From positions 320,001-384,000 of the forward strand of contig CAWCXJ010000006.1 in assembly GCA_963799485.1 (NCBI GenBank): a DNA stretch of 64,000 nt, given 5' to 3'. Shown one piece after another: positions 1 through 64,000 of this stretch. The notes below the pieces were generated by a model, which searched no databases, was not told the DNA's origin, and saw only the letters and a program-made list of their open reading frames with translations. The position numbers were made by a program, and so were the translations under genes. The DNA comes from an uncultured Trueperaceae bacterium (GTDB lineage Bacteria; Deinococcota; Deinococci; Deinococcales; Trueperaceae). Within the stretch, counting starts at the first letter, position 1. Each line of letters begins with the position of its first letter.

Positions 1-390
1 TCGCCACCGGGTTGATGGACGCGCAGCCCTTCTTCAACGATTTGAAACGCGGTGAGCCTGGGAGCTGTAGGGGTCTTGAAAGACGACCTGCAAATCGCTC
101 CGTAACCGCCGTAAATTGTCCCCGCGTAAATTTTGCAAATCGCGTCCGTCAAAGGTGATGCTGCCGCTTACGACCAGTTCAAGAAACGCCAACCCCAGTG
201 TCGTTTTCCCCGAACCCGATTCCCCGAGCGTGAAGGTAAAGACGACATCTTCGGCGGTAACCGGCTTACCGTCGTGCCACCGCGCTTCCGGGCGCAAATC
301 GAACTCGACCCAGGTGTTGGCTTGCGGAAAGCGAATCGTCTCGGCGAGAAGCCCGTACACCGAGAAGGGCTCGTCGCCGGACTGCACCAT
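1..390 (-). pseudogene. Chimeric remnant of a YejABEF-type peptide ABC operon (substrate-binding fragment fused to ATPase fragment)
   Basis: N-part DEPFSVYGLLAE...ARWHDGKPVTAEDVVFTF is family-5 SBP-like. It runs directly into Walker A GESGSGKT and QVVFQDPYSS. After a frameshift near 62 the ATPase continues as PRLTAFQIVEEGLRVHQPG to the window edge. Confidence 0.85.
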
Positions 391-543
391 CAGCTATGAG
401 GGTTTTCTTGCTTATTGTTCCAGGAGAGTTTATACAGCTCTAACCTCGGGCTCAGCTTATGTAGCGCAATTTAAGTTTACTTCTTTACACCACGTCGGCT
501 GAAGGGGAGAAGGGCGCTGTCTCTGACGGTAGAATAAGAGCTA

Positions 544-2370
544 ATGCAAGCGTCCGACCTGCCTGTTTTGCCCACGCAACCCGGTTGCTACTTGTTTCAC
601 GCCCCTGACGGTGAAGTGATTTACGTCGGCAAAGCCATCAACCTCAGAAGCCGGGTGCGGAGCTACTTTAGCGCCACCGCGCCGCAAAAAGCGCAGCTGA
701 CGAGCCAAAGGGCCGAGCGGCTCGAGTTCATCGTCACCAAATCCGAGGTCGAGGCGCTGATTCTCGAGTCCAACCTCATCAAACGCTACAAACCGCACTA
801 CAACGTGCTCTTGAAAGACGACAAGAGCTACCCTTTTTTGAAACTCACCAACGAAGCGTTTCCGATGCTCCTCTTTACGCGGCGCATCATCAAAGACGGC
901 GCAACGTACTTCGGGCCGTACCCGAACCCCGGTTCGGTCAGAAAGGTGCAAGAACTCGTCGGCTCGATTTTTCCGCTGCGGCAAAACAGCGGGGTGCCGT
1001 TGCAACGCCGTAAAAAACCGTGTTTACGCTTTCACATGGGCCGCTGCCTCGCGCCGTGTATAGGCAACGTAACGGTTGAAGAGTACGCGAAAGTGGTGCG
1101 GCAGGTCAAGACGTTTTTAGAGGGCGACGTGGCAGGGACCGCGGCGCAGTTGGACGCAGAGATGAAGGCGGCAGCGGGCCGTCAGGATTTCGAGTTGGCG
1201 ACCTTGTACCGCGACCGCTTGAACGCGCTCCAGCGGCTTACGGGTTATGACTCGGACGTGGCGAGGGCCTCAGACGACGACCTCGACTTTTTAGGCGTCG
1301 CGCAGGCCGGAAACTTTGCGATGGTGCAGCTTTTTCAGATGCGGCGCGGGCGGGTCGTCGGGCGCGACAAGCGGTTTTTGACCAACGCCGAAGGTGCGTC
1401 CGAGAGCGAGATCTTAGAGCGCTTCATGGCGGACTACTACGCCCAGGTGATGCAGGTGCCGCCCCTCATTCTGGTGCCGTCCGAACTCGACCTCGAGGTC
1501 TGGACAAAATTTTTATCCGAACGGGCCGGTAAACGCACCGAACTGCGGGTGCCGCAACGCGGCGACAAGCTCGAGCTGATGGGGATGGCCTCCCGCAACG
1601 CGACGACCGGGCTCGAGGCCGAACTCGCGCTCTTAGAAAGACGCGGTGAAGCTCCCGGCGTTCAGGAATTGCAGACCTTGGCAGAGCTTGAAACGGTTCC
1701 TTACCGTATCGAAGGCTTCGATATCTCGAACCTGATGGGGACGCATACGGTCGCCTCGGTTGTGGTCTTTGAAGGCGGGCGGGCGCGGCGTTCCGAATAC
1801 CGTAAACTGCGCGTCACGGGCCTCAGTCAACCCGACGATTTCTACTCGATGCACCAGGCGGTGTACCGGCGTTTTACGGGGTCTTTGGCAAACAAAATGC
1901 CGCTGCCCGACCTTTTACTGATCGATGGTGGTAAAGGTCAGCTGTCGGCGGCGCGGCGGGCGCTCAAAGACGCGGGGCTCGAGCTGCCGATGCTCGGTTT
2001 AGCCAAAAAACAAGAGACCATCATCCGTGAGGGTGCGCCGGAAATCCTCGTCCCGGAAACGCACCCGGCCCTGCGCCTACTCATCAACATCCGCGACGAG
2101 GCGCACCGCACCGCAGTTGGCTACAACCGCAAACAGCGCGGCGCAGCGATGACCCGGAGCTTGTTAGATGATGTGCCGGGTATCGGCCCGGCGCGTAGAG
2201 ACGCACTCTTGTCGCGGTTCTCGAGCCTCGGTGAACTCCGGGACGCCGAAGTCGATGACCTCGCCAAAATTCCCGGTATGGGCCGGAGCGCGGCTGAAGC
2301 GGTTAAAGAATTCCTAAGCGGCCTGGCTAACGAGCCCGCGCCTAACCCGGATGTACCAACCGCGACCTGA
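544..2370 (+). CDS. uvrC: Excinuclease ABC subunit C
   Basis: GIY-YIG N-terminus (PGCYLF...IYVGKAINLRSRV), RIEGFDISN, LLLIDGGKGQ, RDEAHR, C-terminal HhH. Confidence 0.98.
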   Translation: MQASDLPVLPTQPGCYLFHAPDGEVIYVGKAINLRSRVRSYFSATAPQKAQLTSQRAERLEFIVTKSEVEALILESNLIKRYKPHYNVLLKDDKSYPFLKLTNEAFPMLLFTRRIIKDGATYFGPYPNPGSVRKVQELVGSIFPLRQNSGVPLQRRKKPCLRFHMGRCLAPCIGNVTVEEYAKVVRQVKTFLEGDVAGTAAQLDAEMKAAAGRQDFELATLYRDRLNALQRLTGYDSDVARASDDDLDFLGVAQAGNFAMVQLFQMRRGRVVGRDKRFLTNAEGASESEILERFMADYYAQVMQVPPLILVPSELDLEVWTKFLSERAGKRTELRVPQRGDKLELMGMASRNATTGLEAELALLERRGEAPGVQELQTLAELETVPYRIEGFDISNLMGTHTVASVVVFEGGRARRSEYRKLRVTGLSQPDDFYSMHQAVYRRFTGSLANKMPLPDLLLIDGGKGQLSAARRALKDAGLELPMLGLAKKQETIIREGAPEILVPETHPALRLLINIRDEAHRTAVGYNRKQRGAAMTRSLLDDVPGIGPARRDALLSRFSSLGELRDAEVDDLAKIPGMGRSAAEAVKEFLSGLANEPAPNPDVPTAT

Positions 2371-2956
2371 CGCGCAGCGCCAGAAACGCTGCTACTGCGA
2401 GCCCGAGCAGCACCAGCACGACGACCTCGTAGGTTCCAAACAACTCCGCCAGCACGTGCCAGTTTTTCCCCAACAGCGTTCCGGCGTAGAGCCAAATTAC
2501 GTTCCACAGGGCTGTGCCGAGGGTGATGAAAAACGAAAAGCGCGCGAGCGGCATCGGTTTGATGCCGGCTGGAACCGAGATGAGGCTGCGAACGGTAGGA
2601 ATCATCCGGCTGAGGAGCAGCGCGGTATTTTCAAAACGGTCGAACAGCCCCAGCGTCCGCCCCAAATCGTGTTCGGAAACGAGTGCGAACCGTCCGTAAC
2701 GCCGTAAAAAACCCCGTACCCGCCGTTCACCGACCCATCTGGCTGCGCCGTAAATGGCAATTTGTCCGACGACCCCGCCGAACGTTCCGGCAAGCAGCGC
2801 GCCGACAAAACTCAACTCGCCCTGAGCGACCAAAAATCCGGCCAGCGGCATCACGAGTTCGGGTGCGGCGATGGTCATCACCAGGGCAATGCCGCCGTAA
2901 CCGAACGCACCGGTCAAGGCGGTAATGAAAGTCAAGAGGTTGGTCAGGCTGCCCAC
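2342..2956 (-). CDS. DedA family membrane protein
   Basis: PELVMPLAGF and RMIPTVRSLISVPAG motifs; hydrophobic. Confidence 0.92.
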   Translation of the reverse strand: MGSLTNLLTFITALTGAFGYGGIALVMTIAAPELVMPLAGFLVAQGELSFVGALLAGTFGGVVGQIAIYGAARWVGERRVRGFLRRYGRFALVSEHDLGRTLGLFDRFENTALLLSRMIPTVRSLISVPAGIKPMPLARFSFFITLGTALWNVIWLYAGTLLGKNWHVLAELFGTYEVVVLVLLGLAVAAFLALRVRSRLVHPG

Positions 2957-3055
2957 ACGTCATCTTAACGTGTAAGTTGTTTGCATTTTGTGTAGACGCG
3001 GTACAGGTTCTGCGCGCCGGTTTAGCTGCTTGGGCCAGCTGCCGGGGTCGGCTGC

Positions 3056-3640
3056 TCAGGGGCTGAGGTGTTCGGAAACGCTTTTGGCGGTGTGCTCGAG
3101 CCACGCCCAGCGCGTATATTCCATCTGCACGTCAACCCGTCCCCCACTCGTCAGCAACCTGCGCTTTTCGTGAAAGCCGACCTTTTTGAAGGCTGCCTGC
3201 GCGCGTTCGTTGTCACCGAAGGTGCTGAGTTTGACGCGCTCTAAGTCGAGCGTCCCGAACGCGTACTCTAAAAGTGCTTCAACCGCCTCCGGGCCGAACC
3301 CCCGGTTCCAGTGGCTCCGCTCCCCGATGATGATGCCCAGGGTCGCCTGGTCGTGCCGAATGTCGTAGAGTTCTATCGTCCCGATGTAGCTTGCTTCACC
3401 CCCCGCCGCTACCGCGGACGTGTCGAAAATCCCGTAAGTTTCGCGGTCGCTCCGGCGGCTGTCGGCGCGGAGTACCCGGCGGAGTAACCATAAGGGCATC
3501 CGGCTCGGGGGCGTCCCGTTGAGGTGCGCGATTTCTGGGTCGCGGAAGTGCGCGTGAACACGCCGCCACGCCGCATTGTCCAGCTCACCCAAGGGTTTAA
3601 GCACGACGCGTCCGCGCCTTAAAGGAGTCATCGAGGTCAT
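3056..3640 (-). CDS. GNAT (RimJ/RimL-like) N-acetyltransferase
   Basis: HWNRGFGPEAV acetyl-CoA motif and N.RA...FKKVGF; start placed at ATG 3640. Confidence 0.9.
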   Translation of the reverse strand: MTSMTPLRRGRVVLKPLGELDNAAWRRVHAHFRDPEIAHLNGTPPSRMPLWLLRRVLRADSRRSDRETYGIFDTSAVAAGGEASYIGTIELYDIRHDQATLGIIIGERSHWNRGFGPEAVEALLEYAFGTLDLERVKLSTFGDNERAQAAFKKVGFHEKRRLLTSGGRVDVQMEYTRWAWLEHTAKSVSEHLSP

Positions 3641-3784
3641 TTTATCGTTTTGCAGTGTACAACGTGGGTACCCTAACCCCTCATTCCGGGGTTTGGTTGC
3701 AGAAACCGACAAAGTCTTGTGAGCGCGCTTTTCGTCTACCTGGTGAGTCTTGACGACACTAGCCCTACTGTCCCCCTTCTTTCG

Positions 3785-3818
3785 GTTTGCAACCTTGCCG
3801 TAAACCCGATTTGCAAAC
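3785..3818. promoter_or_regulatory. Inverted repeat upstream of metal ABC operon (possible Fur/Zur-family site)
   Basis: GTTTGCAA (3785-3792) and TTGCAAAC (3811-3818) immediately upstream of a putative -10 and the SBP gene. Confidence 0.3.
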
Positions 3819-3850
3819 TGCCATGCTATTCTGACCAGGGGAGTTTTCTG

Positions 3851-4732
3851 ATGAAACGCACGTTGTCTCTGTTACTTTTACTCTGCGGTTTGGCGTGGGC
3901 GCAGCCGCTCAGCGTGGTCGTGTCCATGCAACCGCACTTCGCGCTGTTACAGCAGCTCGTCGGTGACGCTGACGTGGTGGTCACGCGCATTTTGCCACTC
4001 GGCGCGTCGCCGCACACGTTCGACCCGTCGCCGCGGGATGTGGCGCGTATCGCTGCAGCCGACTTGGTAGTCTTAAACGGAAGTATCGACGAATGGTTAC
4101 GTGACCTGGTTACCGCTGCGGATACGAACGTCGAGGTCGTGGAGCTGCTTGCGACACTCAAGTTCAAACCTATTACCGAAGATGCGGGCGAAGCTGAAAC
4201 CCTTGACGGCGGCGTCAACCCGCACATCTGGCTCGACCCGCTGCTGATGGCGCAGGCCGTGCCGGAACTTGCCGACGCGCTCGCCCGGGCCGACCCGAAC
4301 AGTGCCGAGCTTTACGCTGCCAACGCCCGGGTGCTGGTAGAAAACCTGAAAAAGCTAAATGTTGACCTCGAGCAAACCCTCGAGCCTGTTAAGGACGCGC
4401 CGTTCGTCCCCTTCCACGACGCCTGGCCGTACTTCGTGCGGCGTTACGGACTCAATCAGGTCGCGATCATCGAACCGGCACCGGGCCGTGAACCGAACCC
4501 GGGCTACCTCGCCGAGGTGCTGGCACAGATTGAAACAACCGGCGCACCGGCAATTTTTAACGACGCGCAACTCCCTGCACGTCCGGCTGAAATCATCGCG
4601 GCGTCGGCGGGCATTGCGCTCTATACCCTCGACCCCGAAGGCGGCGGGGCAGGTGAAGATGAAAGCTATGAAGCGCTTATGCGGCGTAACGCAGACACCA
4701 TCGCCGAAGCCCTGGCCCCGTCGTCACCGTAA
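3851..4732 (+). CDS. znuA: Zn/Mn ABC transporter substrate-binding protein (ZnuA/TroA family)
   Basis: Signal peptide MKRTLSLLLLL; SPHTF, NPHIWLDP and FHDAW metal-ligand motifs. Confidence 0.9.
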   Translation: MKRTLSLLLLLCGLAWAQPLSVVVSMQPHFALLQQLVGDADVVVTRILPLGASPHTFDPSPRDVARIAAADLVVLNGSIDEWLRDLVTAADTNVEVVELLATLKFKPITEDAGEAETLDGGVNPHIWLDPLLMAQAVPELADALARADPNSAELYAANARVLVENLKKLNVDLEQTLEPVKDAPFVPFHDAWPYFVRRYGLNQVAIIEPAPGREPNPGYLAEVLAQIETTGAPAIFNDAQLPARPAEIIAASAGIALYTLDPEGGGAGEDESYEALMRRNADTIAEALAPSSP

Positions 4733-4846
4733 AGTGCCGCTGATACCGACTTTGCACCTAGAGACGCGTTGAGCATAGCAACGTCCGGGGTGTGTTCCTG
4801 CTTGACGACACGGCCCCCGACAAGTTCCGGCGTAAACTGACAAGCT

Positions 4847-5581
4847 GTGTCTACGCCCGCCCTTCACTTTCATCATGTCAGCGTCCGTTTCGGTGAGGCT
4901 GAAGTCTTGCACGACGTGTCGTTCAATTTAGACGCAGGCGAGTTTCTGGCGATTGTCGGGCCGAACGGCGCGGGCAAATCGACCTTGATGAAGGTTGCGC
5001 TGGGGCTCGTCACACCGCTCAAGGGACACGCCGCGCTCTTCGGACACGACGCCGGAAGGCACCCGGAACGCATCGGTTACGTGCCGCAGCTGAAAACCTT
5101 CGACCGCACCTTTCCGGCAACGGTCTTGGAGCTGGTCGTCTCGGGGTTGCGCCGGGGCTGGCCTGCAAGGGTGCGCCCCGCTGAGCGGGACGCGGCGCGG
5201 CGAACGCTTGCCGAAGTCGGTGCGGAAAAACTTTTGGGACGCACCCTTGCCAAGCTTTCGGGCGGCGAACTGCAGCGGGCTTTTTTAGCGCGTGCGCTCG
5301 TTCGCCGTCCGGCGCTGGTGTTACTCGACGAACCCGCGACCGGCGTCGATTTTTTAGCCGAACACGACCTCTATGATTTGCTCGAGACCTATCAGCGCTC
5401 GAGCGGGGCCACCGTCGCCATGATTACCCACGACCTGAGCGCGGCGCGGTATCACTCGTCAAGGGTTGCGGTTTTGAACCGGCGTTTGCACGGTTTCGGC
5501 GTTCCCGACGACGTACTCTGTGAAAGCTGTCTGCAAAAAGCCTTCGGTCATCTTGGACACAGCCACGGAATGACGATTTAG
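4847..5581 (+). CDS. znuC: Metal ABC transporter ATP-binding protein
   Basis: GPNGAGKS, IGYVPQ, LSGGELQR, LDEP; His-rich tail. Confidence 0.92.
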   Translation: MSTPALHFHHVSVRFGEAEVLHDVSFNLDAGEFLAIVGPNGAGKSTLMKVALGLVTPLKGHAALFGHDAGRHPERIGYVPQLKTFDRTFPATVLELVVSGLRRGWPARVRPAERDAARRTLAEVGAEKLLGRTLAKLSGGELQRAFLARALVRRPALVLLDEPATGVDFLAEHDLYDLLETYQRSSGATVAMITHDLSAARYHSSRVAVLNRRLHGFGVPDDVLCESCLQKAFGHLGHSHGMTI

Positions 5582-5610
5582 CGTGGCTGAACCGGTATGA
5601 ATAAACCAAT

Positions 5611-6420
5611 ATGAACGAACTGTGGACGATTTTTCAGCTGCCCTTTATGCAGCGGGCGCTCTTGGCAGGGCTTTTGGTCGCGCTGATGAGTGCGGTGCTG
5701 GGCGTGTTCGTCGTGCAGCGCGGCCTGTCGTTTTTAGGTGACGGGCTCGCGCACGCGGCCTTCGGCGGCGTCGCTCTCGGGCTGCTCGTCGGAGTCAGTC
5801 AACCGCTCTGGGTGGCGCTGCCGTTTACGCTCTTGGCGTCTCTCGGCATTGCCTGGGTACGGGACAAGACGCAGCTCTCCTCAGACACGGCTATCGGGAT
5901 TTTCTTCGCGGTGTCGGTTGCGCTGGGGGTGATTTTTATCAGCCTCGAGACCGGTTACAACGTCGACGCGTGGAACCTCTTGTTCGGTTCGATTTTAGGC
6001 ATCGGCCCTGAAGAACTCCTGATTATCGCGGGTGTCACGCCGCTCGGCTTGGGGCTGTTATGGGCGCTCTGGGGACGGCTCGCCTACGCGACTTTCGACG
6101 CCGAACTCGCGCAGACCGACGGGGTAAAAACCCGCTTGTTGGAATACCTCCTCTTTGCGCTCGCGGCGGTGGTTATCGTCGTGTCGGTGCGGGTGGTCGG
6201 GGCCATTCTCATTGCGGCGTACCTGGTGATTCCGGCAGCGGCGGCGCGGCTCGTGGCGCGTTCGCTTTTTGGAATGACGCTCCTCAGCGTCGTGTTCGGG
6301 CTGCTCAGCACCGTTTTGGGCCTTGTCGCGTCGTTTTTCCTCGAGGTTCCCTCCGGTAGCACTATCATCCTGACGCAGGCGGCGGTGTTTGTCGTGGCTG
6401 CATTTTTTAAGCGGCGCTAG
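5611..6420 (+). CDS. znuB: Metal ABC transporter permease
   Basis: PFMQRALLAG, GDGLAHAAFGG, LLFGSIL. Confidence 0.92.
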   Translation: MNELWTIFQLPFMQRALLAGLLVALMSAVLGVFVVQRGLSFLGDGLAHAAFGGVALGLLVGVSQPLWVALPFTLLASLGIAWVRDKTQLSSDTAIGIFFAVSVALGVIFISLETGYNVDAWNLLFGSILGIGPEELLIIAGVTPLGLGLLWALWGRLAYATFDAELAQTDGVKTRLLEYLLFALAAVVIVVSVRVVGAILIAAYLVIPAAAARLVARSLFGMTLLSVVFGLLSTVLGLVASFFLEVPSGSTIILTQAAVFVVAAFFKRR

Positions 6421-6487
6421 GCGGCGCTACGCTTCAAACACGGCGCAAGACGGCGGCGTAAACTTAGAGGCAGCCTGAGGAGGAGTT

Positions 6488-6685
6488 ATGGAAGCCATGA
6501 GTCGTGAGAAGTTTTTCGAACTGCCGTTAGAAGAGGTTGAAGAGCGTACCGGAATCAAGCAGGCAAGTGAAGACGAAGCCGACTACCGCGAACGCGCCTG
6601 GAAGAGCTACAAGCAAGACGTTGCCAACGAAGAGGAGTGGGGCGGGACCGAAGGCGACAGCGTGCCGCCGCCCGGTGAGCATTAA
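6488..6685 (+). CDS. Small acidic hypothetical protein (65 aa)
   Basis: Strong RBS GAGGAGGAG before the ATG; coding-like composition. Confidence 0.7.
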   Translation: MEAMSREKFFELPLEEVEERTGIKQASEDEADYRERAWKSYKQDVANEEEWGGTEGDSVPPPGEH

Positions 6686-6688
6686 GCT

Positions 6689-6910
6689 TTGACCAAACTC
6701 GGACTGTTTCATACCGCGGCGTCGCACGTACCGAGGTTTACGGCGTTGCTGCACTTGGCTCCGGAGATCGAGGTCGAACACGCTGTCCATGAAGATTTGC
6801 TGGCGGAGGCTCGAGTCCTGAAGGCCACAGTCAGGGTGAGGGCGAGTATCAGCGGCTCTTTTCCAGTTGCCGCGCAAACTTTTCAGAAACGCGGCGCATC
6901 GCGGCTGTAG
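6689..6910 (+). pseudogene. N-terminal remnant of an Asp/Glu/hydantoin racemase-like protein
   Basis: LGLFHTAASHVPRFTALL...EVEHAVHEDLLAEAR resembles the family N-terminus; similarity ends after ~42 aa. Confidence 0.55.
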
Positions 6911-7558
6911 GGGTCTTCGAGCACCGGCCCGTGACCTACGGCGAGGCGTTTGGGCCTCAAGGCCGTAAGTTTACGGGCACTCTCCAGCGCGGTTGGTTTG
7001 TGCCAGGTTGCCAGCGCAGGCAGCGGAAAAAGGAGCCTTACATCTCCGGCAACGGCGAGCCCTGCCTGCGTCTGAAAGGCGTCTCCTGCTATCAGCGTCT
7101 CGTCCCGCGTATCCCAAAACGCCATATGCCCCGGCGTGTGTCCCGGCGACGCCACTGCCCGTAAACTGCCTACAGCATCACCGTCTTCCAAAAGCCTTGT
7201 CGGACGCGTTTGGACGCCGGGAAAACCGCCGCGCAACTTGTCTTGCGGTTCGCCCGCGTCTAACGTCATATCGCCCGTTAAAAACCGGGCGTCACGGGCG
7301 CTGACGAGGACTTCAGCGTCCGGGTAAAGTGCGTGCAGCGCGTCCAAACTGCCAACATGGTCGATGTGAGCGTGCGTGAGCAGAATCCGGCGGACAGCTT
7401 GCCCCAACTTTTCGGCGGCTTTGGCGATATGCTTTTCGGTACCGGCGACAGCAGTATCAACTACGGTGAGGCCGTCTTCTTCGATGACCAAATACACGTT
7501 AATCAGGCCATAGCGGACGAGGCGGTAGAAGGTGAGGGCTGTGCTGTTTGAGATTCAT
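6883..7558 (-). pseudogene. MBL-fold metallo-hydrolase with a +1 frameshift near the N-terminus
   Basis: THAHIDHVG, PGHTPGH, GDA and VGHG motifs. RBS-preceded ATG at 7558 gives MNLKQHSPHL, which joins YRLVRYGLINVYLV only if 1 nt is removed near 7529. Confidence 0.8.
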
Positions 7559-7574
7559 AGGCTTCTCCTCGAAG

Positions 7575-7647
7575 ACTTACGGTGTTCACTTTCAACACGA
7601 ACACTGTACACCTTGCGTTCTCGCCTGTCAAGACGTACACTGTTCAC
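7575..7647. promoter_or_regulatory. Three candidate TetR operators in the divergent promoter
   Basis: ACTTACGGTGTTCAC 7575-7589, ACGAACACTGTACAC 7597-7611, ACGTACACTGTTCAC 7633-7647. Confidence 0.65.
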
Positions 7648-7648
7648 T

Positions 7649-8260
7649 ATGCCTTATCCGACGAAATTGACTGCTGAAACCATCTTCGAGGCTGCGCTTA
7701 CGCTTTTTGAGAAGGGTGGCCCGGACGCGCTCAGTATGCGCCCTTTGGCGGGCGCTTTGGGGGTCAGGCCGAGCAGCTTGTACCGCTACTACGCCGACCG
7801 GGATGCGCTTTTAGGGGCGCTCGAGACCCACGCCGCCCGTGAGCTCCACCACGCCCTGCGCGCCGCGACCCAAAACCTCACCCCGGACGAGGCGTTTTTC
7901 GCCGCTGCCCACAGCTACCTGAACTACACCCGCGCACAGCCGCACCTCTACTCACTTTTGGTACGTCCCCGCGAGCCCTACGTTGCCGAACCCGGCCCCG
8001 GCAAAGACCTTTGGGAGGAGGTGTTGAGGGTCGTCGGCGCGGTTACCGACAACTCGGACGACACTGCTGCTACGGTTGCATTTTGGGCGTATCTGCACGG
8101 CTTTGCACTTTTGGAGCAGAGCGGGCAGTTCGGTGAGAGCGGCCCCAAAGGTGGTTTTGAACGGGGTTTAAGGCACTGCTTAGCGGGTTTAAGCGCAGCG
8201 AAAAAGCGTGACGGCAGAGCAGGTGCTTTACTTGGTGACGGGTGCGCCCGGTGCCGGTAA
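7649..8260 (+). CDS. TetR/AcrR family regulator
   Basis: HTH LSMRPLAGALGVRPSSLYRYY; C-terminal WAYLHG (WHG-type); leaderless ATG after TACACT. Confidence 0.92.
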   Translation: MPYPTKLTAETIFEAALTLFEKGGPDALSMRPLAGALGVRPSSLYRYYADRDALLGALETHAARELHHALRAATQNLTPDEAFFAAAHSYLNYTRAQPHLYSLLVRPREPYVAEPGPGKDLWEEVLRVVGAVTDNSDDTAATVAFWAYLHGFALLEQSGQFGESGPKGGFERGLRHCLAGLSAAKKRDGRAGALLGDGCARCR

Positions 8261-8725
8261 GTCCACCACGGTTGAGGTTTTGTTGGGGCCCGAGTCCCCT
8301 TCACTTTTTTTGATATCGACTGGTTGGTTGCGCCCGCTTCTGCGCTTTACGGGCGAGATATTCGCTTCGCACCGGAGCGTTGGGCGTTTTACGGCGATTT
8401 GTGGTGGGGCGTGCTGCAGGCCGCCGTAAAGAACGCCCACACACCTGTTTTCTTTTCCCCGGCTGACCCGAACGATTACGGAAACAAAGCGCTGCCAGAA
8501 TGGTGTGGGGGGCTCGAGTGGTTGCTCGACTGTCCCAACGACGTGCGGCTAAAACGTTTACGGCGGCGAGGCTGGCGCAAAGAACGTTTGGAGGAAGCTT
8601 TTCGGGATGCCGATGTGCTGCGTAGGTTGGTTGCGCGGCGCGTCGATACCGCTAGGCTGAAACCTGACGAGGTGGCTGAACAGGTCCTGCTGTGGCTGAG
8701 AGAAACCTCTCAACCACACGTCTAG
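8208..8725 (+). pseudogene. P-loop nucleotide kinase-like protein split by a frameshift
   Basis: LVTGAPGAGKST Walker A; frame change at the T7 run 8305-8311 restores FDIDWLVAPAS...; LLDCPNDVRLKRLRRRG lid motif. Confidence 0.75.
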
Positions 8726-10537
8726 TCGGCTGCAACCGCTGTGACAAGTTCCGACCAGCGCTCGTCTACCCGTTTTTTGACCTCACCGCTCATCGTAATC
8801 TTCTCCGGCCACTCACGGCTAAACCCTTCTTCTGCGAGCTTAGGTGTGCCGTCTACCGCAAAAACCGGCCCGTGCCCACACTCGAGAATCTGCACGTCGC
8901 GTTCCGGGTCGATGTTGTTTAAGAGCGTCCAGATACAGTCTTCAAAGTCAGCCGGGTCGGTTTCGTCGTCCAAGCACAGCAATCAACCGGACGCCTTCGG
9001 CTTCGGGTTGCGCTGCGGCCCACGCCGCCAACTCTCGGCCTTGTCCTGCACGTTCTTTGTGCGTCGTTAAAAACCAGAAGCCACCCGCTAGCTGGTGTTG
9101 CCCCGCAATATCCGGGTGACCCGGCAGTTCGGCCCGAGTCCGTTCAGTGTTCGGTGTCCAGTCGGCGTTTTCGCCCTCTTCGTCGTGTTTTACGGTACCG
9201 TCTACGATGAGCTTGCTGCCGTAGCTCCACGACCTCGAGGAGTGGTCGAGCACGTCAATCGGCCCCTTGGCAAACTGCGAATCGCGGCCCGGTACGGCGT
9301 TTTTAAGAACCGTCTGCCAGAACTTCAGGTGGTCTTGCGGTTTTACGGGTTCATCCGTGACCAGCAAAACCTTGGCGAACATCATCTGACCCAAGCCGAC
9401 GAGTCCGTTGGCGACCTTGTACGCCTGACCCGGATACTCTTTTTTGATGACCACGTTGACGAGGTTGTGGGCAATCCCGGCAGGCGGCAGGTGATAATCG
9501 ACCAGCTCGGGCATGATGAGCTGCGCGGGCACCAAGAAAATCCGCTCGGAGGCTTCGATAAGGTACGCGTCTTCCATCGGTGGGCGGCCCACGATGGTCG
9601 CCGGGTAGACCGGGTTTTTCCTCATGGTGATTGCCGTCACGTGAAAGACCGGGTAGAGGTCCCGGAGCGTATAAAAACCGGTGTGGTCGCCGAACGGCCC
9701 TTCGGTGCGCCACGGTTCGTTGGGGTCGATGTAACCCTCTAAAATGAACTCGGCGTGGGCGGGAACCTCCAAGTCAACCGTCACGCCCTTGGTCAGTTCG
9801 ATAGATTTGCCCCGTAAAAACCCGGTCAGCGAGAACTCGTTGATGCCCGGAATCGGCGGGATGGGCGCGGTCGCCGCGTAGGTCAGCGCCGGGTCGCCGC
9901 CGAGAGCGACGGCAACCTCGAGCCTCTTGCCCAGATTTTTTGCCTTCTCAAGGTGCCGCGCCCCGGTCTTGTGCCGCTGCCAGTGCATCCCGGTGGTGTT
10001 CTTGTCATACACCTGCATCCGGTACATGCCGATGTTGGTGTCGCCGGTCTCGGGGTCGTTTGAGATGACGAGCGGCAACGTTACGAATGGGCCGCCATCT
10101 TCCGGCCAGCACTTGAGCACCGGCAGTTTGGTCAAATCAACCGCGTCGCCGCGCCAGACGACCTCTTGCACCGGGCCGCTCCGTACACGTTTAGGCGGGA
10201 GCGCCGCGAGTTCTCTCAGTTTGGGCAGGTTCGAGGCCAGGCCGAACAAACCGCCGCCGAGTTTGACATCTAACAGGTCGCGGATGCGGTCGCCGATAGC
10301 GTCCAGACTTGTCGCGCCGAGTGCCAGCGCCATGCGCTCACGCGTGCCGTAAAGTCCGATAACCAGCGGAAAATCCTTGCCTTCGACGTTTTCAAACAAG
10401 AGTGCCGGGCCGCCCGCTTTGACCATCCGGTCGGCGATTTCGGTAATCTCGAGTTCCGACGAAACGGATTCGGTCACGCGGAGCAGTTCGCCGCGTTTCT
10501 CGAGGGCGCTGATAAAACTTTTCAGGTCGGGATACAT
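8722..10537 (-). CDS. UbiD-family (menaquinone biosynthesis-type) decarboxylase, frameshifted near the C-terminus
   Basis: GPALLFEN, NIGMYRMQ, EGPFGDHTGFY, TIVGRPPMED. One extra base near 8971 separates ...LIAVL from DDETDPADF...NNIDPERD...DGTPK. Confidence 0.9.
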
Positions 10538-10672
10538 ACTTTAGGATACGGGTGTGGAGCGCGAGTTTTCGTCTTGTAGCGCCCGGCAAGCGGCTAACAG
10601 GCGTTGGACGCCGCATACAGCTCGCGGACGTTACCCAGACGTTTTTTACGGGCTGTCCGGTAAACTGTAGCG

Positions 10673-11260
10673 ATGGCATCTTCTCCAGCTCCCGCCGCCC
10701 TTATTCTGGCGAGCGCCTCACCGCGCCGCGCCGAACTCTTAACTCGGCTCAACCTTAGCTTCGAGGTCGTGCCCGCCGACGTTGACGAAAGCTTTACGGA
10801 CCAGGACAACCCGTTTGACCTCGTGCGCCGCCTCAGCACTGCCAAAGCCGAGGTGGTCGCACAAGACCGTCCGGACGCGCTCGTCTTGGCCGCCGATACG
10901 GTGGTCGTCTACCGCGATGAGATTATGGGTAAACCCAGAAGTAAAGAGGAAAACTTAAAGTTCATCACGCGTCTTTCGGGGCACACTCACGAAGTTTTTA
11001 CCGGTCACGCGTTGGTGATGGGCGAAAAACGCGCCGACCGAGTGGTGCAGACGGCGGTGCGTTTTCGCAAGCTCTCGGAAGGCGAGACCGAGCGTTACGT
11101 CGAAACCGGTGAAGGACTCGACAAGGCCGGAGGTTACGCCATTCAGGGCTACGGTTCGGCTTTGGTGCGTGAGGTGCGAGGTTGTTACTTTAACGTCATG
11201 GGGCTTAGCGTTCCCAACGTCGTCGAGCTGGCCCAAAGTTTCGGCTTTCAACTCGTCTAG
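10673..11260 (+). CDS. maf: Maf family nucleoside triphosphate pyrophosphatase
   Basis: LILASASPRRAELL, ADTVV, GKP, DKAGGYAIQG. Confidence 0.96.
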   Translation: MASSPAPAALILASASPRRAELLTRLNLSFEVVPADVDESFTDQDNPFDLVRRLSTAKAEVVAQDRPDALVLAADTVVVYRDEIMGKPRSKEENLKFITRLSGHTHEVFTGHALVMGEKRADRVVQTAVRFRKLSEGETERYVETGEGLDKAGGYAIQGYGSALVREVRGCYFNVMGLSVPNVVELAQSFGFQLV

Positions 11261-11399
11261 ACGCCCCGACGCCTGATGAGAGCAGTTCAGCAGTTCGACC
11301 GGTGAGGTGGATTTGCCGGTTGTGCTGGATTAGCCCAAACGTTTTGAAAACGCCGTGTGCTGCTGGCGGTGCTTTATGTCGGCAGCGGAAGTATCCACG

Positions 11400-11671
11400 G
11401 GCATGTTAGACGCCCCACCGGGTGCACCCCGCACGTTCGTCTGGGCCGGATTCCGGCAGACAGTGCCGATGTTTACTCGAGCTACCGCACGCCGACCGGC
11501 CCGGACGTAGGGGATATCTGGACGTAGGGGATACCTGAGAGTACCTCGAGCGGCCTTGATGTTGCCGGGGCCTTGCAGCTTGCCCGCGAACTCGGAACAG
11601 GGCACCGCGTGGTTATGGTCATTTGCGATACGGGTCTGAAATATCTGCAAGGCGACCTGTACGAAGTCTAA
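11400..11671 (+). pseudogene. Decayed 3' remnant of a PLP-dependent cysteine synthase
   Basis: Manual translation gives RATARRPART*GI...STSSGLDVAGALQLARELGTGHRVVMVICDTGLKYLQGDLYEV*, matching the CysK-family C-terminus; has an internal stop and a duplication. Confidence 0.8.
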
Positions 11672-11674
11672 ATT

Positions 11675-12418
11675 TTAGTAAGTTGCCGCAGCTTGGGGTA
11701 GCTGGGCGCTCAGGCGGCTCTGGATAATGCTCAAGAGCAGCGGGTCATAAGACAGATAATCCGCGAGCGTAAGCTTCATGTCCGGGTGCTGAGCCTGCGC
11801 CGTAGCAACGGCTTCAGGCAAATCTTCGGCGACGTGACCACCGAGCTGTAAAAAGTACGGCGAGGCGACGATGCGTTTTGCACCCCGCCCTTTTAGTAGC
11901 GTTGCAGCTTCGACAATCGTAGGCGCGTTGATCTCCATAAAACCGAGTTGTGTCTGGGCGTAATATCTTTTTAGCGACGCCGCAACTTTGAAAATCGGCG
12001 CATTAGCCTGTTCGTGAGGGCTGCCGTGGGCCATCAAGAGGAGCGCGTCGGCGTCCGGGTCGGCCTGCCGCGCACGTTTATAGGTGAGCTCAACTAACGC
12101 CGGGTGGTCGTCGAACGCTTCGGCGAGGTGAAAGCGCACGTTTGGATAGGCGGCTTTAGCCTCTGCCAAAAGTTTGGGCAACCCGACAGTGACGTAGTAG
12201 CCGGAAATCAAAAAGTACGGCTGCACGTAGATATGCGTTGCACCCTTATCCACACAGCGTTTTACGGCGTCTAAAAACGTGGGTTTGCTGAAGTTGAGAA
12301 ACCCCGCCGTCGCGATAGGAAAAGCACCCTCTTTACGGAGCAGCGCGGCGAGGCGAATCATCGCTGCGCCTGAGGCTTTGCGTAAGCTTCCGTGACCGAC
12401 TAGAATAGCAGCGTTCAT
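11675..12418 (-). CDS. Sirohydrochlorin chelatase (SirB/CbiX family)
   Basis: Two repeated domains with VGHGS and MAHGS; PYFL..G.HV.EDLP. Confidence 0.93.
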   Translation of the reverse strand: MNAAILVGHGSLRKASGAAMIRLAALLRKEGAFPIATAGFLNFSKPTFLDAVKRCVDKGATHIYVQPYFLISGYYVTVGLPKLLAEAKAAYPNVRFHLAEAFDDHPALVELTYKRARQADPDADALLLMAHGSPHEQANAPIFKVAASLKRYYAQTQLGFMEINAPTIVEAATLLKGRGAKRIVASPYFLQLGGHVAEDLPEAVATAQAQHPDMKLTLADYLSYDPLLLSIIQSRLSAQLPQAAATY

Positions 12419-12419
12419 C

Positions 12420-13232
12420 CTAGAGGGTTTCGTGGACGCCTTGAAGCGCAGCGACTTCAGGTAAAAGCGTCTCCTGGTCGAACCATCTCAGCTCATCGCG
12501 GAGGTTTACCACATCGCCGATGATGAGGGTCGCGGGCGCTTTGAGTCCGGCTTGTCTTACCACCGCCGCAATATTCTCAAGCGTCCCTGTCACCGTCTCC
12601 TGCTCCGAAGTCGTTCCCCAGCGCACCACCGCAGCGGGCGTAGCGGCGGCGCGACCACACGACAAGAGCGTTTCGGTAATCGCTTCGATGCGCCCGATGC
12701 CCATCAAAACAACGAGCGTGTCGATTTTAGAAAGTGCGTCCCAGTCGTGCGACGACGCACCCTTGTGCGGGTCTTCGTGTCCGGCAACGATGGCGACCGA
12801 CGCCGAGACGTGCCGGTGCGTCACCGGAATGCCGGCGTAGGCGGGCGCGGCGACCGCTGAACTGATACCGGGGACGACCTCGAAAGAAACTCCGGCCTGA
12901 CGAAGCTCGAGCGCCTCTTCACCGCCGCGCCCGAAGATAAAGGGGTCGCCGCCCTTAAGCCGCACGACCTGTTTGCCCGCGTGGGCTTTTTCGATCAGCA
13001 AGGCGTTGATATGTTCTTGAGGTACAGAAGGGTGTAAGCCTTCACCGTGTTTGCCGACGAAGACGAGTTCGGCGTCCGTGCGGCATTCCTTGAGCAGCAC
13101 CGGGTTGGCGAGCCGGTCGTAGGCGATAACATCCGCCTCGCGCAACAGCCGCAAACCCTTGACCGTTAGCAGGTCGGGGTCGCCGGGGCCAGCGCCGACG
13201 AGTGAGACAAAACCGGTTAGAGGTGGGTGCAT
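12420..13232 (-). CDS. cobA: Uroporphyrinogen-III C-methyltransferase
   Basis: VSLVGAGPGDPDLLTVKG, VRLKGGDPFIFGRGGEE; RBS GAGGAG before ATG 13232. Confidence 0.97.
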   Translation of the reverse strand: MHPPLTGFVSLVGAGPGDPDLLTVKGLRLLREADVIAYDRLANPVLLKECRTDAELVFVGKHGEGLHPSVPQEHINALLIEKAHAGKQVVRLKGGDPFIFGRGGEEALELRQAGVSFEVVPGISSAVAAPAYAGIPVTHRHVSASVAIVAGHEDPHKGASSHDWDALSKIDTLVVLMGIGRIEAITETLLSCGRAAATPAAVVRWGTTSEQETVTGTLENIAAVVRQAGLKAPATLIIGDVVNLRDELRWFDQETLLPEVAALQGVHETL

Positions 13233-13320
13233 GGGGCTCCTCAGAGGTGAGGTCAAAGCCTCACCGGTAGCTATACGTTACGTTTAGTTGACAAAACACG
13301 TCAAGTACTTTCCCGACAGG

Positions 13321-14190
13321 TCAATTCGGTGCCGACTGCAGCTGAGGTTGCGTCCGGTAGTGTTCGGCGAGGGCGACAATCATCGCACCCATGCGTTCAT
13401 GCTCGGGTTGCACGATGTTTGTTACACCCGCACCGCGGAGTGCGGCGCTCGTCATATGACCGACCGAAACGGCCTGCACCGGTTTTTGAGTTACACCTGC
13501 AAAGGCGTCACGTAGCGCAGCAGCCCGACCAAAACGCTCGGCGACAGCGAAAAGATAGTTCACCTGCGTGTTTGAAGTAAACGCCACCGCGTCGAGCTGC
13601 CCGGAGAAGATTTCGTCCAAGAGTGTTTGTACCTCAGTATCTGAAGGGGGTTGGTAGCGGTACAGCGGGATTTCGTAGACCGACGCGCCTTTGGACTCGA
13701 GCCACTGCGTGAGCTCCGGCACCCGTTCGCCGTGGAGCTTGAAGGCAACTTTTGCCCCCGTAAAATTGTAGGGCTCGAGCTGCCGCCGTAGACCTTCGGT
13801 CGTCCCGTCGTCGTCTTGCACCACAGGTTTGAGTTCCAGCTCTTTCAGCGCTTTTACGGTCTTGTAACCACGTGCAGCAATTTTCGCTTGCTTCATCTGC
13901 CTCAGCAAATCGTGCTGACGCCCCAGCGACTCTGCTACCTTGACCATCGCCCGCGTGCCCATGCCCGTAACGAGCACGAGCCAGTCGCAGCCTTCGTCGC
14001 ACACTTTAAGGACGGCTGCAGTCGTTTCCGGGTCGTCTAAGGGCGCACTCCGCATCATCGGACGCGAGACGGCCTCGCCGCCCTGTTTGGCGACGAGCTT
14101 GTCAATGTCGTCAAAACGGCGGTCTCCGGCGATGGCAACGCGGCGGTTCATCAGCGGTTTAGTTGGGTTCGTAGGTGTGCTCCGGTTCAT
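13321..14190 (-). CDS. Uroporphyrinogen-III synthase (HemD-like)
   Basis: VTGMGTR, IAARGYKT, LDAVAFTS, SVGHMT; sits in a siroheme gene block. Confidence 0.85.
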   Translation of the reverse strand: MNRSTPTNPTKPLMNRRVAIAGDRRFDDIDKLVAKQGGEAVSRPMMRSAPLDDPETTAAVLKVCDEGCDWLVLVTGMGTRAMVKVAESLGRQHDLLRQMKQAKIAARGYKTVKALKELELKPVVQDDDGTTEGLRRQLEPYNFTGAKVAFKLHGERVPELTQWLESKGASVYEIPLYRYQPPSDTEVQTLLDEIFSGQLDAVAFTSNTQVNYLFAVAERFGRAAALRDAFAGVTQKPVQAVSVGHMTSAALRGAGVTNIVQPEHERMGAMIVALAEHYRTQPQLQSAPN

Positions 14191-14575
14191 GGTTGACCCC
14201 GGTCGGGGGCAGCCCCAAGCGCTCCGTCTCGAACTCTACGAATATCAAGCCCTCGACCTCTTTGACGGGGAAGGTCTCGAGCGTCCATTCGCCCTTTGCC
14301 GAGCCCCCGCCCAAATGCTCGCCCGTCCTGAGCGAAAAAGCATTTTTGTGGAGCGGACACGCGACTTTCGGTTCGCCCTGCGCGTCGCCGGTCAGCCCGC
14401 GCGAGAGCACCTGCCGCCGGTCGTGCGGGCACAGGTTCTGCGCCGCGTACCACTCGAGGGTTCCACCAGGTTTCTGCACCTTGAACAGCGCAATCTGCAC
14501 CCCGCCGAGCAGCACGCAGCCGCCCCCGTTTGTCGTTACGTCGTTTGTATTGGCTACCTGAATCCATGTCTTCAT
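14159..14575 (-). CDS. nirD: Nitrite reductase small subunit (Rieske-type)
   Basis: NLCPH...VLSRGLTGD...VACPLHK; RBS before ATG 14575. Confidence 0.93.
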   Translation of the reverse strand: MKTWIQVANTNDVTTNGGGCVLLGGVQIALFKVQKPGGTLEWYAAQNLCPHDRRQVLSRGLTGDAQGEPKVACPLHKNAFSLRTGEHLGGGSAKGEWTLETFPVKEVEGLIFVEFETERLGLPPTGVNHEPEHTYEPN

Positions 14576-14598
14576 GCTCTCACCTTTTGCGGGTTCGC

Positions 14599-14688
14599 CT
14601 GTGCCGCAAAACACTGTGCCGCAAAACACTGTGCCGCAAAACACTGTGCCGTAAAAACCCATGCCACAAAAATCTGTGCCGTAAAATC
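14599..14688. repeat. 15-bp tandem repeat, 6 copies (3 perfect, 3 degenerate)
   Basis: CTGTGCCGCAAAACA x3, then CTGTGCCGTAAAAAC, CCATGCCACAAAAAT, CTGTGCCGTAAAATC. Confidence 0.95.
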
Positions 14689-14708
14689 CCGCGCGCTAGA
14701 ACATGTCG

Positions 14709-17225
14709 TTAAATGGGCTGCGGCTGGTCGCGTACAGTTTCAAACTTTACGGCGGGGTCGGTTTCCGGTGAGTTGATAAACGGCGAAAACCGCTTGCGAA
14801 CTTCGGGGTCGTGCAGGGCGTTTTGCCATTCGCACGCGTAGGTGCCTACGACGTGCGCCATCTCCGCCTCGAGCTGCTGCGCAATGTTGAGCTTGTCTTC
14901 AACCACCACTTCGTAGACTTTTGCCAGCCCACCCGGAAGCTTGCCCAGCCAGGTGGCGGTGCGCTCGAGCCTGTCCGCCGTCCGCACGTAGTACATCAAA
15001 AAGCGGTCGATGGTGCGAATCAAGGTCTCTTTGTCCAAATCTCCGGCGAGCAACACCGCGTGCTGCGGCTTCATCCCGCCGTTGCCGCACACGTAGAGGT
15101 TCCAGCCCTTTTCGGTGGCGATGATGCCGACGTCTTTGCCTTGCGCCTCGGCGCACTCGCGCGCGCAGCCTGAGACGCCCATCTTGATTTTGTGCGGGGA
15201 GCGCAGCCCCTTGTACCGATTTTCGATTTCAATCGCTAAAGCCGTCGAATCCTGCACCCCGTAACGGCACCATGACAGGCCGACGCACGATTTTACGGTG
15301 CGCAACGACTTGGCGTAAGCGTGACCGGACTCGAGGCCGACTGCCGCCAGCTCCTCCCAGATGTCCGGCAAATCTTCACGCCGCGCTCCGAAGAGATCGA
15401 TACGCTGCCCACCCGTAATTTTGGTGTAGAGGTTGTAGCGCTGCGCCACCTGACCCATCGCCACGAGCTGCTCGGGTTTGATTTCGCCGCCGGGTACGCG
15501 CGGCACCACCGAATACGAGCCGTTTTTCTGGATGTTTGCCATAAACGCGTCGTTGGTGTCTTGAATCGTCGGGAGTTCCGTCACCGGGTCGTTGTGGACG
15601 CTCGCCAAAACCGAAGCGACGGCAGGTTTGCACACTTCGCAGCCCAAGCCCTGACCGTGCGTTTCCAGCAAACTTTCAAAGGTGCGGACGCCGGTCGTCT
15701 GGACGATTTCAAAAAGTTCCTGGCGGGTATAGGCGAAGTGTTCACACAGCGAACGGTCTACCGCGACGCCCAAGCGGGTTAGCTCGAGTTCCAGCACATC
15801 TTTGACGAGCGGTACGCACGAGCCGCAACAGGTTCCGGCTTTGGTGCAGCTTTTGAGCCCCGCCACGTCCTGTACGCCGTCCTGCACCGCTAAAGCGAGC
15901 GTCCCTTTCGAGACGTTTTCGCATGAGCAAATCGTCGCCGTATCCGGTAGCGCCGCGACGCCCGCGCCCACCGCTTCACCCGTTTGGGCGACGAGCAAGC
16001 TTTCCGGCGCGTCGGGCAGGGGCAGTTTGTTGAGATAAAGCTGGAGCAGGTTGCTGTAGTCGCTCGCGTCGCCGACCAGCACCGCGCCCCGTAACGTATT
16101 GTCCGGGCCGACCAGAAGCTTTTTGTAGGTTCCGGCTCGAGCGTTCATGACGAGCGTTTCCTCGAGGGTCTCGTCGTCCGAAACCGCGTCGCCAATCGAG
16201 GCCACGTCTACGCCCTGAAGCTTGAGTTTGGTAGACATATCGGCCCCGGTAAAGGTTGCGTCTCGGCCCAGCAAACCTTCGACGAGCGCCTCCGCCATCC
16301 GGTAGCCGGGTGCGACGAGCCCGTAGGTGAGGCCGCCGACATGGGCGCATTCGCCGACGGCGTAGATGTCGGGGTCGGAGGTCTGAAGATACGCGTCCAC
16401 GGTGACCCCGCCGCGTGAACCGACCGCGAGCCCCGCCGCTCTCGCCAACTCGTCACGCGGCGCAATCCCTGCCGAAATCAGCACCAAATCCGTATTCAGC
16501 GTTTCGCCGTCTTCAAAGGTAAGCCCCGTAACTTTTTCTGCGCCTGACATCTCCCGAGTCCGTTTACCGAGGTGAATGTGTAAGCCTAGAGCCTCGAGTT
16601 TTTTCTTCACTAGCAGTGCACCTTTGTCGTCGAGCTGACGCGGCATCAGTCGGGAAGATGACTGCACGACGTGGGTCTCGAGCCCCATATCGTGGAGGGC
16701 TTTAGCAGCCTCGAGCCCCAGCAACCCGCCGCCAATCACCGTAGCCGTGCGGCACGTTTTGCTGTGAGCAATAAGCGCGTCCAAATCTTCAATGGTTCGG
16801 TAGACGAACACCCCGGCTTTATCCACGCCCGGAACCGGCGGGACGAAGGCCGCCGAACCCGTTGCCAGGACAAGTTTATCGTAAGAGAGCGTTTTTCCCT
16901 GCCGGGTCGTGACGGCTTTGGCTTTACGGTCAATCGCACTTACCCCGTCACCTAAATGCAGCGTCACACCGTTTTCTTCAAACCAGGCGAGGGGAGAAAG
17001 CTCGAGCGCTCCCGCATCCTGCGCCGTAAAATACCGGTTCAGGTTTACCCGGTCGTAAGCGTGGCGCGGTTCTTCGGCAAACGCGGTGACGTGATAGCGC
17101 CCTTCGGTATCCCCGGCAGCGAGCGCAGTCAGGACTTTTTGCCCGACCATCCCGTTACCGACAACGATTAATTTTTGCTGTTCGGGAGGCTGTGCCTGAA
17201 CCTCGGGGCGATAGTCTAAACTCAT
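14709..17225 (-). CDS. nirB: NAD(P)H nitrite reductase large subunit
   Basis: VVGNGMVG, GGGLLGLE, BFD-like CSC...CGSC, siroheme motifs KSCVG..WCRYG and SGCARECAE. Confidence 0.97.
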   Translation of the reverse strand: MSLDYRPEVQAQPPEQQKLIVVGNGMVGQKVLTALAAGDTEGRYHVTAFAEEPRHAYDRVNLNRYFTAQDAGALELSPLAWFEENGVTLHLGDGVSAIDRKAKAVTTRQGKTLSYDKLVLATGSAAFVPPVPGVDKAGVFVYRTIEDLDALIAHSKTCRTATVIGGGLLGLEAAKALHDMGLETHVVQSSSRLMPRQLDDKGALLVKKKLEALGLHIHLGKRTREMSGAEKVTGLTFEDGETLNTDLVLISAGIAPRDELARAAGLAVGSRGGVTVDAYLQTSDPDIYAVGECAHVGGLTYGLVAPGYRMAEALVEGLLGRDATFTGADMSTKLKLQGVDVASIGDAVSDDETLEETLVMNARAGTYKKLLVGPDNTLRGAVLVGDASDYSNLLQLYLNKLPLPDAPESLLVAQTGEAVGAGVAALPDTATICSCENVSKGTLALAVQDGVQDVAGLKSCTKAGTCCGSCVPLVKDVLELELTRLGVAVDRSLCEHFAYTRQELFEIVQTTGVRTFESLLETHGQGLGCEVCKPAVASVLASVHNDPVTELPTIQDTNDAFMANIQKNGSYSVVPRVPGGEIKPEQLVAMGQVAQRYNLYTKITGGQRIDLFGARREDLPDIWEELAAVGLESGHAYAKSLRTVKSCVGLSWCRYGVQDSTALAIEIENRYKGLRSPHKIKMGVSGCARECAEAQGKDVGIIATEKGWNLYVCGNGGMKPQHAVLLAGDLDKETLIRTIDRFLMYYVRTADRLERTATWLGKLPGGLAKVYEVVVEDKLNIAQQLEAEMAHVVGTYACEWQNALHDPEVRKRFSPFINSPETDPAVKFETVRDQPQPI

Positions 17226-17318
17226 GTGAACTCCTACAAAAGAACAGTTGAAAGGCGTTAGGCTACGGCGTTCTCGAGACCCCATAGCCTGAAAATTGGT
17301 GCTGCAGATTAGTGCTGC

Positions 17319-18665
17319 CTAGTCTCCGGCGGCGAACTCGCCCGACCCGGCTAAGCGGGCGTTGGTTTCCTCGCGCGCCACCTTTTCATCGGCTTCAGAA
17401 AACCTCACTGCAAACGCGACAAAGGCGATAATGGTCACGGAAATCCCTAAAATCAGATACGACTGGCTGTAAAACGCGGTGTCGCGGCGGAACAAGAACC
17501 CGGCGACCATCGCACCGAAGTTGCCGCCCGCCCCGACGATGCCCGCGACCGCCCCGAGCGAACGCTTGTTGATATACGGCACGATGGCAAACGTCGCGCC
17601 CTCGGACATCTGCACGAACAGGCTAAAGACGATAAGCGCAGGAATGGCAATCGCGAGCGCCGGGAGCTGTGAAAAGAACATCAGCGCCAGACCTTCTAAA
17701 AAGACGCAGGCGAAGAGAAAGCGCACGCGGTTTTTAAGGCCGCCGGTTTTGTTGAGCTGGTCGCTAAAAATCCCGCCGAGTGAGCGCGCAAAGAGGTTCA
17801 TCAGCCCGAACAAGCTGGCGACGATACCAGCAGTTGTCAAGCTGAGGCCGTAGCGGTCGAAGAAGTAGAGCGCGGCAGTGCCGTTGATGGTCAGCTCGAT
17901 GCCGAAACACGCGGCGTAGATAAAAAACAGGGCAATAACCCTGGAGTCTTTGACGGCCTCTTGAAAGGTGCCTCTCGAGGCTTTCGCTTCAGGCATTTCC
18001 CCTTTGGCCCGCAGCTCTTTATAGTTTCCATCCGGCGCGTCCTGGGTAGCGAAGTAGTACAAAATCCCGGTTAAAAAGAGCAACACACCCGGAATCACCA
18101 TCGCCACGCGCCAACCGAGCAGCGCCGGGGTACCGAAGGTTACGACCGCTGCGAGAATCAGCGGCATCACCGCCTGCGTCACGCCGCCGCCCAAATTGCC
18201 CCAACCCGCCGTCGTCGCGTTTGCCGTCCCGACGATATTCGGCGCGAACATCACCGAGGTGTGGTACTGCGTAATCACGAACGACGCGCCGATAACGCCG
18301 ATCAGCACCCGGAAGATGATGAACTGTGTTTCGTTTTGCGACAACCCGATCAGCATGACCGGGAGCGAGCCCAAAAGCAGCAGCCAGGTATAGGCGATGC
18401 GCGCCCCGAAGCGGTCGCAAAGCGGCCCAACCGCTAAGCGCGCCAAAATCGTCAGCGAAACCGCCGCGATAATCGAATTGCCGACCTGTGCGGGGGTAAG
18501 GCCCAAGTCGGCGATCACGCCGTTGTCCCCTTTCATCAGCGGGACGATGCCGAACCAGCCGAAAAAGCAGAGGAAAAAGGCAAACCAGCTCATGTGAAAC
18601 GCGCGCATCTGCGGCGTGCCGAGGCTGAACAAGTTGATACGGGTGGCTTTGTTCTTGAAATCCAT
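17319..18665 (-). CDS. Nitrate/nitrite MFS transporter (NarK/NRT2 family)
   Basis: AFHMSWFAFFLCFFGWF, AGWGNLGGG, GIVGAGGNFG nitrate signature motifs. Confidence 0.95.
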   Translation of the reverse strand: MDFKNKATRINLFSLGTPQMRAFHMSWFAFFLCFFGWFGIVPLMKGDNGVIADLGLTPAQVGNSIIAAVSLTILARLAVGPLCDRFGARIAYTWLLLLGSLPVMLIGLSQNETQFIIFRVLIGVIGASFVITQYHTSVMFAPNIVGTANATTAGWGNLGGGVTQAVMPLILAAVVTFGTPALLGWRVAMVIPGVLLFLTGILYYFATQDAPDGNYKELRAKGEMPEAKASRGTFQEAVKDSRVIALFFIYAACFGIELTINGTAALYFFDRYGLSLTTAGIVASLFGLMNLFARSLGGIFSDQLNKTGGLKNRVRFLFACVFLEGLALMFFSQLPALAIAIPALIVFSLFVQMSEGATFAIVPYINKRSLGAVAGIVGAGGNFGAMVAGFLFRRDTAFYSQSYLILGISVTIIAFVAFAVRFSEADEKVAREETNARLAGSGEFAAGD

Positions 18666-18778
18666 TTCAGGCTCCTTATAAAAATAGACCGGCTTAAGAA
18701 TTTATGCGTGTTCGGGTAACGGACGGACGTAAACAGCGGCTAGGCCATCGGCGTACTCCTTTGTTGTCGGGCAGCAGT

Positions 18779-20935
18779 TTAGATAATAGCGGGGGTATGG
18801 GGTTCGTCGGCGCTGACAATCGGCGATAGGGCGGCGGCGCAAACCTTAAACTCGGGCATCTGACAGTGCGGGTCTAAGGCGTCGCTGGTGAGCTGATTGA
18901 CAATCGCCCAGTGAATCGGCAAAAAGAGCGTGTCGGCGCGAATTTTTTCGCTGAGTTTGACGCGGAAGACCGCGTGGCTGCGGCGCGTCGTAACGCGGGC
19001 AAGGTGGCCCTCGGCGAGGCCGTACGCCCGGGCTGCGTCCGGGTGCAGCTCCAAAACCGGCTCCGGCGCTTTGCTCCGTAAAAGCTTCGTGCGGCGCGTG
19101 TGGTTAGCCGTAAGGTAGTGAAAACGCACGCGCCCGGTAGTAAGCTGAAACGGATAGGTTTCGTCCGGGACTTCAGCGGGCGGACGCACGGGAACGGCGT
19201 GAAAACGGGCGCGCCCGTCCGGATACCCGAAACGCACCTCGAAGGGGCGCGGCGTACCGGGGTGCGTTTCACTGGGGCAGGGCCAAAAGAGCGCTTCGCC
19301 GTCCCGGAGCCGCCCGTAAGTAATCCCGGCATAGTCGGCTTTGGCTCCGGCGGTGGCGCGGCGCAGTTCGTTAAACACCTCTTCAGAGGTCTCGAAAGCA
19401 AAATGCTTGCCCGCGCCGAGACGGGCAGCTAAAGCTTGAATAATTTCAAAGTCGCGGCGGGCACCGTCAGGAGGGCGGCGCAGGGCGTGACGGAGCAGCA
19501 CCCGGCCCTCCAGGTTTGTGGTCGTCCCCGACTCCTCAGCCCAGAGCGACCCCGGCAACACGACGTGCGCCAGCTGCGCGGTTTCGGACATAAACGAATC
19601 GACGACGACGAGGTGTTCTAAGGTCTCGAGATGCTCCCGAACTGCCCCGGCGTTGGGGCTGCTGGCGACCGGGTTCGACCCGAGCACGAACATCCCGCGC
19701 ACGTCGCCGCGTCCGGCGGCTTGCAACAGCTCATAGGCGGACATTCCCGGCCCCGGCAGGTCACGTTCGTCAATCCCCCAGACCGCTGCAATCGCCGCCC
19801 GGTCTCCTGGGTCGGTGATGCTCCGGTAGCCGGGGAGCTGATCGGCTTTCATCCCGTGTTCGCGTCCGCCCTGCCCGTTGGCCTGCCCGGTCAACGTGCC
19901 GTAACCGCCCCCGAGGGCGAGAGCGAGGTTCGTCCAGGCGAGGGTGGTTTCGACGCCGCGCGAGTTCTGGTCGTTGCCGCGCCCGGTGGTGATGAGGGGG
20001 TTTTTGGCGTCAGCGAGAAGAGTTGCGGCGGCTTCCAAGTCTTCGAGTGTAATCCCGGCGGTTTCGGCAAGCTGCTCCAAGCTCGCTCCCTCGAGCGATT
20101 CAACAACTGCCTTAAACCCCGATGTGCGCGCCGCGATAAAGTCCGGGTCGTGCCGGTTGTGGTCTAAAACCCACTTGAGCAGGCCGCTGGCGAGCGCGAG
20201 GTCGCCGCCCGGTTTCACGCTCAGGTGCAGCGCCGCCAAATTCGCCGTAATCGTGCGGCGCGGATCGACGACGATAAACTTCGTTCCCGCCGCCTTCGCG
20301 TCCATGAGGTGGTTCATCATGATGGGCAGACACTCGGCGACGTTCCCGCCGATGATAAGCATCAGGTCGTGGTTTTCAATGTCTTCAAAAGTCATGTTCA
20401 GTCCACGGTCGAGGCCGAACGCCTTGTTTGCGGCGGTAGCAGCAGCCGACATACAGTAACGCCCGTTGTAGTCCACGTTAGGGGTTTGCAGTGCGACCCT
20501 GGCGAATTTGCCGATGAGATAGGTTTTTTCGTTCGTAATCGATGCACCCGAATAAACAGCGTTTGCGGCGGGGCCGTGCGCCGTGCGAGTCTTGTCGAAA
20601 CCCGCCGCCGCGTAGGTCAGGGCCGCCTCCCACGTCGTCGCAACGAGTTCGCCTTCCACGCGAATGAGGGGCTGCGTGAGACGTTCACCGTGGTTTAAGA
20701 GCCCCGCGCTGCTCTGACCGAGGACGCAGAGCTTGCCCCGGTTGATAGGGTGGGCCGTCCCTTTGGCGTGGGCGGTGCCGAGCGGGGTTTCGGAGAGTTC
20801 CATCGCGCAGCCCACAGCGCAGTACGAGCAGTGGGTGGCGGCTTTGCGCGGTTCCAAATCAAGTTCTAAATCTAATGGGCGTGGTTCTGAAGAATGTGGT
20901 TCTAAAGAATGGGGTATGGGGGACGCTCGAGACAT
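18779..20935 (-). CDS. Assimilatory nitrate reductase catalytic subunit (molybdopterin oxidoreductase)
   Basis: THCSYCAVGC...GKLC Fe-S motif, NGRYCMS, LTGQANGQGGRE, LTTGR, DPHCQMPEFK. Confidence 0.93.
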   Translation of the reverse strand: MSRASPIPHSLEPHSSEPRPLDLELDLEPRKAATHCSYCAVGCAMELSETPLGTAHAKGTAHPINRGKLCVLGQSSAGLLNHGERLTQPLIRVEGELVATTWEAALTYAAAGFDKTRTAHGPAANAVYSGASITNEKTYLIGKFARVALQTPNVDYNGRYCMSAAATAANKAFGLDRGLNMTFEDIENHDLMLIIGGNVAECLPIMMNHLMDAKAAGTKFIVVDPRRTITANLAALHLSVKPGGDLALASGLLKWVLDHNRHDPDFIAARTSGFKAVVESLEGASLEQLAETAGITLEDLEAAATLLADAKNPLITTGRGNDQNSRGVETTLAWTNLALALGGGYGTLTGQANGQGGREHGMKADQLPGYRSITDPGDRAAIAAVWGIDERDLPGPGMSAYELLQAAGRGDVRGMFVLGSNPVASSPNAGAVREHLETLEHLVVVDSFMSETAQLAHVVLPGSLWAEESGTTTNLEGRVLLRHALRRPPDGARRDFEIIQALAARLGAGKHFAFETSEEVFNELRRATAGAKADYAGITYGRLRDGEALFWPCPSETHPGTPRPFEVRFGYPDGRARFHAVPVRPPAEVPDETYPFQLTTGRVRFHYLTANHTRRTKLLRSKAPEPVLELHPDAARAYGLAEGHLARVTTRRSHAVFRVKLSEKIRADTLFLPIHWAIVNQLTSDALDPHCQMPEFKVCAAALSPIVSADEPHTPAII

Positions 20936-21045
20936 GCGTTCCTCCTTCTGGTTACAAATGGGGTACCAGCGTTTGCGGGGTAACGTAATCTTTTGGGTGT
21001 CGGGAGAGGCCGTAATCTCGCCTGTGCTTAGGTTATAGCAATATA

Positions 21046-21146
21046 TTGCAATTTGTCAACGGTAAGTTTGACAAATTGCAAAACCAGTTAGACGAGTATG
21101 CTAGTTTTCGGTAGTATAGTGCAAACTGTAATGAAAAATAGTTACA
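21046..21146. promoter_or_regulatory. Two palindromic operator candidates upstream of the nitrate operon
   Basis: Perfect 14-bp IR TTGCAATTTGTCAA-N8-TTGACAAATTGCAA (21046-21081), plus TGTAA-N10-TTACA (21127-21146). Confidence 0.7.
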
Positions 21147-21243
21147 TCCTGCCAAATCAATTGCGACACTTTACATGCCAAATGAACCGCTCGCAGGTAG
21201 CGTTTCCGAGTTTTGCAAAGGTTTTGGAGAAAATTTGGCTAGT

Positions 21244-21909
21244 TTAAGCTAACTTGACCCAGTAAGCGACGACGACGCCTATGGGCTCGAGCCCATCTGG
21301 TTGCGGCCTCATCACCGCGCCGTTCTCAGGGCCAAACCGGTGTAACTCAGAGCTGCCTAGAGTGTCGCTCAGCAAAACCCGGCAGGTCTGTCCGGCGTGT
21401 TGGGTAAGTGCCACCCCTACGTCGTTTTCTTGCGGTGTTTGTGCTTTGTTAAAGATGATAAGCGTCCCGGTGTTCAAGCGGTGACGCAAACTTTCGCTGG
21501 AAAAATCAGAAAGAGCAACGGCGAAAGCGCACAGCGCTGCGCTGCTAAGACTACCCAGCAGCGTTTGGGGAACAGACACCGGCGGGAGGCCGGGCTCGAG
21601 GCGCTCGACCTGAACCGGGTCATCATTGCTGTGTTCGGTCGCCTTGTCCGGATAAGTGGCAATCAAACCGTAAAACGCGCCGCTCGGCAGTTGTAGCAGG
21701 GCGCGGAGGGTCTCGAGGCGCTCGAACGAGAGCTGCGAGACGCTGTAGTCGTCCGCTTCGATTTTTTGCACGAGCGACGGACTTACCCCCCACAACTCGG
21801 CAAACTCCCGCTGCGTCACCCCCTGATAGGCACGCCAGCGCTTCACCCAGTAGCAGAAGGTGCTGCTACCCGGCGGGGGAGTGGTGCGGCGTAGGGTCGT
21901 GCGGGCCAT
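21244..21909 (-). CDS. XRE-family HTH regulator with degenerate S24 (LexA/CI-like) C-terminal domain
   Basis: VKRWRAYQGVTQREFAELWGVSPSLVQKIE HTH; C-terminal pattern AFAV...GTLIIF...P.ENDVGVA...IGVVV; start uncertain (21909 or 21948). Confidence 0.75.
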   Translation of the reverse strand: MARTTLRRTTPPPGSSTFCYWVKRWRAYQGVTQREFAELWGVSPSLVQKIEADDYSVSQLSFERLETLRALLQLPSGAFYGLIATYPDKATEHSNDDPVQVERLEPGLPPVSVPQTLLGSLSSAALCAFAVALSDFSSESLRHRLNTGTLIIFNKAQTPQENDVGVALTQHAGQTCRVLLSDTLGSSELHRFGPENGAVMRPQPDGLEPIGVVVAYWVKLA

Positions 21910-22140
21910 TGCGAGCGGTCTTTGGCTCCAGCCTAACGTATAAGGCAACAGTGCCGCAACTCAGTCAGCTTGCGCCGAATCCGGAACCGAGTTATGACTG
22001 GCGCTGGATTTTGAGAAAGGCCCGCCACCCTGCACGGTGGGCTGGCGCATCTTTGAAAACCTCTGAAATGTGCTTTCTCCCTATACCGGTTGCGCGCTTT
22101 TTTGTCATGATGTAGCAATGAATAGGGGCCGGTCGACATC

Positions 22141-23013
22141 GTGAAGCTTTTTGAGCAACCCCTGCGTCTAGGGGTTACGGCAATCTTTTTGGGCTATCTG
22201 GCGCTCGGCACAGTACAATCTGCACAACCTGTACGACCTGCCCAACCCATCCAAAAGGACACAGCCCGGCCCGCGGCGGCAGAACCCGACGTCTTGCCCC
22301 CGAACGTTACGGGTTCGGCGCGGACTGCCCCGGTGCCCGAACGGGCGCTGCCCGACCTGAAGCCGCTCGAGCCTTACGACATCTACACCGTCGGCAGCCG
22401 CGCCACGGGCGACTTGCGGCTCAAGTTCGCCACGACTATCTATAACGCCGGGCGCGGTCCGCTAGAGACGCGCGGCGCGCGCACTCCGGGGGGACAGCTC
22501 GCGGTCTATCAGTACGTCTACGAAGGTGAAGCTGCCAAACGGGGCCGCCCGGTCGGAACGTTCGACTACAACCAACGCCACGGGCATCTTCACTTGGAGG
22601 CGTTCGCCCGCTACGAACTGTGGACGGTGGGTGCTGACGGCGGGCTCTCGGAGCGCGTCGCCGATAACCAAAAGGTCGGCTTTTGCCTGATGGACCTTAA
22701 GGACATGACGAGCGACACGACGCACCTCGAGAGTGGCCCGCTCGAGCAAGCAGGCGGCCCTGTCTACGCGGGGTGCCGCGAAGACATCCAGGGGATTTCA
22801 CCGGGTTGGGGCGACGAATACGTCGCGCTTTTATACGAGCAAGACCTCGACCTGACCGAAGTGCCGGAGGGCCGCTACGCGCTCGTGGTTACCACAAACC
22901 CGAACCAAAAAATCGAAGAAGCAAGTTACGAGAACAACACTGCGACGGTTTACTTGACGCTTGCAGATGAACAGGTCGTCGGGTCTCCTGAAGGGGCGGC
23001 AAACGGCAACTAG
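22141..23013 (+). CDS. Secreted lysyl oxidase family protein
   Basis: Signal-like N-terminus; LPDL, HGHLH, KVGFCLMD, QGISPGWGDEY, NP...E..YENN. Confidence 0.88.
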   Translation: MKLFEQPLRLGVTAIFLGYLALGTVQSAQPVRPAQPIQKDTARPAAAEPDVLPPNVTGSARTAPVPERALPDLKPLEPYDIYTVGSRATGDLRLKFATTIYNAGRGPLETRGARTPGGQLAVYQYVYEGEAAKRGRPVGTFDYNQRHGHLHLEAFARYELWTVGADGGLSERVADNQKVGFCLMDLKDMTSDTTHLESGPLEQAGGPVYAGCREDIQGISPGWGDEYVALLYEQDLDLTEVPEGRYALVVTTNPNQKIEEASYENNTATVYLTLADEQVVGSPEGAANGN

Positions 23014-23061
23014 GCCGGACTGGCAAGGTACGTACAGGCAAGGTACTGCGACGTAAAACGC

Positions 23062-24069
23062 TCAAGGTAACGTCAGCTCGCCGCGCAAGTTTTCTTGCAT
23101 CTTGAGCCGTACAGTCTCCGGGTCGAACCCCTGCCCGAGCAAGTAAGTGAGTTTGGTCAGCGCCGCCTCGGGGGTCAGGTCAAAGCCACTTGTCACGCCC
23201 GCCGCCGCCAGGCTCTGCCCGGTCGCGTAGCTTTTCATCACCACGCCGCCCTGCCAGCACTGCGTGCAGTTGATGATAACGACGCCCCGCGTCGTGGCCC
23301 CCTCGAGCACCGCCAGAAAGTCCGGGTCTCGGGGAGCGTTGCCGCTGCCGTAGGTTTCCAAAACCAGACCCTGCAAAGGTTCACGGAGTACGTTGCGTAA
23401 GATATTAGCGCTGACGCCGGGAAACACCCTGAACGCGCCGACGCTGACGGGCGCGAGCGTTTTGACGACGAGCGGCGCGGTCGCCGGGGGTAAAAGTAGA
23501 CTGTGCTCGAGCTCGATCTCGACGCCGACGCGTCCGAGCGGGGGCGCATTGGGTGAACTGAACGCACCGAAGCCCGACGCGGAGACCTTGCGGGCGCGGC
23601 TCCCTCGGAGGAGGACGCCGCTAAAGTACAGACCCACTTCGGCGAGTGGCGCGTTTGCCGCGAGCAAGAGCGCAGTAATGAGGTTTTCGCGCCCGTCGCT
23701 ACGGAGTTCTGAGAGCGGAATCTGCGAGCCGGTCAGAACGACGGGTTTGGCGAGATTTTGGAGCATAAACGAGAGCGCCGAAGCGCTGTAGGCCATCGTA
23801 TCGGTACCGTGCAGCACCACAAAACCGTCGAACGCGTTGTAGTTTTGGGCAATATCGCCTGCGATACGCGCCCAGTTGTCCGGCGACATCTCGGCAGAGT
23901 CCAAAAGCGGGGCGTATTCGTGAAGCGTTACGCGGGGCAGTTCAGCGGCGTCAAAAGGCGCAGCCCGGAGCTGCTCCGCTAAAAAACCGGGAGCCGGGCG
24001 GTAGCCTCCGGCGGTGCGTTTCATCCCGATGGTGCCGCCTGTATAGGCGATATAAACAGAGCGGCTCAC
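23062..24069 (-). CDS. ansA: Type I L-asparaginase
   Basis: YTGGTIGM, HGTDTMAY, TGSQIPL, TYGSGNAP, NLRGEL. Confidence 0.96.
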   Translation of the reverse strand: MSRSVYIAYTGGTIGMKRTAGGYRPAPGFLAEQLRAAPFDAAELPRVTLHEYAPLLDSAEMSPDNWARIAGDIAQNYNAFDGFVVLHGTDTMAYSASALSFMLQNLAKPVVLTGSQIPLSELRSDGRENLITALLLAANAPLAEVGLYFSGVLLRGSRARKVSASGFGAFSSPNAPPLGRVGVEIELEHSLLLPPATAPLVVKTLAPVSVGAFRVFPGVSANILRNVLREPLQGLVLETYGSGNAPRDPDFLAVLEGATTRGVVIINCTQCWQGGVVMKSYATGQSLAAAGVTSGFDLTPEAALTKLTYLLGQGFDPETVRLKMQENLRGELTLP

Positions 24070-24093
24070 GCGGGCCAGTGTACCCTGTTCGGA

Positions 24094-25110
24094 TTAACCG
24101 TTGCGGTAGAGATAGCTGTAGGCGTTGATGGCAGGCACGCCGCCCAGATGCGCGTAAAGCACTTTGGAACCCTCCGGAAAAAACCCTTTGCGGGTCAGGT
24201 CGATCATGCCCTGCACCGATTTTCCCTCGTACACCGGGTCGGTCATCATGCCCTCGGTGCGCGCACACAAGCGGATCGCGGCGTTGGTTTCTTCCGAAGG
24301 AACGCCGTAAGTCGGGTACGCGTACTCGGTTTTGAGAACCACGTCTTCTGCGGTCAGGAGCTGACCCAACTCGACTTTTACGGCAGTGTCGTTGGCGATA
24401 CGCAAAACCTGAGCGTGGGTCTGTTCCGGCGTCGCCGAGGCGTCGATGCCGATGACGTTCCGGGCGCGCCCGTCGGCGGCAAAACCGACGAGCATCCCTG
24501 CGTGGGTCGAACCCGTGACGGTGCAGACCACGATGTAATCGAAGGTAACGCCCATGTCTGCTTCTTGCTGCCGCACCTCGTCGGCAAAACCGACAAAACC
24601 GAGACCACCCAGGGGATGGTCAGACGCGCCCGCCGGAATCGGATAAGGTTTGCCGCCTCTGGCTCGAATATCCTCTAACGCCCGTTCCCAGCTCTCCCGA
24701 ATCCCGATGTCGAAGCCTTCATCGACCAGTTCGATTTCCGCACCCAGCACCCGCGACATCAGGATATTGCCCACCCGGTCGTACACCGCGTCGTTAAACG
24801 GCACCCAGCTCTCTTGTACCAAACGGCACTTGAGCCCGAGTTTAGCCGCGACTGCTGCGACCTGACGGGTGTGGTTGGACTGCACCCCGCCGATAGTCAC
24901 CAACGTGTCGCAGCCTTGCGCGAGTGCGTCGGGGATGAGGTACTCGAGCTTCCTCACCTTGTTCCCGCCGAAGGCAAGGCCGCTGTTACAATCCTCGCGC
25001 TTGGCGTAGAGCTCGACCTTACCGCCCAGATGCTCTGAAAGCCGGGACAGCTTTTCAATGGGCGTCGGGCCGAACAGCAGCGGGTAACGGTCAAACTTAG
25101 CCAGGTTCAT
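24094..25110 (-). CDS. acdS: 1-aminocyclopropane-1-carboxylate deaminase
   Basis: [30 protein letters not shown] (diagnostic Glu) and YAHLGG (diagnostic Leu); 338 aa. Confidence 0.96.
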
Positions 25111-25137
25111 GGATCATCCTTCAGCCGAATATACCGG

Positions 25138-25827
25138 CTACGCTGCGTGCGCGCCGAGGTGTTGATTGAAAAACGTAAGCGTCCTCACCCACGCATCTTC
25201 CGAAGCTGCCGCGTCGTAGCTGCGCCCCTGCGCGTTAAAAAACGAGTGTTTCGCGCCCCCGTAAACCTTGATATCGTGCGGCACTTCGTGCTTTTCCAAA
25301 ACAGCCGCCAGTTTTTCGCCCTGACCTTTGGTAAAGTCTTTTTCCGGATACGAACCGACGACCGGACAGCTGCGTTTTACGGCCTCCAGCGGACGCGGGT
25401 TCATCCCGTAAAAGGGTGCAATCGCGCCCAAACGCTCATCCGTACACGCCCACGCGATCGCCAACCCTCCGCCCATACAAAAGCCGATGGCCCCCAAACG
25501 TTCAGCATCGACCTCCGCTTGTCCGGCCAAAAAGCTCAGCGCAGCTTTGAGGTCAGCAATACCCACGTGTTCGAGAGAGTGAAAAAGCATCCCGTTCATC
25601 AGGCGCGCCATACAGAGCGCGCGGTTACGCCCGCCGAAAAGGTCTACAGCGAGAGCCGCGTACCCGGCCTCGGCAAAACGTTGTGCAACATTTCTGGTAC
25701 TTTCGTTCAGGCCAAAAATCTCGTGGATGACGACGACGGCGGGAAACGGCCCAGACCCTTCCGGACGAGCGTAAAAAGCGGGCAGGGTACTTTTACCTGA
25801 CGGAAAAGACAGCTCACGTTTGACCAT
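25138..25827 (-). CDS. Dienelactone hydrolase family protein
   Basis: VIHEIFGL, GFCMGG, HSFFN. Confidence 0.94.
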   Translation of the reverse strand: MVKRELSFPSGKSTLPAFYARPEGSGPFPAVVVIHEIFGLNESTRNVAQRFAEAGYAALAVDLFGGRNRALCMARLMNGMLFHSLEHVGIADLKAALSFLAGQAEVDAERLGAIGFCMGGGLAIAWACTDERLGAIAPFYGMNPRPLEAVKRSCPVVGSYPEKDFTKGQGEKLAAVLEKHEVPHDIKVYGGAKHSFFNAQGRSYDAAASEDAWVRTLTFFNQHLGAHAA

Positions 25828-25924
25828 AACCGATTCTAGCGGTTGGGGCAGGCTGCGTAGGTCGGTCCGTAAAAGAGACGCTGCACGCGACTTGTTGTTT
25901 CTTGTCCTGGCTTAAGCTTAAAAG

Positions 25925-26485
25925 ATGAAAATCTATACCCGCACCGGCGACAAAGGCATCACCGCGCTCTACGGCGGTCAGCGCGTCCCGAAAGATGCCA
26001 GCCGCGTCGAGGCTTACGGCACCGTCGATGAAGCGAACGCACTTTTGGGCGTCGCCCGTACCCAGCTCGGCGACTTATCAAGCTTTGACGTACTGCTTAC
26101 CGAGTTGCAGAGCGCCCTTTTCGATGTGGGGGCCGACCTGGCGACGCCCGAACCCCGTTACCGCACTAACATCGTCCCGCTTAGTGAAAAAGACGTGGCG
26201 GGACTCGAGGCCCACATCGACCGTCTCGCGGCCGATTTGCCCGAGCTGCGCGCCTTTATCCTCCCCGGCGGACACCCGGCGTCGGCAAGTTTGCATCACG
26301 CCCGCACGGTGGTGCGCCGCGCCGAACGCCGCACCGCCACACTGTCGCACACCGAGCCCATCAACCCGCAGGTTACGGTTTACCTCAACCGACTTTCCGA
26401 CCTGCTCTTCGTTTTGGCGAGGGCCGTAAACGTGGCGGCTGGCATTCAAGACCCCGAGTGGCAGGCGCGGAAGCCCATAAAATAA
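25925..26485 (+). CDS. PduO-type cob(I)alamin adenosyltransferase
   Basis: MKIYTRTGDKG, AYGTVDEAN, RTVVRRAER, YLNRLSDLLF. Confidence 0.95.
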   Translation: MKIYTRTGDKGITALYGGQRVPKDASRVEAYGTVDEANALLGVARTQLGDLSSFDVLLTELQSALFDVGADLATPEPRYRTNIVPLSEKDVAGLEAHIDRLAADLPELRAFILPGGHPASASLHHARTVVRRAERRTATLSHTEPINPQVTVYLNRLSDLLFVLARAVNVAAGIQDPEWQARKPIK

Positions 26486-26498
26486 TGGATGCGGGCTA

Positions 26499-27272
26499 GT
26501 GCGCGTCGTCTCGCTTGCGTGTTCGAATACCGAAATCGTCTGCGCGCTGGGCTGCGCCGACCTGCTCGTCGCAGTAGACGACCATTCGGATTTTCCGGGG
26601 GAGGTCGTCTCTGAACTGCCACGTGTCGGGCCGGATTTGAGTATTGACGTTGACGCGGTACTGGCTTTAGCACCCGACCTGGTGCTGGCATCTTTGACTG
26701 TTCCCGGACATGAGCGGGTCGTGGCGAGTTTGGCAGAAACGGGGCTCGAGCTCATGGTGCTCGAGCCCGTATCTCTAAAAGATGTTTACGCCAGTATCCG
26801 CGAAATCGCGCACGCGCTAGGTGTCGCCGAACGCGGTGAAACGCTCGTTTGCGACATGCAAGGTGAACTTATCGACCGGGGTTTTGCGGCGAAAAAGCCT
26901 CGAGTCCTCGTGCAGTGGTGGAACCGCCCGACGATTGCCCCCGGTGCGCTCAGCTGGGTGACGGATTTGCTGGATTTGGTGGGCGCAGAAAACCCCATCG
27001 GCAAACGGGTCAAAAGCCGCCCCATCAGCGACGATGAACTCGCCTTTCTCAACCCGGACGCGATTGTCGTGTCGTGGTGCGGGGTGAAGCCGGAAAAGTA
27101 CCGGCCTGAGGTGGTGGCGCGAAATCCAGCTTGGCAGCAAGTCGAGGCGGTTAAGCAAGGTCATATTTTCGCCGTGCCGGAGGCGTACTTGGGGCGTCCG
27201 GGGCCGCGTTTGATCCACGGTTACCGGGCACTCGCTGGAATTGTGCAAAAGGTCAGAAGGGGGAACGTATGA
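26499..27272 (+). CDS. Cobalamin-binding helical-backbone protein (BtuF-like)
   Basis: RVVSLACSNTEIVCALG, PDLVLAS, RPGPRL; no signal peptide. Confidence 0.85.
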   Translation: MRVVSLACSNTEIVCALGCADLLVAVDDHSDFPGEVVSELPRVGPDLSIDVDAVLALAPDLVLASLTVPGHERVVASLAETGLELMVLEPVSLKDVYASIREIAHALGVAERGETLVCDMQGELIDRGFAAKKPRVLVQWWNRPTIAPGALSWVTDLLDLVGAENPIGKRVKSRPISDDELAFLNPDAIVVSWCGVKPEKYRPEVVARNPAWQQVEAVKQGHIFAVPEAYLGRPGPRLIHGYRALAGIVQKVRRGNV

Positions 27273-27290
27273 AGATTGCCAGTTTGTCAC

Positions 27291-28055
27291 CTACCTCGAG
27301 CTGGTCAATTGACCTAGAACAGCACGAACTGCTGAAATAGGAATACGCCCATAACTCGCTACTTCGAGAGACAGATTTAATCTCATTTTCCACAAGAGTT
27401 GCTTATCTAGCCGGTCATGCCACCGCTTTAGTGCCAGGTCGAGTGCGGGCGTATCGAGGCTTGCACACTCTGCTTCCAGTGACCCCCAGCCCGAGTTGCC
27501 CCAGTCGATGATGCCGACAAAGCTTTCATCGTCAACCATAATATTGTCTGCGTAAGCGTCACCGTGAATATAGCAAGGTGTCTGCACAAGCTGAGATTCA
27601 GAAAGGAGCGTGTATAATTGTGCCCTCTCAGCTTTAGACCACTTCGCCGCATTCTGTGTTTTACCGATAAGACTCGTAGCTCCCGTCCAAGCTTTTATGG
27701 GTTCTTCCAGAGGCTCTAAAGGGGTTTGCTGTAACAGCTCGAGTGTACCGAACAGCTCGTCCCAAAGCTCAAGTGAGCAGGTTCCAGGGTTTTGGAGCGG
27801 CTGACCGGGTAAGCGTTCCCAAATGCTGTATGTTTTGTCCCAAGCAACAGGTTTTGCTGTTTTTATACCCAAATCAAAGGCTTTGAGACCCAACTTGGCT
27901 TCGTGTTCATGATCAATATATTCGGCAATTTCAGGACGAACAACCCGTAAAACGAAGTCATCTGTTAAATACACCAGATTGACACTTTGTTTTTTCAAGG
28001 TTACGAGATGAGCAGCAGGAAGGTTGTTTCGGTCAAAATAATCGACTGGCTTCAT
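27291..28055 (-). CDS. Aminoglycoside phosphotransferase (APH)-like kinase
   Basis: HGDAYADNI and IIDWG motifs; more AT-rich than flanks. Confidence 0.85.
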   Translation of the reverse strand: MKPVDYFDRNNLPAAHLVTLKKQSVNLVYLTDDFVLRVVRPEIAEYIDHEHEAKLGLKAFDLGIKTAKPVAWDKTYSIWERLPGQPLQNPGTCSLELWDELFGTLELLQQTPLEPLEEPIKAWTGATSLIGKTQNAAKWSKAERAQLYTLLSESQLVQTPCYIHGDAYADNIMVDDESFVGIIDWGNSGWGSLEAECASLDTPALDLALKRWHDRLDKQLLWKMRLNLSLEVASYGRIPISAVRAVLGQLTSSR

Positions 28056-28079
28056 CCATAAACCATACTAGGTTTGATA

Positions 28080-30390
28080 ACTTGATTATAGCTCAACTCC
28101 GTCGCCACGGCTCCCACACCTCCTGCGCCAACCGCCGCCCGGCCTCGGTTAAAAAGAGCTTCTCCTGCTTCGGCCCCCGCATAACAACCCGCGCTCGCTT
28201 CAGCAGCGCGCCCGGCACTGCGACGCCGCCGAGTGTCACGGTATTGAGCCACGAAAATCCGATTTCACCAATCCGATTTTACCTAGCAGCACGGCGTCGG
28301 TACCGATATGCACGCCCCTGGCGAAGACGCTAATGAGCACGCCCGCGATGGCAAACAGAAACGGGTAGACGAGGCCGGTGGCGGCGTCCGCCTTGACCCG
28401 CTGGCTGTACATTAAAAGTTCGGTCAAAAAGACGGTTAGAAGACCTACGGCAGCGGCCCCGGCGACAAAAAAGGCGAGTACTGGTTGCCGGTGCCAAGGT
28501 AAACCAGCACGGTGCCGAGCAGCACCGAATGACTGATGGCGTCTGAAAGAAGCGAGCTGCCGCGTAAAACCAGAAACGTGCCGACCAAAGACGAGGCGAC
28601 CCCAACGCGCGCCGACAAGCGCGACCACGACGTCGGGATTGGTAAAAAGCGCCTCAAACATCTCGAGCACCCAAATTTTGCAGGGTTTCTGCGGCACGTT
28701 TCCGGCCCGCCTTGGCCAGCCGGTAATGCCCGCCTTCTTCCTGCATGTGTTTGACACGTTCGGCAAGACCGGTGGCCTCGAGCCTGCCCAACGGCGCCGC
28801 CGCGCCGCCGTAAAGCGCGTCCAACATCCCGCTTTCGCTCTTGTAACCGGGGTCGCCGTGCGTTTGCGCGAGGCCGTACATGTCTAACGCGCTGCTGTGC
28901 CAGCGTCCGGCGCGCTGTCCGCCACCCCCGCGAGCGCTCCGAAAAGTGCTGCTAGCCCAACCATCTGCTCGAGCGAATCGTCTCACTGCCACGCCGCCGC
29001 TGCGGGCGCGGTGGCCATCGCCGCCATCAACACCACCCCGACAAGTTGCCAACCGGTGACGATGGCAAACGCCAGGGTGCTGCTTAGGAGCAGCTCGAGC
29101 CGCACCCGCGAAAATCCCAGCGACGCGCCGAACTGCGGGTCGAAGTAGAGCAGCTTGAACTCTTTCCAGAAGAGCGCTATGACCAACAGCGCCGTCTCTG
29201 CCACAATCGCCACGACGTCGTGCGCGGTCGTCGGAAAATCCCAATCGACGCTGCGCTGCGGCACGTAACCGACCCTTTTACGCTGCCGCACGTAAGGCTC
29301 GCCGTGCAGATAGATGTGTCCGGCAGAGGGTTTGACCAGACCTGAAACCGCCTTGATAAGCGCCGGTTTACCCGCGCCGTTGGGGCCGATGACGCCCGCT
29401 AGAACCCCCGGCGGCACATTGATGTCAATGCCCCACAAAACGGGTTTGTCGTGGTAGGCGACGGTCAAGTCTCCGATGTGAAGCGCCAGGTTGGGTTCGT
29501 GTGGGATTTGGGACATAAGACTGGACATAAGGCTCCTTGGCTCGAGTAGGCCGGTTCGGTCGTTGCGCTGCCCAAAAAAGAAGGCGGAAGGGAAAATAGC
29601 GTTCAAAACCGCTTGATCCTTGTCAACTGCAGCTAAAGCGCTGCGTTCCACGGCTCGACCCAGCCCTGCAAGCCTTCAGGTTGCGGCGGTACGCGTCCGC
29701 CGAGCATGCTTGTCATGGTGCGGGTGCTGTGAACGATCATCCCGATATAGGTGCCGTCCGCCGTGCCCGCTTCGCCAACCGCGTCGCTAAAAAAGCTGCC
29801 CACCGACTCTCGTTTCGACGCTGCTCGCGGCGGCAGCTTGCCGCATCGCCTGAATAGTACGCGCGTTGACGCTGCTCTCGACAAAAATCGCCGGGACACT
29901 TCGGCTGAGGCGGTGCTGACGCCCTGAATCCCGGCGACAGAGAGGTCACTACGCTCGCCCGTAATAATTGGCGTCGTGCGCGGTGACCAAAGTGCGCTGC
30001 TCATCGGGAATCGTGGCAATGCTCTCACGCACCCGGCGGCCCAGTGCAGCGAGTGTGCGGCGGTAAGCCGCTGCGTTCGTCTGCATCTGCGTTTTGCAAT
30101 CCGGGACGAGCGCGCCCAGACGTTCGGCGATAACGTCCGCAATCCGGCCCCATAAAGCGGCGTCCATCCAGACGTGCGGGTCGACGCCGTCAACGTTGTT
30201 GGTGCGAATCGTTTCGGCTTTCGGAATGGGGCGGCTTCAGCGACCGCCGATACGCTCTAAAAGCTTGCCGCACTCCCCCTCGAGCCCAAACCCTGAGTAA
30301 AAAATCAAGTCGGCGCTGCCTAAGGTGCGGCTGTCACGGGCGCTTGCCCGGTAGGTATGCGGGTCGGTGCCCGGCTCCATCAGCACGGCA
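28080..30390 (-). pseudogene. Decayed TroABCD/MntABC-type Mn/Fe ABC transporter operon
   Basis: Fragments in order: SBP (PGTDPHTY, DPHVWMD, VTAHDA), ATPase (GPNGAGKP, VGYVPQR..DWDFP), permease (WKEFKL..FDP), second permease (LSDAISHSVLLG), with stops, frameshifts and deletions. Confidence 0.92.
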
Positions 30391-30404
30391 AAGCCAAGCA
30401 AATT

Positions 30405-30420
30405 TTTAGATAAACCTAAA
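30405..30420. promoter_or_regulatory. DtxR/MntR-family operator
   Basis: TTTAGATAAACCTAAA imperfect palindrome, like TTTAGG-N4-CCTAAA boxes, directly upstream of the SBP remnant. Confidence 0.75.
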
Positions 30421-30463
30421 CTTGTACTTTAATCTATGTTTCCTGCGCGCGGGTGTCGAGCAC

Positions 30464-31150
30464 TCAGGTACCTTTGGGTTCTGGTTCAGCGTAGAGCGCC
30501 CCGGCAAGTTCTTCGGCGAGTGCGACCGTGTGCCCGTTACATACAACCGTCACGGGGCCGCCAAAGGGTGCGTGTGAGGTCACCTCGACTACCTGACCGG
30601 GACGCAAACCCTGTTCCTCCAAGTACACCAGCACCTCGCGGCGCTGATCGGTGATGCGGGTCAGCTTGGCCTTTTGTCCGGCTGTCAGATCGCTCAAACG
30701 CTGTGCGCGGCTTTCAGGGAGCGAGCCGTCGAGCTGCGGAATCGGGTCGCCGTGCGGGTCGAAACTCGGATGTCCCAGGGCTTCGGCGATGCGCGCCTCG
30801 AACGCTTCGCTGATGACGTGCTCGAGCCGTTCGGCTTCGTCGTGAACGTCGTGCCACGCATAGCCCAGCGCTTCAGCCAAGTAGGTTTCGATTAAACGGT
30901 GATGGCGCAGGGTTTCTAACGCAATCTTGTGCCCTGCCGGGGTCAGCGATACGCCCCGGTATTTTTCGTACTGAATCAGGTTGAGCTCGCTCAATTTTTT
31001 GAGCATCCCCGAAACGCTCGCGGCGCTCACCTGAAGCGCGGCAGCGAGGTCTTGCGTTTTTACGCCCTCGTTACCAAGCTCACGGGAAAGGTCGTAAATA
31101 GCCTTGAGATAATCCTCGATCGCCGCCGACACGCCGCGCTGTTTCGTCAT
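30464..31150 (-). CDS. mntR: DtxR/MntR family metal-dependent regulator with FeoA domain
   Basis: EDYLKAIY, RHHRLIETYL, EAERLEH, DPHGDPIP. Confidence 0.93.
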   Translation of the reverse strand: MTKQRGVSAAIEDYLKAIYDLSRELGNEGVKTQDLAAALQVSAASVSGMLKKLSELNLIQYEKYRGVSLTPAGHKIALETLRHHRLIETYLAEALGYAWHDVHDEAERLEHVISEAFEARIAEALGHPSFDPHGDPIPQLDGSLPESRAQRLSDLTAGQKAKLTRITDQRREVLVYLEEQGLRPGQVVEVTSHAPFGGPVTVVCNGHTVALAEELAGALYAEPEPKGT

Positions 31151-31196
31151 CTCTAAACTTTAACTTGGTGCGGTTGCGGCTGTGGTGAAGAAGCCG

Positions 31197-31226
31197 GAGA
31201 AATCAAGAAGTGAGAAATCAAGAAGT
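31197..31226. repeat. 15-bp perfect tandem duplication
   Basis: GAGAAATCAAGAAGT x2, intergenic. Confidence 0.9.
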
Positions 31227-31268
31227 GATGCAGGGTTTGTATTCGTAACCGTCTGGTGTCGTAACCGT

Positions 31269-32339
31269 TTAGTGTGATGAGGCCGACGTGCTGAGGTCGG
31301 CTAGGGTCAGGTTTTGCTGCTCGAGCTTTTTAAGCAGTCCCCGGTTAAGCCGCCGCAGCAAAAACGGCCCTTCATAGACCAAACTCGTATAGAGCTGAAC
31401 GAGTACAGCGCCAGCTTCCAAGCGCGCGTAAACATCGTCTGCATCGGTAATACCGCCTACTGAAACGAAAGGTAGTCCCATGTCCAAGCCTTTGAGAAAA
31501 CGCAACACTTCCAGCGAACGGGCTTTAAGCGGCTTGCCCGAAAGCCCTCCAGCCTCGTTAAAAGGTGTACGGAGCCCTTCACGTGAGACTGTCGTGTTCG
31601 TTGCCACCAAACCCGACAGACCATGTTGCACGGCTAATTCGGCGACGCCTGCGAGTTCGTGGTTGCTCAGGTCGGGGGCGACTTTGAGCAGTACGGGTTT
31701 AGCTGTTTGCGATACTCGGAAGCTCTGAATAGCCGCTAACAACTCGGTCAGCCGCGCCCGCTCCTGCAACGCCCGTAGACCCGGTGTATTGGGGGACGAC
31801 ACGTTGATGACGAAATAGTCGGCATAGGGCCAGAGCCGACGAAGCGACCCCAGATAATCCTCCGGTGCGTCCTCCAGGGGCGTAACTTTCGATTTACCGA
31901 CGTTGACCCCAAGCGGCACCTGCGTGCCCGTTTGCCTGAGCGCTTTTAATCTCGCGGCGACGACCTCGGCTCCCTCGTTGTTAAACCCCATCCGGTTGAC
32001 GATGGCCTCGTCACCGGGCAATCTGAAGAGCCGTGGTCTGGGGTTGCCGGGTTGCGCGCGCGCCGTAATGCTCCCCACCTCGGCGGAGCCGAAGCCGAGC
32101 GCCGCCCAAGTCGGCACGGCGACGGCGTTTTTATCGAACCCGGCGGCGAGCCCGACCGGGTTGGGGAAGGTGAGGCCGAAAGCGCGGGTCTCGAGGCGTG
32201 GGTCGCGCACGCGGCACGCCGCACCTAAAAGCCGCAGCGCGCCTGGGTGTTCGGCGGCCCAGCCCAGCCCCTGCATGGCGCGTTCGTGAATACGCTCCGG
32301 GTCGCTCCGAAAGAGGAGGGGCTTAAGCCGCGTGTACAT
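31269..32339 (-). CDS. pyrD: Quinone-dependent dihydroorotate dehydrogenase
   Basis: NPVGLAAGFDKN, NRMGFNN, NVSSPNTPGLR, GGLSG. Confidence 0.97.
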   Translation of the reverse strand: MYTRLKPLLFRSDPERIHERAMQGLGWAAEHPGALRLLGAACRVRDPRLETRAFGLTFPNPVGLAAGFDKNAVAVPTWAALGFGSAEVGSITARAQPGNPRPRLFRLPGDEAIVNRMGFNNEGAEVVAARLKALRQTGTQVPLGVNVGKSKVTPLEDAPEDYLGSLRRLWPYADYFVINVSSPNTPGLRALQERARLTELLAAIQSFRVSQTAKPVLLKVAPDLSNHELAGVAELAVQHGLSGLVATNTTVSREGLRTPFNEAGGLSGKPLKARSLEVLRFLKGLDMGLPFVSVGGITDADDVYARLEAGAVLVQLYTSLVYEGPFLLRRLNRGLLKKLEQQNLTLADLSTSASSH

Positions 32340-32450
32340 TACCCCTGATTAAACCATTTTTGCCCCCTAGACCCTGTTTGCGTGTTTCGCGCACAACCTA
32401 AAATATCCCGACCCTGACTGGGTAGCGGGTAAGTGTCTAGCGTTTCCCTG

Positions 32451-33416
32451 TTACCCGGCTGCGAAGGTCACGTGCGGGCTGCGCTGCTTTTGGCGGTACA
32501 TCCGCCCGTCGGCCAGGCTGATCAGGCCGGGGAGTGTGGACGCTTCATCGGGGTAACTCGCCGAACCGAGATCGATATGCAGGGTAAGCGTTCCTACACT
32601 CGTGCGGTACTCGCTGTGGGAAAAGTGCGCGACCCGTTCCGGCAGATTATCGGTGCCGCGCACGCCGAGCAGGAATTCGTCGCCGCCGTAGCGAATCACG
32701 AGGTCGCCCCGGCGGACGCTGCTGTGGAGCCGCCCGGCAACCGCCCGGAGGAGTTCGTCGCCGACCCCGTGCCCGTAGGTGTCGTTGATCTCCTTGAACC
32801 CCTTGAGATCGACAAAAACGAGTTGGAAGGGCGTCTCACCCCGAATCCAGGTCGTTAGCGCAGCGAGCCCGGCGCGGCGGTTGAGCATGCCCGTCAGTGG
32901 GTCGGTCAACGCGTCTTGCTGCAGTTGGCTGATGGGTTTGATCAGATAACGCGCCATGATAGTCAGCCCAATGCCAAGGGCCACCACCGTCTTCCACGAG
33001 GGCTCCAAGCCGAGCGCAGTGGCGAGCAGATTGCCCGCTATCAAGTTGAAAATCTGCAAAGCTGTCAACCACGGAACCAGCCTGACCTGGGCAAACCAGA
33101 GCAGTTCACCGATCAACACCATAGCGACGATAAAAGCTGCGGCGCTGCTTGCACCCCCCGAAATCCCGATCAGGAAGACGACGCTAAGCTGGTCGTAAAA
33201 GAAGTTGAAAGTCGGCAGGCCGTCCCAGCGCGCCCCTATCAAGGTTCCGTTGACGAGCAGCTGAATTCCGGCCAGCGTACCAAACCAGAGTGTCCCACCC
33301 GGCAGCGTCTGGGCAAAAAAGCCGTAGTAGTAGAGCGCCACGAGGATAAGCGCAAAGGCTACCCGGCGTTGCAGGATACGCCCTTCTTCAGGCCAGTTGG
33401 TCGGAACGAACTTCAT
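32451..33416 (-). CDS. Membrane-anchored diguanylate cyclase
   Basis: TM N-terminus; DPLTGMLNR, FKEINDTYGH..GD, intact RYGGDEF with RxxD site. Confidence 0.92.
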   Translation of the reverse strand: MKFVPTNWPEEGRILQRRVAFALILVALYYYGFFAQTLPGGTLWFGTLAGIQLLVNGTLIGARWDGLPTFNFFYDQLSVVFLIGISGGASSAAAFIVAMVLIGELLWFAQVRLVPWLTALQIFNLIAGNLLATALGLEPSWKTVVALGIGLTIMARYLIKPISQLQQDALTDPLTGMLNRRAGLAALTTWIRGETPFQLVFVDLKGFKEINDTYGHGVGDELLRAVAGRLHSSVRRGDLVIRYGGDEFLLGVRGTDNLPERVAHFSHSEYRTSVGTLTLHIDLGSASYPDEASTLPGLISLADGRMYRQKQRSPHVTFAAG

Positions 33417-33524
33417 AAAGCTACTGTATAAGATAATCTCTGACAGCTTTCTTATTTTCTTTTCGGATGTCCTATTAGTGTCCGGACTTCGGGTTTTGCA
33501 ATACGCGTCAAGGTTAGGACAAGG

Positions 33525-33690
33525 GGCCTCGAGCCCCTCACCTGAAGACGCGAGCCTGACCACCTTGTAGCCTGCTTGCTTGTAGCCTGCTTGCTTGTAG
33601 CCTGCTTGCCCGAAACGTCGGCAGGGGGCCAAACCGAACCCCGGCCCGACGCCGACGACAATACAGATACCAATACAGGTGCCGGCACAA
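33525..33690 (-). pseudogene. N-terminal remnant of a short-chain dehydrogenase (SDR)
   Basis: ICIVVGVGPGFGLAPCRRFGQAGYK(x3)VVRLASSGEGLEA matches an SDR Rossmann start. Confidence 0.7.
33564..33608. repeat. 15-bp perfect tandem repeat x3
   Basis: CTTGTAGCCTGCTTG x3. Confidence 0.95.
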
Positions 33691-33719
33691 ACTTTAGCAC
33701 GTTGGGGGTATCACAATGT

Positions 33720-35534
33720 TTAGTCCCGTTGCCCGAGCGCCCGGTCTAGGTTAAAAGCCGCGCTGATCAAGCTCAGGTGCGTAAACGCTTGCGGAAAATT
33801 ACCCAGCGCCTCACCGTTCGGGCCGGTCTCTTCGGCGTAAAGACCCAGGTGGTTGGCGTAACCCAACATCCGCTCGAAGATGAGCCGCGCATCCTCGAGC
33901 TTTTTGGGGTCGGTGCCCCCGGCGCGGGTCAGCGCTTCGACAAGCCAGAAGGTGCACATATTAAAGGTGCCCTCTTCGCCCATCAGTCCGTCGGCGCTGC
34001 GCTCTAAGTTGTAACGAAATACCAGGCTGTCGGACAACAGCCCACCCTGATGCGGCGGCTTCCGGATGGCCTCTAACGTGCTGAGCATCCTTGGGTCGGT
34101 CGGCGAGATAAAAAACGTCAGCGGCATCAAAAGCGTCGCGGCGTCGAGCGCATCACTGTCGTAAGCTTGCGTAAACGCCTGACGTTCTTCGTTCCAACCA
34201 CGTTCCATAATCTCTTCGTAAATCCGGTCGCGCACCCCCAGCCACCGTTCGCGGTCGGACGGAAACGAGCGTTTGTCGGCTAAGCGCACCCCGCGGTCGA
34301 GCGCCACCCAGCACATCAACTTGGAATAAACGGCCTGATACGGCCCGCCGCGCGGCTCCCAGATGCTCTCATCCGGGCGCTGCCAGTTGTCGCAGACCCA
34401 GTTGAGCGTCCGCCTTACGTGCCGCCACAACTCGAACGAGATCGGCGTGCCGTATTTGTTGTACAAGTACACCGCGTCCATCAGCTCGCCGTAAATGTCT
34501 AGCTGAAGTTGCCTCGAGGCGTCGTTGCCGATCCGCACCGGAGTTGAGCCTTTATAGCCTTCTAAGTGTTCCAAAGTTTCTTCGTGCAGCGGATTTTGCT
34601 CTCCGATACGGTACATGATGTCGAGCGAACCGTCTTCGCTGTGCGCCAGCGCGGTCTCACCCAACCAGTCCATAAACGCCGCCGCCTCCTCGGTAAAGCC
34701 GATACGCAGGAGCCCGTAAAGCGAAAACGCCGCGTCCCGAATCCAGGTATAGCGGTAGTCCCAGTTGCGTTCACCACCGAGCGTTTCCGGAAGACTTGCT
34801 GTAGCCGCCGCAACGAGCGCGCCCGTCGGGGCAAAAGTCAGGAGCTTAAGGGCCAGCGCCGAACGGTGAACCGTCTCGCGCCAACGCCCCTGATAGGTGC
34901 ATTTAGAAAGCCAGCGCCGCCAATAGCTGACGGTATCGTCGAACGACGCTTCCATCTCATGCTCACTGGGGCAAGGGTGTACGTCCGAACCGTCAAGCGG
35001 TGCCAGCACAAAACTGAGCGTCTCGCCTTCACCGATGGTGAACTCGGTAGACACGCCCCCACTCTCTTCTTTAAGCGGGGCGCGGGTGACAAGTGAAAGG
35101 CTGAAGTCGGGGGTACGGAAGACCACGCCGTCTGCGGAATGCTCGAGCGTATGCGCGTCTTGGGCAAAGTTAAATGCAGGCTGACAGACTGCGCGAAAGG
35201 GCAGTTGACCCCGGACACAGTGAACCCGCCGCACGAGGCGCTGCACGCCGTTGATCGGCATAAAGTCCACGACTTCGGCGACTCCTTCGGGCGACAAAAA
35301 GCGCGTCACCAAGACGTTGGTGTCGGGCCAGTAGAGCTGTTTGGTGGTTACGTCATCGGAGGTCGGGATAATCTGGAAACGCCCGCCCTTAGAATCATCC
35401 AAAATCGCGCAGAACACGCTCGGCGAGTCGAAATGCGGCAGGCAGAGCCAGTCGAGCGAGCCGTTTTTGCCGATGAGGGCCGCAGTACGCAGGTCGCCGA
35501 TGACGCCGTAGTCTTCGATAGGTTGATAGGGCAT
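33720..35534 (-). CDS. Glycoside hydrolase family 15 (glucoamylase/trehalase-like)
   Basis: [38 protein letters not shown]. Confidence 0.95.
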
Positions 35535-35690
35535 CCTGAGTACTCCTGAGGGGGATAATCGTGTTACCTAAACTAGCTAGTACATCTTAACCCGTAAAGG
35601 ACGGGACTCGAGGGCCATAGGTACGCCACCACGCGAATAAGTAAGCGTAGGAAAAGATTGGCTTGCAGAAATCGAATATGCAAAAAAGGG

Positions 35691-36104
35691 CTAAAGAGCC
35701 GCCAATGTGATCAAGAGTTCTTCAGGCGTAAACACCCTCAGAGGTACGCTCTTAAAATCTTTAGTGTTTCGAGTCACAACAGCGTCGAGTCTTAAGAGCA
35801 GGGCAGCTTCAACGAGAACCGCATCTTCGTAATCCTTCAGGGGAGAAACAAGGGCTTTAGTCAAGATTTCATGATTGACCGCAGCAACGCCGAAAAGTGC
35901 GAAAAGCTTCTCTAATTCTGTTCGGGAACCATCTCGAAGGGCTTTCTCGAGAAAACAGTAAAGCGTCGTCACCGTCGTTGCGCCTCGAAAACCCTTGAGC
36001 TTGCCCAATTCTACATAAGCAGAAAGCTTAGCGGCATCTTCATAAAAAGGCTGACGGCGGAGCAGTACATCTAAAACGATGTTGGTATCAAAAAGAACCC
36101 TCAA
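35691..36104 (-). CDS. PIN-domain toxin
   Basis: LFDTNIVLD, DYEDA, VTRNTKDF. Confidence 0.92.
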   Translation of the reverse strand: MRVLFDTNIVLDVLLRRQPFYEDAAKLSAYVELGKLKGFRGATTVTTLYCFLEKALRDGSRTELEKLFALFGVAAVNHEILTKALVSPLKDYEDAVLVEAALLLRLDAVVTRNTKDFKSVPLRVFTPEELLITLAAL

Positions 36105-36337
36105 GCGTGTTTTTTCTCGAGGTATCTGTAGTAGTCCGCTTCATCTACATCCGTACCAGCGAGTACGCCGCTCAGCGAACGTGTAATCGGCGGCAAAGCT
36201 CCTTCATCGAACGGTTCGCCAAGCTGGGCAAAGTAGTCTGCGACGAGTTGCGACACAGATTTCCCGGACGCTTCGGCGTGGCGTTTTGCGCGTTCGATGA
36301 GGGTTTGCTCGAGTTCTAGCGTCAGCTTGGCCTGCAT
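36101..36337 (-). CDS. RHH-like antitoxin (DUF6364-like)
   Basis: KLTL.L...LIERAK.HA...GKSVSQLV..YF; PITRSLSG; YLEKK; 4-nt overlap with the PIN gene. Confidence 0.88.
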   Translation of the reverse strand: MQAKLTLELEQTLIERAKRHAEASGKSVSQLVADYFAQLGEPFDEGALPPITRSLSGVLAGTDVDEADYYRYLEKKHA

Positions 36338-36407
36338 GGGTTTATATTACTCGGTTCAGAGAAGTTTTACTGAATTGTGGGCTCGAGAGCTAGATGTTCT
36401 GCCTCAT

Positions 36408-37256
36408 CTAAGAAATCTCCAACGTCAGAGCGCCATTTGAAAGTAATTCAACTTCTCCGTTGGAACTAAGTTTTGCAGATTTAGACAAATCGTCAGTCAA
36501 CAAATCCCCGAACACTTTATCGAAAATTTCGGCTTTCGCTTCTCTCTTGTTTGACTTGTCACCTAGTTTGACAAGTAAATATGCCATCGCAAAATTTCCA
36601 AACACATCAGCTGCTTGAATTAACCTAGATTTTGCGTCACTGACTACTCGGAAACCATTATTTGAAAGCGCCGGGGAATTAGGAAACTGTTTTTTTCCAA
36701 TTCCGTTATAAATTGCTCTAAGAATAGTTTCAGCCTTTACGTCAAGTGATAATGATTCAGGTTTGTAAATCGCTACCGTCTGAGAGAACTTCCTTGTAAC
36801 GTCGTCTCGGTCAAGTTCTATCTCAACCGAGGTGCTTCCTGACAAACCACTAAGTCGCTTCTGTAAATCAAGCAGACCAGGCATGAGTTTGCTTACTTGC
36901 TCTTCTGCATCGGCACTCAAAACATTAGCTTGCGCCATCGAATTTTTTACTATTCTGCCGACGAAAGGCAAGTATTTACTTTTCCAGCTCTCATTCATCA
37001 AAGTGAAAACGAGTAAAGATGATAGATTGTTCTCAGCTACTTGTCTAATTAAAAGTAAAAACCGATGGTATTCATTCGTTTCTTGTTTTTTGAATTTTTT
37101 GCCGTGAAAAACACGTTTAGACAAACTAGAGCCAATTTTGTCTGCTTCCACAGTAAACTTTGGAAACTGCAATTTAGGGAGGACTAAATATGACCAGCCT
37201 TCAGAAAGCTGTGTCTCGGTTGCAATTTCATCCAGTCCAACGATTAGTTCAGGCAT
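36408..37256 (-). CDS. Low-GC hypothetical protein, DUF3800-like
   Basis: N-terminal IVGLDE, FH motif and C-terminal LIQAAD; markedly AT-rich. Confidence 0.6.
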   Translation of the reverse strand: MPELIVGLDEIATETQLSEGWSYLVLPKLQFPKFTVEADKIGSSLSKRVFHGKKFKKQETNEYHRFLLLIRQVAENNLSSLLVFTLMNESWKSKYLPFVGRIVKNSMAQANVLSADAEEQVSKLMPGLLDLQKRLSGLSGSTSVEIELDRDDVTRKFSQTVAIYKPESLSLDVKAETILRAIYNGIGKKQFPNSPALSNNGFRVVSDAKSRLIQAADVFGNFAMAYLLVKLGDKSNKREAKAEIFDKVFGDLLTDDLSKSAKLSSNGEVELLSNGALTLEIS

Positions 37257-37280
37257 GTACCCTCTATAACGACTTTCGAC

Positions 37281-38522
37281 CTACTTCTTTGATGATAATA
37301 AGGAAATCGTCTTTTCCGCAAGCTTACTCATCGCCTCCACCGACATCTCAATATGCTCTTCTTTCGTATCCTCGATCTTGTTGTGCGAAATCCCGTGCAG
37401 GCTCTGCACGAACATCATCACCGTCGGAATCCCGGCCTGCGCGACCTCGGCGGCGTCGTGTAGCGGCCCACTCGGAAGCCGGTGCGAGGTGCCGCACGTT
37501 TCCCGGACGGCCTCGTCGCACAGGTCGATGAGCGTGTCGTCGAACAAGATGGGCGCAATCTGCCAGAGCTTGTCCCAGTGTACGGTGACGTTGCCCGCTC
37601 TAGCAAAACGCTCGCTGGCGTCTTTCGCATCTCGTAGCATGGCGGCGAGGTCGTCCGCGCTCAGGTTCCTTTGGTCGAGGGTAATGCGGCACTCCTCGAC
37701 GACGCTCGTAACGATGCCCGGTTTGGTGGTGCAGCTGCCGATGGTGCAGACACCGCCGCGCCGACCTGTAATCTCGTAGATTTCCGGGCTCATCCGGGCG
37801 GCGGCTAAAAAGGCGTCTTTGCGTTTGTCCATCGGGGTCGAGCCGGAGTGCGCGGCCTGACCGTAAAAGGTCATGGCGTGACGTTCGACGCCGAAGGTAC
37901 CTAAAACCGCGCCGAGGGGTAAATCCATATCGAGCAGCACCGGCCCCTGTTCGACGTGAAGCTCCAAGTACGCCGCTGCATTCTCGAGCTCTTCATGTGC
38001 CTCGTGCATTCGGTCTAACTCAACGCCGCAACGTTTCAGCGCGTCCGGCAGCGCAATCCCGTCCTTGTCGGTACGGCCCCGCTCGTCGTCCGGGTTCATG
38101 GTGCCGCAACACGCCGACGAACCCAAGAGCGAACGCCCAAACCGTGCGCCCTCTTCGTCGGCCCAGTCTACGAGCCGCACCGTAACGGGCGGTCTACCGC
38201 CGTAAACGTCGCTCAGGTGCCGCACGACCTCGAGCCCCGCCAGCACGTTCAAACAGCCGTCGAGCCAGCCGCCGTTGGGAACCGAGTCCATATGCCCGCC
38301 GATGATTAAAACTTTGTCCGATTCACCCTTAAGCGTAGACCAGACGTTTCCGGCGGCGTCCATATGGGTCTCGAGCGGCAGTGCGTCGAGCTTTTCCCGG
38401 AGCCATTTGCGACTCGTAAGCCAGGTATCGCTCCAGGCGACGCGCTGCGCGCCCCCTTCGTCGCCCGTAAGGGCGCGGAGGTCTTTGAGTTCAGCGACGG
38501 TGCGTTTGGGATTGAGTGCCAT
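37281..38522 (-). CDS. M20 Zn-dependent hydrolase (allantoate amidohydrolase / N-carbamoyl-amino acid hydrolase)
   Basis: GGHMDSVPNGGWLDG, DEEGARF, ELHVEQGP, HDA, GISH. Confidence 0.92.
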   Translation of the reverse strand: MALNPKRTVAELKDLRALTGDEGGAQRVAWSDTWLTSRKWLREKLDALPLETHMDAAGNVWSTLKGESDKVLIIGGHMDSVPNGGWLDGCLNVLAGLEVVRHLSDVYGGRPPVTVRLVDWADEEGARFGRSLLGSSACCGTMNPDDERGRTDKDGIALPDALKRCGVELDRMHEAHEELENAAAYLELHVEQGPVLLDMDLPLGAVLGTFGVERHAMTFYGQAAHSGSTPMDKRKDAFLAAARMSPEIYEITGRRGGVCTIGSCTTKPGIVTSVVEECRITLDQRNLSADDLAAMLRDAKDASERFARAGNVTVHWDKLWQIAPILFDDTLIDLCDEAVRETCGTSHRLPSGPLHDAAEVAQAGIPTVMMFVQSLHGISHNKIEDTKEEHIEMSVEAMSKLAEKTISLLSSKK

Positions 38523-38678
38523 AGACGATTGTAGCGCAGGTGTCTTCTGCGAACAAATACGCTTGCCAGGGCAAACCCTGTTCCCGGTTCACGTTCTGTG
38601 ACGCTGCCCGTAGACGCCGTAAAAACCGGGCGCGAGCTACGCGGTAAAGATCGGACTTAGGCAACAAACACCATTGGA

Positions 38679-39587
38679 CTAAACCTCGAGGTTCCGCTCC
38701 GTGCGCGGTTCTATCTCTAGCTCCGGCTGCACTTCAGCCGGGTGTTGCCGCTTCGGGCGTCCGCCCTGCGTCAGACGGTCGAGCACCACCGCCATGATCA
38801 CGATGGCTAGTCCCGCCTCGAAACCGAGGCCGATGTCGAGCGTGTTCATCCCGCGAATGACCTCCTGGCCCAGCCCGCCCGCCCCGATCAGCGCGGCAAT
38901 CACGACCATCGAGAGCGAGAGCATAATCGACTGGTTGACGCCTGCTAGCAGGGTCGGCAGCGCGAGGGGCAGTTCGACCTTGACGAGCCGTTGCCACCGC
39001 GTACCCCCAAACGCGTCGGACGCTTCAGTTACGTCTTGCGGGACGTTCCGGAGGCCTAAGTTGGTCAGGCGGACAAGCGGCGGCATCGCAAAAATCACGG
39101 TGGCGACGACTCCCGGCACCAAGCCGAGGCCGAAAAACGTCACCGCCGGAATCAGGTAGACAAACGACGGCATCGTCTGCATAAAGTCGAGTACCGGGCG
39201 CACCAGGCGTTCGGCAACCCGGCTGAACGCCATCAAAATACCGAGCGGAACGCCCAGCAGCACCGTGACGATTTCTGCGGAGAGTACCAGCGTCAGGGTC
39301 AGCAAAAACGCGTCCCAGAGCCCCAGATTGACGACGAGCAGGAGGCTGAGGAGGGCGAATATCGCGGTGCGGACGCCGCGCAGTCGCCACAAGAGAAGCG
39401 CCACGAGGCCGATTAAGAGCCAGAAGGGGAAGAGTTCCAGGCCCTTATTCAACCCTTCAATGAGCGTAAGTGCGCCGCTGCTAAAGGTGTCGAAGCTGCC
39501 GGAGAAGGTGCGCTCGAGCCAGTCCACCCCGCCGTTCACCCAGCCGCCGAGGGGAATCCCCTCTTGAAGCCAGGTTGGCAGGCTCAC
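38679..39587 (-). CDS. proW: Glycine betaine/proline ABC permease
   Basis: LDFMQTMPSFVYLIP, GVNQSIMLSLSMVV. Confidence 0.93.
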   Translation of the reverse strand: MSLPTWLQEGIPLGGWVNGGVDWLERTFSGSFDTFSSGALTLIEGLNKGLELFPFWLLIGLVALLLWRLRGVRTAIFALLSLLLVVNLGLWDAFLLTLTLVLSAEIVTVLLGVPLGILMAFSRVAERLVRPVLDFMQTMPSFVYLIPAVTFFGLGLVPGVVATVIFAMPPLVRLTNLGLRNVPQDVTEASDAFGGTRWQRLVKVELPLALPTLLAGVNQSIMLSLSMVVIAALIGAGGLGQEVIRGMNTLDIGLGFEAGLAIVIMAVVLDRLTQGGRPKRQHPAEVQPELEIEPRTERNLEV

Positions 39588-40627
39588 GCGCTGCGCCCCA
39601 AAGCTGCCAAAACGTTTTGCGGCGTAACGGTGCCGAGCAGCTGACCGCCCTCGCCGACGACCGCAACGACCGCGTGTTGTGAGGAGAGCCGAACGACGTC
39701 TCTGAGCGGTGTTTCGGGGCCGACGCGGTGTTCGGGTACGGCGGCTCCGCTCACAGGCGCGTGCATCACGCTGCCGGCGGTCAGCACCGCCGTTTTATCG
39801 ACACCTGCGACAAACGCTGCGACGTAGCTGTTGGCAGGCTGCATGACAATCTCCTCGGGCGTGCCGACCTGTTGTACCTGTCCGCCTTTGAGGAGCGCCA
39901 CCCGGTCGCCGAGCCGGAGCGCTTCGTCCATATCGTGCGTGACCAAGACGATGGTTTTTTGCAGGCGTCGTTGCAAGTTCAAGAGTTCGCCCTGCAACTC
40001 GCGCCGGGTAATCGGATCGAGGGCGCTGAAGGGCTCGTCCATAAGCAAGATATCGCCGCCTAGAGCAAGCGCCCGCGCCAGCCCGAGGCGCTGCTGCATC
40101 CCGCCTGAGAGTTCGCGCGGGTAACGCTCCCCCAACCCGCCCAAGCCGACGAGCCTCAGCACTTCCCGGGCGCGGCGCAGCCGTTCGGGTTTAGGGACGT
40201 GTTGCAGCTCGAGCCCGAACAGCACGTTGCCCAACACCGTCCGGTGCGGCAAAAGCGCAAACCCCTGAAAGACCATGCCGCTAAAAAGTTTCCGGCGCAG
40301 CGCAATCAACTCTCTACGCTTTAATGTGTCCAAATAGGTATCGCCGACCCTGACCCGTCCGGCGGTGGGTTGGTGAAGCCCGTTGAGCAGCCGCAACAGC
40401 GTTGATTTGCCCGAGCCCGAAAGCCCCATCAAGACGAAAATCTGCCCCTGCGGAATGCTCAGCGAGACGTCGAAAAGGCCCAAGCTTTCGCCCCCGCCGG
40501 TACGCCCGGACGCCGCAAAACGTGCTAATGCAGCCTCCGGTTGGGGGCCGTAAACCTTCGAGACGTGCTCGAGGGAGAGCTGCACGGGTACTTTTACGGC
40601 GGGCCGGGTTAAAGGCGCTGGTGTCAC
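39584..40627 (-). CDS. proV: Glycine betaine/proline ABC ATPase
   Basis: MGLSGSGKST, LSGGMQQR, MDEPFSALDP. Confidence 0.93.
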   Translation of the reverse strand: MTPAPLTRPAVKVPVQLSLEHVSKVYGPQPEAALARFAASGRTGGGESLGLFDVSLSIPQGQIFVLMGLSGSGKSTLLRLLNGLHQPTAGRVRVGDTYLDTLKRRELIALRRKLFSGMVFQGFALLPHRTVLGNVLFGLELQHVPKPERLRRAREVLRLVGLGGLGERYPRELSGGMQQRLGLARALALGGDILLMDEPFSALDPITRRELQGELLNLQRRLQKTIVLVTHDMDEALRLGDRVALLKGGQVQQVGTPEEIVMQPANSYVAAFVAGVDKTAVLTAGSVMHAPVSGAAVPEHRVGPETPLRDVVRLSSQHAVVAVVGEGGQLLGTVTPQNVLAALGRSA

Positions 40628-40812
40628 GGGTCAGCTTAACATTCGGTGAGGGTTGCGCCGTAATGCTTTGAGATGCACCGACAAGAGCAGGCGGACGCAT
40701 TACCGGAAAAACTTGCACTCTGGGATATAAAGGTAGGGTCGAAAGACAGTAACACGTACTAAATCAACATTGCAGCGGTACTAAACCAAGTTGTAAAAAC
40801 GAGAGGAAACGG

Positions 40813-41733
40813 ATGCTAAAACGCGTAATGTGCTTGTTGGGAATTGTGTCGGTGCTGAGTTTGGGGGCCGCTCAAGAGGTCGATTTCGGTTACGTCGAGT
40901 GGCCCGAAGCCGTGATGAAAACGCACGTCGTTTCGGACGTGCTGGAAGCCATGGGTTTTGAGACGACGATGCAATCTCTGAGTGTTCCGCTCGTCTTAAA
41001 AGGCGTTTCGACCGGCGACCTCGATGTGTTCTTAGAGACCTGGTTGCCGAGTATGCAGAGCATGGTCGAGCCTTATCTGGCGGACGGCTCGCTGACGATG
41101 AGCGCCCGTAACCTCGAGGGCACCTTGTACCGCGCCGCCGTCCCGACCTACGTTTACGAGGCGGGTGTGACCTCGATTGCCGACCTTGCGCCAAACGCCG
41201 AGCAGTTTAGCAGCGAGTATTACGGCATCGAACCGGGCAACGACGGCAACGAGATCATGCGTAAGGCCATTGAAGCCGACACCTACGGCCTGTCGGACTG
41301 GAAGCTTGTCGAGAGTTCCGAACAGGGGATGCTGCAGATGGTGGGGCGCGCGACCGAGCGCGGTGACTGGATTGTTTTCTCGGGTTGGAAACCGCACTGG
41401 ATGAATACGGCCTTTGACATCTCGTACTTAGACGACCCCGAAGACATCTGGGGCGGCGAAGGGTACGTCGCTACGGTGGCGAACACGCAGTATTTGGAGG
41501 CGAATCCTAACCTGGCACGGTTTTTCAGGCAGTTTACGGTCACAACTGAAACGCAGAGCGGCTGGATTGAAGCGTACGGACGTCAGGGGCGTGATCCGGA
41601 AGAGGTCTCAGGCGCGTGGATTCGGGCGAACCTGGCGACCGTTAAAGGTTGGGCCGAAGGCGTTAAAACGGCGGATGGGGAAGACGCGGGGGCGGCGCTC
41701 GAGGCCGCCTTCGGCACTACCGCGCCGAACTAA
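40813..41733 (+). CDS. proX: Glycine betaine ABC substrate-binding protein
   Basis: Signal peptide; YVEW, WLP, GIEPGNDGN, GWKPHWMN. Confidence 0.9.
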   Translation: MLKRVMCLLGIVSVLSLGAAQEVDFGYVEWPEAVMKTHVVSDVLEAMGFETTMQSLSVPLVLKGVSTGDLDVFLETWLPSMQSMVEPYLADGSLTMSARNLEGTLYRAAVPTYVYEAGVTSIADLAPNAEQFSSEYYGIEPGNDGNEIMRKAIEADTYGLSDWKLVESSEQGMLQMVGRATERGDWIVFSGWKPHWMNTAFDISYLDDPEDIWGGEGYVATVANTQYLEANPNLARFFRQFTVTTETQSGWIEAYGRQGRDPEEVSGAWIRANLATVKGWAEGVKTADGEDAGAALEAAFGTTAPN

Positions 41734-41757
41734 CGACATCTGGCTTACGAAAAAATA

Positions 41758-41788
41758 AGGGAGGCCGCTTTGACGGCCTCCCTGTTTT
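41758..41788. terminator. Probable bidirectional intrinsic terminator
   Basis: AGGGAGGCCG-loop-CGGCCTCCCT stem with A- and T-rich flanks, between convergent genes. Confidence 0.85.
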
Positions 41789-41813
41789 GTTCTCGAGATT
41801 TTAACTGCCAGCT

Positions 41814-42977
41814 CTAACGCATCCCTAAAAGCAGTTCGGTAGTCAACTGGTCGAGTTTCTCGAGTCCCGGCCCGCGTGTCCGCAGCGCTTCAACGTCAAA
41901 GGTGCGGCTTTTAAGCGATTCGGCGTTTTCAGTGCTGAAGGTCTTGCTGAGCGCCTCGAGCCCCTCATCTTTGACCTTGTATTCAGCGATAAGCCCCTGA
42001 ATCTCGCTGTCTTCGCCGAACTGCTGCACTTTTTCCTTGAGCATCAGGTAGGTCTTGATGCAGCCTTCGGCAAACGCCCACACCCCGGCCTCGTCTTCGG
42101 TGCGGAGCGCGTGCGCGTCGAAGTGCCGAACGCCGTCGTAACCCGACTCTTCCAAGAGTTTTACGGTAAAAAATGCGCCCTTGAGGTTTTCCGCGCCGAA
42201 ACGCAAATCCTGGTCGAAACGGCCCGGTTTCTGGTCGTTCAGGTCGATGTGAAAAAGCTTGCCCGCGTCGAGAGCTTGCGCGACCGCATGCGGAAACGAC
42301 AGCCCCGCCATCGTCTCGTGCGCGAACTCGGGGTTGACGCCGAAGTGTTCAGGTTTGTCGAGGGTCGTAATAAAGCCCAACGCCGAGCCGACGGTCGGCA
42401 GGTAGATGTCACCTCTGGGTTCGTTGGGTTTGGGCTCGAGGGCGAACTTGTAGCCGTACCCCTGCGAGACAGAATATTCGCCTAAAAAGTTGAGCGCTTC
42501 GCGGAAATGCTCCAGAGCGTCCACCGTGTTGCAGCCGGCATCGACTTCCGCGCCCTCACGTCCGCCCCAAAAAACGTAGGTCGGTGCGCCGAGTTCAGCA
42601 CCCAAATCCATCGATTTCATCGTTTTTTGCAGTGCAAAGGCGCGTACCCGTGCATCGGCGGAGGTAAACGCGCCGTCTTTGAACACCGGGTCGGTGAAGA
42701 GGTTAGTGGTCGCCATCGTAACCCGGAGGCCGTGGTCGCTGAGCGCCTCTTTGAATTCGGCGACGATGCGGTCGCGCTCTTGCAGCGAGGCGCCGAACGG
42801 AACCAAGTCGTTGTCGTGTAGAGACACGCCGTAAGCGCCTAGTGCGGCGAGCTTTTGCACGCTGTAGGTGGGCTTTAAGGGCTTCCGGGTCGGTTCGCCG
42901 AAAGGGTCACGGCCGGGGTTGCCGACGGTCCAGAGGCCGAAGGTAAACTTGTCCGAGACTTGCGGGGTTAAGGTCAT
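41814..42977 (-). CDS. xylA: Xylose isomerase (class I)
   Basis: [38 protein letters not shown]. Confidence 0.97.
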
Positions 42978-43040
42978 CAAAAACTCCTAAATAGTTTTCC
43001 AAACAACTCTCATCAGCCTAAACCACCGCGCCGTTAAAAC

Positions 43041-43811
43041 TCAAGCAGCTTTGTCTTGCCCCAAAATAATCATGCTGAGCACCTCGTCTTGCGTAACGTC
43101 TTCTGTCCGGTGGGTGCCGACGAGCCGCCCGTTATGCATCACGCTCACCCGGTCGGTCAGGCTAAAGACGTCGTGGATGTCGTGACTGATCAGAAAAATC
43201 CCGATTCCTTCGCGTTTAAGCTGCGCGATCAGCTCGCCAACTTTTTGCGTCTCCTGCGGGCCCAAAGCGGCGGTCGGTTCGTCCATGATCAGGACTTTGG
43301 CGTTGAAGTAAACGGCTCTGCCGATGGCAATCGCCTGCCGCTGACCGCCGGAAAAGTTCCTGACCGGGTCGCGGAGTGAACCGATTTTGAGGTCGAGGCG
43401 GTCTAGAATCTTGCGGGTTTCGCCCTCCATCTTGTCGTCGTCTACCGCGCCGAAAGGCCCGGTCAGCTCACGCCCCAAAAAGATATTCGCCGAAGCGGTG
43501 AGGTTGTCGGCCAGGGCGAGGGCCTGATAGATGGTTTCGACGCCGTACTTTTTGGCGTCTTTGGGCGTGCGAATGGTGGCGGGTTGCCCTGAGACCAAGA
43601 TGTCGCCCTTGTCGGCGGTGTAAGCGCCCGAGAGGATTTTGATCAGGGTGCTTTTGCCCGCGCCGTTGTGACCTAAAAGGCCCAGGACTTCACCGGGGTA
43701 GAGGTCGATAGAAACGTCTTCTACCGCGTGAACGCCGCCGAACGACTTGTAGATGTGGCGCATTTCGACCAAGGGTGTACCAACTGTGGGGGTAGTTGTG
43801 TCGGCACTCAT
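43041..43811 (-). CDS. Xylose ABC transporter ATPase (single domain)
   Basis: [23 protein letters not shown]. Confidence 0.92.
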
Positions 43812-43812
43812 C

Positions 43813-45078
43813 TTAATCCGTTTCCAGACCGCTGCGGCGACGGTACAAGACGTCGAACCAGACCGCGACGATCAGCACGCCGCCGATGACGACCTGTTGC
43901 AGGGGGCTCGAGAGTCCTACCAAGACCATTCCGCTCTGCAAACTCTGCATCAAAAGCGCCCCCAGCATCGCCCCGGCGATGCTGCCGTAACCGCCCGCGA
44001 GCGAGGTACCGCCGATGACTACTGCGGCAATGACGTAAAGTTCGGTCAGGGTACCGGTCGAGTTCGCGCCGGCGTTGAGGCGGGCCGTCGCTACGGCCCC
44101 GGCGACGGCGCTGAGCATCCCGATAACAATAAAAATCCAGAGCCGCACCCGTTTGGTATCGACGCCTGCTAAGGCCGTCGCTTCGGGGTTGCCGCCTAAC
44201 GCGTAGACGTAACGCCCGAAGCGGGTCTGACCGGCAACGTAGTTCATCAGCAGCGCAATGGTAATCGTAATCAGCGCCGGTACCGGAATCCCGCGCGGAA
44301 CGTCGCTGCGCGGCTGCGTATAGGCGTTCATCAGCAGCACAAACCCGGCGATCAGGCCGACGCTGACTAAAAGCGTGACCCCTTCGGCCCAGAGCGGTTT
44401 GACGGGGAACTCGAGCCTTTGCCGCTTGGCCCGTCCGCGTACCGTACTGACCAGCAGCGCCAGAATCGCCGCGCCCCCGACAATCCAGCTCCAGGTGCCG
44501 CCGATCGACCCGCTGCCGAGCGTCAGAAAGGGTGCGTCAAGCGGCGCGACGGTGCGGCCTTGTGTCACGAGCCACGCGCCGCCGCGCCAGATAAGGAGCC
44601 CGGCCAGGGTGACGATAAACGACGGCACGCCTTGATACGCAATCCAGTACCCTTGAAATGCGCCGACCAGACCGCCGATGATGATCCCGAGCACGACGCC
44701 GACAAGCCAGCCGAACGGGACGTTCGGGGCCAACCACTCGACCTGCGCCGCCGCCATGATCATGCCTAAAAAGCCCAAGAGCGACCCGACCGAGAGGTCG
44801 ATCTGCCGGGTGACGATAACCAGCACCATCCCGGTCGCCACGATGCCGACCACGCTCGCCTGCACGACCAGGTTCCAGAGGTTGCGCGGGGTCAGAAAGG
44901 TGCCGTCGGTAAAGATATTGAAAATAAGCCAGATTGCGAGCAGCGCCCCGACCATACCGAGGAGCCGGGGGTCGAGCTCGAGCGCCTCCAGCACCCCACC
45001 AAAACCGCCCTTGGTTTTCTCGTCTTGTGTCTGATCTCGCGTCTTGTTTTGAGTCGCCATAGCGCCTTCTTGGTTCAT
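43813..45078 (-). CDS. xylH: Xylose ABC transporter permease
   Basis: [29 protein letters not shown]. Confidence 0.9.
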
Positions 45079-45160
45079 AAGATTTGGTACCTAAAATAAA
45101 CAGGGGAGAGCCGTCCGCACCGGTTTACCTCATTGGTAAAGACGGCTCTAATGGTCTAGC

Positions 45161-46177
45161 TTACTGACACGCGCTCGGCGCGTCGGCTCCGACTCCTTTA
45201 CAGACCTCTGCTTTGGTAATCCAGCCTGCGTCGATTACTACATTCAGGTTATCGCGGGTAATCGGCACGGGTTTGAGCAAGATGGCGTTCATTTCGGTTC
45301 CGTTCGGGCCGTCGCTAAAGGTCGTCGCCCCTTCGACGTCGGTGAGGGCCGCGCCACCTGCTAAATTCATAGCAATTTCGGCAGCTTTCGCGCCCAGGGT
45401 GCGCGAATCTTTCCAGACACTCACCGTCTGCGTACCGAGCGCGATACGGTTGAGGGCGGCAAAATCGGCGTCCTGACCTGAAACCGGCAAGCCCTCCAAC
45501 CCCTGCGCCGTCAGCGCCGCGACCACGCCCCCGGCGGTACCGTCGTTCGAGGCGACTACGGCGTCGACGTTGTTGTTGTTCGCCGTTAAAATCTGCTCCA
45601 TGTTGCGCTGCGCGTTTTCCGGCAGCCAGCCGTCGGTGTACTGGTCGCCGACAATCGTGATGTCGCCGCTGTCGATGGCGCTTTGCAACACCTCGAGCTG
45701 CCCCTGATTCAAAAAGTCGGCGTTGGGGTCGGTCGGGCTTCCCTTGATAAAGACGTAGTTGCCGGTCGGTTGCACGTCATAGACGGCTTGGGCTTGCAAG
45801 CGTCCGACCTCGACGTTATCGAAGGTCAGGTAAAAGACACCCGGGTCTTCGATCAGCCGGTCGTAGGCGACAACCGGGATGCCCTCTTGGGCGGCCCGCG
45901 TTACGGCGGGAATGATCGCCTCGTTGTCTTGCGCCAGGATAATCAGCGCGTCTACGCCGCGCGTAATCAGCGCGTCGATGTCCGAAAGCTGTTTTTCCGG
46001 GGAGCTTTGCGCGTCGGCGCTCAGGTATTCGCCGCCGAGTTCATTTAGTTTAGCCTTGATCGCCGCTTCGTCGGTTTTCCACCGCTCCTCTTGAAAGTTC
46101 GACCAGCTGACGCCGATGGTTTGCGCCGACGCCGCCGCGCACAGTGCCAAAAGTCCAACTGCTAAAGCTCGCTTCAT
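45161..46177 (-). CDS. xylF: D-xylose ABC substrate-binding protein
   Basis: [28 protein letters not shown]. Confidence 0.92.
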
Positions 46178-46345
46178 TCGGTACCCTTTCTATACTGACA
46201 TACAGCAAACACCCATATGGGCGTTGTTGCTTCTTGAATCCCCCGCGCTACACGTCTGGCTAGGTCTCGTCAACTGTGCGGTGCTTTATTCGGTTGCGTC
46301 TTTAGCCAAACGTACTCTATCGGGCCGGTAAGGGCGTGTCAAGCT

Positions 46346-47500
46346 TTAACCGGGCTGCCGGCGCACGTCCGTCCACTTCCGCGTGCTCTGCGAACTCTCG
46401 ACGGTTTTCTCGATAAAGTGCACGCCCCGCGCCCCGTCGTACACGGTGGGAAAGTCGAGTGCATCTGCTGGAATAGACGCCCCTTCTTTACGGGCGCGCA
46501 TCGCCGCCGCCGCGCCCCGGTAGATGTTGGCAAAAGCTTCCAAAAACGCTTCAGGATGTCCGGCAGGAATGCGCGAGGCGTTTTTAGCTGCGTCACTAAG
46601 GTACGGGTTGTTGGGCCGCCGGAGCTGCACCGGTTCGCCGCTCGGTTTGACAAACAGGTTCATCGGCTCCTCCTGGTACCACTCGAGCCCCCCTGTTTCG
46701 CCGTAAACCTTGAGCCGCAGCCCGTTCTCTTCCCCGGCTGAAATCTGCGAGGCGATGAGCACGCCCTTCGCGCCACCTTCAAAGCGTAAAAGGACGTTGC
46801 CGTCGTCGTCGAGCTTGCGGCCCGGCACGAAGCTCGTGAGGTCGGCGCAGATGGCGTCAAGCTCCAAGCCGGTCACGTAACTCACGAGCTGCTCGGCGTG
46901 CGAGCCGATGTCGCCGATGGCTCCCGCGACGCCGCTTTTTGCCGGGTCGGTGCGCCAGTCGGCCTGTTTGTTCGACACCTCGTCGGCGAGCCAGCCCTGG
47001 TTGTATTCGACGATGATTTTACGGATTTTCCCGATTTGCCCTGAGCTGACTAAATGCTTGGCTTCCTTGACCATCGGATAACCCGAGTAGTTATAGGTCA
47101 CGGCGAACACGACGCCGGTTTTCTCGACCGTTTTGATGAGTTCATCCGCCTGTTCGCTCGTATGCACCAGCGGTTTGTCCGACACGACGTTAAACCCAGC
47201 CCCGGCAAACGCGTGCGCCACCGGAAAGTGCATGTGGTTGGGCGTCACCACCGACACGAAATCGATGCGTTCGTCTTCGGGCAAGGCTTGCTCACCGGAA
47301 AGCATCTCTTCCCACGAGCCGTAAGCGCGGTTTTCGGCAAGCCCCAGTTCAATTCCCGAAGCTTTGGCCTTTTCCGGGGTAGACGAGAGCGCCCCCGCTA
47401 CGAACTCGATCTGACCGTCTAACGCCGCCGCCATCCGGTGAACCGCGCCGATAAAGGCGTCTTTGCCGCCGCCGACCATGCCCATTTTGAGTTTTTTCAT
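46346..47500 (-). CDS. Gfo/Idh/MocA oxidoreductase
   Basis: [28 protein letters not shown]. Confidence 0.93.
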
Positions 47501-47511
47501 GTACCCTCACT

Positions 47512-48060
47512 TTATAAGATTGTCTTGTCGTACAGCTCACCGAAGCACAGGTTTGTGCCGACGCACGGCACCGGGATGCTGTTGTCAACCGTAAAAGAGC
47601 GCTCTTCCCACCCCTGCGGTTGTCGGTAGTAACCTGTGACCTCACGTTTACGGGAATCGATCAGCAAGTAAAGTTGCAACCGCTCGAGCGCCAGATACGA
47701 GAAGCGTTTCTCGAGCCTGTCCTTACGCGCCGTAGACGGGCTGACGACCTCGGCGATGACGCACGGTGACGTTTCGTAAAAATTATCTGCCGGAGGCTCG
47801 CAGACGACCATCGTATCCGGGTAATAAAAAACCCGCTCTTCGACCCGGAGTTTCATATCGCTGCCGTAAACGCGGCAGTCGCTCTCAGTTGCCGCATTGC
47901 CCAGAAGCCGCACGACGTTGGCACAGATGACGTTGTGCGTAACGCTGCCCCCGGCTAGCGCAAAGACCTCGCCGTAAACGTATTCGTGACGGACTTCGGC
48001 CTCTTGTTCGGCCTCGAGGTATTCGTCTACCGTAATTTCGGTGATGAGACGCGCTTGCAT
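47512..48060 (-). CDS. Uma2 family (DUF820) endonuclease-fold protein
   Basis: RHEYVYGE, YYPD, EVVSPST...D...K...Y. Confidence 0.92.
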   Translation of the reverse strand: MQARLITEITVDEYLEAEQEAEVRHEYVYGEVFALAGGSVTHNVICANVVRLLGNAATESDCRVYGSDMKLRVEERVFYYPDTMVVCEPPADNFYETSPCVIAEVVSPSTARKDRLEKRFSYLALERLQLYLLIDSRKREVTGYYRQPQGWEERSFTVDNSIPVPCVGTNLCFGELYDKTIL

Positions 48061-48069
48061 AGCTTGAGT

Positions 48070-49071
48070 TTACTCGCGCCCAAACGCCGCGTCGAACGCG
48101 CCACCCGCCGGGGCAAAGTCGAGCCGTTTGGTAAACGCCGCCGACTCGGTGCCGCCGTGCACCCTGTCCATACGGGAGTCTTCCCACTCGATGCTTAAAG
48201 GCCCGTCGTAGCCGACGTCGTTCAAGGCCACGATGATGGTCTCGAAGTTGATGTCGCCGCGCCCGACACTTCTAAAGTCCCAGTAGCGGCGCGGGTCGCC
48301 GAAATCGGTGTGACCGCCGAACACGCCCGCCTCGCCGGTGCCGTGCCCCCACCAGGCATCTTTCATATGGACGTGAAAGATGTGTTCGCCGAACTCGTAG
48401 ATAAACTTCACGTAGTCCACACCCTGATACCCCAAATGCGACGGGTCGTAGTTAAAACCGAGTCGTTTGTGATGGTTGACGGCCTCTAACGCCCGTTTTG
48501 CCGAGGCGACGTCGAAGGCGATTTCGGTCGGATGAACCTCGAGCCCGAAGTTAATCCCCTGTTCGTCGAATACGTCCAGAATTGGCGTCCAGCGAGTTGC
48601 AAAATCTTCAAAGCCCTTGTCCCAGTAGGCTTGCGTGGTCGGGGGAAAGGCGTACAAGCTGCCCCAAATTGACGAGCCCGTAAAACCGTTGACAACGCCC
48701 ACACCGAGTTTTGCCGCAGCTCTCGCGGTATCTTTAATCTCTTCAGCGGCGCGCTGCCTTACGCCTTCAGGGTCGCCGTCGCCCCAGACGTGTTCCGGCA
48801 CAATCGCCTTGTGCCGTTCGTCGACCGGGTCGCAGACGGCTTGCCCGACGAGGTGGTTGGCGACGGCGTAGCATTTGAGGTCGTGTTCGGCTAACAGGTC
48901 GTGACGGCCCTGCGCGTAGTCGGGTTCTGAAAGGGCGCGCTGCACATCGAAGTGGTCGCCCCAGCAGGCTAGCTCGAGGCCGTCGTAGCCCATCTCTTTG
49001 GCTAGGGGTGCAAGTTCGGCTAAGGGTAAGTCGGCCCACTGGCCGGTAAACAAGGTGACGGGTCGCGGCAT
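48070..49071 (-). CDS. Sugar phosphate isomerase/epimerase (xylose-isomerase-like TIM barrel)
   Basis: [34 protein letters not shown]. Confidence 0.92.
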
Positions 49072-49107
49072 AAATCTCCAATCGTGACGCTAGCTTTAAC
49101 AGTTACC

Positions 49108-49143
49108 AAAATAACAGGAGCAGCCCGTAAGGCGAGCCGCTCC
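49108..49143 (-). terminator. Intrinsic terminator after the SBP gene
   Basis: GGAGCGGCTCG-CCTTA-CGGGCTGCTCC followed by TGTTATTTT on the minus strand. Confidence 0.7.
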
Positions 49144-49157
49144 AGCGCAGTGTGAGC

Positions 49158-50099
49158 TTAAAAGGGAGAATCGGGGTAGTAAAACTGCTCGGCGTTTTCC
49201 GGGGTGACGAGCTCGGACTCGAGCAGATACTCGCCCACAATCGGCACACCCGAGGTGTACTGCAAAGCCGTGACTTCCATGGCGGTGGCAATCATCGAAG
49301 GCGGATAGGTCACATCGACCGGAATCAGCGTGTCGCCGTCCATCACGCGTTTGATGACCTCTTTTTTACCTGCGCCGCCGACGATGAAGAGGTCGCCCGC
49401 GCGCCCTGCTTGCTCAACTGCCGCGACGACGCCTTCAGCCATGTCGTCGTCCGAAGCCCAGATCGCGTCGATGTCCGGGAATCTCGTCAGCATATCTTGC
49501 GTTACCGTAAAGGCGTCATCGCGGTTCCAGTTGCCGTACTGAGAGTCCAAAACGTTGATCCCGGAACCCTCCAACGCCGCGTTAAAAGCTTCAAAGCGCT
49601 GATTGTCAATGACCGTGGGTAACCCCCGTAAAATCACGATGTTGTCGCCCTCGTTCAGGCGCTCGGTAAAGTATTCCCCGGCAACGCGCCCGAACGCCAC
49701 GTTGTCCCCCGCAACGTAAAGGTCTTGGATACTCGGGTCGGCGAGGCCACGGTCAACCACCGTCACGAACACACCCTGCTCTTTAACCTGGGCGACGGGT
49801 TGGGTGAGCGGGTCGGACTCGAACGGGAGCACCACGAGCGCGTCGATCTGGTTGATGGCGAGCAAATCTTGCAGGTCGTTGGCCTGTTCGCCGGGGTCTG
49901 AGGCCGACGAGACCACGAACTCGAGGTTCGGGTACGTTTCTTGCAGCTGCGCGGCGGCCTGTTCCGCCCAGAAGTTGACGCCGCCCGTCCAGCCGTGGGT
50001 CGCTGCCGGAATCGAGACGCCGATGGTGACGGTCTCGTCCTGAGCTTGAGCTGCGCCGAAGGCGAGAAGAGAGGCGAGGATAAGGAGAGCGCGTTTCAT
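49158..50099 (-). CDS. Sugar ABC substrate-binding protein (RbsB-like)
   Basis: Signal peptide; [19 protein letters not shown]. Confidence 0.92.
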
Positions 50100-50193
50100 G
50101 GGTATCCTTTCGTGTTGCTGAGAAGTGCTGTTGAGGGTGAAGGGGAGACGCCGTAAACGTGTAAACTACATCACCTTGCACCTCCTGTTAGAG

Positions 50194-51189
50194 TCATTCA
50201 TCTTGCCGCGTCCGTTGCAGCAGCACCGCCGCGATGATGATGACGCCCTGCACCGCGCCGTTTAGGTACTCGCTGATAAAGCCGGTGAGGTTTAGGACGT
50301 TGCCGATGGTCGAGAGCATCACAGCCCCGACGACCGTGCCCCAGATGTGCCCCGAACCGCCCTTGAGGGCCGTACCGCCGATGATCACGGCGGCGATGGC
50401 CTCGAGTTCCCACAACACCCCGGTACTTGCCGAGGCCGAACCGAGACGCGGCACGTAAATGATCGTCGCCAGCGAGACGCAGAGCCCCTGCAAGACGTAG
50501 GTCAGGGTTTGGATCCGGTCAACGCGAATCGCCGAGTAACGGGCGACGCGTTCACTCGAGCCGATCGCGTAAACGTAGCGCCCGAAACGCGTCCGGTGGA
50601 GGATCACGCTGCCAACAACAGCAACCGCTGCAAACACCCAGATTGGATACGGCACCCCCAAAAACGACCCCGAATAGACCGGCCCGTAAACGCTTCTGAC
50701 CTCGAAGTCGAGCGACAAGGTGCCGCCGTTGGCAAAGTAGGTGACAAGCGAACGGTAGATGCCGAGCGTCCCGAGCGTGACGATAAACGCCGCGATTTTG
50801 CCCCGTGTAATAATGATGCCGTTGATAAACCCCGCCGCAAGCCCCAGCAAGAGCGACGCCGCAACGCCGATTAAAACCGTCACGACGCCTGCCCCAAACG
50901 TATCGACGGCCCGGTTCATCACGATAATCATCACGCCCGCGATAAACGCCGCCATCGACCCGACCGACAGGTCTAAACCGCCGGAGATAATCACAAACGT
51001 CGCGCCGACCGCGATAATGCCGATAAACGCGCTTCTCGTCAGGACGTTAAAGAGGTTGATCGGCGACAAAAAGGCGTCGTTTAGGAGCGCGCCGACGACA
51101 AAGAGCACAATCAGTCCGAGCAGCGGCCCGAGCGTGCGAAGGTCGAAACGTGGCCCGCGCGCTGCGGGTATAACGGGTTCAGGCTGCAT
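50194..51189 (-). CDS. Sugar ABC permease
   Basis: [22 protein letters not shown]. Confidence 0.92.
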
Positions 51190-52687
51190 CGAGGGTTCCT
51201 TTTTGACCGGGGTCGGCACGTTTTAGGCCGGTGGCGTAACGGTTAATTTCCTGTTCGTTGACGTCGCCTTCCGTCAGGATGCCCATCTGCTCGCCCGAGC
51301 GCATGATTACCACGCGGTGGCAGAGCCCGACGATTTCAGGGAGTTCGGACGAGATGAGGATGACCGACTTACCCTGCTCCAGCAGTTCTTGAATAAAAAA
51401 GTAAATCTGCCGCTTCGTGCCGACGTCGATACCGCGCGTGGGTTCGTCCAGGATCAAAATCTCGGGTGAGACTTCCATCGTTTTTGCCAGCACCAGCTTT
51501 TGCTGATTGCCGCCCGAAAGGACGCCGACTTTAGCGTTCAAATTCGGCACGCGGATGCTGAAGTCTTTTACGGCCTGCCTCAGCGCCGCCACCTCACGTT
51601 TTCGGTGAATAAAGGGGTCGGCGTATTTTTTAAGCGCCAAAAGCGTCAGGTTGGGCCGTAAAACCATCTCTGTAATCAGTCCCTTGCCTTTACGGTCTTC
51701 GCTCACATAGGCGAGACCGGCTTTTACGGCGTCGCTCAGCGTATGAACCGTAAGCGGCTCACCATGCCGTAAAAGGGTTCCCGTTTTTGGTCGCAAGCCG
51801 AGGATGCCCTCGAGCACCTCCGTCCGCCCCGCCCCGACGAGTCCGGCAAAGCCCAGCACCTCGCCGCGCCGAAGCTCGAACGAGATATCTTCGGCCCAAC
51901 CCGGCACCGAGATGTTTTGCGCCGTAAAAACCACTTCGGTTCCCGGCACACGTTTGGGCGGGTACATGTCGGAGAGTTCACGCCCGACCATCAGGTTCGC
52001 CATCTCGTCTTGACTCAGTTCGGCGGTAGGTTGGGTCGTGATGAGCTTGCCGTCGCGGAGGATACTCACACAGTCGGCAATCGCGGAGATTTCCTCCAAC
52101 TTGTGCGAAATATAAACCACCGCCACACCCTGTTTTTTCAGGCGGCGGATGAGTCCAAATAAAACTTCGGTCTCGCGCCCGGTCAACACGTCGGTGGGTT
52201 CGTCCATCAGCAAGACGCGCACGTCGCGGGTCACGGCTTTGGCGATTTCGACCATCTGCTTTTGCGAGACGCTTAAAGAACCGACTTTACGGCGCGGGTC
52301 GACGTCGGTCTCGAGGCTTCTCAACACCGCAGCGGCCTCCTGCTGCATTTTACGGTGCTGCAAAAACGGCCCGCTGCGTTTTTCAATGCCCAAAAAGATA
52401 TTCGCCTCGGCGCTGAGGTCGTCGGCCAGGTTGATCTCCTGGTGGATGAGCACGACGCCCTGCGCTTCGGCGTCGCGGGAGCGCCGGAACGTCACGGGTT
52501 GACCGTCTAAAGTCAGCGTTCCGCCGGTCGGTTGCAGGTAGCCCGACAAAAGTTTCATCAAGGTGGATTTGCCCGCGCCGTTTTCACCTAGAATCGCGTG
52601 GACTTCGCCTTCTTTTAAGCTGAGCGAAATGTCGTCTAAGACCCGCACCGGGCCGAAGTTTTTAGAAAGGTGGCGGGCCGCCAACAT
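51179..52687 (-). CDS. Sugar ABC ATPase (RbsA-like, two domains)
   Basis: [24 protein letters not shown]. Confidence 0.94.
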
Positions 52688-52903
52688 CAGTTTTTACGGG
52701 AACCGGTCGAAGCTGAAATCGCTTGCACCTCATCGTCTTTTGGGGCCACAACATCCCTTCTCGCAAATCGCTCTTGCTCACTTCTCTCTACACAGTTACG
52801 ACACCCTGACCGAATTCCGGGACGTTCGTAGTATCAGGTCTTTTGCTGACTATATGCGGGGGGTCGGAAGCTGTCAAGCTCGGTGTTCAACCGGTAACGG
52901 CGT

Positions 52904-52933
52904 AAAAAAGCCGCCCTGCGCGGACGGCTCTCT
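52904..52933 (-). terminator. Intrinsic terminator after thuA-gfo
   Basis: AGCCGTCC-GCGCA-GGGCGGCT followed by a T run on the minus strand. Confidence 0.75.
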
Positions 52934-52954
52934 TGTCGATCTGGTTTGCAAAGA

Positions 52955-53986
52955 CTAGCGCCCGAGCAGCGTCTCCGGAACCGCTTCGCTGGTCAGGGCT
53001 ACCGGCACGTTTCGTTTGGCGCTTTCGTAGCACGCCAGCACCAGGCGGACGGCCTCGAGGCCGTCCTCGCCGGTACAAACGACGTCTCTTTCACCCCGAA
53101 TCGCCGCCATAAAGTCGATTTCGCAGACCGTATGGGCGTCTAAGCCGCCGAAGGTCGTGTGCGAGATGTCGGGTTCGCCGAAACTCGTGCCCGGCGTGCT
53201 GCGAAAGCGGTGCGTCAGAATGCCCGTGCGGTTCGAGTACTCTACCGCGCCTTCCGTGCCGTAAACCCAGAACGCCTGTTCCCAACCGGTCGCAGTCCAG
53301 GCATTCTCAACGCTGCCGAGTGCGCCCGAGGCAAAGCTCAGGGTTGCCACCGACGTATCTTCGACCTCGATGTCAAACCCGAGGGTGGCGATATTCGCGT
53401 AAACCTGCTCGACGTCGCCGCCGAAGTAGCGGGCCAAATCCATCATGTGACAGCCGTTGTCGAGGAGCGTGCCACCGCCCGAATGCTCACGGCTGCCGAA
53501 CACACCGCGCACGGTTTTCGAGCCGCCCCAGTCGTGGGCCTGACGCAGACGCATAAAGGTGACGCGTCCGAGTGCGCCTGAAGCTATCAGCTCTTTCGTG
53601 CGGATGGCGGCGCTGTCGCTCCGCAGGTGATGACCTATCTGCAAAATGACACCTGCTTCATGGCAAACGCGGATCATCTCTTCGCCCTGCTCCAAAGACA
53701 GCGACACGGGTTTTTCGCACAACACGTGTTTTCCGGCCCTGGCTGCCGCCAGCGTCACCGGGTAGTGCAGCGCGTTGGGTAAACAGACCGAAACCGCCTC
53801 GATGCTCGGGTCGGCTAGGAGTTCTTCATAAGTGCCGTAGCCTTTGGGTATGTTCCACTCTTTTTGGCGTTTGGCGAGGGCTAAGGGGTTGGCGTCGGCA
53901 ATCGCAACGACCGTTGCGCCTCCGGCGGTGTAGCCATCAAAGTGAAACAGTGAGACGCCGCCCGCGCCGATAATCCCGACGTTCAT
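52955..53986 (-). CDS. Gfo/Idh/MocA oxidoreductase
   Basis: [25 protein letters not shown]. Confidence 0.93.
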
Positions 53987-54753
53987 ACGGCTTCCTCGGT
54001 TTTTGCGGTTTCAGAGTTTGCGGTGAAGGGCTCGAGCGTTTCGGGCCTGTGACCAAACCATGTTTTCGGTCGGTTCGGCGTCGGCGCGGCCCAGCGCGCG
54101 GCGTTTCTCAAAACCTGCTTGATTTCACTTTGGTAATAGATCGGGAAAGTCTCGTGACCGGGCCGAAAGTAAAACACCTTGCCCTGCCCGCGGTTATAGC
54201 ACGCGCCGCTGCGGAAGACCTCGCCGCCTTCAAACCAGCTCACAAACACGAGTTCGTCGGGTGCAGGAACGTCGAAGGGTTCGCCGTACATCTCCGCTTG
54301 CGGGACGACGAAACTGTTCTCCAACCCTTCGGCAATCGGGTGCTGCGGCGCAACGACCCAGAGTCGTTCGCGCTCGCCGGCGTCGCGCCACGAGAGGTTA
54401 CAGGTTGTTCCCAAAAGGCGCTTGAAGATTTTGGCGAAGTGCCCGGAGTGCAGCACCACCAGCCCCATACCCTCTAGAACCCGCGCGTGAACCCGCTCGA
54501 CCACTTCATCCGACACCTCGCCGTGCGCCATATGGCCCCACCAGAAGAGAACATCGGTCGTGTCCAGTACGTCGCCGCCTAGCCCGTGCTCGGGCTCGTC
54601 CAGGGTGGCTGTGCGTACCTCGAAACCGGCTTCGCGTAAGCCGTCGGCGACGGCGCGGTGGATGCCGTCCGGATAAATCTCTGTGACTTTGGGGTTGCGC
54701 CGTTCGTGCCGAAACTCGTTCCAAACGGTGATGCGAGGTAGTTGCGGTGCCAT
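53983..54753 (-). CDS. thuA: ThuA (trehalose utilisation) domain protein
   Basis: [38 protein letters not shown]. Confidence 0.92.
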
Positions 54754-55170
54754 ACAAGCCTCCTTCAGCTCAAGAGAAAACGTTACCGTACCCGGTAATC
54801 GGCGCACAAGGCCATCTGAACACCTCGGCTAAAACAACAGTTGGCAATGGTTGGCGTCGTAGCACGGGCAAAAACCAGGGCGCGCGAAGCAGGCGCAAAC
54901 CTGCCGTCTGAGCTAACCTCTGTGGATTAAGCAACCGTTAATAAAACCAGGATGTTTATAGGTGCTTAAGTCAGTACGATGTGTATCAGGAGTTGCGTAT
55001 GCAAATCCTTTTCCGCGCAGCACGCTCTTTTGGGGAGGCCACCACATTACCGACGCGTGCTGCGTTTTCTGTCTTCTGCTTTTAATTTATACGAGCATAA
55101 AGCCGTACAGACGAAAGTTTTGCGTTTGCCTCGAGCAGTCCACCTCTTCTGCGCTATTTTGGTCGCAACG

Positions 55171-55359
55171 TCAGAACGACGGTTGCTTAGGGCTCAGCGG
55201 TGACGGGTCGCTCAGCGGCTCCGCCTCGGGCTCGTTGTGTGGACGCCTACCCGGTTCGTCGCCCCAGGTATCGGGAAAATCATCTTCAGGGTCCGGTACC
55301 TCAGGGTCCGGCACCTCACAGACGCCCGGCAGTTTGGGCTTCGGCGTATCTTTACTCAC
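55171..55359 (-). CDS. Small Pro/acid-rich hypothetical protein
   Basis: GTG start 9 nt downstream of the pgm stop; EVPDP duplication. Confidence 0.45.
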   Translation of the reverse strand: MSKDTPKPKLPGVCEVPDPEVPDPEDDFPDTWGDEPGRRPHNEPEAEPLSDPSPLSPKQPSF

Positions 55360-55368
55360 CGTAAAACC

Positions 55369-57012
55369 CTACAACCCAGCCGCTTGAAATGCGCCTCGGA
55401 CGATTTCCTGCGCTTCGCTCTGAATCTCCCTAAGGTGCGCTTCGCCCTTAAACGACTCGGCGTAGATTTTGTAAATCTCTTCGGTGCCCGAAGGCCGCGC
55501 CGCAAACCAGCCCGACTCGGTGACGACTTTAAGCCCGCCGATGGCTGCACCGTTTGCCGGAGCTTTCGTCAGTTTGGCTGTAATCGTGTCGCCTGCTAGC
55601 GTATCCGCCGTAACCTGTTCGGGCGAGAGGGTAGCGAGCACCTTTTTCTGCTCGGTGTCGGCGGGCGCGTCGGTGCGGGCATAGACCGGCGCGCCGAATT
55701 CGGCCTCGAGGTCGCGGTAGTGTTCGCCGGGGTCGCGGCCTGTTTTCGCCAGGATTTCAGCCGCCAGCAAGTCCATGATGAGGCCGTCTTTGTCGGTCGT
55801 CCAGACGGTGCCGTCTTGCCGTAAAAACGACGCGCCCGCCGACTCCTCGCCGCCGAACCCGTAAGAGCCGTCTAGCAGGCCCGAAACGAAGTATTTGAAA
55901 CCGACCGGGACTTCCTCGAGCTTCCGCCCCAACCGCGCCGCTACCCGGTCGATCATCGAACTCGAGACCAGCGTTTTCCCGACTGCCGCGTCGCTGCGCC
56001 ACCCCGGACGGTTTTGAAACAGATAATCAGTCGCCACCGCGAGGTAGTGGTTCGGGTTTAAGAGCCCGCTGCTTTTGGTGACGATGCCGTGCCGGTCGGC
56101 GTCGGGGTCGTTGCCGAAGGCGAGGTCGAAGTCGTCTTTGAGTTTAATCAGCCCCGCCATTGCGTAGGGTGACGAGCAGTCCATGCGGATTTTGCCGTCT
56201 TTATCGACGCTCATAAAGGCAAATCTAGGGTCGACACTTTGATTGACGATATGTAAAGCTACGCCGTAACGTTCGGCAACCGGTTCCCAGTAGCCGACGC
56301 TCGCCCCGCCCAAAGGGTCGACGCCGAGTTTAAGGCCCGCGTTCGCTACCGCGTCCATATCGACGATGTCGCCTAACGCACCGACGTAAGGTGCGACGAA
56401 ATCGAACGTGTGTGTGGTGTCAGCCTCCAGAGCTTTTTTGAAGGCGATACGTTTGACGCCTCGCAGCTCGTCGCGTAAAAGCTCGTTCGCCCGCGTCTCA
56501 ATTTTTTTGGTGACGTCCGTGTCGGCGGGGCCGCCCGACGGTGGATTGTACTTAAAACCGCCGTCCCCGGGCGGGTTGTGCGACGGGGTGATGACCACAC
56601 CGTCGGCGAGACCGTCTTTACGGTTCCGGTTGTAACCCAAAATCGCGTGCGACACCGCCGGAGTCGGGGTGTAGCCTAAACCTTCTTGCAGCATTACCGT
56701 CACTCCGCTAGCGGCGAGGACTTCGGTGGCGCTGATCAGCGCAGGCTCGGAAAGTGCGTGCGTGTCCATCCCGACGAACATCGGCCCGGTGATGCCCGCT
56801 TCAGCCCGGTACTCGCAAAGCGCCTGGGTGACGGCTAAGATATGCGCTTCGTTAAAGCTGCCCGAAAGCGAGGTGCCGCGGTGCCCGGAAGTGCCGAACG
56901 AAACACGCTCGGCGGGGTTTTCGGGGTCGGGCTGCGTGGTGTAGTACGCCGCGACGAGGCGCGGGATGTTGGCGAGGAGTTCTTCCGGGGCTACTTTGCC
57001 GGCAAGTGTCAT
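55369..57012 (-). CDS. pgm: Phosphoglucomutase (alpha-D-glucose-1,6-bisphosphate dependent)
   Basis: [37 protein letters not shown]. Confidence 0.97.
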
Positions 57013-57155
57013 AAAGCCTCCATTTAGGCCATATCATACCCGTGGTTTACGGCGGGGAACAGCACAAGGTTCCGGGCAAAAAAATTGGCTTTTAGTGCCG
57101 GAAAAAGTCGCGTGTTTGGTCTGTAGCCGACGTGCCGCGCTCGAGCCTCGGCTCG

Positions 57156-57419
57156 TCAAATCATGTCGTCTTGCCAGACGATAATCTCGGGATTTTCCGG
57201 GCCACCGGTAACGACGATGAGGACGACGTTACCGGGTTGTTCCTCGGTCTGCACAAGGTTGAAGCGCGCCACTTCGGGGTCGTCGTCGGGCAGGATGCAC
57301 AGCGCCGCACCCGCCGGGACCTGCGCGTGAAGTTCAGGCTCGAGGCGGATACATTCGCCGATTTTGAGCGACCACCACCGTGCACGCTCACCTGTTGTCC
57401 CGACGGGTAAATCTGAGAT
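57156..57419 (-). CDS. Unannotated 87-aa ORF with ATC in the start position (DUF5647-like)
   Basis: GGAGG-CAAGC-ATC, then SDLPVGTTGERARWWSLKIGECIRLEPELHAQVPAGAALCILPDDDPEVARFNL...DDMI*. Confidence 0.65.
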   Translation of the reverse strand: MSDLPVGTTGERARWWSLKIGECIRLEPELHAQVPAGAALCILPDDDPEVARFNLVQTEEQPGNVVLIVVTGGPENPEIIVWQDDMI

Positions 57420-57560
57420 GCTTGCCTCCGCTTGCTGGACTGAGCGCCGATACCAGCGCGGTTATAGTTATAACACCGTCTGAGTGCCTAGCTTACCCGA
57501 ACCCCAAGGCGGTGACAGGATTTATGTCACGGATTGCGGTATAGGTGTGGTGAGCGGCGT

Positions 57561-58898
57561 CTAGCTCTCGCGGCGCAATATCCGGCCCCAGGTCGGGGAT
57601 AGCTCGAGCCCACCCCCTGAAACCGTTTCACCGGGATTTAACAGGTCTGTCCAGGTGTTGCCTGCTACCGGTAGCTCGAGCGTCACAGCTTCGCGGCTCG
57701 CGTTGACGGCAACCAAAACCGCCTCGTTTTGCCAGCTGCGGGAAAACACGAACTGCTCCGAAGTTACAAGCTGCTCGCGGTAATCACCACACCTGAGCGC
57801 CGGTAAGGTGTGGCGCAGTTTGATGAGTCTCTGAACAACCCCGTAAAGATGGGGATGCCGGCCCGCACTGCCCAGCATTTCAGGCGTAAGCGGCGGGCGG
57901 AGCGGGGCGTCGCTTGCCGGGGCCTTTTCGCCCGTTACGCCCCACTCGCTGCCGTAGTACAACGACGGTACACCGGGCACCGTCAAGAGCAGGATGTGAA
58001 GCGGATAGAGGTGCGCGGATTCGTGTAAAAGGCTGGCGACGCGGGGCACGTCGTGGTTGTCGGCGAAGGTGTAAAGCGGCAGCTCGCGGTAGATTCCGCC
58101 CGCGCCGAACTGTCGTTTGAGCGTGTGGGCCAGCTCGAAGTAGTTGCGGTCGTTGTGGCTCGAGTAGAGCCCTTTGTGCAGCTCGTAGTTCGTCGTTGCG
58201 TCGAGCTTGCCGGAACCGGCCCACTCCCGGTAGTCGCCGTGAATGACCTCACCCAAAAGCCAGCAGTCCGGTTTAACTTTACGGCAGACTTCAGCCAAGT
58301 CGTGCTGAAACTCCAAATCGAGCACGTCCGCTGCGTCGAGCCGTAAACCGTCGGCGTCAAAGGCTTGCAGCCACAGCCGCGCCGCCGTAAAAAGATGCTC
58401 ACGTACCGCCGGGTTTGCGGTATTGAGTTTTACGAGGTCGAAGTGCCCGTTCCAGCCCTCGTAACCGAACAGGTCGCCGGCGGGGCTCTGCGCCGTAAAA
58501 TCGAGAAAAAACCAGTCGCAATAGGGACTCGCTGCGCCGCGCTCCTGCACATCCCGGAACGCCCAGAAGTCGCGTCCGACGTGGTGAAATACGGCGTCGA
58601 GCATTACCTTCAAACCGCGTGCGTGACACGCCGTGATCAACGCCTTCAGGTCGTCGTTGGTACCGAGCCGCCGGTCTACCGTAAAGAGCTCGGCGGTGTC
58701 GTACCCGTGGCTGCCGGACTCGAGCACCGGCCCGAGCAGCAGCGTATTGACGCCCAACTCGCCCAGGTAAGGCAACCAGCCGTGCAACTTGCTTAAGCGG
58801 TCACTCGGCTCGCCCGTAAAGTCGTTACGCTCCGGTGCGCCCGTGCTGCCGAGGGGGAAGAGGTGATAGATAACTGCGCCTTGTGCCCAATGATTCAT
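57561..58898 (-). CDS. GH13 alpha-amylase/cyclomaltodextrinase-like enzyme
   Basis: HGYDT, DAVFHH, DGLRLDAA, GEVIH, DNHD. Confidence 0.94.
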   Translation of the reverse strand: MNHWAQGAVIYHLFPLGSTGAPERNDFTGEPSDRLSKLHGWLPYLGELGVNTLLLGPVLESGSHGYDTAELFTVDRRLGTNDDLKALITACHARGLKVMLDAVFHHVGRDFWAFRDVQERGAASPYCDWFFLDFTAQSPAGDLFGYEGWNGHFDLVKLNTANPAVREHLFTAARLWLQAFDADGLRLDAADVLDLEFQHDLAEVCRKVKPDCWLLGEVIHGDYREWAGSGKLDATTNYELHKGLYSSHNDRNYFELAHTLKRQFGAGGIYRELPLYTFADNHDVPRVASLLHESAHLYPLHILLLTVPGVPSLYYGSEWGVTGEKAPASDAPLRPPLTPEMLGSAGRHPHLYGVVQRLIKLRHTLPALRCGDYREQLVTSEQFVFSRSWQNEAVLVAVNASREAVTLELPVAGNTWTDLLNPGETVSGGGLELSPTWGRILRRES

Positions 58899-58913
58899 AT
58901 TAACTCCTTTATT

Positions 58914-58925
58914 TACCGTTCGGTA
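58914..58925. promoter_or_regulatory. TetR operator candidate upstream of the GH13 gene
   Basis: Palindrome TACCGTTCGGTA; same consensus as the sites at 59541-59567. Confidence 0.7.
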
Positions 58926-58968
58926 TAATCGTAGTCTGAAAAGTGTGTATCGCCGTTGGCTTTAGCAT

Positions 58969-59535
58969 TTAAGAGTAGATGCCGTAGCTGAACTGTTTGA
59001 CGATGTCGTACTTGAGGGTGTCGTCGGGGGTAATTTCGCCGGAAAGAACGAGTCCCGAGTAGGTGTTGACCAACCCGACGAAACTTACGGCGTAGCGGCG
59101 GGCGCGGCCCCGCATGTTGCCGTGGTCGCGGCTTGCGGCCTCAAACAAGTTTTCGACAAGCTCACGCTGCTTACGCCCTAACGGACGCGCCAAGCGGTAC
59201 GACCGGCTTTCCGGCGGGGCTACGGCGCACGCCGATAGCAGGTGGTAAAAGCTCGTTTGCGCCGTAGCAAAGGCCAGATACGCCTCGACGATGGCGAGCA
59301 GGTTGCGGGTCAGGTCGCCTTGATAACAGGTCGCGGCCTCGAGCTTCGTCAAAAGGGGCTTAGCGTCACGGGTGATAAGCGCCCCGAGTACACCCTCCTT
59401 GTTGCCGAAATGATGGTAGAGCGTGGGTTTGGTGACGCCCGCAGCCGCAACGAGTTCTTGCACGCCCACCGCGTCGTAACCGCGCGCAGAGAACAGCCCC
59501 AAGGCGTGGGTGAGGATAAGGTCGGGTGTATCCAC
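58969..59535 (-). CDS. TetR/AcrR family regulator
   Basis: GYDAVGVQELVAAAGVTKPTLYHHFGNKE; start placed at GTG 59535. Confidence 0.92.
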   Translation of the reverse strand: MDTPDLILTHALGLFSARGYDAVGVQELVAAAGVTKPTLYHHFGNKEGVLGALITRDAKPLLTKLEAATCYQGDLTRNLLAIVEAYLAFATAQTSFYHLLSACAVAPPESRSYRLARPLGRKQRELVENLFEAASRDHGNMRGRARRYAVSFVGLVNTYSGLVLSGEITPDDTLKYDIVKQFSYGIYS

Positions 59536-59575
59536 AGCTATACCGAACGGTAGTATACCAGACGGTATAGCTGTG
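59533..59575. promoter_or_regulatory. Tandem TetR operators inside a longer inverted repeat
   Basis: TACCGAACGGTA 59541-59552 and TACCAGACGGTA 59556-59567, flanked by CACAGCTATACCG...CGGTATAGCTGTG. Confidence 0.75.
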
Positions 59576-59641
59576 TCAAGATATCTCGAGGTGTACAAGC
59601 CGGTTCGTATTTGGTGGCGACCGAGCTTTGCCGCACGAGGC

Positions 59642-60322
59642 TCAGGGTAGCCGAGAAATGACGGCTGAAGCGGTGCGCGTGGGACGGCTCAACCGTTTTC
59701 GGATAAGCCATTCGGCGACGGCGAGGTTAATCACCCAACCTGCACCCATCGCCAGCGCCCTTGTCGGCTCTCCCAGGAGTGTCGGAAAAAACAGTAGCGG
59801 CAGATGCGTCAGGACTTGCGTACCTGCGCCCATGCCGATAGCGTAGGCGCGAATCATCCAGGCACCGTGCCGGGAAAAGTCTCGCCGCCGAATGGCAGCA
59901 ACACCGAGGAGAAGGGATAAGAGCATCGCCGACCCGAACACGAGCCGCAAAATGTATAAAACCTCACCGTCATACTTGGGCCAGGGATAAAACCGGGCCA
60001 TCCACAAGCCTGAAAGTGCCGCGATAAGCCCGCACGGAATCAGGAGCCGCCCGGCTGCGCGGTGCCAACCCGGTCGCCGACGGCGAAAACCGGGGACGAA
60101 CTGAAACGCACCCAAAACGGCGTACACGCTGACGCTGACGATGTGCAGTACCACAGGCAAAGGCGACGCGAAAAACCGGGCGTTGTCCGCTGTGACTTCT
60201 GCGCCGCTACTCAGTTCGGTAAGGCGAAAGGCACCGGCGGCGACCGGAACGGCGCTGAGCAAAAGCAGCGCAGCGGGGATAAGCCACTCCCCTATAGACT
60301 TCGTTTTTACATCCGGATTCAT
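59642..60322 (-). CDS. DUF2306 family membrane protein
   Basis: LHI, WHR..GR, HGAWMIRAYA. Confidence 0.85.
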   Translation of the reverse strand: MNPDVKTKSIGEWLIPAALLLLSAVPVAAGAFRLTELSSGAEVTADNARFFASPLPVVLHIVSVSVYAVLGAFQFVPGFRRRRPGWHRAAGRLLIPCGLIAALSGLWMARFYPWPKYDGEVLYILRLVFGSAMLLSLLLGVAAIRRRDFSRHGAWMIRAYAIGMGAGTQVLTHLPLLFFPTLLGEPTRALAMGAGWVINLAVAEWLIRKRLSRPTRTASAVISRLP

Positions 60323-60361
60323 TTGCAGCCCTCCTTTAAGGGTGGTTCGGTGTTGCCTGGT

Positions 60362-60589
60362 TCAACCGGCGTCTTCTCCCAGGTCGAAAGAAAAAACGTC
60401 TTCCAGCGGTGTATTAAAAACGTGGGCGATACGAAACGCGACTTCCAAAGAAGGTGAATACTTCGCCTTTTCGATGGCGACGATGGTCTGCCTCGTTACG
60501 CCTACCCTGTCGGCGAGTTCTTTTTGGGTCATTTCGTTGTGGTGAAAACGCAACGTTCGGATGTTGTTGCTGATGGGACTTTTGCCCAC
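60362..60589 (-). CDS. Small XRE/Cro HTH regulator
   Basis: NNIRTLR, MTQKELADRVGVTRQTIVAIEK..YSPSLEVAFRIA. Confidence 0.93.
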   Translation of the reverse strand: MGKSPISNNIRTLRFHHNEMTQKELADRVGVTRQTIVAIEKAKYSPSLEVAFRIAHVFNTPLEDVFSFDLGEDAG

Positions 60590-60590
60590 C

Positions 60591-61046
60591 TCAGAAGCCC
60601 TTCTGATAGAGCAGCAATCTGCTTGCGTCGCCGATAATCTGTGCCAGGATGCCGAAAAAGATGAGCAGGCTGAACATCACCAAAGGCGGTTGCCCGAGGA
60701 CAAAACTCAGCATGGCGAGAAACACCCCGAGTGAGGACGCAGTATATGTGACCTGTGTTCCCCGTAAACCGATGAGCTTGTCCCTTTCGTCCTCGAGGTC
60801 TTCGATTTCCGGGTTCTCGTTGCCTGTTCTAAACGCCTGGACGATGGCGGAGGCGATGTGCGTAAGAATCGTAGCAAGAATTGTGACGACGACGGCGAGG
60901 ACAATAACGATTCCCCAGAGGCGAAAAACGCTGGTCGGGGTGAAGGTGTCGTTTTGAACCAGCTGAACTATCCTGAAGAGGTAAAAGCTCAGGATCAAAA
61001 CGAAGTTGACCAAGGATACGGTGATGTTTTTCTGCTGAAAAGACAT
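60591..61046 (-). CDS. Hypothetical membrane protein typical of XRE-paired operons
   Basis: TM helices and DERDKLI motif; start at ATG 61046. Confidence 0.8.
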   Translation of the reverse strand: MSFQQKNITVSLVNFVLILSFYLFRIVQLVQNDTFTPTSVFRLWGIVIVLAVVVTILATILTHIASAIVQAFRTGNENPEIEDLEDERDKLIGLRGTQVTYTASSLGVFLAMLSFVLGQPPLVMFSLLIFFGILAQIIGDASRLLLYQKGF

Positions 61047-61098
61047 TTTTCCCTCTTTCTGTTGATCGGTAGCTCGAGTCAAATAAAGCGTCCATATA

Positions 61099-61135
61099 GT
61101 AAACAATTTTATACCCTGTGTCAAATATCTTTTAC
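61099..61135. promoter_or_regulatory. Paired operator candidates for the XRE operon
   Basis: GTAAACAATTTTATAC and GTCAAATATCTTTTAC, 21-bp period. Confidence 0.5.
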
Positions 61136-61223
61136 TTAAGCTGCCCAAAAGTAAGCCGTTTGTTTTGGCTGGCGTGTTCAGCAACAGTACTGATTTGAGC
61201 GCTCAAATAATCGAGACTTGCCT

Positions 61224-61742
61224 CTAGGTGGAAATCCGTTTAGGCAAACGAGCTAGAAATAGCTCTACTTCCTGAACACGCTGTAAATGGATGATCTGTT
61301 TACCCTCGAGCCCTCTCAACTTCTCCAAAATCACCGGTCGCCGCACCTTCGGATACTCCCAAACGAACCGTAAAAACTCGCCCGTCAGCCGCTCCGGGCA
61401 GCCCTCGGTCATATCGGGCCGTGAGCGGTTGTGATACCGAAGCCGACGCTTAAAGACACGCCACAAGCAGCGCAACCGAGGTAAGTCAAGAAAGATTACG
61501 GTGTCGGCAGCTGCCAAGCGCACATCCATCGTCGAGCCGTAGTTGCCGTCAACAATCCAGCAGTCTTGCGCTAGAAAGCTGCTTTGACGTTTCAGCCACT
61601 GGTCGTGAGGCGCTTCAGTCCAGCCTGTGTTCCAGTAAAGCCGGTCTAAATGGATGACGGGAAGTCCGGTTCGCTCGCCCAGTGCACGGGCCAGTGTCGT
61701 TTTGCCAGCCCCGCCCGACCCGATAATTGCCACGCGCTTCAC
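61224..61742 (-). CDS. FlaR-like P-loop protein (topology modulation protein family)
   Basis: IIGSGGAGKTT, HLD, WIVDGNY, RPDMTEGCPE. Confidence 0.9.
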   Translation of the reverse strand: MKRVAIIGSGGAGKTTLARALGERTGLPVIHLDRLYWNTGWTEAPHDQWLKRQSSFLAQDCWIVDGNYGSTMDVRLAAADTVIFLDLPRLRCLWRVFKRRLRYHNRSRPDMTEGCPERLTGEFLRFVWEYPKVRRPVILEKLRGLEGKQIIHLQRVQEVELFLARLPKRIST

Positions 61743-62695
61743 GCTAAATCGAGGCGCTGACCCAGGCCCGTTTCAAGCGCCCCCTGATACACCGTCCACG
61801 CTACCGCCAAATCCATCCACGCCAGACCGACCCCGCCGTAAACGGTCAGTTCGTCACCGAGCCGCCCCGGAACCTGTCCGCTTAACACCTCGCCGAGTTC
61901 ACCGGTAATGGCGTCTTCATTTAGTCCGACACTGCCGATAGTGCCGTCCCTGACCGCCAAGTCCTTGTTATCGCAAAAAAAGCGGCTCGTTAACACCAAA
62001 TCCGCCGATACCTCGGCCTTGCCCGGTTCATCCGCGCCGAGCGTCGTGACGTGTGCGCCGCCGCGTAAAAACTCGGGGTAGAGAAAGGGCTCCCTCGCCC
62101 ACGTTGCCGTAACGATGATGTCGGCGTCGGCGACGGCTTCAGTGAGCGAGTCCGCCGGAACGAGCTTCGCGTCCGTTTTTGCTGCCAGCCGCCGGACGAA
62201 GGGGCCGGTTTTAAGCGGCACGATGTCAAAGACCGTAACGGTGTGGAGCTGCCGGACATAGGTGAGCAGCTCGAGCTGCCACGCGTTTTGTACCCCTGCG
62301 CCAATAAGGGCGACGTGACTCGAGTTTTTCCGGGCAAGTGTGTCGGCGGCGACCGCGCCCGCCGCCGCCGTTCGCAGCGCCGTAAGGTGTCCTGAACCTA
62401 AAACCGCCAGCAGCTCGCCCGTATGAATATCGAAGAGCTGAATCAAGCCACGAATAGCGGGTTTGCTGTCCGGAAACTCCGCGTGAACGTTGACGGTATA
62501 GGCCGGAACATCGGGGAGCAGGCCGGGGAAAAGGACAGTCGCCGAAGCGCCGTTTTGCGGGAGCCCGGGGCGGGCGCGTTGCGGAGCGATACCGGCACCC
62601 GAAGATGCGACAAAACCTTTACGGACGGCTTCAAAAAGGGGGAGGGGCTCCAACAACCTCACCACGTCCGCGTGGGTTAAAAGCAAGATAGACAT
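61739..62695 (-). CDS. Ornithine cyclodeaminase/mu-crystallin family protein
   Basis: LTALRTAAAG, IGAGVQ, LGADEPGKAE, GVGLAWMD. Confidence 0.9.
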   Translation of the reverse strand: MSILLLTHADVVRLLEPLPLFEAVRKGFVASSGAGIAPQRARPGLPQNGASATVLFPGLLPDVPAYTVNVHAEFPDSKPAIRGLIQLFDIHTGELLAVLGSGHLTALRTAAAGAVAADTLARKNSSHVALIGAGVQNAWQLELLTYVRQLHTVTVFDIVPLKTGPFVRRLAAKTDAKLVPADSLTEAVADADIIVTATWAREPFLYPEFLRGGAHVTTLGADEPGKAEVSADLVLTSRFFCDNKDLAVRDGTIGSVGLNEDAITGELGEVLSGQVPGRLGDELTVYGGVGLAWMDLAVAWTVYQGALETGLGQRLDLA

Positions 62696-62698
62696 ACG

Positions 62699-63997
62699 CT
62701 AACCCTGCCAGCCTTGAACCGTCGCGTAGTGCCGCAGCGCAGCCTCGGCGTCCCCTTTTGTCCGAACATCCCCGACAGCCTCGGCCTCTTGTACAAACCG
62801 CACGGCTTCACCGACGCGCGGCCCCGGCGAGAGGTCTAGGAGTTCCATCACCTCGAGCCCGTTCAAAAGTGGCGCTTTAGGCGGCGCTTCGTCCATGATC
62901 TCCAAAACGCGGGCCAACGCCAGCTTGTACCCCCGGCGGCTCGCCTTGGACGACAGCGGCCCACGCGCCGCCTCACGGTCGGCGATCATCAGTTTGAGCA
63001 GATCGGGTAAGAGGTTGCGGCGGCGGTGGACGAAGCGGCGGGCTTCCTTGTCGGACTTGGGGAGCTGCACCATATGGTAGCGGACGAGCCCCGCGGCCTT
63101 GTCTATCCGCGCCGCAGGTGTGCGGAGCCTTTCCAAAATCGTCCGGGTCAGCTCAGCCCCGAGTTTATCGTGCCCGTAAAAGTGATAGTGGCTGCTGCCC
63201 GCTTCATACGTTTTCGTCGCCGGTTTGCCGACGTCGTGCAAGAGTGTCGCCCAGCGGAGCGTAAGGTCGGCATCGGGAAAACCCTGCACGAGTTGATGGA
63301 GCGCCTCGAGCGAATGCTCCAGCACGTCCAGATGATGAAAGCCGCCCTGCGTGACGCCGCCCGCGTCGGCGAGTTCGGGCAGGTAGACCCGTAAAAGTCC
63401 GACCTGATGTAAAAGCTTGAAGCCCGGTGCCGCGTTTTCACTCAGCAAAAGCTGCGTGAGTTCGTCGCCGACACGCTCCCAGGCCGGAAGGGGAGTCTCG
63501 GCGTTTTGCCGTGTTGCGTGACGTTGAACGGCTGCCTTGGTGTTAGCCTCGAGTCCAAATCCAAGCGTCGCTGCAAATCTCACGCCCCTCAAGCCACGCA
63601 CCGGGTCGGCCCGCAAGTTCGCCTCACTAACCATTCGTAACCGCTTGGCCCGCAAATCCGCCCGCCCGCCGGTCGGGTCGATAAGCTTTCCTGAAAGGTC
63701 GGCGGCGAGGGCGTTTAAGGTGTAGTCTCGAGCCCGTAAGTTAGGTTCCAGACCTCTCTCCAAATCCTCGAGCGGGGTGTAGTCTCGAGTTATATTTTCG
63801 GTGACGACGCGCCAGTGGTCTCGCTGTTCGTCTAGGCAAAACGCGCGACCGCCGAGTTTTACGGCGGCTCGGTCGGCCTCGAGCCTCGGTTTCCCAACCA
63901 ACCAGTCTAAATCTCGCACCGGACGCCCTAAAAGTGTATCTCTCACCGCCCCGCCGACGAGATACCCGTGACCTGGGTGCGGCGTAAACTGAGCCAT
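62699..63997 (-). CDS. Class II tRNA nucleotidyltransferase with HD domain
   Basis: LVGGAVRD...DLD, RDYTLNA, DPTGG..DL, DP.R.LR, LLHDVGK. Confidence 0.92.
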   Translation of the reverse strand: MAQFTPHPGHGYLVGGAVRDTLLGRPVRDLDWLVGKPRLEADRAAVKLGGRAFCLDEQRDHWRVVTENITRDYTPLEDLERGLEPNLRARDYTLNALAADLSGKLIDPTGGRADLRAKRLRMVSEANLRADPVRGLRGVRFAATLGFGLEANTKAAVQRHATRQNAETPLPAWERVGDELTQLLLSENAAPGFKLLHQVGLLRVYLPELADAGGVTQGGFHHLDVLEHSLEALHQLVQGFPDADLTLRWATLLHDVGKPATKTYEAGSSHYHFYGHDKLGAELTRTILERLRTPAARIDKAAGLVRYHMVQLPKSDKEARRFVHRRRNLLPDLLKLMIADREAARGPLSSKASRRGYKLALARVLEIMDEAPPKAPLLNGLEVMELLDLSPGPRVGEAVRFVQEAEAVGDVRTKGDAEAALRHYATVQGWQG

Positions 63998-64000
63998 GTC

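Follow-up and report, generated by a model that had tools for sequence, protein, structure and literature searches.

The word CCGTAAA, or its complement TTTACGG, recurs throughout a 64,000-nucleotide stretch of the genome of an uncultured Trueperaceae bacterium (the window), raising the question of what process multiplied it and what, if anything, reads it. No published description of this word was found in the literature.

Abundance and anatomy of the word

The window holds 91 copies, against 9.88 expected from dinucleotide-preserving shuffles (sd 3.07, maximum 17), and none of 100 such shuffles reached 91. The copies are divided between the plus (56) and minus (35) strands; gene calls fully enclose 80 of the 91, and 11 are not so enclosed, which agrees with a preliminary description that had placed the word on both strands, inside genes and between them. 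All seven sites listed there were recovered (six on the plus strand, the one at 1873 on the minus strand), and its base-composition estimate of about 0.3 copies per 3.8 kb is correct, the genome-wide expectation being 331 in 3.655 Mb. The statement that the word is usually preceded by G held in part: G stands before the word more often than any other base, yet does so for 43 of the 91 window copies and 54% of those genome-wide, barely a majority. Extended forms among the 91 copies are GCCGTAAA (n=43), CGCCGTAAA (n=27) and CGCCGTAAAA (n=12).

Table 1. Copies of CCGTAAA, clusters of copies and a tandem array in the window.
Feature	Position	Strand	Remarks
CCGTAAA copy	109..115	+	listed in the preliminary description; CCGTAAC and GCGTAAA variants at most 30 bp away
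CCGTAAA copy in UvrC gene	1008..1014	+	read C-CGT-AAA (Arg-Lys)
CCGTAAA copy in UvrC gene	1800..1806	+	
CCGTAAA copy in UvrC gene, TTTACGG orientation	1873..1879	-	
CCGTAAA copy (GCCGTAAAAA)	2702..2708	+	preceded by CCGTAAC; listed in the preliminary description
CCGTAAA copy (CGCCGTAAA)	2748..2754	+	listed in the preliminary description
CCGTAAA copy	3798..3804	+	about 45 bp ahead of ATG at 3851; apparently intergenic; listed in the preliminary description
15-bp tandem array, 5.9 copies, consensus CTGTGCCGCAAAACA	14599..14686	+	between NirB gene and 126-aa ORF
Densest mixed-orientation cluster, 6 copies in 362 bp	51567..51928	.	51567 (-), 51656 (+), 51689 (-), 51723 (-), 51767 (+), 51922 (+)
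Second cluster, 6 copies in 543 bp	58278..58820	.	58278 (-), 58341 (+), 58385 (+), 58493 (+), 58679 (+), 58814 (+)

The first UvrC copy of Table 1, at 1008, falls in the conserved UvrC peptide KPCLRFHM, which served as a search pattern. Both six-copy clusters are enclosed by minus-strand ORFs, at 51179-52687 and 57561-58898, respectively. Located downstream of a NirB-type gene (14709-17285, minus strand; Pfam Pyr_redox_2, NIR_SIR and Fer2_BFD), the tandem array has three units carrying GCCGCAAAA, two carrying GCCGTAAAA and one carrying GCCACAAAA. It had been described as a nirB-nirD repeat built from variants of the word, which is right in part; the array and its NirB neighbour were found, but the name nirD was not confirmed, the 126-aa ORF on the other side having no Pfam match at E<=1e-4. 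The array is not present in the orthologous spacers of the relatives G005 and G001.

Across the genome (G000), 3,274 copies occur in 3.66 Mb, or 0.90 per kb, without orientation bias (1,667 plus, 1,607 minus). No 10-mer is more frequent in the genome than CGCCGTAAAA, with 540 copies, and the graded extended form can be written cgCCGTAAAa. The 10-mer, 9-mer and 8-mer forms exceed the base-composition expectation 91-, 39- and 18-fold, the 9-mer reaching a density of 0.30 per kb. Perfect copies number 1,113 against 3,809 singly mismatched ones for the 9-mer, and 540 against 1,845 for the 10-mer. Core single-mismatch variants of the 10-mer reach 0.4-1.5 times expectation, with a few above that range, versus 12-fold for the perfect form. 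Gaps between copies are clumpier than random (CV 1.33; 74 gaps longer than 5 kb versus 29 expected), one high-GC island contains no copy, and close inverted pairs are not in excess, with 78 opposite-strand versus 135 same-strand neighbours at 50 bp or less.

The flanks are uninformative beyond positions -2, -1 and +7 and flat to +/-15 bp. A copied element is ruled out by these unrelated flanking sequences, and a dispersed repeat of the REP/MITE type was rejected on the flat flanks, the 81% of copies that lie in CDS and the lack of any frequent 12- or 14-mer containing the word.

Independence from coding and replication

Within CDS, the 2,663 copies exceed the 722±18 obtained under synonymous-codon shuffling 3.7-fold, and still exceed 2.3-fold the 1,148±22 obtained when dinucleotides are also kept (maximum 1,181 in 10 shuffles). 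The excess therefore survives a model preserving amino acids and codon usage, the check that the preliminary description had proposed, and after codon correction the word stands in second or third place when all 7- to 10-mers are compared. Nor is it confined to a single frame, the other outcome that had been named as damaging: enrichment extends to all five stop-free reading frames (1.8- to 18.7-fold), and the frame T-TTA-CGG holds 501 sites where 27 are expected, despite TTA being a 7% codon. The gene calls themselves were checked with CTCGAG, 80% of whose CDS copies share one frame, as Leu-Glu predicts.

Short intergenic spacers (151 kb) carry 197 copies versus 29 expected, a 6.7-fold excess, and a density of 1.30 per kb versus 0.87 per kb in CDS; the most codon-biased genes show a lower density, 0.73 versus about 1.0 per kb. 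Convergent, divergent and tandem spacers have equal densities, and neither the orientation nor the position of the word follows that of the neighbouring genes. CCGTAAA is a genome-wide, DNA-level iterated word rather than a by-product of coding, as had been proposed.

The word shows no strand skew with respect to the origin of replication, another check that had been suggested. In this assembly of 15 contigs, which reveals the replichores only in part, the word and GC skew are not significantly correlated (Spearman -0.14, p=0.10). On contig C8 the GC skew is steadily positive, yet the net word skew is -4, and on contig C7 the two sides of dnaA differ just as gene orientation predicts.

Restriction to one clade and scarcity in phage DNA

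Strong enrichment is found in 3 of 112 family genomes, which form one clade of three species (support 1.000) and are graded at 3.9-, 3.3- and 1.9-fold. The three enriched genomes are assembled in 8 to 15 contigs and the unenriched congeners in 1, 380 and 550, so that sequencing technology is confounded with clade. This split, with all enriched assemblies in few contigs and two of three unenriched congeners highly fragmented, would fit a consensus error in long reads. Random errors would not, in turn, yield the protein identities seen, which in the codons touched by the word equal those of flanking controls (0.853/0.856 toward G005, 0.832/0.850 toward G001 and 0.764/0.788 toward G002).

Individual sites are partly retained. 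G000 and its best relative, G005, have 112 of 240 sites in common (47%), versus 260 of 917 (28%) for neighbouring 7-mers matched in phase (Fisher p=1.6e-7). Around half of the sites thus lack the word in the other genome. Compared with control words, the conservation toward G005 (S=0.467 versus a mean of 0.300) ranks 25th of 414, and 13th of 414 by the Jaccard index. Toward G001 the excess is absent (51/200 versus 174/763; S=0.255 versus 0.250, rank 172 of 369), and toward G002 the value is 0.081 versus 0.145 for control words. The few sites of G002, which is unenriched, are kept in G000 in 12 of 22 cases, versus a baseline of 16%. At orthologous positions the relatives differ from the word by single substitutions. 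CCGTAAA is a lineage-specific chromosomal word.

The phage contigs C2 and C3 carry the word at 1.7-fold, versus 6.1-fold for the chromosome, while following the chromosome in palindrome avoidance and in CTCGAG excess (5.97-fold versus 5.9-fold). The driving force appears to be chromosome-specific; short residence time or mis-binning could also account for the contrast, the genome being rated 4.63% contaminated. Six GC palindromes (including GGCGCC, CGGCCG, CCGCGG and CGTACG) and GGWCC are avoided, at 0.07-0.2 of expectation. CCGTAAA is in excess, unlike these avoided words, and was rejected as a restriction-modification target, which the host would avoid. As a separate observation, the genome holds a second, HIP-like word, the palindrome CTCGAG/GCTCGAGC, which is 3- to 8-fold in excess in every frame in the same genomes and, unlike CCGTAAA, is present in the phage contigs too.

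Processes that may read or create the word

Our best guess, with a probability of roughly 0.3, is that CCGTAAA is an uptake-signal-like word accumulated by a transformation-linked drive. The models are the USS of Pasteurellaceae (AAGTGCGGT, ACAAGCGGT) and the DUS of Neisseriaceae (GCCGTCTGAA and its dialects), which, in the portion of Redfield et al. available here (PMC1626085), occur about once per kb without significant orientation bias, prefer non-coding DNA while having many coding copies, and are present in some relatives. CCGTAAA fits this list in size and anatomy. It resembles USS and DUS in density, in orientation balance, in supplying the commonest 10-mer, and in being commoner in non-coding DNA while its coding copies, spread over several frames, run into the thousands (criteria from excerpts of PMC1626085 and PMC3630211). 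Its origin by point mutation, its sharing with close relatives and its scarcity in phage DNA add to the likeness. The excess at the DNA level, the retention of sites and the single clade of the enriched genomes also speak for this reading.

The differences concern strength and regularity. The core of CCGTAAA is shorter, at 7 bp, and its excess falls short of every confirmed USS by a factor of two to five on the same measure. In the same portion of Redfield et al., the USS and DUS words are the commonest 8- to 10-mers, 26-429 fold over base composition (Table 2 of PMC1626085); the seven clear USS genomes reach 181-429 fold (10-mer), 68-175 fold (9-mer) and 26-63 fold (8-mer), and the CCGTAAA forms lie below these and above the Haemophilus ducreyi remnants (21-31 fold). 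Perfect USS and DUS copies are there stated to far outnumber singly mismatched ones, and their spacing to be more even than chance would give, some close pairs having opposite orientations (PMC1626085); here, mismatched copies exceed perfect ones and spacing is irregular, without close inverted pairs. The organism belongs to another phylum, and CCGTAAA is missing the CTG core of the DUS dialects. The preliminary description was right that Neisseria DUS starts with GCCGT (PMC3630211, in the part available), and this five-letter resemblance is not evidence of a relationship. The competence genes ComEC and DprA count both for and against uptake, since all five genus genomes searched (G000, G001, G002, G003 and G005) have them, G000 and word-less congeners alike. 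In USS and DUS systems competent cells prefer word-bearing DNA through a specific receptor such as ComP, for which no candidate came to light here. Also against uptake, the conservation excess is moderate relative to other words and absent toward G001.

It is possible, though doubtful, that the word is instead a chromosomal recognition site under weak selection per site, bound by an abundant protein or read by a DNA-processing machine: a nucleoid-associated protein, by analogy with a proposal made for HIP1, or an AddA/RecB-like helicase-nuclease for which it would be an unpolarised Chi-like signal. Chi sites, non-palindromic and 5 to 8 nt long, are few-fold over-represented on the native chromosome, lineage-specific, poor in phage DNA and strongly polar with replication. 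CCGTAAA has a non-palindromic, sharply defined core whose 7 bp are a typical length for Chi; its codon-corrected excess is modest, comparable to that of Chi in E. coli, its sites are retained above control, and phage contigs nearly lack it. G000 also encodes a 952-aa protein with UvrD-helicase and PD-(D/E)XK domains, whose best NCBIfam matches, AddA and RecB, score 141-159 bits, far below the cut-offs of about 700; a 772-aa ORF without a family match over cut-off lies upstream and overlaps the start of its gene. Unlike Chi, the word has no replication polarity and is not G-rich, RecC (PF04257) is found in 0 of 31 relatives' genomes, the AddA-like gene also occurs in congeners without the word, and no candidate protein tracks the enrichment. 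The spacing, clumped rather than even, also speaks against a binding site, whereas Xu, Lawrence and Durand interpreted comparable conservation of sites as evidence that HIP1 is under selection (PMC5861425, in part).

HIP1 of cyanobacteria (GCGATCGC) is likewise a hyper-abundant short word, found in all frames and intergenic DNA, that survives codon-aware nulls (PMC5861425 and PMC4390886, in the excerpts available). Its over-representation is given as 15- to 300-fold (PMC5861425), and it varies among lineages, as CCGTAAA does; the conservation of orthologous sites above control words described for HIP1 is seen here toward G005 but not toward G001 or G002. In the model of Elhai such highly iterated words are tied to methyltransferases (PMC4390886, in part), and CCGTAAA might similarly be a functionless product of a neutral methylation- or repair-linked ratchet or of another clade-specific context mutation bias. 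We consider this unlikely. The same genomes are strongly sculpted in other k-mers by avoidance and by CTCGAG excess, enrichment is graded among the three species, density peaks where constraint is lowest and drops in the most codon-biased genes, and about half of the G000 sites are unshared with G005, all as a ratchet would allow. G000 also carries enzymes for non-palindromic sites, one system of Type IIG and one of Type III. Neither of these two methyltransferases checked tracks the word: Type IIG occurs in G000 only, and for Type III, G001 has a broken Mod and none was found in G005. HIP1, moreover, is a palindrome with a methyltransferase site, whereas CCGTAAA is non-palindromic. No Vsr family member was found in the five genus genomes searched, and no single-mismatch neighbour of the word is depleted enough to be a converted precursor, the lowest standing at 0.64-0.68 with a deficit of about 150 sites each versus an excess of about 2,300. 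The phage contigs, which depend on host replication, show the CTCGAG and avoidance signatures but not CCGTAAA.

Very improbable is the reading of the word as no feature of its own but a side effect: of base composition, of how codons or codon pairs are used, of compensation for palindromes that are avoided (CGTACG, for example), or of a systematic consensus error in long-read assemblies. In its favour, the genome has a general preference for AA/TT and A-runs (dinucleotide odds 1.39), a maximal-order Markov model leaves 1.05-1.43 fold per added letter, and in four genomes the avoidance of CGTACG increases in step with the enrichment of the word. Against it, the excess outlasts the shuffles; the two strands, each of the frames and the DNA between genes all show it; and added letters continue to bring conditional enrichment as far as 8-mers. 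CGTACG removal could, judging from base shares after CCGTA, shift CCGTAA by only about a tenth. The enriched genomes form one clade, and there is no depleted precursor word.

To return to the uptake-signal-like reading, we know of no sequence-specific uptake in Deinococcota. The part of Redfield et al. available here states that uptake sequences are unknown outside two families (PMC1626085). In the present lineage, point substitutions at thousands of unrelated places created the word, its flanks being uninformative and orthologues differing by single changes. A process reading 7 to 10 bp of double-stranded DNA, irrespective of genes, would then hold it above neutral turnover; we infer that this process may be uptake or transformation. 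If the machinery prefers the sequence, word-bearing fragments would enter and recombine more often, and the word would gradually be driven into the chromosome over time by molecular drive, the mechanism known for USS and DUS.

Abundance and anatomy of the word

The window belongs to an assembly of 3,655,195 bp in 15 contigs (G000, whose contigs carry C numbers) with 57-60% G+C, and the nearest named relatives of its UvrC come from records titled Truepera sp. and Trueperaceae, Deinococcota. All seven copies of CCGTAAA/TTTACGG that the preliminary description listed near the start of the window are present at their positions. The window contains 91 copies in total (56 on the forward strand, 35 on the reverse), against 9.88 ± 3.07 in dinucleotide-preserving shuffles of the same DNA, the largest of which holds 17, and 0 of 100 shuffles reach 91. 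Across the genome the word occurs 3,274 times, 1,667 on the forward and 1,607 on the reverse strand, with an expectation of 331 by base composition and of 553, 725 and 961 by Markov models of orders 1 to 3. The G said to precede it usually is found before under half of the window copies (43 of 91), but before 54% genome-wide.

The commonest 10-mer of the genome is the extended form of the word, CGCCGTAAAA, with 540 copies against 55 by order-3 expectation. In a maximal-order model, the gain per added letter is 1.43 for CCGTA, 1.32 for CGTAA, 1.33 for CCGTAA, 1.18 for CCGTAAA and 1.17 for CCGTAAAA; each extra letter still adds, and the dependency therefore spans at least 8 bp. Flanking information is limited to positions -2 (C 0.50), -1 (G 0.54) and +7 (A 0.47), the remainder from -15 to +21 being flat, so that CCGTAAA is a word and not a piece of a longer repeat. 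None of the frequent 12-mers and 14-mers of the genome includes it. When one letter of the 10-mer is changed, the variants mostly occur at 0.4-1.5 times expectation if the change lies in the seven core positions and retain a 2- to 12-fold excess if it lies in the three outer ones; replacement of the T leaves an excess of about 3-fold. Single-mismatch neighbours of the 7-mer lie genome-wide at 0.64 to 2.24 times order-3 expectation, and none is scarce enough to be a converted precursor.

A different word, CTCGAG, is also hyper-abundant in this genome, with 14,504 copies (132 in the window) where an order-3 model predicts 4,448, and GCTCGAGC is present in 3,510 copies. CTCGAG exceeds synonymous shuffles 3.4, 8.1 and 3.9 fold in its three frames, spells 53% of Leu-Glu dipeptides, and occurs 642 times in short intergenic spacers where 73 copies are expected. 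Trueperaceae loci of 39-75% G+C and two phage contigs are also rich in CTCGAG (0.4-3.5 per kb), which looks like a family-wide highly iterated palindrome of the HIP1 kind known from cyanobacteria.

Reading frames, placement and strand

Genes are called by a crude in-house ORF and codon-usage caller, which yields 3,231 genes covering 84% of G000; the frames are sound, because 80% of the CTCGAG copies in coding sequence sit in the Leu-Glu frame. The coding sequences hold 2,663 copies of CCGTAAA, against 722 ± 18 (10 shuffles, maximum 749) when synonymous codons are shuffled within each gene and 1,148 ± 22 (maximum 1,181) when third positions are shuffled with amino acids and all dinucleotides kept; an earlier run of both shuffles with three replicates has the same outcome. 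The excess thus persists under models of amino acids and codon usage. The 10-mer exceeds the first null 12-fold and the second 4.5-fold, and in a codon-corrected ranking of all 7- to 10-mers the word family stands second or third, behind the CTCGAG family alone. Nor is CCGTAAA confined to one frame: all five open frames are enriched, the sixth including a stop codon, and so are the spacers, where 1,333 intervals of 30-250 bp between called genes (151 kb) contain 197 copies, or 1.30 per kb, against 29.4 ± 4.0 in dinucleotide shuffles (maximum 37 in 30 shuffles). The called genes of G000 show a codon usage that is odd for 59% G+C: TTT is favoured over TTC (0.61) and AAA over AAG (0.60), with AA/TT dinucleotide odds of 1.39.

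Coding copies of the word by reading frame (first null, synonymous-codon shuffle; second null, dinucleotide-keeping third-position shuffle)
Frame	Observed	Expected, first null	Fold, first null	Fold, second null
TTT-ACG-G	564	316	1.8	1.7
TT-TAC-GG	672	207	3.2	1.7
T-TTA-CGG	501	27	18.7	3.6
CC-GTA-AA	530	75	7.1	3.6
C-CGT-AAA	396	98	4.0	3.0

Convergent, divergent and tandem spacers carry the word at equal density (1.37, 1.42 and 1.16-1.20 per kb), neither orientation prevails upstream or downstream of genes, and inverted pairs show no excess among neighbours within 50 bp, which rules out a promoter or terminator element. A composite element with CTCGAG is likewise ruled out by the lack of a preferred distance between the two words. 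The half-site of the deinococcal RDRM operator resembles CGTAA. This operator is ruled out because it is a palindrome, is confined to promoters and has only tens of sites; the excerpt of PMC8533742 describes it as 17 bp long, located in promoters of radiation-induced genes and represented by 41 ChIP peaks. Along the length of genes the word is spread evenly, and by fifths of codon bias its density is 0.71 per kb in the least biased, 0.73 in the most biased and 0.91-1.01 in the middle fifths. Its spacing is clumped, with a coefficient of variation of gaps of 1.33, 74 gaps above 5 kb against 29 expected, and a variance-to-mean ratio of 2.4 in 10-kb bins. Neighbours within 50 bp comprise 135 same-strand and 78 opposite-strand pairs, with minor peaks at distances of 12, 21 and 30 bp. 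The tandem array of the window is a recent local expansion, because G005 and G001, the other two word-enriched relatives, lack it in their orthologous spacers.

A strand skew relative to replication, raised in the preliminary description, is not seen, word orientation having no link to GC skew (Spearman -0.14, p=0.10). Orientation tracks that of the genes (-0.38), as expected because three antisense but only two sense frames are open. Contig C8 combines a steady positive GC skew with a net word skew of -4, and the word difference between the two sides of dnaA equals the gene-orientation prediction only.

Relatives, site history and phage contigs

The family survey comprises 112 genomes of at least 80% completeness, among them the unpublished G097, one unremarkable row. 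More than 100 copies of the 10-mer occur in just three: G000 (540; reversed-word control 24), G005 (435; 17) and G001 (196; 34). The next-highest genomes have 60, 57, 49 and 46 copies (controls 19-30), and the other three congeners 16-25 (controls 5-17). For the 7-mer, 400-kb samples exceed order-3 expectation by factors of 3.9 in G000, 3.3 in G005, 1.9 in G001 and 1.6 in the unenriched congener G002. No other over-represented word takes the place of CCGTAAA in G001 or G002; CCGTAGA, just 1.3-fold enriched in G002, is ruled out as its dialect. A tree from 6,801 aligned columns unites the three enriched genomes with support 1.000 and places G003, also unenriched, on the next branch. Identity among the three is only 83-84%, within species-representative genomes that are 74-84% identical, and in the search for strain-level relatives one metagenome scan (L182) shows nothing nearer than ~82.5% nucleotide identity.

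Alignment of 200-244 kb of each relative to G000 shows that 112 of 240 sites are kept as the word in G005, against 260 of 917 same-phase neighbouring 7-mers (Fisher p=1.6e-7); compared with 413 other 7-mers of equal G+C, this conservation ranks 25/414, and the Jaccard index 13th. Toward G001 there is no conservation excess (51/200 vs 174/763, p=0.45), and toward G002 conservation lies below control (12/148 vs 79/553), the commonest differing state being CCGTAGA (23/148). In the reverse direction, 112/215 sites of G005, 51/101 of G001 and 12/22 of G002 are kept in G000, with baselines of 29%, 25% and 16%. CCGTAAA is fitted into proteins mostly without altering them, amino-acid identity at word-touched codons and flanking controls being 0.853/0.856 (G005), 0.832/0.850 (G001) and 0.764/0.788 (G002). 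Matching public reads found in one search amount to three runs of one study with at most 0.15 of the sampled words, and the Logan contigs built from them (150-420 nt, depth 2-6) are too sparse for polymorphism or methylation-linked miscalls; at this coverage, a piece over window site 61368 has no differences and a piece over 58278, 58341 and 58385 has two.

GGCGCC, CGGCCG, CCGCGG, CGTACG, TCGCGA and GGWCC are avoided, falling to 0.07-0.2 of expectation across G000 and in the G005 sample; the avoidance is weaker in the G001 sample, and counts are near expectation in that of G002. It points to long exposure of the clade to several restriction systems.

In contigs C2 and C3 the density of CCGTAAA falls to 0.25-0.27 per kb, against 0.84-1.10 in the large contigs. 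The scanned proteins (36 of 144 called) include terminase, portal, major head, tape-measure, serine integrase, repressor and replication proteins and a DNA methyltransferase, which mark the two contigs as phage or prophage; C2 also carries two transposases. Both mirror the palindrome avoidance of their host (GGCGCC 0 against 193 expected, CGGCCG 0.04, GGWCC 0.10), and their CTCGAG excess over order-1 expectation, 5.97, is like the 5.9 of the chromosome, whereas CCGTAAA is in 1.7-fold excess there and in 6.1-fold excess on the chromosome. An island of 20 kb on C4 (64-67% G+C), with 57 copies of the avoided palindromes and zero of CCGTAAA, is probably a recent acquisition or mis-binned DNA. The process that builds the word has left its mark on the native chromosome but, so far at least, not on these contigs or the island.

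Coordinates of the features discussed
Feature	Position	Extracted locus
Window	C6:320001-384000	
15-bp tandem array, 5.9 units, flanked by the NirB gene and the following ORF	window 14599-14686	
Phage or prophage contig C2	C2:1-87954	L169-L176 (with C3)
Phage or prophage contig C3	C3:1-52597	L169-L176 (with C2)
Island	C4:220000-240000	
dnaA	C7:179444-179929	
AddA/RecB-type UvrD-helicase with PD-(D/E)XK nuclease, 952 aa; 772-aa ORF overlaps upstream	C7:196019-201071 (pair); C7:198213-201071 (952-aa protein)	L181 2019-7071
MmeI-family Type IIG restriction-methyltransferase, 979 aa	C5:165411-168347	L263 5411-8347
Row of WYL regulator, Type III Res (1,076 aa), Type III Mod (1,084 aa) and DrmD-like SNF2 helicase (966 aa)	C4:~98,700-110,600	L262

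Candidate genes and interpretation

None of the candidate genes checked tracks the enrichment. ComEC and DprA do not, each being present in all five genus genomes searched (G000, G001, G002, G003 and G005); Vsr is found in 0 of these five and RecC in 0 of 31 relatives. The single AddA-like gene of G000 does not track the word either, being widespread and found in congeners that lack it; the 772-aa ORF before it has P-loop matches only, below threshold, and the pair may be a divergent two-subunit end-processing enzyme. Two enzymes of G000 act on non-palindromic sites, an MmeI-family Type IIG enzyme and a Type III Mod/Res pair. The Type IIG enzyme, with N-terminal, helicase-spacer, methyltransferase and TRD domains, has no orthologue found in congeners, its best relatives (49% identity) belonging to other families, and was probably acquired recently; restricted to G000, it does not track the word. 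Nor does the Type III Mod, since its G001 orthologue is split by a stop codon and the G000 query finds none in G005.

To our knowledge, only a few kinds of genome-wide iterated word are understood (USS/DUS, Chi and KOPS), and HIP1 is still unexplained after decades. CCGTAAA belongs with such words, a known kind, and is itself apparently new: searches of paper full texts show none naming Truepera together with "uptake sequence"; the best 15 of 44 matches on over-represented oligonucleotides and uptake signal sequences in Deinococcus include nothing relevant; and the four papers with strings of the word deal, by titles and abstract openings, with plant telomeres or telomerase (three) and a human cancer microRNA (one).

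CCGTAAA is a double-strand word of 7 to 10 bp that arises from point changes independently of genes, strands and replication, is limited to one young clade, is partly kept at orthologous sites and is nearly absent from phage DNA. These properties match traits of USS/DUS, the uptake sequences of Pasteurellaceae and Neisseriaceae, in the excerpt of Redfield et al. (PMC1626085), where uptake sequences are known from only two proteobacterial families; of the traits in the excerpt, CCGTAAA lacks three, namely a consensus that strongly outweighs mismatched copies, spacing that is regular, and inverted pairs in excess. Its excess over expectation (91-fold for the 10-mer, 39-fold for the 9-mer, 18-fold for the 8-mer) is smaller than in every confirmed USS genome of that excerpt and larger than in the H. 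ducreyi remnants. Because of the USS/DUS-like properties, an uptake-signal-like, transformation-driven word is tentatively placed first, at a probability of roughly 0.3. CCGTAAA, in its extended form CGCCGTAAAA, would then be a DNA-uptake or self-recognition signal in Deinococcota that originated on the stem leading to a small Truepera clade, and sequence-biased transformation would still drive it into the chromosome, but not into the clade's phages.

Ranked second, and rather unlikely, is a weakly selected protein-binding site or an unpolarised Chi-like site. Site conservation served Xu et al. as an argument for selection on HIP1 (excerpt of PMC5861425); alone, it cannot tell selection and biased conversion apart. 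The third reading, which seems doubtful, is a methylation- or repair-linked ratchet, as Elhai proposed for HIP1 (excerpt of PMC4390886). A compositional or assembly by-product is highly improbable, and the rest of the probability goes to none of these four readings. The clade is confounded with sequencing technology, because the enriched assemblies have 8-15 contigs and the unenriched congeners 1, 380 and 550. The agreement of word-codon identity with flanking controls argues against consensus errors.

In conclusion, CCGTAAA is a clean new case of an iterated word, in a phylum other than that of the known uptake-sequence families, and young enough to be held by 3 of 112 family species, with word-free sister species and phages for comparison. 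Such a natural contrast is suited to identifying the word-reading protein and to testing drive against selection and repair bias, and CTCGAG, differently distributed in the same genomes, makes two such forces comparable in one cell. If the word is a repair by-product only, it would still show that neutral sculpting specific for 7 to 10 bp can override codon preference, TTA-CGG reaching 19 times expectation. If the uptake-signal reading is true, the word would mark an uptake-sequence system that evolved on its own, the third of its kind, seen while still early and weak.
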